Assembly (NCBI GenBank): GCA_964187785.1
Contig: OZ076409.1
Coordinates: 73,658,001-73,722,000, forward strand
Direction of reading: 5' to 3'
Length of the DNA stretch: 64,000 nt
From: Amphiscolops sp. MND2022
Lineage: Eukaryota
Part shown: in pieces, positions 1-64,000 of the stretch
Layout: the number at the start of each line of letters is the position of its first letter
Numbering within the stretch: the first letter of the stretch is position 1
Program-made: the position numbers and the translations under genes
The notes under the pieces: model-generated
Database searches by the model: none
What the model saw: only the letters and a program-made list of their open reading frames with translations
Told to the model about the DNA's origin: nothing

Positions 1-643
1 TTGCTAGGCACTTCGTAAGGAGTCCGTAGACAAATTTTCGTACAGATCGGATGAAAATTGACTTAGTAATAAAAAACTTTGATTTGCATTTTTTCGAAAA
101 TTTCTGAAAACCCAGTCTATCTCTGCCGTTTTTTGCCCAGATTTTTTTCCAGGACCTCTCCTAAAGGCCTCCCCTGGCCGGTTTACCTCCCAGAAAAACC
201 ATTTGGCCCTTTTGCCGCAGTTTCAGCGTTCCAGGATTCCCCGGGTAAAAGTAAAATGTCTTAGAATTTTTTCGAAAAATTTTCAAAAATTTTTTTTTCA
301 ACTTCAAGCCTCCCAAAGTCAGGAAACGTCCACACAACTAGTATTGCAAGTGAATGCATGTGGAAAGTGCTCGAATAGACGAGAAAAATGAGCTATTATA
401 AACCTCTGTAGCTCAACCTGACGTTGACTTATGACAATTTTAGTGTGAGCTTGCTATATGGTAAAAAATTTCAAAAATTGAAAATCGAAGCTAAGTCTCA
501 TCCAAAACTCATCGGAATACGTTCAATCCATACCAAAGCGGTTTGTTCCCAGTTGTAGAGTGCAGCAACACCATTCAAGGTCATTTGACCCACTTTAATA
601 GGTTTTGACTTTGTCTTATCCATCCGAAAATTCGAAACAGTTT

Positions 644-684
644 AGTACATTCCATCTCCCCTCCGTGGGAGATGGTAATGTACT
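644..684 (+). other. Subterminal long hairpin ~260-270 bp before the CTAG end (representative copy)
   Basis: AGTACATT-CCATCTCCC-CTCCGT-GGGAGATGG-T-AATGTACT, with variants in families B, D, F and G. Confidence 0.85.
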
Positions 685-948
685 CGCAAAAAGCCAAGTA
701 TAACCGCCCTATTCTACCCGTAGTGGTGCTAGAAGAGCAGTAGCGTGAGCTCCAGGTTTGCAGTAGTCTCTATGTGTTATAATTATATTTTTCATAGCTA
801 AAAATCTTACTAAACGTGATAAAAAAAATTACATCACTCAAAATTTTTTCAAATATTATTATATGTCCCCAATTGACGCATGTCAACTATTTCACTACAA
901 CCACCCTACCACCCGGCCCCTCGTATCTTTGTTCAACCGTACACGTCT

Positions 949-1009
949 AGGTGCCATAATCCATTGATTAGCTCAACACTTCGAGGGCGGGGTAGGGCCC
1001 CCAGCCCGA
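949..1009 (+). other. 5'-terminal double hairpin (representative copy; equivalents follow every junction)
   Basis: Hairpin 1 is TAATC-CATT-GATTA (957-970). Hairpin 2 is TCGAGGGCGGGG-TAGGG-CCCCCAGCCCGA (981-1009). Confidence 0.8.
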
Positions 1010-4000
1010 GTCAAAAGTCGAAGACTAACAACTTAAGGCCCATGGTACCTCGAGACCCCGATTTTCTAAACGGCCCATCAGATTTTGCTCAAATTTTGCA
1101 TACGGCTTCCTATAACAATCCTAAGAACTAATCCCTACTGGCATTTTGCCCGGAAAACGCAAAAAGTGGGTCAAAATCTTAGTTTTTTGGTCAAAAAATG
1201 GCGTTTTTTCGAAAAATTTTTTTTCAAGAGCTCATATCTCGCTTCCAGGTGCTCGGAGCGGGTCGCATGTGGACGTTGATATTGCTGGGCACTTCGTAAG
1301 GAGTCCGTAGACAAATTTTCGTTCAGATCGGATGAAAATTGACTGAGTTATAACATATTTAGAAACGCATTTTTTCGCAAATTTCTGGAATCCCAGTCTA
1401 TCTCTGCCGTTTTTTGCCCAGATTTTTTTCCAGGACCTCTCCTAAAGACCTCCCCTGGCCGGTTTACCTCCCAGAAAAACCATTTGGCCCTAAATACGGA
1501 GTTTCAGCGTTCCAGGATTCCCCGGGTAAAAGATAAATGACTTAGAATTTTTTCAAAAATTTTTCAAAAATTTTTTTTTCAACTTCAGGCCTCCCAAAGT
1601 CAAGAAACGTCCACACAACTAGTATTGCAAGTGAATGCATGTGGAAAGTGCTCGAATAGACGAGAAAAATGAGCTATTATAAAGTTCTGTAGCTTAACCT
1701 GACGTTGACTTATGACAATTTTAGTGTGAGCTTGCTATGTGAGAAAAAATTTCAAAAATTGAAAATCGAAGCTAAGTCTCATCCAAAACTCATCCGAATA
1801 CGCTCAATCCATCCCAGAGCGGTTTAATTCTAGCTATATAGTGCAGCAACACCATTCAAGGTCATTTGACTCATTTCTATAGGTTTTGACTCTGTCTTAT
1901 CCATCCGATAGTTCGAAACAGTTGAGTACATTCCATCTCCCCTCCGTGGGAGATGGTAATGTACTCGCAAAAAGTCAAGGTCCTACCACCGTATTCTACC
2001 CGGAGTTGTGCTAGCAATGCAGTAGCGTGAGCCCCAGGTTGTTTGCAGTAGCCTTTACGTATGTTGTGACTATGTATTACAATTCTAACTCTGTTACTAA
2101 ACATTAAAAAATTGTTTCAATCTCAAATTTTTTTTCAACTTTAGTATGTCACCAATAAACATATATCCATCTTTCCTACTACAACCACCCTACCACCCGG
2201 CCCCTTGTCCACTGTTCAACCGTGCACGTCTAGGTGCCCAAATCCATCGATTTACCTTCACTTTGAGGGCGGGGTAGGGCCCCCGACCGGCTCCTCAGGC
2301 TTTAGACTGACAACGTTAAGCCATTGTGCAAAATGGAAGCGATTTTCTAAACGGCCCATACGATTTGGCTCAAAATTTGCATACGGCTTCCTCTAGCGAT
2401 TCTAAGAACTAATCCCTACTGGCGTTTTGCCCGGAAAAATCAAAAAGTTGGTCAAAATCTTAGTTTTTTGGTCGAAAAATGGCGTTTTTTTGGAAAAAAT
2501 TTTTTTAAGAGCCCATATCTCGCTCCCAGGTGCTCAGAGCGGGTCGCATGTGGACGTTGATATTGCTGGGCACTTCATAAGGAGTCCGTAGACAAATTTT
2601 GGTACAGATCGGATGAAAATTGATAGAGTAATAGCCGCCGATTTGGCGCATTTTTTCGCAAATTTTCGAAAACCTAGTCTATCTCTGCCGTTTTTTGCCC
2701 TGAGCTTGCTATATGGTAAAAAATTTCAAAAATTGAAAATCGAAGCTAAGTCTCATCCAAAACTCATCGGAATACGTTCAATCCATACCAAAGCGGTTTG
2801 TTCCCAGTTGTAGAGTGCAGCAACACCATTCAATGTCATTTGACCCACTTTAATAGGTTTTGACTTTGTCTTATCCATCCGAAAATTCGAAACAGTTAAG
2901 TACATTCCATCTCCCCTCCGTGGGAGATGGTAATGTACTCGCAAAAAGCCAAGTATAACCGCCCTATTCTACCCGTAGTGGTGCTAGAAGAGCAGTAGCG
3001 TGAGCTCCAGGTTTGCAGTAGTCTCTATGTGTTATAATTATATTTTTCATAGCTAAAAATCTTACTAAACGTGATAAAAAAAATTACATCACTCAAAATT
3101 TTTTCAAATATTATTATATGTCCCCAATTGACGCATGTCAACTATTTCACTACAACCACCCTACCACCCGGCCCCTCGTATCTTTGTTCAACCGTACACG
3201 TCTAGGTGCCATAATCCATTGATTAGCTCAACACTTCGAGGGCGGGGTAGGGCCCCCAGCCCGAGTCAAAAGTCGAAGACTAACAACTTAAGGCCCATGG
3301 TACCTCGAGACCCCGATTTTCTAAACGGCCCATCAGATTTTGCTCAAATTTTGCATACGGCTTCCTATAACAATCCTAAGAACTAATCCCTACTGGCATT
3401 TTGCCCGGAAAACGCAAAAAGTGGGTCAAAATCTTAGTTTTTTGGTCAAAAAATGGCGTTTTTTCGAAAAATTTTTTTTCAAGAGCTCATATCTCGCTTC
3501 CAGGTGCTCGGAGCGGGTCGCATGTGGACGTTGATATTGCTGGGCACTTCGTAAGGAGTCCGTAGACAAATTTTCGTTCAGATCGGATGAAAATTGACTG
3601 AGTTATAACATATTTAGAAACGCATTTTTTCGCAAATTTCTGGAATCCCAGTCTATCTCTGCCGTTTTTTGCCCAGATTTTTTTCCAGGACCTCTCCTAA
3701 AGACCTCCCCTGGCCGGTTTACCTCCCAGAAAAACCATTTGGCCCTAAATACGGAGTTTCAGCGTTCCAGGATTCCCCGGGTAAAAGATAAATGACTTAG
3801 AATTTTTTCAAAAATTTTTCAAAAATTTTTTTTTCAACTTCAGGCCTCCCAAAGTCAAGAAACGTCCACACAACTAGTATTGCAAGTGAATGCATGTGGA
3901 AAGTGCTCGAATAGACGAGAAAAATGAGCTATTATAAAGTTCTGTAGCTTAACCTGACGTTGACTTATGACAATTTTAGTGTGAGCTTGCTATGTGAGAA

Positions 4001-7000
4001 AAAATTTCAAAAATTGAAAATCGAAGCTAAGTCTCATCCAAAACTCATCCGAATACGCTCAATCCATCCCAGAGCGGTTTAATTCTAGCTATATAGTGCA
4101 GCAACACCATTCAAGGTCATTTGACTCATTTCTATAGGTTTTGACTCTGTCTTATCCATCCGATAGTTCGAAACAGTTGAGTACATTCCATCTCCCCTCC
4201 GTGGGAGATGGTAATGTACTCGCAAAAAGTCAAGGTCCTACCACCGTATTCTACCCGGAGTTGTGCTAGCAATGCAGTAGCGTGAGCCCCAGGTTGTTTG
4301 CAGTAGCCTTTACGTATGTTGTGACTATGTATTACAATTCTAACTCTGTTACTAAACATTAAAAAATTGTTTCAATCTCAAATTTTTTTTCAACTTTAGT
4401 ATGTCACCAATAAACATATATCCATCTTTCCTACTACAACCACCCTACCACCCGGCCCCTTGTCCACTGTTCAACCGTGCACGTCTAGGAGCCCAAATCC
4501 ATCGATTTACCTTCACTTTGAGGGCGGGGTAGGGCCCCCGACCGGCTCCTCAGGCTTTAGACTGGCAACTTTAAGCCATTGTGCAAAATGAAAGCGATTT
4601 TCTAAACGGCCCATACGATTTGGCTGAAATTTTGCATACGGCTTCCTCTAGCAATTCTAAGAACTAATCCCTACTGGCGTTTTGCCCGGAAAAATCAAAA
4701 AGTTGGTCAAAATCACTATTTTAGGTGCCGAAAATGGCGTTTTTTCGAAAATTTTTTTTTCAAGAGCCCATATCTCGCTTCCAGGTGCTCGTAGCGGGTC
4801 GCATGTGGACGTTGATATTGCTAGGCACTTCGTAAGGAGTCCGTATACAAATTTTCGTTCCGATCGGATAAAAATTGACTGAGTAATAGCCGCAAATCGG
4901 ACGAATTTTTCCGGAAATTTTGGTGCAACTAGTCTATCTCTGCCGTTTTTTGCCCAGATTTTTTTCCAGGACCTCTCCTAAAGACCTCCCCTGGCCGGTT
5001 TAGCCCCCAAAAAAACCATTTGGCCCTTTTGCCGCAGTTTCAGCGTTCCAGGATTCCCCGGGTAAAAGTAAAATGTCTTAGAATTTTTTCGAAAAATTTT
5101 CAAAAATTTTTTTTTTCAACTTCAGGCCTCCCAAAGTCATAGAACTTCCACACAACTAGTATTGCAAGTGAATGCATGTGGAAAGTGCTTGAATAGACGA
5201 GAAAAATGAGCTATTATAAACCTCTGTAGCTTAACCTGACGTTGACTTAAGACAATTTTAGTGTGAGCTTCCTATGTGAGAAAAAATTTCAAAAATTGAA
5301 AATCGAAGCTAAGCCTCATCCAAAACTCATCGGAATACGTTCAATCCATCCCAAAGCGGTTTGTTCCCAGTTGTAGAGTGCAGCAACACCATTCAAGGTC
5401 ATTTGGCCCACTTTAATAGGTTTTGACTTTGTCTTATCCATCCGAAAATTCGAAACAGTTAAGTACATTCCATCTCCCCTCCGTGGGAGATGGTAATGTA
5501 CTCGCAAAAAGCCAAGTACTACCGCCCTATTCTACCCGTAGTGGTGCTAGAAATGCAGTAGCGTGAGCTCCAGGTTGTTTGCAGTAGCCTTTACGTATGT
5601 TGTGATTATGTATTACAATTCTAACTCTGTTACTAAACATTAAAAAATTGTTTCAATCCCAAATTTTTTTCAACCTTAGTATGTCACCAATAAAGATATA
5701 TCCATCTTTCCTACTACAACCACCCTACCACCCGGCCCCTCGTATCTTTGTTCAACCGTACACGTCTAGGTGCCAATCCCCCCGGGATGCCACAGCTTCG
5801 AGGGCGGGGTAGGGCCCCCTGCCCGAGTCCAAATCCAACGGCGCTAAACTTCGCGCCTATAACGTAAGGCGTTTTCCATTTCTAGAGGCGATCTCGAAAA
5901 CGGCCCTATAGAATTGGCTCAAAATTTGCATACGGCTTCCTCTAGCGATTCTAAGAACTTTTCCCTACTACCGTTTTGCCCAAAAAAATTTTTTTGTTGA
6001 CTTATAGACAATTTTAGGTGCCGAAAATGGCGTTTTTTCGAAAAATTTTTTTTCAAGAGCCCATATCTCGCTCCCAGATGCTCGGAGCGGGTCGCATGTG
6101 GACGTCGATATTGCTAGGCACTTCGTAAGGAGTCCGTAGACAAATTTTCGTACAGATCGGATGAAAATTGACTTAGTAATAAAAAACTTTGATTTGCATT
6201 TTTTCGAAAATTTATGAAATCCCAGTGTATCTCTGCCGTTTTTTGCCCAGATTTTTTTCCAGGACCTCTCCTAAAGGCCTCCCCTGGCCGGTTTACCTCC
6301 CAAAAAAACCATTTGGCCCTAAATACGGAGTTTCAGCGTTCCAGGATTCCCCGGGTAAAAGTAAAATGACTTGGAATTTTTTCGAAAAAATTTCAAAATT
6401 TTTTTTTTCAACTTCAGGCCTCCCAAAGTCAGGAAACGTCCACACAACTAGTATTGCAAGTGAATGCATGTGGAAAGTGCTCGAATAGACGAGAAAAATG
6501 AGCTATTATAAACCTCTGTAGGTCAACCTGACGTTGACTTATTACATTTTGAGTGTGAGCTTGCTATGTGAGAAAAAAATTCAAAATTTAAAATCGAAGC
6601 GAAGTCTCATCCAAAACTCATCGGAATACGTTCAATCCATCCCAAAGCGGTTTATTTCCAGCTATATAGTGCAGCAACACCATTCAAGACCTTTTGATCC
6701 TTTTATATTAGTTTTGACACCGTCTTATCCGTTTGAAAGTTCGAAACAGTTAAGTACATTCCATCTCCCCTCCGTGGGAGATGGTAATGTACTCGCAAAA
6801 AGCCAAGTACTACCGCCCTATTCTACCCGTAGTGGTGCTAGAAATGCAGTAGCGTGAGCTCCAGGTTGTTTGCAGTAGTCTCTATGTGTTATAATTATAT
6901 TTTTCATAGCTAAAAATCTTACTAAACGTGATAAAAAAAATTACATCACTCAAAATTTTTTCAAATATTATTATATGTCCCCAATTGACGCACGTCAACT

Positions 7001-8354
7001 ATTTCACTACAACCACCCTACCACCCGGCCCCTCGTATCTTTGTTCAACCGTACACGTCTAGGTGCCAATCCCCCCCGGGATGCCACAACTTCGAGGGCG
7101 GGGTAGGGCCCCCTGCCCGAGTCCAAAACCAACGGCGCTAAACTTCGCGCCAGAAACTTAAGGCGTTTTCCATTTCTAGAGGCGATCTCGGAAACGGCCC
7201 TATAGAATTGGCTCAAAATTTGCATACGGCTTCCTCTAGCGATTCTAAGAACTTTTCCCTACTACCGTTTTGCCCAAAAAAATTTTTTTGTTGACTTATA
7301 GACAATTTTAGGTGCCGAAAATGGCGTTTTTTCGAAAAATTTTTTTTCAAGAGCCCATATCTCGCTCCCAGGTGCTCGGAGCGGGTCGCATGTGGACGTC
7401 GATATTGCTAGGCACTTCGTAAGGAGTCCGTAGACAAATTTTCGTACAGATCGGATGAAAATTGACTTAGTAATAAAAAACTTTGATTTGCATTTTTTCG
7501 AAAATTTATGAAATCCCAGTCTATCTCTGCCGTTTTTTGCCCAGATTTTTTTCTAGGACCTCTCCTAAAGGCCTCCCCTGGCCGGTTTACCTCCCAGAAA
7601 AACCATTTGGCCCTTTTGCCGCAGTTTCAGCGTTCCAGGATTCCCCGGGTAAAAGATAAATGACTTAGAATTTTTTCAAAAAATTTTCAAAATTTTTTTT
7701 TCAACTTCAGGCCTCCCAAAGTCAAGAAACGTCCACACAACTAGTATTGCAAGTGGATGCATGTGGAAAGTGCTCGAATAGACGAGAAAAATGAGCTATT
7801 ATAAAGTTCTCTAACTTAACCTGACGTTGACTTATGACAATTTTAGTGTGAGCTTGCTATGTGAGAAAAAAATTCGAAAGATGAAAATTGAAGCTAAGTC
7901 TCATCCAAAACTCATCGGAATACGTTCAATCCATCCCAAAGCGGTTCAATTCCAGTTGTATAGTGCAGCAACACCATTCGAGGTCATTTAACCCATATTT
8001 ATAAGTTTTGACACCGTCTTATCCATCCGAAAGTTCGAAACAGTTAAGTACATTCCATCTCCCCTCCGTGGGAGATGGTAATGTACTCGCAAAAAGCCAA
8101 GTATCACCGCCCTATTCTACCCGTAGTTGTGCTAGAAATGCAGCAGCGGGAGCGCCAGGCTGTTTACAGTAGCCTTTACGGGTGTTGTGACTATGTATTA
8201 CAAATCTAACTATGTTACTGAACGTGAAAAAATTGTTTCACTCCAAAATTTTTTTCAACTATTTTATGTCATCAATAAAGATATATCCATCTTTCCTACT
8301 ACAACCACCCTACCACCCGGCCCCTCGTATCTTTGTTCAACCGTACACGTCTAG

Positions 8355-10930
8355 GTGGCCGGAAATTTTTTTTTTCATCAAAATCTTTGCCATTGGGGGA
8401 GGGGCCCCGGATGGCCAGTAGTACGGGATAGCTTCCTACCAAATCCAGGCGGAAAAAACGTGATTTTGGAAACTAGCCGTCAGAATTTGCTCAAATTTTG
8501 CATACGGCTTCCTATAACAATTCTAAGAACTAATCCCTACTGGCATTTTGCCCAAAAAACGCAAAAAGTTGGTCAAAATCTTAGTAATTTGGTCAAAAAA
8601 TGGCGTTTTTTCGAAAAAAAAATTTTTCAGAGACAATTACTCGTAACTGGTTCACCCAGCGCAAAAACGCCTAGCTGATTTATTGTTGGGCACTTCATGA
8701 GGAGTGCGTATACAAATTTTCGTCCAGATCGGAAAAAAATTGACTAAGTATTAGCCGGAATTCGGACGCATTTTTTCGCAAATTTTTGAAAACCTAGTCT
8801 ATCTCTGCCGTTTTTTGCCCAGATTTTTTTCCAGGTCCTCTCCTAAAGGCCTCCCCTGGCCGGTTTACTTCCCAGAAAAACCATTTGGCCCTAAATACGG
8901 AGTTTCAGCGTTCTAGCATTCCCGGGCGAAAAGATGTGGGACTTAGAAAAAATTCAAAATTTTTCAAAAAATTTTTTTTCGTTTTCCGGCCCCCCAATGA
9001 AGGGGAACGACCCCCCCAACGAGGATTTTTGGTGAATTCACGTGGAAAGGCCTTGTTTTGTGGAGCAAATTGCCGTTTAGAGCGACTTTTCATCTTAACT
9101 TGACGTTGACCTCTGTCGTTTTGAATTTGATATTAGTATGTGTTGAGCATGTGAAAAGTTGATGATTTCAGTTGTTCTCTCGTGTTCAAGCCATTGAGAT
9201 ACAAGCGGTAGTGATCAAAATGTGATTTATCGCAATTTGGTGGTGCTTTTGGTGTATTTTGATTCTTTTAAATAAAAAGTTGGTCTTCATATATTTGGTG
9301 TTATGATTCAAATGAACAAGAAACAGTTGAGTACATTTCATCTCCCCCCTTGTGGGGGAGATGAGGATGTACCCGCTAAATGACACGCACAATGGCCCAC
9401 TTTTATTTTTATGCGACGTTTTCTAGGCTTTTGCGCAAGCCCACCAAAATTTAGACTGGTTTCTTTTTCTTTTACTTCAAAATTTTCCGTACTAACCACC
9501 TTACGCACCACCAGCTCAACGTAACATCTGTAACGTCAACGCCACACACTCTCACTAACGCCCACCGTCCGTGGGCATGCCGAGGCATGCCCTTCGACGA
9601 CGTATGCCAAATAGCGCCACAGGGCGCAAACTTGTCCGCTAGGTGGCCGGAAATTTTTTTTTTCATCAAAATCTTTGCCATTGGGGGAGGGGCCCCGGAT
9701 GGCCAGTAGTACGGGATAGCTTCCTACCAAATCCAGGCGGAAAAAACGTGATTTTGGAAACTAGCCGTCAGAATTTGCTCAAATTTTGCATACGGCTTCC
9801 TATAACAATTCTAAGAACTAATCCCTACTGGCATTTTGCCCAAAAAACGCAAAAAGTTGGTCAAAATCTTAGTAATTTGGTCAAAAAATGGCGTTTTTTC
9901 GAAAAAAAATTTTTTCAGAGACAATTACTCGTAACTGGTTCACCCAGCGCAAAAACGCCTAGCTGATTTATTGTTGGGCACTTCATGAGGAGTGCGTATA
10001 CAAATTTTCGTCCAGATCGGAAAAAAATTGACTAAGTATTAGCCGGAATTCGGACGCATTTTTTCGCAAATTTTTGAAAACCTAGTCTATCTCTGCCGTT
10101 TTTTGCCCAGATTTTTTTCCAGGTCCTCTCCTAAAGGCCTCCCCTGGCCGGTTTACTTCCCAGAAAAACCATTTGGCCCTAAATACGGAGTTTCAGCGTT
10201 CTAGCATTCCCGGGCGAAAAGATGTGGGACTTAGAAAAAATTCAAAATTTTTCAAAAAATTTTTTTTCGTTTTCCGGCCCCCCAATGAAGGGGAACGACC
10301 CCCCCAACGAGGATTTTTGGTGAATTCACGTGGAAAGGCCTTGTTTTGTGGAGCAAATTGCCGTTTAGAGCGACTTTTCATCTTAACTTGACGTTGACCT
10401 CTGTCGTTTTGAATTTGATATTAGTATGTGTTGAGCATGTGAAAAGTTGATGATTTCAGTTGTTCTCTCGTGTTCAAGCCATTGAGATACAAGCGGTAGT
10501 GATCAAAATGTGATTTATCGCAATTTGGTGGTGCTTTTGGTGTATTTTGATTCTTTTAAATAAAAAGTTGGTCTTCATATATTTGGTGTTATGATTCAAA
10601 TGAACAAGAAACAGTTGAGTACATTTCATCTCCCCCCTTGTGGGGGAGATGAGGATGTACCCGCTAAATGACACGCACAATGGCCCACTTTTATTTTTAT
10701 GCGACGTTTTCTAGGCTTTTGCGCAAGCCCACCAAAATTTAGACTGGTTTCTTTTTCTTTTACTTCAAAATTTTCCGTACTAACCACCTTACGCACCACC
10801 AGCTCAACGTAACATCTGTAACGTCAACGCCACACACTCTCACTAACGCCCACCGTCCGTGGGCATGCCGAGGCATGCCCTTCGACGACGTATGCCAAAT
10901 AGCGCCACAGGGCGCAAACTTGTCCGCTAG
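8355..10930 (+). mobile_element. Two tandem family-B units (1288 bp each); third copy at 17450-18737
   Basis: Start GTGGCCGGAAATTTT, end CTTGTCCGCTAG. The right half is largely unrelated to family A and carries GGGCATGCCGAGGCATGCCC. Confidence 0.85.
9573..9592. promoter_or_regulatory. Palindrome GGGCATGCCGAGGCATGCCC (hairpin and/or p53-family-like response element) near the 3' end of families B-F
   Basis: A 9-bp inverted repeat that also matches RRRCWWGYYY x2 at 19 of 20 positions. Copies at 17378-17397, 52799-52818, 59327-59346 and 63170-63189, and in the other B and C units. Confidence 0.5.
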
Positions 10931-13900
10931 GTGGTCGGGAATCTTTCCTACCTCATGCTTTGAGGGCGGGGTAGGGCCCCTGCCCGATCCTAATCCTTAG
11001 GATTTTAAACATAAGGCGAAAAGACCAAATGAAAGCGATCTCGAAAACTAACCTTACGATTTGGCTGAAATTTTGCATGCGGCTCCCTATGACAGATATA
11101 AGAACAAATCCCTAGTGGCATTTTGCTGGGAAAATTCAGTTTTTGGGTCAAAATCACTATTTTATGTCCAAAAAATGGCGTTTTTTCGGAAAATTTTTTT
11201 TCAAGAGCCCATATCTCGCTCCCAGGTGCTCGGAGCGGGTCGCATGTGGACGTCGATATTGCTAGGCACTTCGTAAGGAGTCCGTAGACAAATTTTCGTA
11301 CAGATCGGATGAAAATTGACTTAGTAATAAAAAACTTTGATTTGCATTTTTTCGAAAATTTATGAAATCCCAGTGTATCTCTGCCGTTTTTTGCCCAGAT
11401 TTTTTTCCAGGACCTCTCCTAAAGGCCTCCCCTGGCCGGTTTACCTCCCAGAAAAACCATTTGGCCCTTTTGCCGCAGTTTCAGCAATCCAGGATTCCCC
11501 GGGTAAAAGTAAAATGACTTAGAATTTTTTCGAAAAATTTTCAAAAAATTTTTTTTCAACATTAGGCCTCCCAAAGTCAAGAAACGTCCACACAACTAGT
11601 ATTGCAAGTGGATGCATGTGGAAAGTGCTCGAATAGACGAGAAAAATGAGCTATTATAAACCTCTGTAGGTCAACCTGACGTTGACTTATGACAATTTTA
11701 GTGTGAGCTTGCTATGTGAGAAAAAATATCGAAAAATCAAAATCGAAGCTAAGCCTCATCCAAATCTCATCGGAATACGTTCAATCTATCCCAAAGTGGT
11801 TTATTTCCAGTTGTCTAGTGCAGCACCACCATTCAAAGTCCTTTTTGACTAATTTATATAAGTTTTGACATCGTCTTATCCATTCGAAAGTTGAAGCAGT
11901 TAAGTACATTCCATCTCCCCTCCGTGGGAGATGGTAATGTACGCGCAAAAAGCCAAGTACTATTGCCCTTTTTCTACATGGAGTGGACCTAGAAATGCAT
12001 TAGCGTGAGCTCCACGCTGCTTGCAGTAGCCCTTACAGGTGTTGTACCTTTGTTACAAAACTAACTATGTTACTAATCATAAAAAAATGTTACAATCGAA
12101 AAATTATTTTCATTAATTATATTTACACGTTTTGTTGTCAATTACAATAACTACAGCTACCGCCTCCTGGTTTGATTGTTCAACCGTGCACGTCTAGGTG
12201 CCAAAACCCAATGGTTTGCCAAACACTTCGAGGGCGGGGTAGGGCCCCCAGCCCGAGTCAAAAGTCGAAGACTAACAACGTAAGGCCAATTATAATTTCT
12301 GATAGCGATTTTCTAAACGAGCCGTCAGATTTGGCTGAAATTTTGCATACGGCTTCCTATAACAATCCTAAGAACTAATCCCTACTGGCGTTTTGCCCGG
12401 AAAATTCAAAAAGTGGGTCAAAATCTTAGTTTTTTGGTCGAAAAATGGCGTTTTTTTGGAAAAAATTTTTTTAAGAGCCCATATCTCGCTCCCAGGTGCC
12501 CGTAGCGACCAGACCTCGGACGGTACTATTGCTGGGCACTTCGTAAGGAGTCCGTAGACAAATTTTCGTACAGATTGGATAAAAAATGACTGAGTAATAG
12601 CCGTCATTGGGACGCATTTTTTCGACTTTTTTCGAAAACCTAGTCTATCTCTGCCGTTTTTTGCCCAGATTTTTTTCCAGGACCTCTCCTAAAGGCCTCC
12701 CCTGGCCGGTTTACCTCCCAGAAAAACCATTTGGCCCTTTTGCCGCAGTTTCAGCGTTCCAGGATACCCCGGGTAAAAGATAAATGACTTAGAATTTTTT
12801 CAAAAATTTTTCAAAATTTTTTTTTTCAACTTCAGGCCTCCCAAAGTCAAGAAACGTCCACACAACTAGTATTGCAAGTGAATGCATGTGGAAAGTGCTC
12901 GAATAGACGAGAAAAATGAGCTATTATAAAGCTCTGTAGCTCAACCTGACGTTGACTTATGATAATTTTAGTGTGAGCTTGCTATGTGAGAAAAAATTTC
13001 AAAAATTGAAAATCGAGCTAAGTCTCATCCAAAACTCATCGGAATACGTTCAATCCACCCTAAAGCGGTTTAATTCCAGTTACTAAGTGCAGCAACACCA
13101 TTCAAGGTCATTTAACCCATATTTATAATTTTTGACACCGTCTTATCCATTTGAAAGTTCGAAACAGTTGAGTACATTCCATCTCCCCTACGTGGGAGAT
13201 GGTAATGTACTCGCAAAAAGCCAAGGTCCTACCGCCCTATTCTACCCGTAGTGGTGCTAGAAATGCAGTAGCGTGAGCTCCAGGTTGTTTGCAGTAGCCT
13301 TTACGTATGTTGTGATTATGTATTACAATTCTAACTCTGTTACTAAACATTAAAAAATTGTTTCAATCCCAAATTTTTTTCAACCTTAGTATGTCACCAA
13401 TAAAGATATATCCATCTTTCCTACTACAACCACCCTACCACCCGGCCCCTCGTATCTTTGTTCAACCGTACACGTCTAGGTGCCAATCCCCCCCGGGATG
13501 CCACAACTTCGAGGGCGGGGTAGGGCCCCCTGCCCGAGTCCAAATCCAACGGCGCTAAACTTCGCGCCTATAACGTAAGGCGTTTTCCATTTCTAGAGGC
13601 GATCTCGAAAACCGCCCTATAGAATTGGCTCAAAATTTGCATACGGCTTCCTCTAGCGATTCTAAGAACTTTTCCCTACTACCGTTTTGCCCAAAAAAAT
13701 TTTTTTGTTGACTTATAGACAATTTTAGGTGCCGAAAATGGCGTTTTTTCGAAAAAATTTTTTTCAAGAGCCCATATCTCGCTCCCAGGTGCTCGGAGCG
13801 GGTCGCATGTGGACGTCGATATTGCTAGGCACTTCGTAAGGAGTCCGTAGACAAATTTTCGTACAGATCGGATGAAAATTGACTTAGTAATAAAAAACTT

Positions 13901-16063
13901 TGATTTGCATTTTTTCGAAAATTTATGAAATCCCAGTGTATCTCTGCCGTTTTTTGCCCAGATTTTTTTCTAGGACCTCTCCTAAAGGCCTCCCCTGGCC
14001 GGTTTACCTCCCAGAAAAACCATTTGGCCCTTTTGCCGCAGTTTCAGCGTTCCAGAATTCCCCGGGTAAAAGTAAAATGACTTAGAATTTTTTCGAAAAA
14101 TTTTAAAAAAATTTTTTTTCAACTTCAGGCCTCCCAAAGTCAAGAAACGTCCACACAACTAGTATTGCAAGTGAATGCATGTGGAAAGTGCTCGAATAGG
14201 CGAGAAAAATGAGCTATTATAAACCTCTGTAGCTTAACCTGACGTTGACTTATGACAATTTTAGTGTGAGCTTGCTATATGGTAAAAAATTTCAAAAATT
14301 GAAAATCGAAGCTAAGTCTCATCCAAAACTCATCGGAATACGTTCAATCCATCCCAAAGCGGTGTAATTCCAGCTATGTAGTGCAGCAACGCCATTCCAG
14401 GTCTTTTGACCCATTTATATAAGTTTTGACACCGTCTTATCCATCCGAAAGTTCGAAACAGTTAAGTACATTCCATCTCCCCTCCGTGGGAGATGGTAAT
14501 GTACTCGCAAAAAGCCAAGTATAACCGCCCTATTCTACCCGTAGTGGTGCTAGAAGAGCAGTAGCGTGAGCTCCAGGTTTGCAGTAGTCTCTATGTGTTA
14601 TAATTATATTTTTCATAGCTAAAAATCTTACTAAACGTGATAAAAAAAATTACATCACTCAAAATTTTTTCAAATATTATTATATGTCCCCAATTGACGC
14701 ACGTCAACTATTTCACTACAACCACCCTACCACCCGGCCCCTCGTATCTTTGTTCAACCGTACACGTCTAGGTGCCAATCCCCCCCGGGATGCCACAACT
14801 TCGAGGGCGGGGTAGGGCCCCCTGCCCGAGTCCAAAACCAACGGCGCTAAACTTCGCGCCAGAAACTTAAGGCGTTTTCCATTTCTAGAGGCGATCTCGG
14901 AAACGGCCCTATAGAATTGGCTCAAAATTTGCATACGGCTTCCTCTAGCGATTCTAAGAACTTTTCCCTACTACCGTTTTGCCCAAAAAAATTTTTTTGT
15001 TGACTTATAGACAATTTTAGGTGCCGAAAATGGCGTTTTTTCGAAAAATTTTTTTTCAAGAGCCCATATCTCGCTCCCAGGTGCTCGGAGCGGGTCGCAT
15101 GTGGACGTCGATATTGCTAGGCACTTCGTAAGGAGTCCGTAGACAAATTTTCGTACAGATCGGATGAAAATTGACTTAGTAATAAAAAACTTTGATTTGC
15201 ATTTTTTCGAAAATTTATGAAATCCCAGTCTATCTCTGCCGTTTTTTGCCCAGATTTTTTTCTAGGACCTCTCCTAAAGGCCTCCCCTGGCCGGTTTACC
15301 TCCCAGAAAAACCATTTGGCCCTTTTGCCGCAGTTTCAGCGTTCCAGGATTCCCCGGGTAAAAGATAAATGACTTAGAATTTTTTCAAAAAATTTTCAAA
15401 ATTTTTTTTTCAACTTCAGGCCTCCCAAAGTCAAGAAACGTCCACACAACTAGTATTGCAAGTGGATGCATGTGGAAAGTGCTCGAATAGACGAGAAAAA
15501 TGAGCTATTATAAAGTTCTCTAACTTAACCTGACGTTGACTTATGACAATTTTAGTGTGAGCTTGCTATGTGAGAAAAAAATTCGAAAGATGAAAATTGA
15601 AGCTAAGTCTCATCCAAAACTCATCGGAATACGTTCAATCCATCCCAAAGCGGTTCAATTCCAGTTGTATAGTGCAGCAACACCATTCGAGGTCATTTAA
15701 CCCATATTTATAAGTTTTGACACCGTCTTATCCATCCGAAAGTTCGAAACAGTTAAGTACATTCCATCTCCCCTCCGTGGGAGATGGTAATGTACTCGCA
15801 AAAAGCCAAGTATCACCGCCCTATTCTACCCGTAGTTGTGCTAGAAATGCAGCAGCGGGAGCGCCAGGCTGTTTACAGTAGCCTTTACGGGTGTTGTGAC
15901 TATGTATTACAAATCTAACTATGTTACTGAACGTGAAAAAATTGTTTCACTCCAAAATTTTTTTCAACTATTTTATGTCATCAATAAAGATATATCCATC
16001 TTTCCTACTACAACCACCCTACCACCCGGCCCCTCGTATCTTTGTTCAACCGTACACGTCTAG

Positions 16064-17449
16064 GTGGTTGGGGCGGTCCCCAGAACGCACAAGGAGGCGC
16101 GGGGAGGGTCCTGCGCCGACGTAAAATAATTTCATATAATACTAGTATCCTACATGGGTGTTTTAGAAGCGATTTTGGAATCTAACCGTAGGATTTGGAT
16201 AATTTTTTGCATGCGGCCATAACTTGAAATTCTAAGAACTTTTTCCTTCTGCCATTTTCCCCGCAAATTGTTTTTTGTTGACTTATGGCCGAAAAACCGG
16301 AAATAACGTGCTTTTTAGACGTTATATCCGAAGTGTCGTCATAACTTTTTTCCAGGGCATGCTAGCGTTCTCGTTCACTTTTACCCTTTGTTGCAGAATC
16401 TCAAAATACGCCCGGTGTAAAATTTTGGTTGCAATCGGATCACCCCATGCCGAGATAGAGGGGTTCACCCCCTCAGTTTAACCCCCAAAAAAGGCGAAAA
16501 AGCCAATTTTGAGCATGAAGCCGAGAATTTAGCGTACCCGCACCCTCCTGATGTTTTGTTGTACGTATTATGGTAAACCTGATGACATGTGTGGTTTTCA
16601 CCCCCAACCCCCCTGGGACCGGAAATGACACTTTTTTTGTGTTTTTTGACAAAAATTTGCCTTTTTCATTAGAAGGCAGTCGTTTTTGGGACTCCTAGCA
16701 GGATATCGAAATTGAAATACAACCTGATCACAACGCAGTGACAACATGTTGGCCATTTGGAGGTACCATCATGACCGGAAGGGTCAAACTACCCTTTTTG
16801 TGACCGCTTTTTGACCTTGTGCACCAAATTGCCAACAACTTGATGCCTAATGACGCATTCAAATCTGTACAAAGATAGAACGTTAGACAACCGAAGTCCC
16901 GCAAGATCTTTAGCACATACCGGAAGTTACCCCCCATGACCGGAAGTTACCCAATGTGACCGGAAATGGTCCAAAAATTAATGTAAAGTTGAATTTTTCA
17001 CTATTTCAAGACCATTTCATTGAACATTTTCAATCCCAAAACTAGCGTACTGGCTTGTTTTGCTGAATTTATGGAAATTGATGAGCTCTATCACCCCCGA
17101 TAGCCTTCGAAGTTGACCTTGCGTCAACTTTGGAGGCTATCGATACTGAAAATGAACAACAAAGTACATTGTTGCTCTCGGTTTTTTCCCGTTGTTTTTC
17201 CTCAAACATTCTTGAGACATATACATGGCCGTTAGTTGAAATCAAAATTTAGCCCATGTTATAGCTGGAGCAGCGAAGCGTTACACAGACTAGTGTGGTT
17301 TTGAAATTACATTATTTAAATTAACCACTGACCGTCTTAGTCAACTCCACACATTCATACCAACGCCCACCGTCTGTGGGCATGCCGAGGCATGCCCTTC
17401 GACGACGTATGACGAATCCACTCCAACGACACCCGCAGTCCTCAGCTAG
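16064..17449 (+). mobile_element. Family-C unit (1386 bp)
   Basis: Start GTGGTTGGGGCGGTCCCC, end CCTCAGCTAG. The interior is mostly unrelated to family A and is rich in ACCGGAAGT/ACCGGAAAT. Confidence 0.85.
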
Positions 17450-18737
17450 GTGGCCGGAAATTTTTTTTTTCATCAAAATCTTTGCCATTGGGGGAGGGGC
17501 CCCGGATGGCCAGTAGTACGGGATAGCTTCCTACCAAATCCAGGCGGAAAAAACGTGATTTTGGAAACTAGCCGTCAGAATTTGCTCAAATTTTGCATAC
17601 GGCTTCCTATAACAATTCTAAGAACTAATCCCTACTGGCATTTTGCCCAAAAAACGCAAAAAGTTGGTCAAAATCTTAGTAATTTGGTCAAAAAATGGCG
17701 TTTTTTCGAAAAAAAATTTTTTCAGAGACAATTACTCGTAACTGGTTCACCCAGCGCAAAAACGCCTAGCTGATTTATTGTTGGGCACTTCATGAGGAGT
17801 GCGTATACAAATTTTCGTCCAGATCGGAAAAAAATTGACTAAGTATTAGCCGGAATTCGGACGCATTTTTTCGCAAATTTTTGAAAACCTAGTCTATCTC
17901 TGCCGTTTTTTGCCCAGATTTTTTTCCAGGTCCTCTCCTAAAGGCCTCCCCTGGCCGGTTTACTTCCCAGAAAAACCATTTGGCCCTAAATACGGAGTTT
18001 CAGCGTTCTAGCATTCCCGGGCGAAAAGATGTGGGACTTAGAAAAAATTCAAAATTTTTCAAAAAATTTTTTTTCGTTTTCCGGCCCCCCAATGAAGGGG
18101 AACGACCCCCCCAACGAGGATTTTTGGTGAATTCACGTGGAAAGGCCTTGTTTTGTGGAGCAAATTGCCGTTTAGAGCGACTTTTCATCTTAACTTGACG
18201 TTGACCTCTGTCGTTTTGAATTTGATATTAGTATGTGTTGAGCATGTGAAAAGTTGATGATTTCAGTTGTTCTCTCGTGTTCAAGCCATTGAGATACAAG
18301 CGGTAGTGATCAAAATGTGATTTATCGCAATTTGGTGGTGCTTTTGGTGTATTTTGATTCTTTTAAATAAAAAGTTGGTCTTCATATATTTGGTGTTATG
18401 ATTCAAATGAACAAGAAACAGTTGAGTACATTTCATCTCCCCCCTTGTGGGGGAGATGAGGATGTACCCGCTAAATGACACGCACAATGGCCCACTTTTA
18501 TTTTTATGCGACGTTTTCTAGGCTTTTGCGCAAGCCCACCAAAATTTAGACTGGTTTCTTTTTCTTTTACTTCAAAATTTTCCGTACTAACCACCTTACG
18601 CACCACCAGCTCAACGTAACATCTGTAACGTCAACGCCACACACTCTCACTAACGCCCACCGTCCGTGGGCATGCCGAGGCATGCCCTTCGACGACGTAT
18701 GCCAAATAGCGCCACAGGGCGCAAACTTGTCCGCTAG
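17450..18737 (+). mobile_element. Family-B unit (1288 bp)
   Basis: Near-identical to 9643-10930. Confidence 0.85.
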
Positions 18738-20126
18738 GTGGTTGGGGCGGTCCCCAGAACGCACAAGGAGGCGCGGGGAGGGTCCTGCGCCGACGTAGAA
18801 TAATTTCATATAATACTAGTATCCTACATGGGTGTTTTAGAGGCGATTTTGGAATCTAACCGTAGGATTTGGATAATTTTTTGCATGCGGCCATAACTCG
18901 AAATTCTAAGAACTTTTTCCTACTGTCATTTTCCCCGCAAATTTTTTTTTGTTGACTTACGGCCGAAAAACCGGAAATAACGTCCTTTTTAGACGTTATA
19001 TCCGAAGTGTCGTCATAACTTTTTTCCAGGGCATGCTAGCGTTCTCGTTCACTTTTACACTTAGTTGCAGCATCTCAAAATACAACTGGTGGAAAATTTT
19101 GATTGCATTCGGATCACCCCCCACCGAGATAGAAGGGTTCCCCCCTCCAGTTTTACCCCCCAAATTTGCAAAATAGCCAATTTTGAGCATGAAGCCGAGG
19201 ATTTAGCGTACCCGCACCCTCCTGATGTTTTGTTGTACGTATTGGGGTCAATCTGACGACATGTGTGGTTTTCATCCCCAACCCCCCCTTGGACCGGAAA
19301 TGACTCTTTTTTGTGTTTTTTGGCAGAATTTAGCCTTTTTCATTATTAGGCAGTCGTTTTAGGGACTCCTAGCAGGATATCGAAATTGAAATACAACCTG
19401 ATCACAACCCAGTGACAACATGTTGGCCATTTGAAGGTATCATCATGACCGGAAGTGGGGTCAACCCCCCTTTTTGTGACAGCTTTTTGACCTTGTGCAC
19501 CAAAATGCCAACATCTTGAGGCCTAATGAGGCATTCAAATCTGTACAAAGATAAAATGTTAGACAACCGAAGTCCCGGAAGATCTTTAGCATATACCGGA
19601 AGTTACCCCCCATGACCGGAAGTTACCCAATGTGACCGGAAATGGTCCAAAAATTAATGTAAATTTGAATTTTTCACTATTTCAAGACCACTTAATTGAA
19701 ACTTTTCAATCTCAAAACTAGCGTACTGGCTTGTTTTGCTGAATTTATGGAAATTGATGAGCTCTATCGCCCCCGATAGCCTTCGAAGTTGACCTTGCGT
19801 CAACTTTGGAGGCTATCGATAAAGAAAAATGAACAACAAAGTACATTGTTGCTCTCGTTTTTTTCCCGTTGTTTTTCCTCAAACATTCTTGAGACATATA
19901 CATGGACGTTAGATGAAATCAATATTTAGCCCATGTTATAGCTGGAGCAGCGAAGCGTTACACAGACTAGTGTGGTTTTGAAATCACACTATTTAAATTA
20001 ACAACTGACCGTCTTAGTCAACTCCACACATTCATACCAACGCCCACCGTCTGTGGGCATGCCGAGGCATGCCCTTCGACGACGTAGGACAAATCCACTC
20101 CAACGACACCCGCAGTCCTCAGCTAG
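18738..20126 (+). mobile_element. Family-C unit (1389 bp), a diverged copy of 16064-17449
   Basis: Same ends and layout with scattered substitutions. Confidence 0.85.
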
Positions 20127-23100
20127 GTGCCAAAACCCAATGGTTTGCCAAACACTTCGAGGGCGGGGTAGGGCCCCCAGCCCGAGTCAAAAGTCGAAGA
20201 CTAACAACGTAAGGCCAATTATAATTTCTGATAGCGATTTTCTAAACGAGCCGTCAGATTTGGCTGAAATTTTGCATACGGCTTCCTATAACAATCCTAA
20301 GAACTAATCCCTACTGGCGTTTTGCCCGGAAAATTCAAAAAGTGGGTCAAAATCTTAGTTTTTTGGTCGAAAAATGGCGTTTTTTTGGAAAAAATTTTTT
20401 TAAGAGCCCATATCTCGCTCCCAGGTGCCCGTAGCGACCAGACCTCGGACGGTACTATTGCTGGGCACTTCGTAAGGAGTCCGTAGACAAATTTTCGTAC
20501 AGATTGGATAAAAAATGACTGAGTAATAGCCGTCATTGGGACGCATTTTTTCGACTTTTTTCGAAAACCTAGTCTATCTCTGCCGTTTTTTGCCCAGATT
20601 TTTTTCCAGGACCTCTCCTAAAGGCCTCCCCTGGCCGGTTTACCTCCCAGAAAAACCATTTGGCCCTTTTGCCGCAGTTTCAGCGTTCCAGGATACCCCG
20701 GGTAAAAGATAAATGACTTAGAATTTTTTCAAAAATTTTTCAAAAATTTTTTTTTCAACTTCAGGCCTCCCAAAGTCAAGAAACGTCCACACAACTAGTA
20801 TTGCAAGTGAATGCATGTGGAAAGTGCTCGAATAGACGAGAAAAATGAGCTATTATAAAGCTCTGTAGCTCAACCTGACGTTGACTTATGATAATTTTAG
20901 TGTGAGCTTGCTATGTGAGAAAAAATTTCAAAAATTGAAAATCGAGCTAAGTCTCATCCAAAACTCATCGGAATACGTTCAATCCACCCTAAAGCGGTTT
21001 AATTCCAGTTACTAAGTGCAGCAACACCATTCAAGGTCATTTAACCCATATTTATAATTTTTGACACCGTCTTATCCATTTGAAAGTTCGAAACAGTTGA
21101 GTACATTCCATCTCCCCTACGTGGGAGATGGTAATGTACTCGCAAAAAGCCAAGGTCCTACCGCCCTATTCTATCCGGCGTTGCATCAGAAATGCAGTAG
21201 CATGAGCTCCAGGTTGTTTGCAGTAGCCTTTACGTATGTTGTGACTATGTATTACAATTCTAACTCTGTTACTAAACATTAAAAAATTGTTTCAATCTCA
21301 AATTTTTTTTTCAACTTTAGTATGTCACCAATAAACATATATGCATCTTTCCTACTACAACCACCCTACCACCCGGCCCCTTGTCCACTGTTCAACCGTG
21401 CACGTCTAGGTGCCATAATCCATTGATTAGCTCAACACTTCGAGGGCGGGGTAGGGCCCCCAGCCCGAGTCAAAAGTCGAAGACAAACAACTTAAGGCGA
21501 ATGTAACAGCGAGACCCCGATTTTCTAAACTAGCCCCGCGATTTGGCTGAAATTTTGCATACGGCTTCCTATAACAATTCTAAGAACTAATCCCTACTGG
21601 CATTTTGCTGTGAAAACGCAGGATGTGGGTCAAAATCTTAGTTTTTTGGTCAAAAAATGGCATTTTTTCGAAAAAAAATTTTTCAAGAGCCCATATCTCG
21701 CTCCCAGGTGCTCGGAGCGGGTCGCACGTGGACGTTGATATTGCTGGGCACTTCGTAGGGAGTCCGTAGACAAATTTTCGTACAGATCGGATAAAAATTG
21801 ACTGAGTAATAGCCGCAAATCGGACGAATTTTTCAGAAAATTTTGGTACACCTAGTCTATCTCTGCCGTTTTTCGCCCAGATTTTTTTCCAGGACCTCTC
21901 CTAAAGACCTCCCCTGGCCGGTTTACCTCCCAAAAAAACCATTTGGCCCTTTTGCCGCAGTTTCAGCGTTCCAGGATTCCCCGGGTAAAAGTAAAATGAC
22001 TTAGAATTTTTTCGAAAAATTTTCAAAATTTTTTTTTCAACTTCAAGCCTCCCAAAGTCAAGAAACTTCCACACAACTAGTATTGCAAGTGAATGCATGT
22101 GGAAAGTGCTTGAATAGACGAGAAAAATGAGCTATTATAAAACTTTCTAGCTTAACTTGACGTTGACTTATGACAATTTTAGTGTGAGCTTGCTATATGG
22201 TAAAAAATTCAAAAATTGAAAATCGAAGTTAAGTCTCATCCAAAACTCATCGGAATACGTTCAATCCATCCCAAAGCGGTTTATTTCCAGCTATAGAGTG
22301 CAGCAACACCGTTCAAGGTCATTTGACCCATTTTAATAGGTTTTGACTCTGTCTTATCCATCCGATAGTTCGAAACAGTTGAGTACATTCCATCTCCCCT
22401 CCGTGGGAGATGGTAATGTACTCGCAAAAAGTCAAGGTCCTACCACCCTATTCTACCCGGAGTGGTGCTAGCAATGCAGTAGCGTGAGCCCCAGGTTGTT
22501 TGCAGTAGCCTTTACGTATGTTGTGACTATGTATTACAATTCTAACTCTGTTACTAAACATTAAAAAATTGTTTCAATCTCAATTTTTTTTTTTCAACTT
22601 TAGTATGTCACCAATAAACATATATGCATCTTTCCTACTACAACCACCCTACCACCCGGCCCCTTGTCCACTGTTCAACCGTGCACGTCTAGGTGCCCAA
22701 ATCCATCGATTTACCTTCATTTTGAGGGCGGGGTAGGGCCCCCGACCGGCTCCTCAGGCTTTAGACTGACAACGTTAAGCCATTGTGCAAAATGGAAGCG
22801 ATTTTCTAAACGGCCCATACGATTTGGCTCAAAATTTGCATACGGCTTCCTCTAGCGATTCTAAGAACTAATCCCTACTGGCGTTTTGCCCGGAAAAATC
22901 AAAAAGTTGGTCAAAATCTTAGTTTTTTGGTCGAAAAATGGCGTTTTTTTGGAAAAAATTTTTTTAAGAGCCCATATCTCGCTCCCAGGTGCTCAGAGCG
23001 GGTCGCATGTGGACGTTGATATTGCTGGGCACTTCATAAGGAGTCCGTAGACAAATTTTGGTACAGATCGGATGAAAATTGATAGAGTAATAGCCGCCGA

Positions 23101-26100
23101 TTTGGCGCATTTTTTCGCAAATTTTCGAAAACCTAGTCTATCTCTGCCGTTTTTTGCCCAGATTTTTTTCCAGGACCTCTCCTAAAGGCCTCCCCTGGCC
23201 GGTTTACCTCCCAGAAAAACCATTTGGCCCTTTTGCCGCAGTTTCAGCGTTCCAGGATTCCCCGGGTAAAAGTAAAATGTCTTAGAATTTTTTCGAAAAA
23301 TTTTCAAAATTTTTTTTTTCAACTTCAGGCCTCCCAAAGTCAAGAAACGTCCACACAACTAGTATTGCAAGTGGATGCATGTGGAAAGTGCTCGAATAGA
23401 CGAGAAAAATGAGCTATTATAAACCTCTGTAGCTTAACCTGACGTTGACTTATGACAATTTTAGTGTGAGCTTGCTATGTGAGAAAAAATTTCAAAAATT
23501 GAAAATCGAAGCTAAGTCTCATCCAAAACTCATCGGAATGCGTTCAATCCCTCCCAGAGCGGTTTAATTCTAGCTATATAGTGCAGCAACGCCATTCAAG
23601 GTCATTTGACTCATTTCTATAGGTTTTGACTCTGTCTTATCCATCCGAAAGTTCGAAACAGTTAAGTACATTCCATCTCACCTCCGTGGGAGATGGTAAT
23701 GTACTCGCAAAAAACCAGGTACTACCGCCCCATTCTACCCGTAGTGGTGCTAGAAATGCAGTAGCGTGAGCTCCAGGTTGTTTGCAGTAGCCTTTACGTA
23801 TGTTGTGATTATGTATTACAATTCTAACTCTGTTACTAAACATTAAAAAATTGTTTCAATCCCAAACTTTTTTTCAACCTTAGTATGTCACCAATAAAGA
23901 TATATCCATCTTTCCTACTACAACCACCCTACCACCCGGCCCCTCGTATCTTTGTTCAACCGTACACGTCTAGGTGCCCCGCTTTGACCAGCAACCCAAT
24001 TCTTTGAGGGCGGGGTAGGGCCCCCAGCCCGAACATAAGGCTTTAGACTTTCAACTTAAGGCGGATGCTACAGTCTGATATCGATCTCGAGAACTAGCCC
24101 CGCGATTTGGCTGAAATTTTGCATACGGCTTCCTATAACAATTCTAAGAACTAATCCCTACTGGCATTTTGCTGTGAAAACGCAGAATGTTGGTCAAAAT
24201 CTTAGTTTTAGGGTCAAAAATTGGCGTTTTTTCGGAAAATTTTTTTTCAAGAGCCTATATCTCGCCCCACAGGCCCCGAATCAAAAAGTGTACAATTGTT
24301 CGTTTGTTAGGCACTTCATGAACTGTCCGTAAACAAATTTTCGTACAGATCGGATAAAAATTGACTGAGTAATAGTCCCAAATCCGACGAATTTTTTCGA
24401 AATTTTTGGTGCACCTAGTCTATCTCTGCCGTTTTTTGCCCAGATTTTTTTCCAGGACCTCTCCTAAAGGCCTCCCCTGGCCGGTTTACATCCCAGGAAA
24501 ACCATTTGGCCCTTTTGCCGCAGTTTCAGCGTTCCAGGATTCCCCGGGTAAAAGTAAAATGTCTTAGAATTTTTTCGAAAAATTTTCAAAAATTTTTTTT
24601 TCAACTTCAGGCCTCCCAAAGTCAAGAAACGTCCACACAACTAGTATTGCAAGTGGATGCATGTGGAAAGTGCTCGAATAGACGAGAAAAATGAGCTATT
24701 ATAAACCTCTCTAGCTTAACCTGACGTTGACTTATGACAATTTTAGTGTGAGCTTGCTATGTGAGAAAAAATTTCAAAAATTGAAAATCGAAGCAAAGTC
24801 TCATCCAAAACTCATCGGAATACGTTCAATCCATACCAAAGCGGTTTGTTCCCAGTTGTAGAGTGCAGCAACACCATTCAAGGTCATTTGACCCACTTTA
24901 ATAGGTTTTGACTTCGTCTTATCCATCCGAAAACTCGAAACAGTTAAGTACATTCCATCTCCCCTCCGTGGGAGATGGTAATGTACTCGCAAAAAGCCAA
25001 GTACTACCGCCCTATTCTACCCATAGTGGTGCTAGAAATGCAGTAGCGTGAGCTCCAGGTTGTTTGCAGTAGTCTCTATGTGTTATAATTATATTTTTCA
25101 TAGCTAAAAATCTTACTAAACGTGATAAAAAAAATTACATCACTCAAAATTTTTTCAAATATTATTATATGTCCCCAATTGACGCACGTCAACTATTTCA
25201 CTACAACCACCCTACCACCCGGCCCCTCGTATCTTTGTTCAACCGTACACGTCTAGGTGCCAATCCCCCCCGGGATGCCACAACTTCGAGGGCGGGGTAG
25301 GGCCCCCTGCCCGAGTCCAAAACCAACGGCGCTAAACTTCGCGCCAGAAACTTAAGGCGTTTTCCATTTCTAGAGGCGATCTCGAAAACGGCCCATTCCA
25401 TTTGGCTCAAATTTTGCATGCGGCTTCCTCTAGCGATTCTAAGAACTTTTCCCTACTACCATTTTGCCCGGAAAATTTTTTTTGTTGACTTATAGACAAT
25501 TTTAGGTGCCAAAAATGGCGTTTTTTCGAAAAATTTTTTTTCAAGAGCCCATATCTCGCTCCCAGGTGCTCGGAGCGGGTCGCATGTGGACGTCGATATT
25601 GCTAGGCACTTCGTAAGGAGTCCGTAGACAAATTTTCGTACAGATCGGATGAAAATTGACTTAGTAATAAAAAACTTTGATTTGCATTTTTTCGAAAATT
25701 TCTGAAATCCCAGTGTATCTCTGCCGTTTTTTGCCCAGATTTTTTTCCAGGACCTCTCCTAAAGACCTCCCCTGGCCGGTTTACCTCCCAGAAAAACCAT
25801 TTGGCCCTTTTGCCGCAGTTTCAGCGTTCCAGGATTCCCCGGGTAAAAGTAAAATGTCTTAGAATTTTTTCGAAAAATTTTCAAAATTTTTTTTTCAACT
25901 TCAGGCCTCCCAAAGTCAAGAAACGTCCACACAACTAGTATTGCAAGTGGATGCATGTGGAAAGTGCCCGAAAAGACGAGAAAAATGAGCTATTATAAAC
26001 CTCTGTAGCTTAACCTGACGTTGACTTATGACAATTTTAGTGTGAGCTTGCTATGTGAGAAAAAATTTCAAAAATTGAAAATCGAAGCTAAGTCTCATCC

Positions 26101-29100
26101 AAAACTCATCGGAATGCGTTCAATCCCTCCCAGAGCGGTTTAATTCTAGCTATATAGTGCAGCAACGCCATTCAAGGTCATTTGACTCATTTCTATAGGT
26201 TTTGACTCTGTCTTATCCATCCGAAAATTCGAAACAGTTAAGTACATTCCATCTCCCCTCCGTGGGAGATGGTAATGTACTCGCAAAAAGCCAAGTACTA
26301 CCGCCCTATTCTACCCGTAGTGGTGCTAGAAATGCAGTAGCGTGAGCTCCAGGTTGTTTGCAGTAGCCTTTACGTATGTTGTGATTATGTATTACAATTC
26401 TAACTCTGTTACTAAACATTAAAAAATTGTTTCAATCCCAAATTTTTTTCAACCTTAGTATGTCACCAATAAAGATATATCCATCCATTTACTACTACCT
26501 ACCCCATCACCCGCCCCCTCCACTATCTGTTCAACCGTACACGTCTAGGTGCCCAGCTTTGACCAGCAACCCAACTCTTTGAGGGCGGGGTAGGGCCCCC
26601 AGCCCGAACATAAGGCTTTAGACTTTCAACTTAAGGCCATTACGTGAGATCTAGACGATCTCGAAAACGAGCCCCACGATTTGGCTGAAAATTTGCATAC
26701 GGCTTCCTCTAGCGATTCTAAGAACTATTCCCTACTGGCATTTTGCTGTGAAAACGCAGAATGTGGGTCAAAATCTTAGTTTTTTGGTCGAAAAATGGCA
26801 TTTTTTCGAAAAAATTTTTTCAAGAGCCCATATCTCGCTCCCAGATGCTCGGAGCCGGTCGCATGTGGACGTCGATATTGCTAGGCACTTCGTAAGGAGT
26901 CCGTAGACAAATTTTCGTACGGATCGGATGAAAATTGATTGAGTTATAACAGTTTTTGAAACGCATTTTGTCGACATTTTTCGAGAACCTAGTCTATCTC
27001 TGCCGTTTTTTGCCCAGATTTTTTTCCAGGACCTCTCCTAAAGGCCTCCCCTGGCCGGTTTACATCCCAGAAAAACCATTTGGCCCTTTTGCCGCAGTTT
27101 CAGCGTTCCAGGATTCCTTGAGTAAAGTAAAATGACTTAGAATTTTTTCGAAAAATTTTCGAGAAAAAAAATTTTTTCATCAGGCCTCCCAAAGTCAAGA
27201 AACGTCCACACAACTAGTATTGCAAGTGAATGCATGTGGAAAGTGCTCGAATAGACGAGAAAAATGAGCTATTATAAACCTCTGTAGCTTAACCTGACGT
27301 TGACTTATGACAATTTTAGTGTGAGCTTGCTATGTGAGAAAAAATTTCAAAAATTGAAAATCGAAGTTATGTCTCATCCAAAACTCATCGGAATACGTTC
27401 AATCCATCCCAAAGCGGTTTATTTCCAGCTATAGAGTGCAGCAACACCGTTCAAGGTTATTTGACCCATTTTAATAGGTTTGGACTCTGTCTTATTCATC
27501 CGAAAGTTCGAAACAGTTAAGTACATTCCATCTCCCCTCGGTGGGAGATGGTAATGTACTCGCAAAAAGCCAAGTACTTACGCCCTATTCTACCCGTAGT
27601 GGTGCTAGAAATGCAGTAGCGGGAGCGCCAGGCTGTTTACAGTAGCCTTTATGGGTGTTGTGACTATGTATTACAAATCTAACTATGTTACTGAACGTGA
27701 AAAAGTTGTTTCAATCCCAAAATTTTTTTTCAACTTTAATATGTCACCAATAAACATATATCCATCTTTCCTACTACAACCACCCTACCACCCGGCCCCT
27801 CGTATCTTTGTTCAACCGTACACGTCTAGGTGCCATAATCCATTGATTAGCTCAACACTTCGAGGGCGGGGTAGGGCCCCCAGCCCGAGTCAAAAGTCGA
27901 AGACAAACAACTTAAGGCGAATGTAACAGCGAGACCCCGATTTTCTAAACTAGCCCCGCGATTTGGCTGAAATTTTGCATACGGCTTCCTATAACAATTC
28001 TAAGAACTAATTCCTACTGGCATTTTGCTGTGAAAACGCAGAATGTGGGTCAAAATCTTAGTTTTTTGGTCGAAAAATGGCGTTTTTTCGAAAAAATTTT
28101 TTTCAAGAGCCCATATCTCGCCCCCAGGTGCTCGGAGCGGGTCGCATGTGGACGTCGATATTGCTGGGCTCTTCGTAAGGAGTCCGTAGACAAATTTTCG
28201 TACAGATCGGATAAAAATTGACTGAGTAATAGCCGGAATTCTGACGAATTTTTCAGAAAATTTTGGTACAACTAGTCTATCTCTGCCGTTTTTTGCCCAG
28301 ATTTTTTTCCAGGACCTCTCCTAAAGGCCTCCCCTGGCCGGTTTACCTCCCAGAAAAACCATTTGGCCCTTTTGCCGCAGTTTCAGCGTTCCAGGATTTC
28401 TTGAGTAAAAGTAAAATGACTTAGAATTTTTTCGAAATTTTTCAAAATTTTTTTTTTCAACTTCAGGCCTCCCAAAGTCAAGAAACGTCCACACAACTAG
28501 TATTGCAAGTGAATGCACGTGGAAAGTGCTCGAAAAGACGAGAAAAATGAGCTATTATAAACCTCTGTAGCTCAACCTGACGTTGACTTATGACAATTTT
28601 AGTGTGAGCTTGCTATGTGAGAAAAAAATTCGAAAATTGAAAATCGAAGCTAAGTCGCATCCAAAACTCATCGGAATGGGTTCAATCCATCCCAAAGCGG
28701 TTTAATTCCAGCTATATAGTGCACCAACACCATTGAAGAACATTTGATCCATATATAAAAGTTTTGACACCGTCTTATCCGTTTGAAAGTTCGAAACAGT
28801 TAAGTACATTCCATCTCCCCTCCGTGGGAGATGGTAATGTACTCGCAAAAAGCCAAGTACTACCGCCCTATTCTACCCGTAGTGTTGCTAGAAATGTAGT
28901 AGCGGGAGCGCCAGGCTGTTTACAGTAGCCTTTACGGGTGTTGTGACTATGCATTACAAGTCTAACTATGTTACTGAACGTGAAAAAATTGTTTCACTCC
29001 AAAATTTTTTTTCTACTCTTTTATGTCATCAATAAAGATATATCCATCCATTTACTACTACCTACCCCATCACCCGCCCCCTCCACTATCTGTTCAACCG

Positions 29101-29866
29101 TACACGTCTAGGTGCCCAAATCCATCGATTTACCTTCACTTTGAGGGCGGGGTAGGGCCCCCGACCGGCTCCACAGGCTTTAGACTGACAACTTAAGGCG
29201 CTTTTTAGGTGTAGAGACGATCTCGAAAATGGCCCATACGATTTCGCTCAAATTTTGCATACGGCTTCCTCTAGCGATTCTAAGAACTTTTCCCTACTAC
29301 CATTTTGCCCGGAAAAATCAAAAAGTGGGTCAAAATCTTAGTTTTTTGGTCGAAAAATGGCGTTTTTTCAGAAAATTTTTTTTCAAGAGCCCATATCTCG
29401 CTCCCAGGTGCTCGGAGCGGGTCGCATGTGGACGTTGATATTGCTAGGCACTTCGTTAGGAGTCCGTAGACAAATTTTGGTTCAGATCGGATAAAAATTG
29501 ACAGAGTAATAGCCGCAAATCCGACGAATTTTTCAGAAAATTTTGGTACATCTAGTCTATCTCTGCCGTTTTTTGCCCAGATTTTTTTCCAGGACCTCTC
29601 CTAAAGGCCTCCCCTGGCCGGTTTACCTCCCAGAAAAACCATTTGGCCCTTTTGCCGCAATTTCAGCGTTCCAGAATTCCCCGAGTAAAAGTAAAATGAC
29701 TTAGAATTTTGTCAAAAAATTTTCAAAAATTTTTTTTTTTCAACTTCAGGCCTCCCAAAGTCAAGGAACTTCCACACAACTAGTATTGCAAGTGAATGCA
29801 TGTGGAAAGTGCTTGAATAGACGAGAAAAATGAGCTATTATAAAACTCTGTAGCTTAACTTGACGT

Positions 29867-29968
29867 TGACTTATGACATTTTAAGTTTAGGTAGATTTTA
29901 AATTCATATTTCTAACTTTGACTTATGACATTTTAAGTTTAGGTAGGTTTTAAATTCATATTTCTAAC
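29867..29968 (+). repeat. ~50-bp tandem duplication at the point where the long element leaves the shared left module
   Basis: TGACTTATGACATTTTAAGTTTAGGTAG(A/G)TTTTAAATTCATATTTCTAACT x2, followed by a polypyrimidine tract and CAG (29990). Confidence 0.85.
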
Positions 29969-30354
29969 TAATTGTTTTTTCTTTTTCCAGGTGTCGGAGT
30001 TCTCTTTTTCTGCAAACAGGTAGTATTTGGTAACAGGTTACGTCTGGTAAGTTTGTGGGTTGAGTAGTAAATGGTGATTATCGATCGACGGAAAGCGTGG
30101 TCGTTGATTAGGTGTTCTGCACAAAAGTAGTGGTAAAACAGGTAATCCTCGGTAAATATGCCGGCAAAGGTGAAAATGAAGTGCAACCGTGTTTCCAGTT
30201 ATACGCAATCTTTGTTTTGTGTCAAAAAATGGAGACTTTTTCTGATGATGTCTAACAGGATCAGCGTTTTTCCAGATTTGATTTGAATTGCTTTGATCTG
30301 CTTTGCCAACATTAACTTGTTTTGCTTGGCTATCAAAGAGGCTAAAAGTCCCCA

Positions 30355-33300
30355 ATGCCTCGTGGTAGAGGGAGAGGAAGGAGTGGCGGTACAGCAAGGA
30401 GGAAGTGTGCTGTGCACAATTTGTTTGTTGGAGCAGATGGTGTCTGTGGAAGGTGTGCGTCTCAGGTGGAGCAACAGCAGCAGGTGGAGAGTGATCAAGA
30501 TGATCAAACAGCCAGTAATGGCAACGTCCCTAATCCCCCAGATGCCCCCAATGGTGCTGAGAGGTCACGAGTGGAGATGTGTGACAGATGTAGTAGAACT
30601 AGCAGCGACTCTTACAGACTTGACTTACACTCTATACATAAAGACTCTACTCACACTACAATGTTCGGTCGAAATTTAAATGAAGTTAGCGGAGAAACTG
30701 TCAAGATGTGTCAGCAATGCGTCGCCTATGACGCCAACCCCTACCGACACAAGGATTGGCCCAACGCGTGGCCCAGCGTACTTTATACTTTACTTTTTGA
30801 TACTCATAGGTTTAGTTCAAACGCTGAAAAACTGTTTAAAATACTTCCACATGAAATTAGGACTTCTTACATGCAACACTTAAACAATGTTTATCCTACT
30901 CTTACTTTCAATAGTTACGATTCGGTTTTCAGGGATATAACTAGGGAAAAAGAAGACTTCTGGACTCTTATAAACAGTCGAACTGCGAAAAACTTAATCA
31001 ATGCTCTGACTAAACACTGTTTTCCTAACATAAGATGCCCAGCTGGATGCTTTGAGTTTGTCGAAAAGGCTCAAGGAATTTCTTTTGCTCATTTTCTAAA
31101 CTGGATTTACCCTCTCTTCACTAGTTTCAACGCTGATAGCAGAAAGTTTTTAAATGGAATCCGTGATGACTTTACAAAACCTTTAATACTGTTGGAGAAG
31201 TTTAAAATTTCACCTTGTCTGGTAAATAATGAAAACGGTTTGCAGTTAGTTACATGTAGCGACCACAAAAATGGTGTCAAATTGAAGTATGTTCATGTTC
31301 CAACCAACCCAGCAACAGGTAATGTTAGTACACGGTCTGCAGACAGGTTAGCTTTAATGGTGTCAAGTGTCCGAACGGTAAGACCTTTGAAAATAGGTGC
31401 TAAAAGTTGTACTTTTACAATGTGTCGCGTAGACAGTGGACGCATCAGCGGTGTGAGCAGTACTGTTCTCCACAAGTTCCGTAATTTTGAGACTCCCCCT
31501 ACAGATCGTTTGGTTGAAATCGAAAAACTCATGATTAACTGTAGAAATGATGTCAAAGATATTATAAGACAATGCTGTGGAAACTTTGAAATAAGTAAGG
31601 GTTTAGCCGAGTATTTTCTTGCTGTGGAGTCACCTGTAAGTATTTCTACCATTGAAGAAAATTGTAAAAGTGCTGTCGTGTTTGACATGGAATCATTGAT
31701 GAGAATGAAAGACTACGTGGAAAGTTGTCCTGAAGATGTGACCAATCGGGACCTTGGTTTGGCACCATTGCTTTTAGGACATAAACTCGACGGCTACGGA
31801 TGTGAGCCTCAGTCTATCGCAAAGATAATTGCCCAGAATTCAGATTTGTTTCCATTTGTTTACGTATTCATCAGTCAGGATTTGCTTTTGTCTAAACTTT
31901 TGAAATTGAGTTCGGGAAATGATCAATTACAACTCCTTTGCAAAACACTCTATAAACTTCGATCAAATTTTTGCAATCGTTTCCAATCCCAAATCCAGTC
32001 AGTATTCCGTAGTTTCCAGGAAGTTTTCACTGCAATTTTTCCAACTGGCTCGATTCCTTTGAGCAACATAGTTGAGACTTTAGAAAACTGTAGCGTTAAA
32101 ACATGTCAACGAGGTGAGGTGACAAACGTTAGCATTGACTGTTCGAGGTATGACACACTTCTCTTTGTGGCCACAGGTTCCAACACACGTGATTTGCAAG
32201 TGCCCTTTGAATTGACTTCAACTAATGGAACAACTTTTTATTTAACTTTTGTTAGTTCTGACTCAACTTTAAGTCTCAGGTATGGTCCTCCGTTCTATGG
32301 ATTCTGGACTGTTAAAAATGACGGAAGTAGACCTGTAAAAGATCCAACTTTAGAGTACCAGTACAACAGGAACTGGAAATACTTGTTATATGTATCTAAA
32401 AGTGACTTGAACGAGGAAACTAAATTACGATTCTTGAAATATATGGGAGGACAAGGTGTCTTTTTTTGTCAAGAACATGTAAAACCGTTATCAACTGATT
32501 ACTTAAACAGCAATAGAAAATGTAGCATGCCCAAAAATACCGGTGTTTCACAAATTTGTACGCGAAAATCTGCTTGGCGGTGTCCGGAAAATGACTGTTT
32601 TGCGTCCGTTTGTAAGACTCATTTCCGAGAATTTTGCGACACGAACGACCGAGTTAACGTTGATAATGCTCCCTCTACTGATGCCATCCAAGATAGCAGC
32701 GATGAAGAAACAGAGTTGCCAATGGACGTCGATGAAGAACCAGATGTCAATCAACCTGGACCCAGCTTTGTACTGGATAACCCTCAACGATCCCAAGAAG
32801 AACAAGAGGCCAACATGGACGAGTTTGATTGTCCGCAATTGATAGTTGATGCCGGATTTCAAGATACGGATGCGTTTGCGACGGACGCTGGCTGTGAGCC
32901 CGTTTATCTTTCGAACGACTCTAAATTTGTTCCAATGCATGTACTTTTAAACGGCGAATGCCAACTGATGAAGCGTTTAAGGTACCCTAAGCATATAGGT
33001 AAAAGATTCCAACGCTACTTCCAGAACTTCGTTTCAACTTTGCCTGGCAAGTCGATACCTTTGCTTCAACCAGAAGCTTGTTTGTTTCCAAGCATTTTTT
33101 ATAAACAGCTAGAGGATGGCTCTTTTCCTGGGGCTCTGCCCTTTTTTCTCTACGACGATAAAAAAGCAAATTCAAAATTGGACTACGACGGTCTGCATGA
33201 ACATTTGCGGGTGAGACTTAAAGACGCGACTCTTTTAACTTCAGCTAATTTGTCTTACATTATGTACGCGTTCGACAGTGTTTTGAATTTATCGTTGACA

Positions 33301-36300
33301 AAATGCCACACCAACCAGTTCTTCAAACGTGGCTTACAGACAATCTCCATTGGTAAGTATAAACCGCGGCAACTGACATCAACGGAATCTGTACTTAAAA
33401 TGGATAGTGTAGACAGTGACGTGCATGTAAATAGGTTAGGTACTGCCTGTGCTTCCGAAACACCCGATCTTTTTGTAACGTTCACATGTAATCAAAAAGA
33501 ACACCCTGGAGTTGCCGAAGTTGTTCAGGCAATTTATGAATTGTACGGCAGTGCTCCAGTCGAAGAACTAAAAGACGTGCTCCAAGCATACATGGTGATT
33601 ATCGTAAGATGCTGGACCAGGACGATCGAATTGCTAATTGATTACTTAAGGTTTTCTGATGAACATATTTTGGGTGAAATTTTGAAGGTTTGGGGTAGGG
33701 CTGAGTTCCAGAGTGCCGCAGCGAATTTACAACACTACCACATACTGTTTTGGTTGAAGAATCTTGTAGAAGATGTTTTGGAGAAAATTGCCTGTGCTCA
33801 CAAACATGTGTTTCACGAGTTCAAAAAACTTTTTCATGTCAATTTTGGTACCGTTGATAGCGCTGAACACGCAGGTGAGTTGTTTGACAAATGTGTTCGC
33901 GTGCAAACTCACGACTGTGAGAAAGGTCACTGCTTGAAAAAGGTAAGGTTTGATGGAGAAAGAAAATGTCGTTTTCCACCGTACCCGCAGAGTCATGAAC
34001 CATGGTATAAGGAGTTTCACCAGCCGCATTCAAAAGAAGCCTTGGAAGCCCTACAGGAAATTGGGTTGGCCGAACCGCGGCCTGGTTTTTTCAATGAATT
34101 GCAGGTAACCTCTGTTTTGAAGGCAGGTAAATACATGTACGCTGCTCAGAGGGGTGAGCACATGTCTCCTTTGAATGTTGCCTTGTGGAGCATCTGCAAG
34201 TCGAGTTTGAATGTTCTAAAAGTTTGCAAATCAGTGGCCTCCCGGTATTTAACATCATATGCCGCGGGAAAGGAAGAGCATGCTGACGTTTCAATTAACC
34301 CTGATAATGCTCACAATGTCCTAAATGTGCAAGTCCAAAAAATTGAAAACAAAAAGTTAGGTGGTGTTCGGAAAATTCTTGCTCGAGAGGCTAAACAGGA
34401 AAAAACTCAAGGTATTATTGATTCTACTACGATTGCAAGTACAGAATGTGTGTCGTGGATGTTACAACTTCCTACGGTAATAACAACAATGGATTTTGTT
34501 TCGGTTCCTACAGTGTCGCTTGAAAACCGCGGCGGTGTACTTTTAAAACGAAAAAACAACACTCAGTCGAGAGCTAATGTACCCGGTGTAGCAAATGAAG
34601 GTCCTGCGGAAATTAGACAACATCATCTGCATTTTCCCCGTCATAGACTTTTCACAGGTGGACAAAAAATTGTTATAGAAAGTGTGAATAAAACTCCTTT
34701 TAGCACTGATAAAGTAACTGTTTTCTCTTTACGTCCTCCAGAATTGCTGTTTGTGAATAAATTGAAATTGTATTACAGGTGGTTCGTTAGAGAAAAATTA
34801 CCCGGTAAAAAAGAAACAATCTGTGTTAGGTTTTTGAAAAATGATGTTAAAGATTCAACCTGGGTGGATGGTGAAAATTATGCCATTCGATTGAGACCTT
34901 GCGCTGTTGGTGAATTTTCAAACTATGTTCAGGAATGTTTACTTACAACTCCAGCCGATGACAGACTTAATGACGCTTGGCGTGTGATCACTGAAGTTTT
35001 GAATGTTGCTTCACACCAAAATCGTTCTTTTTTCGTTTCTGCAGACCCCAATTTGTCAAACACTCCCGCTGAAGTTGTGTTTTCTAAAGTTTATCCTCGA
35101 AGCCCGGCGAACTTTTTGATTCACTTTTTGCTTTCAAATGCTTGTTTTGAAACAGAACTAGAACTTTTTGACGTGCCAACACTAAAAGATGCTTATATCA
35201 AAGGTAAAATTGTTCCCGACAAACAGGTTTTTGACACTGATGATTGCAATGAACTTTTGAAAAAGTACGTTTTGGAACAGCTTCGATACCTACCAGGTGG
35301 CACCAGATCTTTTGATGGTAACGTATTGGCTGCAAAATCTGCATTTAAAGGAATGTTGATAGATAACGACATCTACAACGAAGGTCTTCCCATAACGACA
35401 ATGGATACTTTGACTGAAGCATTAGAAGACAAAGCGAAAAAAATGCTTCGACAGTCCCAAGTAAACATAATAAAGTCGTTGACTCAAAAAAATTTACCAA
35501 GTTTTCCGTCTTCAGCTGACTTTGAAACAGTTACGAAAGAAACACCTTCGAATTGGTCAGCTGAATTGATAGCTAATGTTTTTCAATCCGCTGAGTCGCT
35601 ACAAGAACAGTCGTTAATTTTAGAAACTCTAAAAAATTTGATTACTGACATTTTGTTTTCAGGTCACAAGTTTAATAAACATCAGCTAATTTTAGGTCCC
35701 CCCGGCACTGGTAAGACTTACGTGTTAACAATGGCTTTAGGTTTTGCTCTGTCGAAAGGTTTGTTTTGTCTTGTGACAAGTCTTGCATCAAGAAGATCGA
35801 TGCACTTTGGCGGTGAACATATACATAAACTGTTTTGTTTGCCCCCGTGTTCGAAAGGCTCGCCAATCAAAATGGCTGAGCAGGCACTGACAAAACTGGA
35901 TCACAGAAATGACAAGAAGATGCTCCTCCTGGCTTTGGAAGTGCTGTTCGTGGAAGAGGTAAGCTTGATAAGCGCCGAACAGTGGTCTGCTATGGACATT
36001 ACACTTCAGGAGTTGAAGCAGTCAACTTTGCCTTTCGGTGGCGTTCTGGTAATTGCGAGTGGAGATCAGATGCAACTACCCTCCATCGACGGCAATGACA
36101 TCTTCCTTAGTCCCGTTCTGTTGACAAACTTTGCGTTGTTTTTTCTCGGACATTTCGTTCGGATGACTGATCAAGCTGGTCAAACTGTGCTTCGTCACAT
36201 GTGGAAGCGTCCGATTAATCCTGCCGCTGTCGCTGAAATTCTGGCCATTTTGGATGCCAAGTGTACGTTTAAAGACAGTTGGGCGGATCTCCGCGACCAA

Positions 36301-37482
36301 TGTGTCATGCGTGTTTTCGGAAAGCGGAAAGCCGAGCAAAGGGAGTTCGATAGTCACATTGAGCGAGTACGCGGCTCCGGAAATCCGTTTAAGATCTTTG
36401 AAGCTACGGACGAAATTTGTCTTAGTAAAAGCTCTGTTTGGAACGTAACCGAATCAACTCAGGTAAGTAACCACTTGAACGATAAGGTGAATGAGCCGAA
36501 AAAGTTGATAGTTTACAAGAAAGCTCTTGTGAGGGTAACCGTCAATTTGGAAAGCGAGCAGTTGTCTCAAGGTCAGGTAGGTGTAGTCCACGAGGTTCCC
36601 ACCGGTGACTCGGTCACGGTGTACATCCCTGACACCAGTGGTGGAGAAGTTGACATCACTCAGGCGATGCTGGACAACGAGGAGTACCTAAACTGGCGCT
36701 CAGTCACCCTTACGAGACACACAGGGTTTGTGCAGCCGTTCAGGAAGAATTCGATTCGCAGAACGCAGTTTCCTTTGATGAATAACGTTGCGATGACCGT
36801 GCACAAACTAATGGGTGACACGTTCGACAAGCTGGCTACGTCTATCTCGGCAACCGACAGCAGCTATGCCTTGTGGATGACGTCTCAAGTTTTCGTAATT
36901 GTGAGTCGCGTGAAGCAACTGAAAAATCTCACGTTTGTCGGAAACAAGTCAGCTACGTTGGACGCAATAAGATTGATTTTTGAAACTAGGGACTTGCGAG
37001 AAGAGCGTCTTTTCAGGTTGTTAGATCAAATTCGGAACAATTCAAGATCTGGTTCCATTGTTCAACCAATCGATGTTACACAGATGTCCTATGTCCCGTT
37101 CAACAAAAACATTCCGCGATCTCCAACTGGTTTCGTGTATCTTTTGACAAGCCTAAACCCAACATCGCCCGAAACTTTTTACGTTGGCCAAACAGAGCGC
37201 GCCTTGTTGACACGTTTGTCTGAGCATAATTGTGGAAACGGCTCGGAATTTACAAAACCGCCGCACCGGTTGCCTTGGGCCGTCGCTGCATTCATATGCA
37301 ATTTTGACTCGAAATTTTCTCGCCGTGATCTCGAACAAGAACTTCATCGAGAAATGTATGTACGCCGCAATCGTTTGAAAACCCTGAATGACATGATCGC
37401 CCTTTTCCAAGAGAAAGTTTCAGATTTGAACTGCGGCCTTCATTTTTGCGTGTGCGGTGAGTATCGGGCTACTTCAAGTTGA
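30355..37482 (+). CDS. Helitron-type RepHel transposase: N-terminal Cys/His clusters, HUH (Y2) Rep, PIF1-family SF1B helicase, C-terminal GIY-YIG nuclease (2375 aa)
   Basis: Rep motif 1 PDLFVTFTCN (33463-33492), motif 2 WGRAEFQ...QHYHILFW (33691-33753), motif 3 RYLTSYAAGK (34243-34272). Helicase motifs: Walker A GPPGTGKT (35695-35718), Walker B LFVEEVS, PFGGVLVIASGDQMQLP, RTQFPLMNNVAMTVHKLMGDT, FVIVSRVK. C-terminus GFVYLL...FYVGQTE...RLSEHN.G.GSEFTK...LPW. Confidence 0.92.
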   Translation: MPRGRGRGRSGGTARRKCAVHNLFVGADGVCGRCASQVEQQQQVESDQDDQTASNGNVPNPPDAPNGAERSRVEMCDRCSRTSSDSYRLDLHSIHKDSTHTTMFGRNLNEVSGETVKMCQQCVAYDANPYRHKDWPNAWPSVLYTLLFDTHRFSSNAEKLFKILPHEIRTSYMQHLNNVYPTLTFNSYDSVFRDITREKEDFWTLINSRTAKNLINALTKHCFPNIRCPAGCFEFVEKAQGISFAHFLNWIYPLFTSFNADSRKFLNGIRDDFTKPLILLEKFKISPCLVNNENGLQLVTCSDHKNGVKLKYVHVPTNPATGNVSTRSADRLALMVSSVRTVRPLKIGAKSCTFTMCRVDSGRISGVSSTVLHKFRNFETPPTDRLVEIEKLMINCRNDVKDIIRQCCGNFEISKGLAEYFLAVESPVSISTIEENCKSAVVFDMESLMRMKDYVESCPEDVTNRDLGLAPLLLGHKLDGYGCEPQSIAKIIAQNSDLFPFVYVFISQDLLLSKLLKLSSGNDQLQLLCKTLYKLRSNFCNRFQSQIQSVFRSFQEVFTAIFPTGSIPLSNIVETLENCSVKTCQRGEVTNVSIDCSRYDTLLFVATGSNTRDLQVPFELTSTNGTTFYLTFVSSDSTLSLRYGPPFYGFWTVKNDGSRPVKDPTLEYQYNRNWKYLLYVSKSDLNEETKLRFLKYMGGQGVFFCQEHVKPLSTDYLNSNRKCSMPKNTGVSQICTRKSAWRCPENDCFASVCKTHFREFCDTNDRVNVDNAPSTDAIQDSSDEETELPMDVDEEPDVNQPGPSFVLDNPQRSQEEQEANMDEFDCPQLIVDAGFQDTDAFATDAGCEPVYLSNDSKFVPMHVLLNGECQLMKRLRYPKHIGKRFQRYFQNFVSTLPGKSIPLLQPEACLFPSIFYKQLEDGSFPGALPFFLYDDKKANSKLDYDGLHEHLRVRLKDATLLTSANLSYIMYAFDSVLNLSLTKCHTNQFFKRGLQTISIGKYKPRQLTSTESVLKMDSVDSDVHVNRLGTACASETPDLFVTFTCNQKEHPGVAEVVQAIYELYGSAPVEELKDVLQAYMVIIVRCWTRTIELLIDYLRFSDEHILGEILKVWGRAEFQSAAANLQHYHILFWLKNLVEDVLEKIACAHKHVFHEFKKLFHVNFGTVDSAEHAGELFDKCVRVQTHDCEKGHCLKKVRFDGERKCRFPPYPQSHEPWYKEFHQPHSKEALEALQEIGLAEPRPGFFNELQVTSVLKAGKYMYAAQRGEHMSPLNVALWSICKSSLNVLKVCKSVASRYLTSYAAGKEEHADVSINPDNAHNVLNVQVQKIENKKLGGVRKILAREAKQEKTQGIIDSTTIASTECVSWMLQLPTVITTMDFVSVPTVSLENRGGVLLKRKNNTQSRANVPGVANEGPAEIRQHHLHFPRHRLFTGGQKIVIESVNKTPFSTDKVTVFSLRPPELLFVNKLKLYYRWFVREKLPGKKETICVRFLKNDVKDSTWVDGENYAIRLRPCAVGEFSNYVQECLLTTPADDRLNDAWRVITEVLNVASHQNRSFFVSADPNLSNTPAEVVFSKVYPRSPANFLIHFLLSNACFETELELFDVPTLKDAYIKGKIVPDKQVFDTDDCNELLKKYVLEQLRYLPGGTRSFDGNVLAAKSAFKGMLIDNDIYNEGLPITTMDTLTEALEDKAKKMLRQSQVNIIKSLTQKNLPSFPSSADFETVTKETPSNWSAELIANVFQSAESLQEQSLILETLKNLITDILFSGHKFNKHQLILGPPGTGKTYVLTMALGFALSKGLFCLVTSLASRRSMHFGGEHIHKLFCLPPCSKGSPIKMAEQALTKLDHRNDKKMLLLALEVLFVEEVSLISAEQWSAMDITLQELKQSTLPFGGVLVIASGDQMQLPSIDGNDIFLSPVLLTNFALFFLGHFVRMTDQAGQTVLRHMWKRPINPAAVAEILAILDAKCTFKDSWADLRDQCVMRVFGKRKAEQREFDSHIERVRGSGNPFKIFEATDEICLSKSSVWNVTESTQVSNHLNDKVNEPKKLIVYKKALVRVTVNLESEQLSQGQVGVVHEVPTGDSVTVYIPDTSGGEVDITQAMLDNEEYLNWRSVTLTRHTGFVQPFRKNSIRRTQFPLMNNVAMTVHKLMGDTFDKLATSISATDSSYALWMTSQVFVIVSRVKQLKNLTFVGNKSATLDAIRLIFETRDLREERLFRLLDQIRNNSRSGSIVQPIDVTQMSYVPFNKNIPRSPTGFVYLLTSLNPTSPETFYVGQTERALLTRLSEHNCGNGSEFTKPPHRLPWAVAAFICNFDSKFSRRDLEQELHREMYVRRNRLKTLNDMIALFQEKVSDLNCGLHFCVCGEYRATSS
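37129..37380 (+). other. GIY-YIG nuclease domain (SLX1/UPF0213-like) at the RepHel C-terminus
   Basis: GFVYLL (GIY), FYVGQT (YIG), conserved R in LLTRLSEHN, G.GS.FT and PW motifs typical of SLX1-like GIY-YIGs, and a candidate catalytic E in RRDLEQEL. Confidence 0.82.
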
Positions 37483-37672
37483 ACATCGTAAAAGCTAAAA
37501 AGTAGGGGAAGCACATAGTTCTACTCTGATAGTGAACGTGTGTTGTTCTCCACATTAGGTTTTAAAACAACATGTAATTTTGTGTAAAAATGTAAAAGTA
37601 GGCACTGTAGGATATCGCACAAAGTTCTACTACACAGGGTGGACACCGTGCGATACTCTGTTTGTTCACTGT

Positions 37673-37815
37673 AGGTTAGTTTGCTGGAATCGACGGAGAG
37701 CGTGGTTCCAGGTAGGTTTATATTAGGTTAGTTAGCTGGAATCGACGATGAGCGTGGTTCCAGGTAGGTTTAAATTAGGTTGGTTTGCTGGAATCGACGA
37801 TGAGCGTGGTTCCGG
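37673..37815 (+). repeat. 52-bp tandem repeat (x3), each copy holding a CTGGAATCGACG-N5-CGTGGTTCC(A/G)G hairpin
   Basis: Hairpins at 37684-37711, 37736-37763 and 37788-37815. Confidence 0.85.
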
Positions 37816-38499
37816 AAATGCTCAATCAGAATAAAAAAATTCATTTAGGTTTTGAAACATCATGTAGCTTCGAGGTATGTTGCCCTTTTGAGCCATCTGC
37901 CTCTTAAAACTAGAACTTGAAGTAACCTTCATTCTATTTTTCAAGTGTATCCTTGTGTGTTGCCCTTTTGAGCCATCCGCAATGATACACTTCTTTTTTT
38001 GGAAAATGGAGGTTAACCTGGTAAAAATGACAGCGATCCAGTTGAAGAAGAAGACGATGAAGAACGATGTCGCGGACAGCAGACGATGGTGCAGCTGAAG
38101 CAGAGCAGATGATGACGATCTAGAAGCAAGACCCCAGTGTAAAAGCTTGTGTAGCCCTTTTGAGCCTTCCAAGCTTATACACTAAATATAAAAATGAAAG
38201 TCTTAACAAATATAACCAGTGTGGCAGCACGTGTAGCCCTTCTGAGCCTTCCGTGCTGAGACACTCTCCTTAATAAAAATAGGTCGAGAAATTCTAAAAT
38301 CGGAATTATTAGACCAAAACATGACTTCCCTAAAACTGACTTTTTTCTACTTCGGACTTTTTGACTAAAAGACTCCAAGACTGAGACTTAATTGACTTTT
38401 TTCTAAAACCTAACCGTCCTTTTTCCTTACGTAGTGAGAATGAGTGGAGTTGATGATTGAGACGTTTTTGGATACATTCAAACTAGTGTTTATACCAGA

Positions 38500-38980
38500 G
38501 CGTCCAGATGAAGAAGAAAGAAGATTCGGAAGATGAGAATAATTAATATGTATAATAGTAATAATTATAGTAGTTGCGTCCAGATGAAGAAGAAAGAAGA
38601 TTCGGAAGATGAGAGTAATTGATATTTATAATAGTAATATTTATAGTCGGTGCGTCCAGATGAAGAAGAAAGAAGATTCGGAAGTAGAGAATAAATAATA
38701 TTTATAATAGTAATATTTATAGTAGGTGCGTCCAGATGAAGAAGAAAGAAGATTCGGAAGTAGAGAATAAATAATATTTATAATAGTAATATTTATAGTA
38801 GCTGCGTCCAGATGAAGAAGAAAGAAGATTCGGAAGATGAGAGTAATTGATATTTATAATAGTAATATTTATAGTAGGTGCGTCCAGATGAAGAAGAAAG
38901 AAGATTCGGAAGTAGAGAATAAATAATATTTATAATAGTAATATTTATAGTAGGTGCGTCCAGATGAAGAAGAAAGAAGA
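38500..38980 (+). repeat. 76-bp minisatellite (6 full + 1 partial copy)
   Basis: GCGTCCAGATGAAGAAGAAAGAAGATTCGGAAG followed by an AT-rich part; copies start at 38500, 38576, 38652, 38728, 38804, 38880 and 38956. Confidence 0.95.
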
Positions 38981-39172
38981 AAAGAAGACGGTCCAGAACA
39001 CGGAAAGAAGATTTGGGAAAAGATTATAATAACTCTGACATGTTTTTGTACTTCACTTTTTTGAAAGGTTGTAGGTTCAGAATAGGCTGTAGTGATTAGG
39101 TTGTATAAATTTCATTGTTCGGCATGATATGCAAATCACTGGGAGCCCTAACCGATAGTCCTCGTTTTGTAG

Positions 39173-39832
39173 ATGACAATGAACAGCCCAAGCGTCGTAA
39201 TTATTGGAGCAAGTAACCTGGTGTCGAAGAAGAAAGAGCCCCTTGAAGCCTGTAACTGTTTGACTCCCGAATGCACGAGAAAAGACGAACACCTTACGAA
39301 CCTGCCAGAGAATTCAACATTTCAAATTTTTGCTCAACCAGGGGCTAAAATAAACCATCCGAATGAAGTCAAGTCTGCCGAAACCTTGTTCAAAAAAGCT
39401 CTAGCACTCAGGCCCAAGACCATCGTTTTTTACATGGATATTATAATGAATTCCTTGACTAGTCCTCCCTGGTTGCCAAATTTACCTGTTTTGAGTCCAC
39501 AAGAAGTTCTACGAAAATTGTTTGTTTTTGAAAGAAAAGCTAACGCCCAAGATATTAAGTTTGTTGTTGTTTTATGTAGGCGAAGGAAAGAGGATAAGCT
39601 AAAACTGCAACCTGGAACGTCACGTCAGCCTGGAGATGCACCCTTACCATTTGACTCCGATTCAACTCTTGACAATGAAATGAATACCTTACTGAAAGAA
39701 AATTTTTTTTACTATAGTGATTTAAAACTCTCCAATGCAGCCTTCAAGATCAACGATTCAGCTCATCAGACTCAACTTTCACTCAATTTGTCCCTTGGGA
39801 AAATTATTCGTTTTTTTAATAAGGACACCTAA
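39173..39832 (+). CDS. SGNH/GDSL hydrolase-like protein (219 aa)
   Basis: Block I-like VVIIGASNL, block II-like AQPGAKI, block III-like IVFYMDIIMNSL and block V-like DSAH (DxxH) in the expected order. The ATG directly follows an acceptor-like CTAAC...TTTTGTAG. Confidence 0.6.
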   Translation: MTMNSPSVVIIGASNLVSKKKEPLEACNCLTPECTRKDEHLTNLPENSTFQIFAQPGAKINHPNEVKSAETLFKKALALRPKTIVFYMDIIMNSLTSPPWLPNLPVLSPQEVLRKLFVFERKANAQDIKFVVVLCRRRKEDKLKLQPGTSRQPGDAPLPFDSDSTLDNEMNTLLKENFFYYSDLKLSNAAFKINDSAHQTQLSLNLSLGKIIRFFNKDT

Positions 39833-40054
39833 TTCACTTGCTCTGTCAGTTTAAGCGCTTTAGCGTCTTAAACTGACCCCTTTTCCTCTCTCTTTTCTTC
39901 TTTTCCGCCTTTTTCTTTTTAATAGGGTTCTGGCGACGTGGAAGAGAAGGAGAGGAAACCTGGCCTGCTTGCAGGATTGCCAGCTGTCTTCGAGGAAATT
40001 GTTGTGCCTGTCTACGTCCTTGCCGCAACTTGGACCCGAAGCAGCTGTCTCACA

Positions 40055-40345
40055 AATCAAAAACAAAGAAATTCCAAAAAAAATCATAAAACTTCAAAAA
40101 AACCCCAAAAAAAAACAAAAAAACCCATAAAAACCAAAAAAAAAACTTAAAACAAAAATATAACCAAAACCCCAAAAAAACAAAAACTCAATTCAGAGAA
40201 ATGCACAAACAAACGAAAAACCAGAAAACCTTAAGACAAAACTCGGAAACATATCTTACCAAAAGTGAAATCTCAAAAATCCTAAAACCTTGAAAAGTAG
40301 AGCAAAACTTTCCAAAAAATCCTTACAACTTAAAAACTATAAAAC
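40055..40345 (+). repeat. A/C-rich low-complexity tract between ORF2 and ORF3
   Basis: Runs such as AAAAAAACCCCAAAAAAAAACAAAAAAACCC with almost no G. Confidence 0.8.
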
Positions 40346-40917
40346 TTTCTTGTTTTCCAACTTTTTTCTTTTGCACTCTGTCTAAAGAGAATATTAACAC
40401 TTTTAGTCTTTATGTAACGATTCCAATTTTATTTGTGAAGTAAATACTGTCAATTAAAATTTTTTCGTTAAAAAGTCTTTTGACATAAAAAAAACAATTT
40501 TCGAGTATTTTTTCCTTGGAATCCTACTTTCTAAAATTCACATGTTTGCTTAAGCTTCTTCATACCCTGCATTTTCTTTACTGTTTGAGGATTCCACTAT
40601 AAATTTTTTTTGCCCATTCCGAACTCAGCAGATACATGTCCTAATTTTCATTGAAGTTTGCCTTTGGTTCAATGCCTTTTGTTTTTTAAGCTCCTTCAAA
40701 ACTCTCAAATACATGCGAAAAAATGTTTTTAGTAGAAAAAAAATGAAAAAAATCCTAACGAGATGTCCCCTGGAGAAGATTCCAGCACTGTTTGTGTATC
40801 AACAGTTCGGTAATGGGTCTACAATGAAATTTAGGTTAACCTCCATTTTGTATTCGTATGGTCTTTTACTCTTGGAATGTGAAAACTGAAATTTTTGGTT
40901 GCTTTTCCAGATTCAAA

Positions 40918-41991
40918 ATGCCCGGTTTCTTGAAGGCAAATCTAAGCGAAGCCCAGGCTCAAAGTCTCCTGTGTAGGTTTACTCAAAGTTCAGTCGACGA
41001 GATAACCAGCGGCGAACCCTCGTCTCGACTGTATAGACTGTCTGCCGTGCTGTTATATGTAACACAGCCGACAAGAAAGATTTCATTCAATAAACAAACC
41101 AAGAATTTTGGGTCTCGCAAAATGGAGGTGGACAAATACCACCGGTTTGTGGTATTTGGTATCCCAGGTACAACAACTATAGTGGCGATGTTTTCGCCCA
41201 ATAGCGAAGAGTCGCGTCGACTCTTCAGGTACAACATCGGACCGGGTAGCCATGTTCAAATATTGAAACCGACCTTGGAAGGTCAACTGTCCAGAGGTGG
41301 CAGTTGCCTCATTTCAACTAAGGAGCCGTTGGTACCCTCCATCGAGCCTAACGATGACATTACTTTACCGCCCTACGACGTGGAAGGAAGTTGTATCGAA
41401 TTCCGGTACTTCAGTTTTGTCACGAAAAATTTATTGGTCGACAGTGCGGTGATTGCGGAGAGTGTGTGCCCAGGTAAGCTTTGCGACGGGCAAACTTACC
41501 ACGAAAATTGCCCCTGTCTGGAAACATCACAGACAAAAATTTGGAACTTATTGTTCGACTTGAAATGCCCAGAAATGAGCAATAATCACTCCGAGATAAT
41601 AAGCTTTTATTCAAACGAGACAACGGGGTACTTCGTGACGCCAGCGACACGAAAATTGAAGGGCGATTCCGACCGAATAGACAGGTTCGATCTGGATAAT
41701 TCTGTACAACTGTTGGTGCAATCTGTCAATGAAACGTGTGGATTCAGAGTCTCCGGCTGGTTCAAACCAGCGATTGATGAAGAGGGGACAACGCTTGAAC
41801 ATAAAAATTTTCACGTCTGCTCATTGAAACCTGAAAGTCCTTTAACGTCTGAACAGGAAGGACTGAAATACAGCACCGAAACGACGTCAACTGGTGCTTC
41901 AGCTGTTACAGCCGAAACAGGCTCAGATCCAACTCCGAGTTCAAATGCAACTGCACCTCCGGACTTGACTGCGGCCCCGGATACACAATGA
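40918..41991 (+). CDS. Uncharacterised ~357-aa protein, possibly a tandem OB-fold ssDNA-binding protein with a Cys cluster and a low-complexity S/T/P/A tail
   Basis: Long open frame. The ORF track starts at 40858, but the ATG at 40918 follows the acceptor TTTTCCAG (40910) and is the likelier start. The pattern is beta-rich (LYRLSAVLLYV, RFVVFG, IVAMFS, IGPGSHVQILKP) and includes CPGKLCDGQTYHENCPC. The fold is inferred. Confidence 0.6.
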   Translation: MPGFLKANLSEAQAQSLLCRFTQSSVDEITSGEPSSRLYRLSAVLLYVTQPTRKISFNKQTKNFGSRKMEVDKYHRFVVFGIPGTTTIVAMFSPNSEESRRLFRYNIGPGSHVQILKPTLEGQLSRGGSCLISTKEPLVPSIEPNDDITLPPYDVEGSCIEFRYFSFVTKNLLVDSAVIAESVCPGKLCDGQTYHENCPCLETSQTKIWNLLFDLKCPEMSNNHSEIISFYSNETTGYFVTPATRKLKGDSDRIDRFDLDNSVQLLVQSVNETCGFRVSGWFKPAIDEEGTTLEHKNFHVCSLKPESPLTSEQEGLKYSTETTSTGASAVTAETGSDPTPSSNATAPPDLTAAPDTQ

Positions 41992-42220
41992 TCGCCTGGA
42001 TACACTACAATACTTTAGCGCTGTTGCGGTTGAGTGGCTTGTCGCCCTTTTGAGCCGTCAGTCACTCTCCGCAATTGAACTTAAAAATTTGATTTTGTTT
42101 ATGGTAAAATAATTACCATTTTGTTTGAAATAAAAGCAAAGAAGTAAGCCTTTTTTGGGAACAACTAAAACTAATTGATTGTTTTAATCCCACAGGTTTT
42201 TTTCACTCAATTGTCTTCAG

Positions 42221-42328
42221 GTACTTTTTTTCAACGGGCATCTCTATCCCTAAGGTAATTAAGTAGATTTAAATTAAGTACTTTTTTTCAACGGGCATCT
42301 ATATTCTTAAGGTAATTAAGTAGATTCT
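42221..42328 (+). repeat. ~58-bp direct duplication near the right end of the long element
   Basis: GTACTTTTTTT(T)CAACGGGCATCT.TAT.C.TAAGGTAATTAAGTAGATT x2. Confidence 0.85.
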
Positions 42329-45300
42329 AAAATTTGAAGACATGTACTCTGATTACATCAGCCTCATTAGGTGGAATCGACGATAAGCGTGGTTCCACTT
42401 TTCTTTTTTTGAAATCAAGTATAATAATGTAACGACAACCCTTCCGCATTCTCTAACATCATTAACCACTCATTAACCTTTCAACCGACACCCGACTGAC
42501 GACTCTTCTCCAATCACGTAAGTAACTACTTTCATATTTTTAACACTCTCCTGCCTACTGGAATCTTCGTTTTGCCGTCCACGTCTAGGTGCCCAAATCC
42601 ATCGATTTACCTTCACTTTGAGGGCGGGGTAGGGCCCCCGACCGGCTCCTCAGGCTTTAGACTGGCAACTTTAAGCCATTGTGCAAAATGAAAGCGATTT
42701 TCTAAACGGCCCATACGATTTGGCTGAAATTTTGCATACGGCTTCCTCTAGCAATTCTAAGAACTAATCCCTACTGGCGTTTTGCCCGGAAAAATCAAAA
42801 AGTTGGTCAAAATCACTATTTTAGGTGCCGAAAATGGCGTTTTTTCGAAAAATTTTTTTTCAAGAGCCCATATCTCGCTTCCAGGTGCTCGTAGCGGGTC
42901 GCATGTGGACGTTGATATTGCTAGGCACTTCGTAAGGAGTCCGTATACAAATTTTCGTTCCGATCGGATAAAAATTGACTGAGTAATAGCCGCAAATCGG
43001 ACGAATTTTTCCGGAAATTTTGGTGCAACTAGTCTATCTCTGCCGTTTTTTGCCCAGATTTTTTTCCAGGACCTCTCCTAAAGACCTCCCCTGGCCGGTT
43101 TAGCCCCCAAAAAAACCATTTGGCCCTTTTGCCGCAGTTTCAGCGTTCCAGGATTCCCCGGGTAAAAGTAAAATGTCTTAGAATTTTTTCGAAAAATTTT
43201 CAAAAATTTTTTTTTTCAACTTCAGGCCTCCCAAAGTCATAGAACTTCCACACAACTAGTATTGCAAGTGAATGCATGTGGAAAGTGCTTGAATAGACGA
43301 GAAAAATGAGCTATTATAAACCTCTGTAGCTTAACCTGACGTTGACTTAAGACAATTTTAGTGTGAGCTTCCTATGTGAGAAAAAATTTCAAAAATTGAA
43401 AATCGAAGCTAAGCCTCATCCAAAACTCATCGGAATACGTTCAATCCATCCCAAAGCGGTTTGTTCCCAGTTGTAGAGTGCAGCAACACCATTCAAGGTC
43501 ATTTGGCCCACTTTAATAGGTTTTGACTTTGTCTTATCCATCCGAAAATTCGAAACAGTTAAGTACATTCCATCTCCCCTCCGTGGGAGATGGTAATGTA
43601 CTCGCAAAAAGCCAAGTACTACCGCCCTATTCTACCCGTAGTGGTGCTAGAAATGCAGTAGCGTGAGCTCCAGGTTGTTTGCAGTAGCCTTTACGTATGT
43701 TGTGATTATGTATTACAATTCTAACTCTGTTACTAAACATTAAAAAATTGTTTCAATCCCAAATTTTTTTCAACCTTAGTATGTCACCAATAAAGATATA
43801 TCCATCTTTCCTACTACAACCACCCTACCACCCGGCCCCTCGTATCTTTGTTCAACCGTACACGTCTAGGTGCCCCGCTTTGACCAGCAACCCAACTCTT
43901 TGAGGGCGGGGTAGGGCCCCCAGCCCGAACATAAGGCTTTAGACTTTCAACTTAAGGCGGATGCTACAGTCTGATATCGATCTCGAGAACTAGCCCCGCG
44001 ATTTGGCTGAAATTTTGCATACGGCTTCCTATAACAATTCTAAGAACTAATCCCTACTGGCATTTTGCTGTGAAAACGCAGAATGTTGGTCAAAATCTTA
44101 GTTTTAGGGTCAAAAAATGGCGTTTTTTCGGAAAATTTTTTTTCAAGAGCCGATATCTCGCCCCACAGGCCCCGAATCAAAAAGTGTACAATTGTTCGTT
44201 TGTTAGGCACTTCATGAACTGTCCGTAAACAAATTTTCGTACAGATCGGATAAAAATTGACTGAGTAATAGTCGCAAATCCGACGAATTTTTTCGAAATT
44301 TTTGGTGCACCTAGTCTATCTCTGCCGTTTTTTGCCCAGATTTTTTTCCAGGACCTCTCCTAAAGGCCTCCCCTGGCCGGTTTACCTCCCAGAAAAACCA
44401 TTTGGCCCTTTTGCCGCAGTTTCAGCGTTCCAGGATTCCCCGGGTAAAAGTAAAATGTCTTAGAATTTTTTCGAAAAATTTTCAAAATTTTTTTTTTCAA
44501 CTTCAGGCCTCCCAAAGTCAAGAAACGTCCACACAACTAGTATTGCAAGTGAATGCATGTGGAAAGTGCTCGAATAGACGAGAAAAATGAGCTATTATAA
44601 ACCTCTGTAGCTCAACCTGACGTTGACTTATGACAATTTTAGTGTGAGCTTGCTATATGGTAAAAAATTTCAAAAATTGAAAATCGAAGCTAAGTCTCAT
44701 CCAAAACTCATCGGAATACGTTCAATCCATCCCAAAGCGGTGTAATTCCAGCTATGTAGTGCAGCAACGCCATTCAAGGTCTTTTGACCCATTTATATAA
44801 GTTTTGACACCGTCTTATCCATCCGAAAGTTCGAAACAGTTAAGTACATTCCATCTCCCCTCCGTGGGAGATGGTAATGTACTCGCAAAAAGCCAAGTAT
44901 CACCGTCCTATTCTACCCGTAGTTGTGCTATAAATGCAGTAGCGGGAGCGCCAGGCTGTCTACAGTAGCCTTACGGGTGTTGTGACTATGTATTACAAAT
45001 CTAACTATGTTACTGAACGTGAAAAAATTGTTTCACTCCAAAATTTTTTTCAACTATTCTATGTCATCAATAAAGATATATCCATCCATTTACTACTACC
45101 TACCCCATCACCCGCCCCCTCCACTATCTGTTCAACCGTACACGTCTAGGTGCCCAAATCCATCGATTTACCTTCACTTTGAGGGCGGGGTAGGGCCCCC
45201 GACCGGCTCCTCAGGCTTTAGACTGGCAACTTTAAGCCATTGTGCAAAATGAAAGCGATTTTCTAAACGGCCCATACGATTTGGCTGAAATTTTGCATAC

Positions 45301-48300
45301 GGCTTCCTCTAGCAATTCTAAGAACTAATCCCTACTGGCGTTTTGCCCGGAAAAATCAAAAAGTTGGTCAAAATCACTATTTTAGGTGCCGAAAATGGCG
45401 TTTTTTCGAAAAATTTTTTTTCAAGAGCCCATATCTCGCTTCCAGGTGCTCGTAGCGGGTCGCATGTGGACGTTGATATTGCTAGGCACTTCGTAAGGAG
45501 TCCGTATACAAATTTTCGTTCCGATCGGATAAAAATTGACTGAGTAATAGCCGCAAATCGGACGAATTTTTCCGGAAATTTTGGTGCAACTAGTCTATCT
45601 CTGCCGTTTTTTGCCCAGATTTTTTTCCAGGACCTCTCCTAAAGACCTCCCCTGGCCGGTTTAGCCCCCAAAAAAACCATTTGGCCCTTTTGCCGCAGTT
45701 TCAGCGTTCCAGGATTCCCCGGGTAAAAGTAAAATGTCTTAGAATTTTTTCGAAAAATTTTCAAAAAATTTTTTTTTCAACTTCAGGCCTCCCAAAGTCA
45801 TAGAACTTCCACACAACTAGTATTGCAAGTGAATGCATGTGGAAAGTGCTTGAATAGACGAGAAAAATGAGCTATTATAAACCTCTGTAGCTTAACCTGA
45901 CGTTGACTTAAGACAATTTTAGTGTGAGCTTCCTATGTGAGAAAAAATTTCAAAAATTGAAAATCGAAGCTAAGCCTCATCCAAAACTCATCGGAATACG
46001 TTCAATCCATCCCAAAGCGGTTTGTTCCCAGTTGTAGAGTGCAGCAACACCATTCAAGGTCATTTGGCCCACTTTAATAGGTTTTGACTTTGTCTTATCC
46101 ATCCGAAAATTCGAAACAGTTAAGTACATTCCATCTCCCCTCCGTGGGAGATGGTAATGTACTCGCAAAAAGCCAAGTACTACCGCCCTATTCTACCCGT
46201 AGTGGTGCTAGAAATGCAGTAGCGTGAGCTCCAGGTTGTTTGCAGTAGCCTTTACGTATGTTGTGATTATGTATTACAATTCTAACTCTGTTACTAAACA
46301 TTAAAAAATTGTTTCAATCCCAAATTTTTTTCAACCTTAGTATGTCACCAATAAAGATATATCCATCTTTCCTACTACAACCACCCTACCACCCGGCCCC
46401 TCGTATCTTTGTTCAACCGTACACGTCTAGGTGCCCAAATCCATCGATTTACCTTCATTTTGAGGGCGGGGTAGGGCCCCCGACCGGCTCCTCAGGCTTT
46501 AGACTGACAACGTTAAGCCATTGTGCAAAATGGAAGCGATTTTCTAAACGGCCCATACGATTTGGCTCAAAATTTGCATACGGCTTCCTCTAGCGATTCT
46601 AAGAACTAATCCCTACTGGCGTTTTGCCCGGAAAAATCAAAAAGTTGGTCAAAATCTTAGTTTTTTGGTCGAAAAATGGCGTTTTTTTGGAAAAAATTTT
46701 TTTAAGAGCCCATATCTCGCTCCCAGGTGCTCAGAGCGGGTCGCATGTGGACGTTGATATTGCTGGGCACTTCATAAGGAGTCCGTAGACAAATTTTGGT
46801 ACAGATCGGATGAAAATTGATAGAGTAATAGCCGCCGATTTGGCGCATTTTTTCGCAAATTTTCGAAAACCTAGTCTATCTCTGCCGTTTTTTGCCCAGA
46901 TTTTTTTCCAGGACCTCTCCTAAAGGCCTCCCCTGGCCGGTTTACCTCCCAGAAAAACCATTTGGCCCTTTTGCCGCAGTTTCAGCGTTCCAGGATTCCC
47001 CGGGTAAAAGTAAAATGTCTTAGAATTTTTTCGAAAAATTTTCAAAATTTTTTTTTTCAACTTCAGGCCTCCCAAAGTCAAGAAACGTCCACACAACTAG
47101 TATTGCAAGTGGATGCATGTGGAAAGTGCTCGAATAGACGAGAAAAATGAGCTATTATAAACCTCTGTAGCTTAACCTGACGTTGACTTATGACAATTTT
47201 AGTGTGAGCTTGCTATGTGAGAAAAAATTTCAAAAATTGAAAATCGAAGCTAAGTCTCATCCAAAACTCATCGGAATGCGTTCAATCCCTCCCAGAGCGG
47301 TTTAATTCTAGCTATATAGTGCAGCAACGCCATTCAAGGTCATTTGACTCATTTCTATAGGTTTTGACTCTGTCTTATCCATCCGAAAGTTCGAAACAGT
47401 TAAGTACATTCCATCTCCCCTCCGTGGGAGATGGTAATGTACTCGCAAAAAACCAGGTACTACCGCCCCATTCTACCCGTAGTGGTGCTAGAAATGCAGT
47501 AGCGTGAGCTCCAGGTTGTTTGCAGTAGCCTTTACGTATGTTGTGATTATGTATTACAATTCTAACTCTGTTACTAAACATTAAAAAATTGTTTCAATCC
47601 CAAACTTTTTTTCAACCTTAGTATGTCACCAATAAAGATATATCCATCTTTCCTACTACAACCACCCTACCACCCGGCCCCTCGTATCTTTGTTCAACCG
47701 TGCACGTCTAGGTGCAGATCCCCTTTGGGATGCCTTAGTTTCGAGGGCGGGGTAGGGCCCCCAGCCCGAGTCCTAGTAAAAACAACTTAAGGCGATTATA
47801 ACAGTGAGGTATCGATTTTCTAAACGAGCCTTACGATTTGGCTGAAATTTTGCATACGGCTTCCTATAACAATCCTAAGAACTAATCCCTACTGGCGTTT
47901 TGCCCGGAAAAAACAAAAAGTGGGTCAAAATCTTAGTTTTTTGGTCGAAAAATGGCGTTTTTTTGGAAAAATTTTTTTTAAGAGCCCATATCTCGCTCCC
48001 AGGTGCTCGGAGCGGGTCTCATGTGGACGTTGATATTGCTGGGCACTTCGTAAGGAGTCCGTAGACAAATTTTGGTACAGATCGGATGAAAATTGATAGA
48101 GTAATAGCCGCCGATTTGGCGCATTTTTTCGCAAATTTTCGAAAACCTAGTCTATCTCTGCCGTTTTTTGCCCAGATTTTTTTCCAGGACCTCTCCTAAA
48201 GGCCTCCCCTGGCCGGTTTACCTCCCAGAAAAACCATTTGGCCCTTTTGCCGCAGTTTCAGCGTTCCAGGATTCCCCGGGTAAAAGATAAATGACTTAGA

Positions 48301-51300
48301 ATTTTTTCAAAAAATTTTCAAAATTTTTTTTTCAACTTCAGGCCTCCCAAAGTCAAGAAACGTCCACACAACTAGTATTGCAAGTGAATGCATGTGGAAA
48401 GTGCTTGAATAGACGAGAAAAATGAGCTATTATAAAACTTTCTAGCTTAACTTGACGTTGACTTATGGCAATTTTAGTGTGAGCTTGCTATGTGAGAAAA
48501 AATTTCAAAAATTGAAAATCGAAGATAAGTCTCATCCAAAACTCATCGGAATACGTTCAATCCATCCCAAAGCGGTTTATTTCCAGCTATAGAGTGCAGC
48601 AACACCGTTCAAGGTCATTTGACCCATTTTAATAGGTTTTGACTCTGTCTTATCCATCCGAAAGTTCGAAACAGTTGAGTACATTCCATCTCCCCTCCGT
48701 GGGAGATGGTAATGTACTCGCAAAAAGTCAAGGTCCTACCACCCTATTCTACCCGGAGTGGTGCTAGCAAGGCAGTAGCGTGAGCTCAAGGTTGTTTGCA
48801 GTAGCCTTTACGTATGTTGTGACTATGCATTACAAGTCTAACTATGTTACTGAACGTGAAAAAAACTGTTTCACTCCAAATTTTTTTTCAACTATTTTAT
48901 GTCATCAATAAAGATATATCCATGCATTTACTACTACCTACCCCATCACCCGCCCCCTCCACTATCTGTTCAACCGTGCACGTCTAGGTGCCAATCCCCC
49001 CCGGGATGCCACAGCTTCGAGGGCGGGGTAGGGCCCCCTGCCCGAGTCCAATACCAACGGCGCTAAACTTCGCGCCAGAAACGTAAGGCGATATAGGATT
49101 CTAGAGGCGATCTCGAAAACGGCCCTATAGAATTGGCTCAAAATTTGCATACGGCTTCCTCTAGCGATTCTAAGAACTTTTCCCTACTACCGTTTTGCCC
49201 AAAAAATTTTTTTGTTGACTTATAGACAATTTTAGGTGCCGAAAATGGCGTTTTTTCGAAAAATTTTTTTTCAAGAGCCCATATCTCGCTCCCAGGTGCT
49301 CGGAGCGGGTCGCATGTGGACGTCGATATTGCTAGGCACTTCGTAAGGAGTCCGTATACAAATTTTCGTACAGATCGGATGAAAATTGACTTAGTAATAA
49401 AAAACTTTGATTTGCATTTTTTCGAAAATTTCTGAAAACCCAGTCTATCTCTGCCGTTTTTTGCCCAGATTTTTTTCCAGGACCTCTCCTAAAGGCCTCC
49501 CCTGGCCGGTTTACCTCCCAGAAAAACCATTTGGCCCGTTTGCCGCAGTTTCAGCGTTCCAGGATTCCCCGGGTAAAAGTAAAATGACTTAGAATTTTTC
49601 GAAAAATTTTCAAAATTTTTTTTTTCAACTTCAGGCCTCCCAAAGTCAAGAAACGTCCACACAACTAGTATTGCCAGTGAATGCATGTGGAAAGTGCTCG
49701 AATAGACGAGAAAAATGAGCTATTATAAACCTCTGTAGCTCAACCTGACGTTGACTTATGACAATTTTAGTGTGAGCTTGCTATGTGAGAAAAAATTCCG
49801 AAAATTGAAAATCGAAGCTAAGTCTCATCCAAAACTCATCGGAATACGTTCAATCCATATCAAAGCGGTTTGTTCCCAGTTGTAGAGTGCAGCAACACCA
49901 TTCAAGGTCATTTGACCCACTTTAATAGGTTTTGACTTTGTCTTATCCATCCGAAAATTCGAAACAGTTAAGTACATTCCATCTCCCCTCCGTGGGAGAT
50001 GGTAATGTACTCGCAAAAAGCCAAGTATAACCGCCCTATTCTACCCGTAGTGGTGCTAGAAGAGCAGTAGCGTGAGCTCCAGGTTTGCAGTAGTCTCTAT
50101 GTGTTATAATTATATTTTTCATAGCTAAAAATCTTACTAAACGTGATAAAAAAAATTACATCACTCAAATTTTTTCAAATATTATTATATGTCCCCAATT
50201 GACGCACGTCAACTATTTCACTACAACCACCCTACCACCCGGCCCCTCGTATCTTTGTTCAACCGTACACGTCTAGGTGCCAATCCCCCCCGGGATGCCA
50301 CAACTTCGAGGGCGGGGTAGGGCCCCCTGCCCGAGTCCAAAACCAACGGCGCTAAACTTCGCGCCAGAAACTTAAGGCGTTTTCCATTTCTAGAGGCGAT
50401 CTCGAAAACGGCCCATTCGATTTGGCTCAAATTTTGCATGCGGCTTCCTCTAGCGATTCTAAGAACTTTTCCCTACTACCATTTTGCCCGGAAAATTTTT
50501 TTTGTTGACTTATAGACAATTTTAGGTGCCAAAAATGGCGTTTTTTCGAAAAATTTTTTTTCAAGAGCCCATATCTCGCTCCCAGGTGCTCGGAGCGGGT
50601 CGCATGTGGACGTCGATATTGCTAGGCACTTCGTAAGGAGTCCGTAGACAAATTTTCGTACAGATCGGATGAAAATTGACTTAGTAATAAAAAACTTTGA
50701 TTTGCATTTTTTCGAAAATTTCTGAAAACCCAGTCTATCTCTGCCGTTTTTTGCCCAGATTTTTTTCCAGGACCTCTCCTAAAGGCCTCCCCTGGCCGGT
50801 TTACCTCCCAGAAAAACCATTTGGCCCTTTTGCCGCAGTTTCAGCGTTCCAGCATTCCCCGGGTAAAAGATAAATGACTTAGAATTTTTTCGAAAAATTT
50901 TCCAAAAATTTTTTTTTCAACTTCAGACCTCCCAAAGTCAGGAAACTTCCACACAACTAGTATTGCAAGTGGATGCATGTGGAAAGTGCTCGAATAGACG
51001 AGAAAAATGAGCTATTATAAATCTCTGTAGCTTAACCTGACGTTGACTTATGACAATTTTAGTGTGAGCTTGCTATGTGAGAAAAAATTTCAAAAATTGA
51101 AAATCGAAGTTATGTCTCATCCAAAACTCATCGGAATACGTTCAATCCATCCCAAAGCGGTTTATTTCCAGCTATAGAGTGCAGCAACACCGTTCAAGGT
51201 TATTTGACCCATTTTAATAGGTTTGGACTCTGTCTTATTCATCCGAAAGTTCGAAACAGTTAAGTACATTCCATCTCCCCTCCGTGGGAGATGGTAATGT

Positions 51301-51572
51301 ACTCGCAAAAAGCCAAGTACTTACGCCCTATTCTACCCGTAGTGGTGCTAGAAATGCAGTAGCGGGAGCGCCAGGCTGTTTACAGTAGCCTTTATGGGTG
51401 TTGTGACTATGTATTACAAATCTAACTATGTTACTGAACGTGAAAAAGTTGTTTCAATTCCAAAATTTTTTTTCAACTTTAATATGTCACCAATAAACAT
51501 ATATCCATCTTTCCTACTACAACCACCCTACCACCCGGCCCCTCGTATCTTTGTTCAACCGTACACGTCTAG

Positions 51573-52861
51573 GTGCCGGGATTTCTATTCGATAAAGTAT
51601 GTGGCGCGCCTTGGGTAGGGTCCCTTGCGCGCTTTTGGGTATGGTGTTCACCAGCTAGGAAATAGGGGTCGATTTTTCGGGATCTCCTAAACTAGCCACA
51701 CGATTTGGCTGAAATTTGGCACACGTACTCCCCTCGGCACGGTGAAGATGATTTCCTACTGACGTTTTTCCCGCAAAATTTTTTTTGTTGTCCAAAATAA
51801 CGGTTTTTGGGGTAAAATTTTGAATTTTTTTTAAATTTTATCTTATATCTCGCCACGGGTTTACGCTAGCGCTTCAAAACCCTGCTAAAGAAAGCTTGCA
51901 AACTGTCTCAGGAATGCGGTGTGAAATTTTTAGCTCAATCGGACTTAAACTCAGGGAGATATAGCGTTTTTCCGGAGCGGGGGGGTTTCATTTTTCTAAC
52001 GGTCCAGCTTATCTTTGCCATTTTTTCGAAAATGTACTCGCCTAAAGACCTCCCCTGGCCGGTTTTATTCCCAGCAAAACCATTTGGCCCTAAATACGGA
52101 GTTTCAGCGTTCCAGCATTCCCGGGCGAAAAGTTGTGGGACTTAGAAAATTTCAAAAATTTTCAAAATTTTTTTTTTTCGGTTTTCCGCCCTCCCCCCCG
52201 AGGGGAAAAGACCCCCCAACCAGTAATTTGAGTGAATTCATGTGGAAAGGCCATGTTTAGAGGAGAAAAATCCCGTTTAAATCGTCTTTTTATCTTTATT
52301 CAACGTTGACTTATGACGTTTTGAAGGTGATGTTTGGAGGTGTGAAGCACGTGAAAAGTAAACGTTATGAGTATTTATCTGATCTGAAAGCCATTGAGAT
52401 GCAACCTGTTTTGCTCAAAACGTAATTCATATCAGTTTGGTAGTCAATCAACACCCTTTGTTGTCATTTGACATCTTTTTTTGTTGATATAAGAAAAAAT
52501 TTTGTGTATTTATTCAATTTTTTCCCATCAAATAACTTGAAACAGTTGAGTACATTCCATCCCCCCTTCACGGGGGAGATGAGAATGTACTCGCAAAAAG
52601 CCCCGAACTACGGCCCTTACCTTCCTGAGCTACGCAGTATAAAGATTGCATATTGGTTCCGACATTTTGATAGAGTTATATCTTGGTAATCTGTCTGGGT
52701 ATGCAGAAAAACCAGCACGTGCTTTTTTATACCAAGTTGCTCACAACGACATTTATTTTATATCAACGCCCCCATATTTATCAACGCCCCCCGTCCGTGG
52801 GCATGCCGAGGCATGCCCTTCGACGACGTATACCAAGATATGTTCGAGCGCGTTAGCCTAG
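51573..52861 (+). mobile_element. Family-D unit (1289 bp)
   Basis: Start GTGCCGGGATTTC, end CGTTAGCCTAG. Keeps the central CCTAAAGACCTCCCCTGGCCGGTTT block, the GTACATTCCATC hairpin and the GGGCATGCC palindrome. Confidence 0.8.
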
Positions 52862-55800
52862 GTGCAGATCCCCTTTGGGATGCCTTAGTTTCGAGGGCGG
52901 GGTAGGGCCCCCAGCCCGAGTCCTAGTAAAAACAACTTAAGGCGATTATAACAGTGAGGTATCGATTTTCTAAACGAGCCATACGATTTGGCTGAAATTT
53001 TGCATACGGCTTCCTATAACAATCCTAAGAACTAATCCCTACTGGCGTTTTGCCCGGAAAAATCAAAAAGTGGGTCAAAATCTTAGTTTTTTGGTCGAAA
53101 AATGGCGTTTTTTCGAAAAATTTTTTTTCAAGAGCCCATATCTCGCCCCCAGGTGCTCGGAGCGGGTCGCACGTGGACGTTGATATTGCTAGGCACTTCG
53201 TAAGGAGTCCGTAGACAAATTTTCGTACAGATCGGATAAAAATTGACTGAGTAATAGCCGCAAATCCGACGATTTTTTCAGAAAATTTTCGTACATCTAG
53301 TCTATCTCTGCCGTTTTTTGCCCAGATTTTTTTCCAGGACCTCTCCTAAAGGCCTCCCCTGGCCGGTTTACGTCCCAGAAAAACCATTTGGCCCTTTTGC
53401 CGCAGTTTCAGCATTCCAGGATTCCCCGGGTAAAAGTAAAATGACTTAGAATTTTTTCGAAAAATTTTCAAAATTTTTTTTTTCAACTTCAGGCCTCCCA
53501 AAGTCAAGAAACGTCCACACAACTAGTATTGCAAGTGAATGCATGTGGAAAGTGCTCGAATAGACGAGAAAAATGAGCTATTATAAACCTCTGTAGCTCA
53601 ACCTGACGTTGACTTATGACAATTTTAGTGTGAGCTTGCTATGTGAGAAAAAATTTCAAAAATTGAATATTGAAGCTAAGTCTCATCCAAAACTCATCCG
53701 AATACGTTCAATCCATCCCAAAGCGGTTTATTGCCAGCTATATAGTGCAGCAACACCATTGAAGGCCATTTGACCCATTTTAATAGGTTTTGATTTTGTC
53801 TTATCCATCCGAAAATTCGAAACAGTTAAGTACATTCCATCTCCCCTCCGTGGGAGATGGTAATGTACTCGCAAAAAGTCAAGGTCCTACCACCCTATTC
53901 TACCCAGAGTGGTGCTAGCAATGCAGTAGCGTGAGCCCCAGGTTGTTTGCAGTAGCCTTTACGTATGTTGTGACTATGTATTACAATTCTAACTCTGTTA
54001 CTAAACATTAAAAAATTGTTTCAATCTCAATTTTTTTTTCAAATTTAGTATGTCACCAATAAACATATATCCATCTTTCCTACTACAACCACCCTACCAC
54101 CCGGCCCCTCGTATCTTTGTTCAACCGTACACGTCTAGGTGCCAAGCTTTGACCAGCAACCCAACTCTTTGAGGGCGGGGTAGGGCCCCCAGCCCGAACA
54201 TAAGGCTTTAGACTTTCAACGTAAGGCCATTATAAAAGTCTGACCCCGATTTTCTAAACGAGCCTATCGATTTGGCTCAAATTTTGCATGCGGCTTCCTC
54301 TAGCGATTCTAAGAACTTTTCCCTACTACCATTTTGCCCGGAAAATTTTTTTTGTTGACTTATAGACAATTTTAGGTGCCAAAAATGGCGTTTTTTCGAA
54401 AAATTTTTTTTCAAGAGCCCATATCTCGCTCCCAGGTGCTCGGAGCGGGTCGCATGTGAACGTCGATATTGCTAGGCACTTCGTAAGGAGTCCTCAGACA
54501 AATTTTCGTACAGATCGGATGAAAATTGACTTAGTAATAAAAAACTTTGATTTGCATTTTTTCGAAAATTTCTGAAAACCCAGTCTATCTCTGCCGTTTT
54601 TTGCCCAGATTTTTTTCCAGGACCTCTCCTAAAGGCCTCCCCTGGCCGGTTTACCTCCCAGAAAAACCATTTGGCCCGTTTGCCGCAGTTTCAGCGTTCC
54701 AGGATTCCCCGGGTAAAAGTAAAATGACTTAGAATTTTTCGAAAAATTTTCAAAATTTTTTTTTTCAACTTCAGGCCTCCCAAAGTCAAGAAACGTCCAC
54801 ACAACTAGTATTGCAAGTGAATGCATGTGGAAAGTGCTCGAATAGACGAGAAAAATGAGCTATTATAAACCTCTGTAGCTCAACCTGACGTTGACTTATG
54901 ACAATTTTAGTGTGAGCTTGCTATGTGAGAAAAAATTCCGAAAATTGAAAATCGAAGCTAAGTCTCATCCAAAACTCATCGGAATACGTTCAATCCACCC
55001 TAAAGCTGTTTAATTCCAGTTACTAAGTGCAGCAACACCATTCAAGGTCATTTAACCCATATTTATAATTTTTGACACCGTCTTATCCATTTGAAAGTTC
55101 GAAACAGTTGAGTACATTCCATCTCCCCTACGTGGGAGATGGTAATGTACTCGCAAAAAGCCAAGGTCCTACCGCCCTATTCTATCCGGCGTTGCATCAG
55201 AAATGCAGTAGCATGAGCTCCAGGTTGTTTGCAGTAGCCTTTACGTATGTTGTGACTATGTTTTACAATTCTAACTCTGTTACTAAACATGAAAAAATTG
55301 TTTCAATCCCAAAAATTTTCATTTCAACTTTAGTATGTCACCAATAAACATATATGCATCTTTCCTACTACAACCACCCTACCACCCGGCCCCTTGTCCA
55401 CTGTTCAACCGTACACGTCTAGGTGCCCAGCTTTGACCAGCAACCCAACTCTTTGAGGGCGGGGTAGGGCCCCCAGCCCGAACATAAGGCTTTAGACTTT
55501 CAACGTAAGGCCAATAGTACTACCTAATATCGATTTCGAAAACGGCCCGTCAGATTTTGCTCAAATTTTGCATACGGCTTCCTATAACAATCCTAAGAAC
55601 TATTTCCTACTGGCGTTTTGCCCAAAAAAATTTTTTTGTGGGTCAAAATCTTAGTTTTTTGGTCAAAAAATGGCATTTTTTTGGAAAATATTTTTTAAGA
55701 GCCAATATCTCGTCCCACAGGCCCCGGATCAAAAAGTGTACAATTGTTCGTTTGTTAGGCACTTCATGAACTGTCCGTAGACAAATTTTCGTACAGATCG

Positions 55801-57997
55801 GATAAAAATTGACTGAGTAATAGAAAACTTTGAAAGTGATTTTGACGACATTTCCCGAAAACCTAGTCTATCTCTGCCGTTTTTTGCCCAGATTTTTTTC
55901 CAGGACCTCTCCTAAAGACCTCCCCTGGCCGGTTTAGCCCCCAAAAAAACCATTTGGCCCTTTTGCCGCAGTTTCAGCGTTCCAGGATTCCCCGGGTAAA
56001 AGTAAAATGTCTTAGAATTTTTTCGAAAAATTTTCAAAAATTTTTTTTTTCAACTTCAGGCCTCCCAAAGTCATAGAACTTCCACACAACTAGTATTGCA
56101 AGTGAATGCATGTGGAAAGTGCTTGAATAGACGAGAAAAATGAGCTATTATAAACCTCTGTAGCTTAACCTGACGTTGACTTAAGACAATTTTAGTGTGA
56201 GCTTCCTATGTGAGAAAAAATTTCAAAAATTGAAAATCGAAGCTAAGCCTCATCCAAAACTCATCGGAATACGTTCAATCCATCCCAAAGCGGTTTGTTC
56301 CCAGTTGTAGAGTGCAGCAACACCATTCAAGGTCATTTGGCCCACTTTAATAGGTTTTGACTTTGTCTTATCCATCCGAAAATTCGAAACAGTTAAGTAC
56401 ATTCCATCTCCCCTCCGTGGGAGATGGTAATGTACTCGCAAAAAGCCAAGTACTACCGCCCTATTCTACCCGTAGTGGTGCTAGAAATGCAGTAGCGTGA
56501 GCTCCAGGTTGTTTGCAGTAGCCTTTACGTATGTTGTGATTATGTATTACAATTCTAACTCTGTTACTAAACATTAAAAAATTGTTTCAATCCCAAATTT
56601 TTTTCAACCTTAGTATGTCACCAATAAAGATATATCCATCTTTCCTACTACAACCACCCTACCACCCGGCCCCTCGTATCTTTGTTCAACCGTACACGTC
56701 TAGGTGCCAATCCCCCCCGGGATGCCACAGCTTCGAGGGCGGGGTAGGGCCCCCTGCCCGAGTCCAATACCAACGGCGCTAAACTTCGCGCCAGAAACGT
56801 AAGGCGATATAGGATTCTAGAGGCGATCTCGAAAACGAGCCCCGCGATTTGGCTGAAAATTTGCATACGGCTTCCTCTAGCGATTCTAAGAACTTTTCCC
56901 TACTACCATTTTGCCCGGAAAATTTTTTTTGTTGACTTATAGACAATTTTAGGGTCCAAAATTGGCGTTTTTTTGGAAATTTTTTTTTCAAGAGCCCATA
57001 TCTCGCTCCCAGGTGCTCGGAGCGGGTCGCATGTGGACGTCGATATTGCTAGGCACTTCGTAAGGAGTCCGTAGACAAATTTTCGTACAGATCGGATGAA
57101 AATTGACTTAGTAATAAAAAACTTTGATTTGCATTTTTTCGAAAATTTATGAAATCCCAGTGTATCTCTGCCGTTTTTTGCCCAGATTTTTTTCCAGGAC
57201 CTCTCCTAAAGACCTCCCCTGGCCGGTTTACCTCCCAGAAAAACCATTTGGCCCTTTTGCCGCAGTTTCAGCGTTCCAGGATTCCCCGGGTAAAAGTAAA
57301 ATGTCTTAGAATTTTTTCGAAAAATTTTCAAAATTTTTTTTTTCAACTTCAGGCCTCCCAAAGTCAAGAAACGTCCACACAACTAGTATTGCAAGTGGAT
57401 GCATGTGGAAAGTGCTCGAAAAGACGAGAAAAATGAGCTATTATAAACCTCTGTAGCTTAACCTGACGTTGACTTATGACAATTTTAGTGTGAGCTTGCT
57501 ATGTGAGAAAAAATTTCAAAAATTGAAAATCGAAGCTAAGTCTCATCCAAAACTCATCGGAATACGTTCAATCCATACCAAAGCGGTTTGTTCCCAGTTG
57601 TAGAGTGCAGCAACACCATTCAAGACCTTTTGACCCATTTATATTAGTTTTGACACCGTCTTATCCGTTTGAAAGTTCGAAACAGTTAAGTACATTCCAT
57701 CTCCCCTCCGTGGGAGATGGTAATGTACTCGCAAAAAGCCAAGTACTACCGCCCTATTCTACCCGTAGTGTTGCTAGAAATGTAGTAGCGGGAGCGCCAG
57801 GCTGTTTACAGTAGCCTTTACGGGTGTTGCGACTATGTATTACAAATCTAACTATGTTACTGAACGTGAAAAAAACTGTTTCACTCCAAATTTTTTTTCA
57901 ACTATTTTATGTCATCAATAAAGATATATCCATCCATTTACTACTACCTACCCCATCACCCGCTCCCTCCACTATCTGTTCAACCGTACACGTCTAG

Positions 57998-59403
57998 GTG
58001 GTCGGGTATTTTTTTTTACTCGTAGATGGCGTTTGCGAGGCTTTGGGGAGGGCCCCGTGCCGAGCCTGTACCGAAATTTACCACATACCAGAAGTGTCCG
58101 ATTTAATCGAGATCTCAAAAACTAACCGTTAGAATTCTCTGAAATTTTGCATGTGGCCCCTAATCAATGAGTAATGAAAAAGTGTAGGAGTGACGGTTGC
58201 TGAAAAACTTGTCTTTGTTGCACTTTTTGCGCAATTTTTGTCGCATTGTTGCGTTTTTTATGTCATTTTCAACTTTTCAAGCAAAAAACTCATAGATGCT
58301 TTGTTCCTAGCGTATCAAGTGTGGAGCACGAAAAGTTGCAGCATCTTTGATTACGTATGCTGTGAAAATTTGGTTGCCCTCGGCTCACCCCCCACTGAGA
58401 TAGAGGGGTGCTTCCGGTCTTTTTTGACCCCTAAGTTTGGGAAATTGCTAATTTTCGTAATAAAGCCGTAGATTTAGCGTGTGCACACCCTGCTGAAGAT
58501 TTGTTAGGCATTATGAGATAAATCCGATGACATGCGTTCAGTTCACCCCCATCACCCCCTGGACCGGAAATAAACTTTTTTGTGTCCTTTCAGACCGGAA
58601 GTCTCCATTTTCAACGGTAAGGAGTCCTTGTACGGGCAACTAGCAGGGCATCAAAATTGAAGTACAATGTGGGGTGAGCCTAGTTACCACGTGTTGACCA
58701 GTCATGGGTACCGCCTTGACCGGAAATGGGGTCAAAACCCCCCTATTGGTCGATTTTTTATCAGTTTGACTAGTGTTTGGTCCACATACAAGTCGGGTAA
58801 GTCAATTGAACCAGTGTGAGCATAAACTGCACGTTCACTGCGTAGCCGTAAATGACACTGACAGATACCGGAAGTAACCCCCTGTGACCGGAAGTTGTCA
58901 CTTTTGACCGGAAATGGTCCAAAAAACTGCGTGAAAGCAGTTTTTCATTAGTTTTAGAAGTCATTTTTTTACTTTTTCTACGCTGATTGCTTTTTTCTAC
59001 TCACAAAGGTAACATCGTGCCTCGTTTGGCTAAAGTTCTGAAAAATGATCACCTTTATCACCCCCGATAGCCTTTCAAGTTGACCTTGGGTCAATCTTGA
59101 AGGCTATCTGTTCTGAAAACGAAAAATAGGAAAATTTTGTTTTTTCTTATTTCCCTTGATAATTTCCCTTAATTAATTTTGTTAAGCAAACCCTTTTGTT
59201 CAACTGAATGATCTGAAAAATGTTCAGAGGTGTCACCCTGGCAAGGATTATTTGACGTTGAAGTAAACTGAGAATGAGGGTAGTATTAGACAACATCACA
59301 CACACTTACCAACGCCGACCGTCTGTGGGCATGCCGAGGCATGCCCTTCGACGACGTATGCCAAATCTGCGCCACCCGTACTATTGAGTGCGGTAGCCGC
59401 TAG
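57998..59403 (+). mobile_element. Family-E unit (1406 bp), a distant relative of family C
   Basis: Shares TCACCCCCCACYGAGATAGA, the ACCGGAAGT triplet, the GATAGCCTT...AGGCTATC hairpin and the terminal palindrome with family C. Ends GCCGCTAG. Confidence 0.8.
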
Positions 59404-60687
59404 GTGGTTAAGGGCGTCCCCTTACCTCTGTCGCCGGCGCGGGGAGGGTCCTGTGCCGGCGCCCCTTGTAGAAAATATACGTAAAGGATGGAAAAATATA
59501 AATGCGATTTTTTAAACTAACCGTTGGATTCGGCTAATTTTTTGCATGCAGCCTCCTTGGACCAATATAAGAACAAACTCCTACTGGCGTTTTTCTGGGA
59601 AAATTTTTTTTGTTGACTTATAGACAATTTTAGGGTCAAAAAATGGCCTTTTTTTCAATTTTTTGCATTTTTTCGCTTTTTTTCGCAAAAAAGTGTAACT
59701 TCGTCCACACAACTAGTATTGCAAGTGGCTGCATGCGAAAAGCCAATGAACAGACGAGAAAAATGAGCTATAGAACGCTTGTCTACGACAACCTGACGTT
59801 GACTTATGGTAATTTGAGTAATCGCATTTTTTTGTTTTTGCCTCGAATTTGGTACTTAGTGACCCATATCTCACTACACAGTTGTCTGAGCAAGATCATT
59901 TATTTTAACGTTTTTGTTGTCCATTAATAGTGCAACAACTGATAAGAGGTAAAGTTTTCTGTGAGACAACGTTGAAAAAAGATATTGGTGATTTTACACC
60001 CAGAAAAACGGTGTATTGCGAACTTCAAAATTTTTTTTCAACTTCAGGCCTTCCAAAGTTGAGAAACTTCCACACAACTAGTATTGCAAGTGAATGCATG
60101 TAGAAAGTGCTTGAATAGACGAGAAAAATGAGCTATTATAAAGCTCTGTAGCTTAACCTGACGTTGACTTATGATAATTTTAGTTTCAGCTTGCTATGTG
60201 TGAAAAAATTCAAAAATTGAAAATGGAAGCTAAGTCTCATCCAAAACTCATCGGAATACGTTCAATCCAAGCCAGAGCGGTTTGTTCCCAGTTGTAGAGT
60301 GCAGCAACACCATTCAAGATTATTTGACCCATTTTAATAGGTTTTTGACTCTGTCTTATCCATCCGAAATTTCGAAACAGTTGAGTACATTCCATCTCCC
60401 CTCCGTGGGAGATGGCAATGTACTCGCAAAAAGCCAAGTACTATTCCCCTTTTTATACCTGCACTGGCCCTAGAAATACAGTAGCGTGAGCTCCAGGTGG
60501 TTTGCAGTAGTCTTAACGTGTGTTGTAACTTTGCTACAAATCTAACTATGTTACTAAACATGAAAAAATTGTTTCAATCCAAATTTTTTTCCAATCATTA
60601 TATGTCATCAATATACATATATCCATCCATTTACTACTACCTACCCCATCACCCGCCCCTCGCATCCCTTCATGGTGCAGCCTCTGG
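59404..60687 (+). mobile_element. Rearranged unit G (1284 bp) ending in CTGG
   Basis: C-like 5' hairpin and an A-like right half. The CCACACAACTAGTATTGCAAGTG...ACCTGACGTTGACTTATG block occurs twice (~59705-59808 and ~60069-60173). Confidence 0.75.
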
Positions 60688-61967
60688 GTGCCAAAACCCA
60701 ATGGTTTGCCAAACACTTCGAGGGCGGGGTAGGGCCCCCAGCCCGAGTCAAAAGTCGAAGACAAACAACTTAAGGCGATTGCTGGGATCTCCTATCGATT
60801 TTCTAAACGAGCCATACGATTTGGCTGAAATTTTGCATACGGCTTCCTATAACAATCCTAAGAACTATTTCCTTCTGGCATTTTGCCCGGAAAAATCAAA
60901 AAGTGGGTCAAAATCTTAGTTTTTTGGTCAAAAAATGGCGTTTTTTTGGAAAAAAAATTTTTAAGAGCCAATATCTCGCTCCACAGGCCCCGGATCAAAA
61001 AGTGTACAATTGTTCGCGTGCTAGGCACTTCATGAACTGTCCGTAGACAAATTTTCGTCCAGATCGGATAAAAATTGATTGAGTAATAGAAAACTTTGAA
61101 AGTGATTTTGACGACTTTTTTCGAAAACCTAGTCTATCTCTGCCGTTTTTTGCCCAGATTTTTTTCCAGGACCTCTCCTAAAGGCCTCCCCTGGCCGGTT
61201 TACCTCCCAGAAAAACCATTTGGCCCTTTTGCCGCAGTTTCAGCGTTCCAGGATTCCCCGGGTAAAAGATAAATGACTTAGAATTTTTTCAAAAATTTTT
61301 CAAAAATTTTTTTTCAACTTCAGGCCTCCCAAAGTCAAGAAACGTCCACACAACTAGTATTGCAAGTGAATGCATGTGGAAAGTGCTCGAATAGACGAGA
61401 AAAAAGAGCTATTATAAACCTCTGTAGCTCAACCTGACGTTGACTTATGACAATTTTAGTGTGAGCTTGCTATGTGAGAAAAAATTTCAAAAATTGAAAA
61501 TCGAGCTAAGTCTCATCCAAAACTCATCGGATTACGTTCAATCCACCCTAAAGCGGTTTAATTCCAGTTACTAAGTGCAGCAACACCATTCAAGGTCATT
61601 TAACCCATATTTATAATTTTTGACACCGTCTTATCCATTTGAAAGTTCGAAACAGTTGAGTACATTCCATCTCCCCTACGTGGGAGATGGTAATGTACTC
61701 GCAAAAAGCCAAGGTCCTACCGCCCTATTCTATCCGGCGTTGCATCAGAAATGCAGTAGCATGAGCTCCAGGTTGTTTGCAGTAGCCTTTACGTATGTTT
61801 TGACTATGTATTACAATTCTAACTCTGTTACTAAACATTAAAAAATTGTTTCAATCTCAATTTTTTTTTCAACTTTAGTATGTCACCAATAAACATATAT
61901 CTATCTTTCCTACTACAACCACCCTACCACCCGGCCCCTTGTCCACTGTTCAACCGTGCACGTCTAG

Positions 61968-63238
61968 GTGGCCGCGTCTTTTAGATGGACTTTTAGCCCT
62001 GAGGCGCGGGTAGGGTCCTGCGCCGAGCTGGTGAAAATATACTACGTCCAAATCGCCCGTTCCGGAAACGATCTCAAAACTGGCCCGTACGATTTTCCTG
62101 AAACTTTGCATGTGGCCCCCAATTGGCGAGCAATGAAAAAGTGTAGGAGGTCGTTTATCCCAAATTCCACTGTGAGAGGAGATATATGAAAAAAACGGAC
62201 CCCAAAATGACGAAAATTTCACTTTTTGACCAAAAATGTGACATTATCTCCTCAGACAAGGCTCGGAGCAAAATTTGTCAGAACCCAAACCTGCAGCAGA
62301 CTGTTAGAGCAGTGCACACAGTAAGTTTGAAGGAAATCGGATAATCACATGTTGAGAAATTGACGATTTTCCGACAAATTTTTTTGCATTTGCAGTCTAT
62401 CTCTGCCGTTTTTTGCCCAAAATTTTTTCGAGACCCTCTCCTAAAGACCTCCCCTGGCCGGTTTACCTCCCAAAAGAACCATTTGGCCCTAAATACGAAG
62501 TTTCAGCGTTCTAGCATTCCCCAGTGAAAAGTTATGGGACTTAGAACTTTTTCAAAAATTTTCAAAATTTTTCTAAAAAAGTTCAGGCCGCCCAAAGTGA
62601 AGAAACTTCCACACAACTAGTATTGCAAGTGAATGCATGTGGAAAGCCCTGCACTTGACGAGAAAAATGCCGTTTAGAACGTCTTTTTATCTTATTTTGA
62701 TGTTGACTTATGATCTTTTGAGTAGCGTATAACACGTGATCACAGTAGTGAAAATCCTAATTTTCAAAAATTTTCAAACAATAACGCATGAAAAGAACCT
62801 GGAAAAGGTTCCGATGGGTCAGTTGGGATGTCTGAAGCATGTGTACATTTCCGTAGTGAATAGCGGATGTATTTGAGACTTATTAGAAATTGTGATAAAT
62901 TTTATACAAGTCTTTGTTTCTCTTAGAATCTTATGCAGTTGAGTACATTCCATCTCCCTCTCAGGGGAGATGTGAATGTACGTTTGCCAAATGCCTTGTA
63001 AAGCTCACAATTTTGATGGATTCAAATAACTAAACAAGTGTGATTTGCGTTTGCCGAACCACTGCGACAAAATATCCTAAATCTATAGCGAGATTGTATG
63101 GTTTTTGTCTTTAGTGTTTCGTCTTGTGTAGCCGACTTCCACATCCAAATATCAACGCCCGCCGTCCGTAGGCATGCCGAGGCATGCCTTTCGACGACGT
63201 ATGCCAAATACCCAATGCCACGCTGTCATTATCGCTAG
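61968..63238 (+). mobile_element. Family-F unit (1271 bp)
   Basis: Start GTGGCCGCGTCT, end ATCGCTAG. Central conserved block present; the terminal palindrome variant is AGGCATGCCGAGGCATGCCT. Confidence 0.8.
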
Positions 63239-64000
63239 GTGCCAAAACCCAATGGTTTGCCAAACACTTCGAGGGCGGGGTAGGGCCCCCAGCCCGAGTC
63301 AAAAGTCGAAGACTAACAACTTAAGGCCAATACTAAAACCTCCTATCGATCTTGGAAACGGCCCATACGATTTGGCTCAAAATTTGCATACGGCTTCCTC
63401 TAGCGATTCTAAGAACTAATCCCTACTGCCATTTTGCCCGGAAAATTTTTTTTGTTGACTTATACACTATTTTAGGTGCCGAAAATGGCGTTTTTTTGGA
63501 AAATTTTTTTTTAACAGCCAATATCTCGTTCCACAGGCCCCGGATCAAAAAGTGTACAATTGTTCGCACGTTAGGCACTTCATGAACTGTCCGTAGACAA
63601 ATTTTCGTCCAGATCGAATAAAAATTGACTGAGTAATAGCCGGAATTCTGACGCATTTTGTCGAATTTTTTTGAAACCTCAGTCTATCTCTGCCGTTTTT
63701 TGCCCAGATTTTTTTCCAGGACCTCTCCTAAAGGCCTCCCCTGGCCGGTTTACCTCCCAGAAAAACCATTTGGCCCTTTTGCCGCAGTTTCAGCGTTCCA
63801 GGATTTCTTGAGTAAAAGTAAAATGACTTAGAATTTTTTCGAAAAATTTTCAAAATTTTTTTTTCAACTTCAGGCCTCCCAAAGTCAAGAAACTTCCACA
63901 CAACTAGTATTGCAAGTGAATGCATGTGGAAAGTGCTTGAATAGACGAGAAAATTGAGCTACTATACGACCCTGTAGCTTCACTTGACGTTGACTTATGA

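Follow-up and report, generated by a model that had tools for sequence, protein, structure and literature searches.

How does a stretch of chromosome come to consist of nothing but rolling-circle transposable elements, drawn from many families and all joined head to tail at the same short sequence? The question is raised by a 64,000-nt stretch of the Amphiscolops sp. MND2022 genome, here called the window. Our results suggest that the array is probably the accumulated product of a divergent Helitron-like clade whose preferred target is its own end-to-end joint.

Organization of the array

The window is occupied by array throughout and all of its junctions lie on the same strand. A recount bore out the preliminary description, which had reported 40 precise junctions (38 CTAG|GTG, one CTAG|GAG and one CTGG|GTG) and no host DNA; the two variants are located at 4485 and 60684. 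The sequence CTAGGTG occurs 38 times on the plus strand and three times on the minus strand of the window, with 1.6 occurrences expected from dinucleotide content. A second CTGGGTG, at 34860, falls within an ORF and was rejected as a junction. Between them, the 40 junctions mark off 39 complete units, namely 38 units of 972-1,406 nt and one coding element of 13,477 nt, and two partial units are found at the window edges (Table 1).

The 38 non-coding units were assigned to seven families: A with 29 units, B with three, C with two, and D, E, F and G with one each. A-family units are 77-99% alike, and similarity between families is 38-69%. The interleaving of divergent families described previously was recovered as units 5-16 (A-A-B-B-A-A-A-A-C-B-C-A), and the 13.5-kb coding element does occupy one slot with the same CTAG|GTG boundaries. 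None of the window's non-coding units contains an ORF longer than 144 aa. An Rfam scan of positions 7000-20200 (~10 units, 13.2 kb) returned four weak matches, all far under the gathering score, which indicates that the scanned units hold no known RNA gene.

Table 1. Positions of the array, its junctions, units and genes in the window
Feature	Position	Strand	Remarks
Head-to-tail array of rolling-circle elements of many families	1..64000	+	Part of the ~C1:70.5-76.5 Mb region
A-family unit with internal deletion and chimeric halves (unit 2)	2234..3205	+	Recombination product
Two B-family units	8355..10930	+	Third B unit at 17450-18737; 99.9-100% alike
C-family unit	16064..17449	+	Second C unit at 18738-20126
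Example junction CTAG|GTGC, one of 40	29108..29115	+	Fits host target CT(T/A/C)G|RT
Autonomous element, 13,477 nt, 5'-GTGC...CGTCTAG-3'	29112..42588	+	
5' hairpin, core GGG-[T/G]AGGG-NCC	29143..29166	+	30-60 nt past the start in nearly every unit
Rep-helicase-GIY-YIG ORF, 2,378 aa stop to stop, ATG at 30355	30346..37482	+	PIF1, Helitron_like_N and GIY-YIG matches
ORF2, 219 aa	39173..39832	+	Possible SGNH/GDSL-like fold
ORF3, 357 aa, predicted OB-fold, four-cysteine motif	40918..41991	+	Kept in remote relatives; 11-homologue alignment
A-family unit, 1,281 nt	42589..43869	+	100.000% identical to a host-flanked copy at C4:77.35 Mb
D-family unit	51573..52861	+	3' end with GGCATGCC-GA-GGCATGCC hairpin, common to most non-A families
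E-family unit	57998..59403	+	
F-family unit, CTGG at end	59404..60687	+	
G-family unit	61968..63238	+	

All of the 174 array units compared start with GTGC, GTGG or GAGC, a uniformity that is partly built into the search pattern, and their 3' ends are CTAG (166), CTGG (7) or CTCG (1). The arms of the 5' hairpin pair more stably with their own partners (-8.5 kcal/mol) than when swapped between units (-5.9 kcal/mol; 26 arm pairs, 0 of 2,000 permutations).

The coding element and its place among known systems

The long ORF of the autonomous element encodes an HUH motif (H1130/H1132), two tyrosines (Tyr1301/Tyr1305), a Pif1-like Walker A motif (residues 1784-1790) and a C-terminal GIY-YIG domain (2262-2333); both histidines, both tyrosines and the Walker A motif are invariant. 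Near-identical copies of this ORF were found at C10:13.51, C1:73.87 and C1:74.86 Mb, and relative to a 78%-identical copy the differences at the three codon positions are 0.19/0.13/0.53. ORF2 has neither a Pfam match nor a blastp match among the long ORFs of seven divergent elements; Atlas feature hits of 0.92-0.94 with few shared features offer a lead to a possible SGNH/GDSL-like fold. ORF3 has no Pfam match either, and its structural model (pLDDT 75.6) aligns with the OB folds of MCM10, Teb1 and RPA70 (Z of 9.3/9.0/8.2; rmsd 3-4 over 104-115 residues), with Foldseek E-values of ~1e-4 and low TM scores. By this model, ORF3 is an OB-fold protein and probably serves as a single-stranded DNA-binding helper.

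We compared these elements with known systems. Like canonical Helitrons (HLE1, Helraiser), they have an HUH Rep fused to a Pif1-like helicase, a 3' CTAG, no target duplication and non-autonomous derivatives. HLE1 elements start with TC and insert at A|T, whereas those of the window start with GTG, are found at CT(T/A/C)G|RT and carry a conserved hairpin near the 5' end. The HLE1 combination of a 3' CTRR and a subterminal hairpin is present here, though the hairpin lies 50-75 nt from the end in D-type ends, where it is strong, and is weak in A-type ends. Tandem Helitron arrays have been reported in plants and bats (PMC11417382, PMC5876387) and are explained as rolling-circle concatemers (Xiong 2016, as cited in PMC11934779, PMC5148889); the arrays described here, in contrast, mix dozens of families. 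The clade profile matches Helraiser, the sole HLE1 protein compared, in the helicase only (E 3e-13), more weakly than it matches bacterial Pif1 (1e-21).

HLE2, Helentron and FoHeli elements share the RepHel architecture and, in some HLE2, a hairpin near the 5' end, and a captured GIY-YIG domain is found in one moss HLE2 family (PMC11417382). Their target is T|T rather than CT(T/A/C)G|RT. The short asymmetric terminal inverted repeats of HLE2/Helentron were not noticed in the termini that we displayed. Pfam detected PIF1 in 19/19 and Helitron_like_N in 14/19 of the clade members scanned and, unlike in HLE2/Helentron, DUF6570/AP-endonuclease in none of the 19. Cross-profile scores against 121 HLE2-type proteins, a set from one fungal-like neighbourhood, have medians of 26-31 bits, relative to ~1,800-2,000 within groups, where scores are high by construction. 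By these sequence comparisons, the transposase clade is far from both Helraiser and HLE2-type proteins. The motif EFQxRG, considered as a candidate clade marker, was rejected (1/121 HLE2-type proteins carry it).

The Helitrons of Paramecium form a third HLE clade with fixed orientation and CCAA ends, inserted in C4A2 repeats (PMC13085455); they lie outside HLE1/HLE2, as our elements probably do, and have, like these, a sequence-specific target matching their own 3' end. That target is the host telomeric repeat rather than their own junction, and the part of the report available to us does not describe mixed head-to-tail arrays (PMC13085455). No telomeric repeats were seen at the host flanks that we inspected. 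IS91 targets CTTG (also CTCG), is cleaved at CTCG at its terminus, and has subterminal palindromes and end-joined circles (PMC13181058). It shares with our elements two-tyrosine HUH rolling-circle transposition, the absence of duplication and a tetranucleotide target resembling the terminus cleavage site; it differs in being bacterial, with a helicase-less TnpA and a length of ~2 kb, as against a 2,378-aa Rep-helicase-GIY-YIG protein in a 1.07-Gb eukaryotic genome, and megabase mixed arrays are not described in the available text (PMC13181058). In TrwC/oriT and AAV Rep/AAVS1, too, the site at which an HUH enzyme integrates DNA is similar to the origin of that enzyme, but these are plasmid and virus systems rather than self-stacking transposon arrays (PMC5714925).

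Two further systems offer parallels to the arrays themselves, in that several families, with autonomous as well as non-autonomous members, stand head to tail in one orientation. The HeT-A/TART/TAHRE arrays of Drosophila telomeres grow by reverse transcription at chromosome ends, and bacterial integrons collect gene cassettes through a tyrosine recombinase acting on attI/attC sites. The present arrays differ from both in being interstitial and HUH-based, with non-coding units. The earlier term "integron-like" therefore fits only loosely; an HUH enzyme in place of a tyrosine recombinase, no single entry site comparable to attI, no cargo genes shown and no gathering-level Rfam match in the 13.2 kb scanned speak against it. 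We found no description of such self-targeting elements, or of this transposase clade, in the literature searched.

Target sites and genomic distribution

At each of two loci, L215 and L107, a D-type unit is interrupted at CTTG|GT by nested insertion and continues on the far side with nothing lost or duplicated; L215 holds two stacked inserted units (99.4% alike) and L107 a single one. Host DNA borders eleven elements or mini-arrays on both sides, and these were located at CTTG|AT (seven), CTAG|AT (two) and CTCG|AT (two), where AT had been selected in all 11 and CTTG in five; the six selected on AT alone gave two of each. When A-type ends are followed by a base other than G, AT continues in 20/30 cases. 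The elements are thus 5'-GTG...CTAG-3', without target duplication, and are located at CT(T/A/C)G|RT, which agrees with the earlier claim that termini and target are unlike those of canonical Helitrons. Given these ends, an insertion leaves a target-like joint on both sides of the insert, and the empty host sites indicate that the own joint of each element recreates the target, as in IS91.

Genome-wide, 4,180 starts follow CTAG and 41 follow CTTG (controls, 0), counted by the preceding tetranucleotide whether the DNA upstream was element or host. The host offers ~1.3 million CTWG|RT sites, by rough extrapolation from 49.6 kb. A-type starts follow CTAG in 165/176 cases, and only three of the other 11 are host-flanked. 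Strict patterns undercount old dispersed copies: 20 D-type 3' ends are host-flanked, and for only six of them did a search of 7 kb give a clear start that is also host-flanked. Units are almost always in arrays, as had been anticipated, and solo copies in host DNA exist too. The window belongs to a same-strand region of ~6 Mb (~C1:70.5-76.5 Mb), whose continuity rests on sampling in 2.4-kb pieces (a junction in 5/6 inner and 0/4 outer pieces). No reverse-strand junction was found in ~230 kb of array. Mixed arrays are present on several chromosomes with a family make-up that varies from array to array, and small arrays of 2-4 units are found at scattered loci, with young units in first as well as last positions.

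The preliminary description had one autonomous element serving all families, and this does not hold. By hand count, the genome has ~65 long RepHel frames that are open, and they represent several divergent lineages; all seven divergent long elements inspected have array junctions, and intact autonomous elements with 29-34% protein identity occupy array slots. Over their first ~770 nt, the unit families resemble different masters, which contradicts a single master for all. Families in arrays range from 1.07 to 14.7 kb in length. The clade to which the transposases belong is a large one, with 687 clusters at 50% identity. Among viral contigs, 97 pattern matches included no relative. Matches in five public sequencing runs had shares of 0.05-0.13, too small to provide evidence of habitat; in four of these runs, short contigs 80-99% alike over both units and the ORF contained no informative skip or circle joint.

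Growth of the arrays

We propose that units mostly move singly. The HUH/two-tyrosine Rep would nick the top strand after CTNG, and a single unit would be peeled off by the Pif1 helicase while the OB-fold protein coats the strand. This strand would then be joined into another CTNG|RT site, probably by way of a circle with its closure at CTAG|GTG. An array would be seeded by a rare insertion in host DNA, and later copies, whatever their family, would favour junctions that already exist, the most likely reason being that Rep recognizes more than six bases, for example the hairpin 30-60 nt downstream. Rep would thus use a chromosomal origin as its target, several autonomous lineages would feed the same arrays, and recombination would add local duplications and chimeras.

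The neighbours of near-identical units bear directly on this model. In our comparison set of 174 units, both neighbours were known for 39 pairs with an identity of at least 98%: 36 of these pairs have different neighbours on either side, three share one neighbour and none shares both. Exact identity ends within 12 nt of the junction on 75/87 flanks, and 3/87 flanks share more than 100 nt. Together with the nested insertions at CTTG|GT, these pairs favour the earlier proposal of one-by-one insertion into the regenerated junction. Alternatively, mixed multimers may be built off the chromosome or by read-through, with Rep skipping a 3' end or switching circles, so that arrays grow by block insertion. 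The bypass of the 3' end is established for Helraiser (PMC5148889), one near-identical pair has 789 nt of the next unit in common, and the two stacked units of L215 are what a concatemer would also give; we nevertheless consider block insertion unlikely as the main route, given how rarely near-identical pairs share a neighbour and the existence of solo units and of a single nested unit.

It is slightly less likely still that Rep reads CTNG|RT only, with insertions drawn to a chromatin region or donor neighbourhood and dispersed copies purged by selection. In favour of this reading, the target is a short one that also serves in host DNA, several pairs of 99.9-100% identity are no more than 10 kb apart, and family make-up is not the same between arrays. 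Against this, none of the 99 internal CTNG|RT sites in 174 array units holds an insertion while junctions were used, which selection on host genes cannot explain, and small arrays occur at scattered loci.

Recombination does contribute locally, as seen in the deleted chimera of unit 2 and in the flanks that share more than 100 nt. Same-family neighbours are enriched (62/160 vs 31.7 +/- 3.7 when units are shuffled within blocks) and A-family units combine end types as mosaics, which indicates that unit order is also shaped by recombination, by local copying or by targeting with a family bias. A satellite that goes back to a single ancestral Helitron unit and was diversified and shuffled by unequal crossing-over and gene conversion would account for these features, but it is very improbable, since such different families switch exactly at a 7-base joint, intact and distantly related autonomous elements fill slots and host-flanked copies have a common target motif, and as the sole cause of unit order it is already contradicted by the nested insertions and by identical units on different chromosomes with unrelated neighbours.

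Self-targeting by single units would allow a mobile element to give rise to a tandem array of megabase size without host repeat or recombination, since the element makes its own target. This habit would keep elements away from host genes and could serve precise DNA insertion. A rolling-circle element of a eukaryote that has a sequence specificity like that of IS91 also bears on the target choice and origin of Helitrons, and the target question is testable with one protein and short oligos, the elements being intact and recently active. If Rep prefers the junction with its hairpin, it would be a candidate single-strand site-specific integrase that stacks ~1 to 15 kb of cargo repeatedly at one landing site. 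More tentatively, and with somewhat more doubt than confidence, these elements may constitute an undescribed superfamily-level Helitron-like clade (Rep-Pif1-GIY-YIG with an OB-fold gene) whose Rep acts on its own origin as a site-specific integrase. Elements whose proteins are only ~30% identical would then have one common self-regenerating attachment site and a self-built megabase safe harbour, which may serve the host as a chromosome domain, for instance a centromere or a source of small RNAs.

Arrays may not be a trait of the whole clade, since the remote pair L202/L203 are solo insertions. Remote relatives keep the 5' hairpin, after CT(A/C/G)G|TT starts, as well as CTNG ends; one such element, found at two sites, ends in CTGG.

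Arrays in the window and across the genome

The array feature of the window is real. CTAGGTG occurs 38 times on the + strand and three times on the - strand, against 1.6 expected, and two further junctions read CTAG|GAG and CTGG|GTG (the bar marks the element boundary). These junctions bound 38 units, each 972-1,406 nt long, and a single 13,477-nt element, which together fill the window; 29 units belong to family A, and six more families are 38-69% alike. On recount, the preliminary description of the junctions, units, families and long coding element proved accurate.

The window occupies C1:73.658-73.722 Mb of a 1.07-Gb genome. The same-strand array runs without a break at C1 73.44-73.48, 73.49-73.54 and 73.56-73.72 Mb. 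All 35 Rep matches at C1 70.5-76.5 Mb (hand count) lie on the + strand, and junctions were present in five of six short samples inside this interval and in none of four outside it, continuity being sampled. Mixed arrays were also found on C2, C6, C8, C10 and other parts of C1, and the flanks of four other autonomous copies (on C3, C4, C9 and C12) revealed truncated elements within host DNA.

Genome-wide mapping of junctions upheld the idea that units occur almost only in arrays: 4,180 starts recognized by the 5' motif followed CTAG versus 41 following CTTG (controls, 0). Among A-type starts, 165 of 176 came directly after CTAG; the remaining 11 comprised three that were host-flanked, five after variant ends of other units and three within one rearranged cluster. 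A-type 3' ends were joined to GTG[GC] in 177 cases versus 33 with a non-G next base (control, 5), a count that leaves out ends in host DNA whose next base is G. Clustering of the 174 pooled units at 70, 80 and 90% gave 25, 33 and 56 clusters, respectively, a few of which are composite or autonomous units.

Family make-up varies between arrays and array domains of C1 (3.49-3.63, 37.9-38.1 and 70.8-73.2 Mb; L218-L222), the dominant families being of 2 kb, 1.07 kb or 1.28 kb; this points to local bursts or to targeting with a family bias. The array at C1:23.96-23.98 Mb changes strand, with + junctions at 23.962-23.977 Mb facing - junctions from 23.979 Mb. At C6:53.13-53.15 Mb (L052-L054), three rearranged elements start after GTAG, each 48 nt past a CTAG end.

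Movement of single units and their masters

We found 49 pairs of units at least 98% identical, and both neighbours were known in 39. Neighbours differed on both sides in 36 of these pairs, three pairs had one neighbour in common and none had both, in support of the earlier proposal that units are inserted one by one at junctions. Of 87 flanks, 75 showed exact identity for at most 12 nt past the junction, nine for 13-100 nt and three for more than 100 nt. One unit of the window (42589-43869) is 100% identical to a copy on C4 flanked by host DNA. Same-family neighbours, however, exceeded random expectation (62 of 160 observed versus 32), the ends of the A family are mosaic and unit 2 of the window is a chimera with a deletion; therefore, recombination or family-biased targeting acts as well. 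The generation of transposon mosaics by recombination is described in a preprint (bioRxiv 10.64898/2026.09.17.752431). Self-targeted stacking of single units is probably the best explanation overall.

The proposal that one autonomous element serves all families was not supported. Genome-wide, the Rep region gave 136 matches, of which about 65 lie in open frames of at least 2,100 codons, in identity bands of 100, 83-90, 42-45, 35-40 and 31-34% (hand counts), and the first ~770 nt of the unit families match different masters. All seven divergent Rep loci inspected had an array junction, three of them at both ends within the stretch covered; these masters show 29-34% whole-protein identity (one ORF being in pieces).

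Insertion target and choice of junctions

Upstream of the 30 CTTG starts inspected (of 41), we found host DNA in 19 and element DNA in 11. Empty sites of 11 elements or mini-arrays with both flanks read CTTG|AT (seven), CTAG|AT (two) and CTCG|AT (two); AT was required in the selection of all 11 and CTTG in that of five, and the six picked on AT alone gave two of each. AT followed 20 of 30 A-type ends with a non-G next base, some of these being tandem duplicates or chance. Each of two insertions splits a D-type unit at CTTG|GT, and the unit continues beyond it without loss or duplication; in three further internal CTTG cases, the split unit did not resume within 1.5 kb. The empty sites, the AT after A-type ends and the CTTG|GT splits thus define the target as CT(T/A/C)G|RT, which the elements' own joint, CTAG|GT, matches. 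The nick site of phiX174/pC194 is CTTG|ATA. IS91 has CTTG as its target and CTCG at its terminus (PMC13181058).

A 5'-truncated autonomous copy at C3:70.4 Mb (L003/L004) lies between 1.5-kb duplicates of retrotransposon-like host sequence, and the second copy of the duplication carries the empty site CTAG|ATG. At three loci (L083, L086 and L089), units are broken off at an internal CTTG to which a new start is joined; this shortening possibly reflects premature termination at a cryptic site.

The hexamer alone is insufficient to account for the bias toward junctions. Host DNA holds ~1.3 million CTWG|RT sites (a rough extrapolation from 49.6 kb), and none of the 99 internal CTNG|RT sites in the 174 units carried an insertion, a check in which seven odd units were looked at and one was left without explanation. 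In 29 of 33 cluster representatives, the stretch 30-60 nt from the unit start contains a hairpin whose core reads GGG-[T/G]AGGG-NCC; its outer arms present compensatory changes and pair better with their own partners than with swapped ones. On the model of TrwC and AAV Rep, for which integration at origin-like sites is reported (PMC5714925), Rep would take the origin-like hairpin structure on the chromosome as its target.

Proteins, relatives and classification

The 2,378-aa product of the long element matches Helitron_like_N, PIF1 and GIY-YIG. All 19 homologues retain the HUH histidines, the two tyrosines and Walker A unchanged, and third codon positions are far more divergent than first or second ones relative to a 78%-identical copy. 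ORF3 is kept throughout the clade and its predicted model is an OB fold; the structural likeness (Z 8-9) is moderate, and sharing a fold is no proof of function. The resemblance of ORF2 to SGNH/GDSL hydrolases is confined to language-model features, and this ORF had no match among long ORFs of divergent lineages. The 76-nt repeat array occurs also in the copy at C1:73.64 Mb. Across many families, elements with and without their own transposase gene have the 5' module in common; the promoter may reside in it, and its presence may be why so many families are 1.26-1.40 kb long.

Features of the autonomous element (window positions)
Feature	Position	Detail
5' module	29112-29960 (in all units)	~770 nt, upstream of ORF
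ORF2	39173-39832	
Internal tandem repeat	38500-38980	76 nt x 6.3
Internal tandem repeats	29866-29969; 37672-37813; 42221-42331	two 52-nt repeats and one 57-nt repeat

Searches with the Rep region returned 687 clusters at 50% identity; those with the helicase region returned 39 clade members at E <=1e-32, then just two HLE2-type (Helentron-type) proteins at ~1e-4 to 1e-3. The clade profile matched the helicase of Helraiser and nothing else of it, and its matches to 121 HLE2-type proteins were confined to helicase motifs. Broadly speaking, the window element is Helitron-like, its termini do not pass the tests for either HLE1 (canonical Helitrons) or HLE2, and its mode of action is like IS91-type rolling-circle transposition. 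Neither the clade nor mixed, self-targeted arrays of Helitrons were described in the full-text literature covered, which left most subscription papers and Repbase outside its scope. Members of the clade may be among the unclassified HLEs that HELIANO lists in 19 genomes (PMC11417382).

Five of 42 remote-branch metagenome loci (L173, L196, L200, L202 and L203) present the hairpin after a CT(A/C/G)G|TT start, most contigs being too short for ends. L202 and L203 represent a single element found at two sites; the flanks there are CTGG| and CTCG|, and the element ends CTGG|T. The downstream end of the L173 element is immediately followed by a new start. An OTU-like protease domain is present in some of the clade's transposases (P0016, P0030, P0032 and others). 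Two clade proteins labelled 'bacterium' at NCBI (P0260 and P0262) are probably eukaryotic DNA in metagenome bins. In the remote relatives L177, L182, L185, L195 and L196, the OB-fold gene and the transposase are encoded on opposite strands.

Follow-up and report, generated by a model that had tools for sequence, protein, structure and literature searches.

We report that the 64,000-nt stretch of Amphiscolops sp. DNA analysed here (contig OZ076409.1; the window) carries a whole Helitron-like element whose RepHel protein ends in a GIY-YIG domain of the SLX1 type. By comparison with its relatives, this is the ancestral C-terminal domain of a large divergent RepHel clade, dispersed copies included. 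The element lies within an array of non-coding units, and we propose that its nuclease processes a branched intermediate of insertion.

The RepHel protein ends in an SLX1-type GIY-YIG domain

A stop-free frame of 2,378 codons (30346-37482, + strand; first ATG at 30355) encodes the RepHel protein, P0001, and contains the following features.

30355..37482, + strand: RepHel-GIY-YIG ORF (P0001; residues numbered from 30346), from the ORF and Pfam
30574..31599, + strand: Cys/His-rich N-terminal domain, clade-conserved (kept in alignment A1 and in the loci)
33433..34332, + strand: HUH Y2 Rep (motif 1 at 33466-33495, HUH at 33724-33753, YxxxY at 34243-34269)
35668..36987, + strand: PIF1-like SF1B helicase (Walker A at 35695-35718, motif VI at 36895-36915)
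35950-35964, + strand: Walker B of the helicase, present as EEVS
37129..37479, + strand: SLX1-type GIY-YIG domain, from Pfam, profile, fold and active-site residues
37138 (Y2265), 37180 (Y2279), 37213 (R2290), 37225 (H2294) and 37333 (E2330), + strand: five active-site residues, intact

Pfam placed Helitron_like_N at residues 1037-1134 (E 1.8e-9) and PIF1 at residues 1781-1914 (E 4.7e-11), so that an HUH Rep is followed by PIF1 in a single ORF, as in the Helitron superfamily. The Rep has motifs 1-3 and the two tyrosines (PF14214 above cut-off), and H1130, H1132, Y1301 and Y1305 are invariant in an alignment of 27 rows. The N-terminal domain matched no known family in Pfam, NCBIfam, PHROGs or Atlas. 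As read from the protein sequence, domain order and motifs fit a Helitron-like RepHel with a C-terminal nuclease.

The initial annotation had placed an SLX1-like GIY-YIG motif set in frame after the PIF1 helicase and had proposed HMM searches and structure prediction of the C-terminus. The frame is confirmed by the stop-free ORF and by a Pfam match above the cut-off of 22.6 bits: PF01541 covers residues 2262-2333 (nt 37129-37344) with 23.9 bits in the whole protein and 29.0 bits (E 1.3e-6) in the last 140 aa, and position 37129 is the exact start of the GFVY strand. The SLX1 likeness was borne out as well. A search with the single domain sequence matched SLX1 and UPF0213 structures weakly (E 0.05-0.3), and a profile of 18 family members matched HIGLE/SLX1 with E 6.7e-10 to 4.9e-7 and UPF0213 with E 8e-4. 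In the AlphaFold model of the domain (pLDDT 82.5), all 8 Foldseek matches with E<=0.001 were SLX1/HIGLE, and VIA-align gave SLX1/HIGLE Z scores of 11.3, 10.2 and 9.7, the next row scoring 6.2 and I-TevI, UvrC and T4 EndoII 3.3-4.0; a homing endonuclease identity was rejected on these fold scores. The Y, Y, R, H and E of P0001 align with Y14, Y26, R36, H40 and E79 of Cg-Slx1, in which R36 and E79 are active-site residues (PMC4407285). Taken together, profile, nuclease fold and the Y/Y/R/H/E active site support an SLX1-type domain and its place in the SLX1 lineage. No RING domain was matched in P0001, which ends 48 residues past E2330.

The nuclease is conserved across the clade and decayed in parts of it

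The GIY-YIG domain was present in all 20 helicase-pattern loci that extend to the helicase end, in the same ORF in 18 and across a predicted GT-AG intron in 2, and the Perkinsus olseni RepHel likewise ends in GIY-YIG. Conversely, all 68 top GIY-YIG profile matches having at least 100 aa upstream had the clade's helicase there. At E<=0.001 the clade gave 3,260 profile matches in a set of representatives at 50% identity; the best 150 matches were inspected. Of 59 rows selected by helicase, 38 had Y-Y-R-H intact, and no deep branch of the helicase tree lacked an intact set. Across four pairs the domain had a dN/dS of 0.09-0.12 and the helicase 0.085-0.091, with the L008/L009 comparison saturated. 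The domain being conserved, selected and ancestral, neither chance read-through nor capture of an SLX1 fragment was accepted as its origin. The fusion stands, though not as an uncommon gain in a standard Helitron: the domain is ancestral to a large divergent clade.

Catalytic residues were lost in a 19-row subclade (support 96) and in P0015, P0026 and P0030, and many of these rows keep full-length multi-copy ORFs. On the helicase tree, losses with the domain retained fall in at least four places. The subclade does not support a strictly essential role of the nuclease.

No relative was found in the viral contigs searched. The sequencing runs gave relatives only (shares 0.05-0.06); for two of the three runs, a DNA run and a metatranscriptome, contigs cover the ORF with the nuclease region, and the unit. 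Most of 38220-42368 was uncovered by these contigs, an observation to which we give no weight; the contigs are no proof of transcription.

The element lies between two junctions of an array of non-coding units

The element and its surroundings comprise the following features.

1..29111, + strand: upstream part of the array, non-coding units of 972-1,389 bp set head to tail
29112..42588, + strand: whole autonomous element, 13,477 bp (~13.5 kb), between two CTAG|GTG array junctions
29112..29880, + strand: 5' arm common to non-coding units (up to 91% identity), a mosaic of unit subtypes
29144..29168, + strand: 5' hairpin, putative Rep origin/recognition site, core GGGKAGGGHCCY at 29150-29161
29863..29966, + strand: 52-bp tandem duplication where unit-like turns into unique sequence
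37672..37813, + strand: 52-bp repeat, 2.7 copies, containing an imperfect hairpin
38500..38980, + strand: 76-bp minisatellite inside the element, 6.3 copies
39173..39832, + strand: 219-aa ORF, no relative or family found in searches
40918..41991, + strand: ORF2, an OB-fold protein that bears a Cys cluster; in the clade it is conserved on the downstream side of RepHel
42575..42588, + strand: 3' end CCGTCCACGTCTAG, 13/14 identical to the main unit family's end
42589..64000, + strand: downstream part of the array, non-coding units of 1,271-1,406 bp set head to tail

The element begins with GTG and ends with CTAG; the cut is drawn as CTAG^GTG and may lie one or two bases rightward. This end structure recurs in the related loci L007, L002, L012 and L016; L007 ends in CTAG|GTGG followed by the same hairpin, and a 49-nt stretch of the 5' arm is 78% identical to the L002 5' arm at the same position. 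The hairpin core GGGKAGGGHCCY has 37 matches in the window, all on the + strand (0.05 expected), and occurs in 6 of 26 loci, each time at the 5' end of an element. Stem sequences differ between copies with pairing kept, the fold of the window element's own hairpin being weak (z -0.4). The imperfect hairpin of the 37672..37813 repeat is found again at 42372-42396 and, degenerate, at 30084. The mosaic 5' arm points to possible exchange with the array. Rfam and tRNA searches gave no match. A resemblance of the ORF at 39173-39832 to SGNH hydrolases was an unsupported impression and was dropped.

ORF2 has homologues in 9 of 24 loci. Its model (pLDDT 64) matched MCM10 and RPA with Z 10.5 and 9.1, and LEF-3/RPA in Foldseek (E about 4e-4); its Atlas neighbours were POT1/CTC1/MEIOB at 0.91-0.94, with a low recognition score, and no PDB match was found at the sequence level. 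ORF2 is probably an RPA-like ssDNA-binding protein.

The array comprises 38 gene-less units, which belong to about seven families, begin with the hairpin and meet at CTAG|GTG, and all 38 + strand occurrences of CTAGGT in the window are at unit boundaries. Near-identical units (99.8-100%) stand among different neighbours, and every switch of unit family is at the CTAG|GTG junction. The satellite-like units are non-autonomous partners of the element and have its hairpin core and its 3' CTRG terminus in common with it; we infer that they are mobilised by the RepHel protein. Dispersed copies were also found: L012 and L016, 96-99% identical with differing flanks, each lie as a single insertion between host genes; their left flanks are CTCG and CTGG and their 3' end is CTGG. 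Both carry CTNG(T) at each end, where target mimicry and a short duplication are indistinguishable without empty sites; the target preference is inferred from these two insertions. IS91 targets CTTG, GTTC and CTCG, and is cut at CTCG (PMC13181058). As to the initial annotation's question whether Rep, PIF1 and GIY-YIG co-occur with tandem arrays, the window copy and L007 lie at head-to-tail junctions, and the dispersed L012 and L016 carry the fusion too.

The nuclease may process a branched insertion intermediate

How the Helitron strand is fixed into a duplex target is an open step, and integration is among the listed open questions (PMC5876387). The best explanation of our data, held with moderate confidence, is an intact autonomous element with a Rep and helicase cycle in which GIY-YIG processes the branched insertion intermediate. 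By analogy with Helraiser and IS91, Rep would nick the + strand at CTRG^ beside the 5' hairpin; the transposed strand would be +, cut within G-G-T. The helicase would displace this strand, which the OB-fold protein would coat, a second nick at the next CTRG^ would free a circle, and Rep would join the circle to a CTNG target. New units are proposed to enter at the junction of resident copies because this junction is the best copy of Rep's own substrate. The GIY-YIG domain would bind the branched strand-transfer intermediate and cut the flap or the opposite target strand, which would let the insertion be copied and fixed. It would be an efficiency factor and no absolute requirement; Helraiser, which lacks a GIY-YIG domain, transposes in cells (PMC5876387). 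The substrates of SLX1 include Holliday junctions, flaps and splayed arms, whereas duplex and single-stranded DNA are left uncut (PMC4407285); a common fold does not by itself set the substrate of the P0001 domain. Among the three nuclease roles proposed at the outset (cutting the second strand, processing branched intermediates, junction specificity), the second would fit best.

The domain could instead nick the intact duplex and so give Rep a single-stranded or 3'-OH target, which we consider unlikely. Other GIY-YIG enzymes do nick duplex DNA; this role is known for the Penelope GIY-YIG and is usually guessed for the Helentron AP endonuclease. The catalytic set is conserved, and the Helentron AP endonuclease occupies the same position as the clade's GIY-YIG (PMC4067079). 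However, the nearest structures (Z 9.7-11.3) are all structure-selective SLX1/HIGLE enzymes, far from the scores of I-TevI, UvrC and T4 EndoII, and Cg-Slx1 leaves duplex, nicked and gapped DNA uncut (PMC4407285).

The repeated loss of catalytic residues with the domain kept raises another reading, that GIY-YIG is mainly a non-catalytic binder of branched DNA or a structural part, with cutting incidental or left to host SLX1-SLX4. The decayed domain of the L001/L002 pair is still under purifying selection (dN/dS 0.109), which fits a binding role, and 59 of 60 rows retain the N and P(W) positions. Against this, the complete set of five catalytic positions persists across branches with helicases only 25-35% identical, which is hard to explain without catalysis, and we rate this reading as rather improbable.

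The junction specificity suggested by the initial annotation, in which GIY-YIG would build arrays by recognising or nicking the CTAG|GTG junction, lacks support and is more doubtful again. An intact nuclease is carried by the window copy and by L007, each of which lies at a head-to-tail junction, and the array's family switches are all at the junction. However, the dispersed L012 and L016 keep an intact nuclease too, so GIY-YIG is not what makes arrays. Moreover, unlike maize Helitrons insert exactly head-to-tail with no such domain described (PMC2267711), and the IS91 HUH enzyme has tetranucleotide target choice (PMC13181058), so Rep alone can explain target mimicry. That the array is an ordinary satellite grown by unequal exchange, on which a transposon merely landed and which is uninformative on mechanism, is very improbable. 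In its favour, units combine heads, middles and tails of different types, some pairs of neighbours occur in duplicate, and on the left the passage from unit-like into unique sequence, with its 52-bp duplication, is placed 770 bp inside a unit. Against it, the element's right end is exactly on a junction and has 13/14 bases in common with the ends of units, unit families no more than 63-73% alike alternate in exact register, and the hairpin core and CTAG|GTG junction stand at autonomous ends in unrelated contigs.

With processing of a branched intermediate as the preferred reading, a broader one is put forward tentatively: a separate ancient rolling-circle lineage with a full integration kit (HUH Rep, helicase, SLX1-like resolvase and RPA-like protein) might target its own circle junction, several families building satellite-like arrays unit by unit at CTAG^GTG. 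If true, transposons would turn into satellite DNA by an enzyme-driven route, directed at a short and defined target. The integration step becomes testable with an intact element that has defined ends, a short target motif, a predicted nuclease for branched DNA and nuclease-dead relatives, and the array shows how mixed satellites of kilobase units can arise from transposon ends.

Comparison with known systems

The initial annotation had taken the fusion to be undescribed, which is mostly upheld, except that the HELIANO paper mentions GIY-YIG once, for one Sphagnum HLE2 family (PMC11417382); the text of that paper and its supplement, Table S11 included, held no further mention in the parts available. 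This family, HelenSM92 of Sphagnum magellanicum, compared by description alone, differs from the clade in its short terminal inverted repeats, TT insertion sites and capture in one family (PMC11417382). In the sources at hand it is the sole precedent found for a Helitron-like GIY-YIG, and the clade is barely described. The clade is absent from the classifications consulted and is probably missed or misfiled in annotation. SLX1 and At-HIGLE (PMC4407285, PMC9071465) have fold and active-site residues in common with the P0001 domain, which differs in having no RING, in being fused to a transposase instead of forming a stand-alone gene, and in having no known SLX4 partner.

Compared with HLE1, the 3' CTRR is present (CTAG or CTGG in 12/12 elements). 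The 5' TC with A^T insertion is not: the window element starts GTG (or TG), and L012 and L016 start TT (or GTT) beside their CTCG and CTGG left flanks. Nor was the hairpin ~11 nt from the 3' end found; the final 350 nt of the autonomous copy, of L007 and of L012 contain no perfect stem of at least 7 bp, and the stems of array units lie 43-57 or about 270 nt before the end. The clade shows neither the HLE1 Rep motif 2 ExQxRGLPHxH nor the HLE2 ExQxRGSPHxH, its own motif 2 being ExQ-x(3-5)-GN-x-[PSQ]HxH. Helraiser (PDB 7LCC), a canonical HLE1, has the HUH Y2 Rep, PIF1 and 3' CTRR in common with the clade, whose Rep profile barely matches it (E 6.3). For canonical Helitrons, too, there are reports of head-to-tail junctions and arrays, from maize, from bat and from plant centromeres.

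Like the clade, Helentron/HLE2 elements (PMC4067079, PMC11417382) have Rep-PIF1 in a single ORF with a nuclease fused past the helicase, a separate RPA-like gene, non-autonomous partners and, in some members, OTU. The clade differs in having GIY-YIG instead of an AP endonuclease (absent from P0001 in Pfam), CTRG ends and no DUF6570; this HLE2 marker was absent from P0001 and six other clade proteins and present in the control P0033. Asymmetric terminal inverted repeats (first 25 against last 80 nt; exact matches of 6 nt, or of 10 nt allowing one mismatch) were found in 0/12 elements. In the Rep-Hel tree 39 clade rows stand apart from one HLE1 and one HLE2, the only references (support 0.998). 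Clade profiles scored 123 bits against the HLE2 and 22 against the HLE1 for helicase, and 29 and 8 for Rep, which places the clade nearer HLE2 by score, with a single reference each. Taken together, these comparisons indicate a divergent clade with its own Rep motif, without DUF6570 or AP endonuclease, set apart from the one HLE1 and one HLE2 reference.

Three further systems resemble the clade in part. Proto-Helentron-Pi of Phytophthora has 5' TT, 3' CTAG, a 5' stem-loop and about 14 kb (L012 and L016 being TT...CTGG), but has A^T insertion, the HLE2 Rep signature and DUF6570, and no C-terminal nuclease. The Paramecium third clade (PMC13085455) likewise falls outside HLE1/HLE2 and has very long ORFs, a specific target and numerous non-autonomous derivatives, but is telomere-targeted with RTS ends CCAA after the stem-loop; its Hel01 and Hel15 ORFs end about 85 codons past helicase motif VI (by eye), compared with 188 in P0001, and 'GIY' is absent from the main text of Arnaiz et al. 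2026 (PMC13085455). The IS91 family (PMC13181058) is prokaryotic and, unlike the clade, has neither helicase nor GIY-YIG; it is an HUH rolling-circle system with a target tetranucleotide like its own cleavage site and no target duplication, and it has, as the clade does, palindromes at the origin end.

An SLX1-type nuclease domain is fused to the helicase

Features of the window that are discussed below are as follows.
29112-42588 (+), autonomous element
30346-37482 (+), single open frame encoding the protein P0001
30574-31599 and 32416-32655, Cys/His-rich regions
39173-39832 (+), 219-aa ORF
40918-41991 (+), ORF2
30084, 37685-37813 and 42372-42396, imperfect hairpin motif ATCGACG...GCGTGGT
37882, 37962, 38154, 38236 and 42044, motif GCCCTTYTGAGCC
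9642, 17449, 52861, 59403 and 63238, palindrome-bearing unit ends

In P0001, Pfam detects part of a Helitron Rep, then a PIF1 helicase and finally a GIY-YIG domain, the last with a match above the cut-off. P0001 contains all three Rep motifs, including two tyrosines, together with those of the helicase, and both glutamates of the Walker B (EEVS) are nearly invariant across the related RepHels (the clade). The two Cys/His-rich regions, also conserved in the clade, matched no known family and are probably metal-binding.

A profile built from 18 C-terminal domains gave HIGLE and SLX1 as top matches (E 6.7e-10 to 4.9e-7). Using the predicted structure of the domain (pLDDT 82.5), SLX1/HIGLE made up all 8 Foldseek matches at E<=0.001 and reached Z 9.7-11.3 in VIA-align compared to 6.2 for the next row, while I-TevI and UvrC were far below SLX1/HIGLE (Z 3.5-4.0). 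Y2265, Y2279, R2290, H2294 and E2330 of P0001 (numbered from nucleotide 30346) align with Y14, Y26, R36, H40 and E79 of Cg-Slx1, and the tyrosines and the histidine also have active-site roles. The initial annotation had read an SLX1/UPF0213-like GIY-YIG motif set in frame after the helicase and proposed profile and structure prediction of the C-terminal end as a check; Pfam, the 18-domain profile and the predicted fold agree with this reading, with SLX1/HIGLE best by both profile and fold, and we consider the identity of the fusion and its domain very likely correct. R36 and E79 are among the active-site residues of Cg-Slx1 (PMC4407285).

The fusion is widespread and under selection

Residues 1700-2378 of P0001 retrieved 32 proteins, 31 from the clade and one (P0033) from HLE2 (Helitron2/Helentron). 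Of the 31 clade proteins, 26 have the domain by the clade profile, a partly circular count since the profile was made from 27 sequences of the same set. Two of the five others (P0022, P0024) end exactly at a predicted GT-AG intron of loci L001 (3890-3976) and L002 (7892-7976), which separates helicase motif VI from the GIY-YIG domain and whose removal restores the frame. As a less biased test, 24 loci were picked by helicase-derived patterns; 20 reach the helicase end, all of which carry the domain, with Y-Y-R-H kept in 15 and not in 5. Searching 1.84 billion representatives with a profile yielded 3,260 matches at E<=0.001. In the top 150 of these, the clade helicase was present in 68/68 with at least 100 aa upstream and in 15/29 with 50-99 aa, 53 were too short for judging, and Rep plus helicase were visible in 16. 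Perkinsus olseni KAF4651874.1 has the Rep+PIF1+GIY-YIG order (31% identity over 1,711 aa), and P. marinus is a named clade member through a helicase piece. The dN/dS of the domain was 0.09-0.12 in four pairs (one further pair was saturated) compared to 0.085-0.091 for the helicase. Across the 58 clade rows of a helicase tree, an intact active site is present in each deep branch; catalytic residues have been lost in one subclade of 19 rows and in three individual rows. We judge the fusion to be real, intact and selected, and to characterise a large and divergent clade of Helitron-like elements; it is not an oddity of the window copy.

Other domains were also seen: an N-terminal OTU domain in several members of the subclade lacking catalytic residues (P0016, P0019, P0020, L005), and a Ulp1-type protease C-terminal of the GIY-YIG domain in P0238. 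In P0175, the family domain lies behind a phage-type primase/helicase piece (PHROGs E 1.2e-9), which is either a real fusion or a chimera.

Array structure and element ends

A repeat of ~1.3 kb fills nearly all of the window. The 40 junctions (CTAG|GTG in 38, CTAG|GAG and CTGG|GTG in one each) bound 39 whole units, of which 38 are non-coding (972-1,406 bp) and one is the 13,477-bp autonomous element; junctions were defined by motif, so their perfect boundary match is backed by unit lengths and family switches and not by an independent method. One family holds 29 units; the other nine units are spread over six further families, which match units of other families at 63-73% at best. Families change only at junctions, and near-identical units have different neighbours (4489, 42589 and 45150; 22693 and 46431; 8355, 9643 and 17450), which fits unit-by-unit entry. 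Unequal exchange also acts on the array, as seen in mosaic units and one duplicated pair (951/3206). The remaining 655 CTNG sites on the + strand of the window have no visible insertion.

A hairpin core lies 37-47 nt past the junction in 38/38 CTAG|GTG (loose pattern), and the strict pattern gave 37 matches in the window compared to 0.05 expected. Of 26 loci, six contain the same core once. In L002, L012, L014, L015 and L016 it precedes the RepHel, and in L007 it directly follows a 3' CTAG|GTGG; the stems pair despite differing sequence (z -0.4 to -4.5). L012 and L016 each hold a copy of one 11.7-11.9-kb element, with different host genes around the two copies. The left flanks of the copies end in CTCG and CTGG, and both copies end in CTGG, which suggests from these two cases a similarity between the target and the end of the element itself, as in IS91 (PMC13181058).

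A perfect 20-nt palindrome is common to five divergent unit families, where it lies 43-57 nt upstream of the terminal CTAG; in one of them it carries a compensatory change. This palindrome is missing from the main family. Four families share a second stem ~270 nt from the unit end. The 972-bp unit (2234-3205) has an internal deletion with both ends kept.

Accessory ORFs and internal repeats

In 9 of 24 loci, an ORF2 homologue lies downstream of the RepHel; both orientations occur. Pfam and a PDB sequence search gave no match; Atlas neighbours, Foldseek and VIA-align agree on ssDNA-binding OB folds, from a modest model (pLDDT 64). RPA-like genes are among the known accessory genes of Helitrons (PMC11417382). 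The 219-aa ORF had no relative among the loci and no family match. Three of the five ATCGACG...GCGTGGT copies form a 52-bp tandem repeat. ARAGORN found no tRNA in GCCCTTYTGAGCC. Sequence close to the start of L005 is similar to the copy of this motif near 42030.

Possible role of the nuclease

By analogy with Helraiser (PMC5876387) and IS91, the element would be nicked at CTRG^, its strand displaced and a circle formed, which would be joined to a CTNG target with resident junctions preferred. SLX1 biochemistry (PMC4407285, PMC9071465) suggests that the nuclease could act on a branched intermediate, a role for and against which we see roughly equal chances. The subclade lacking catalytic residues and the activity of Helraiser without a GIY-YIG domain (PMC5876387) speak against a strict need for it. 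Junction specificity, as initially proposed, and a role of the nuclease in array building are not supported: dispersed copies keep an intact domain, and dissimilar Helitrons in maize are inserted exactly head-to-tail (PMC2267711).

Comparison with known Helitrons

The initial annotation took the fusion as probably undescribed. Among the papers listed in the literature searched (Repbase and subscription journals were outside its scope), only HELIANO (PMC11417382) links a Helitron with GIY-YIG, as a domain "captured" by HelenSM92 of Sphagnum magellanicum; its supplement text mentions GIY-YIG nowhere else. Rep motif 2 of the clade is ExQ-x(3-5)-GN-x-[PSQ]HxH (AN replaces GN in the window's subgroup), unlike ExQxRG(S/L)(P/L)HxH of HLE1 (canonical Helitrons) and HLE2 (PMC4067079). 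DUF6570, an HLE2 marker, was not found in P0001 or the other clade proteins tested, and the clade Rep profile barely found Helraiser (E 6.3). With clade profiles, P0033 outscores L025 (HLE1), and in a Rep+helicase tree a long branch parts 39 clade rows from these two references, the only ones included, so that the sequences would fit both an early offshoot from within HLE2 and a clade of its own. The L025 contig, filed in a giant-virus genome bin, holds an intact canonical HLE1 RepHel (3093-8123) and may be host DNA. A third Helitron clade has been described in Paramecium (PMC13085455); the ORFs reported there differ from P0001 in stopping too soon past the helicase for a GIY-YIG domain.
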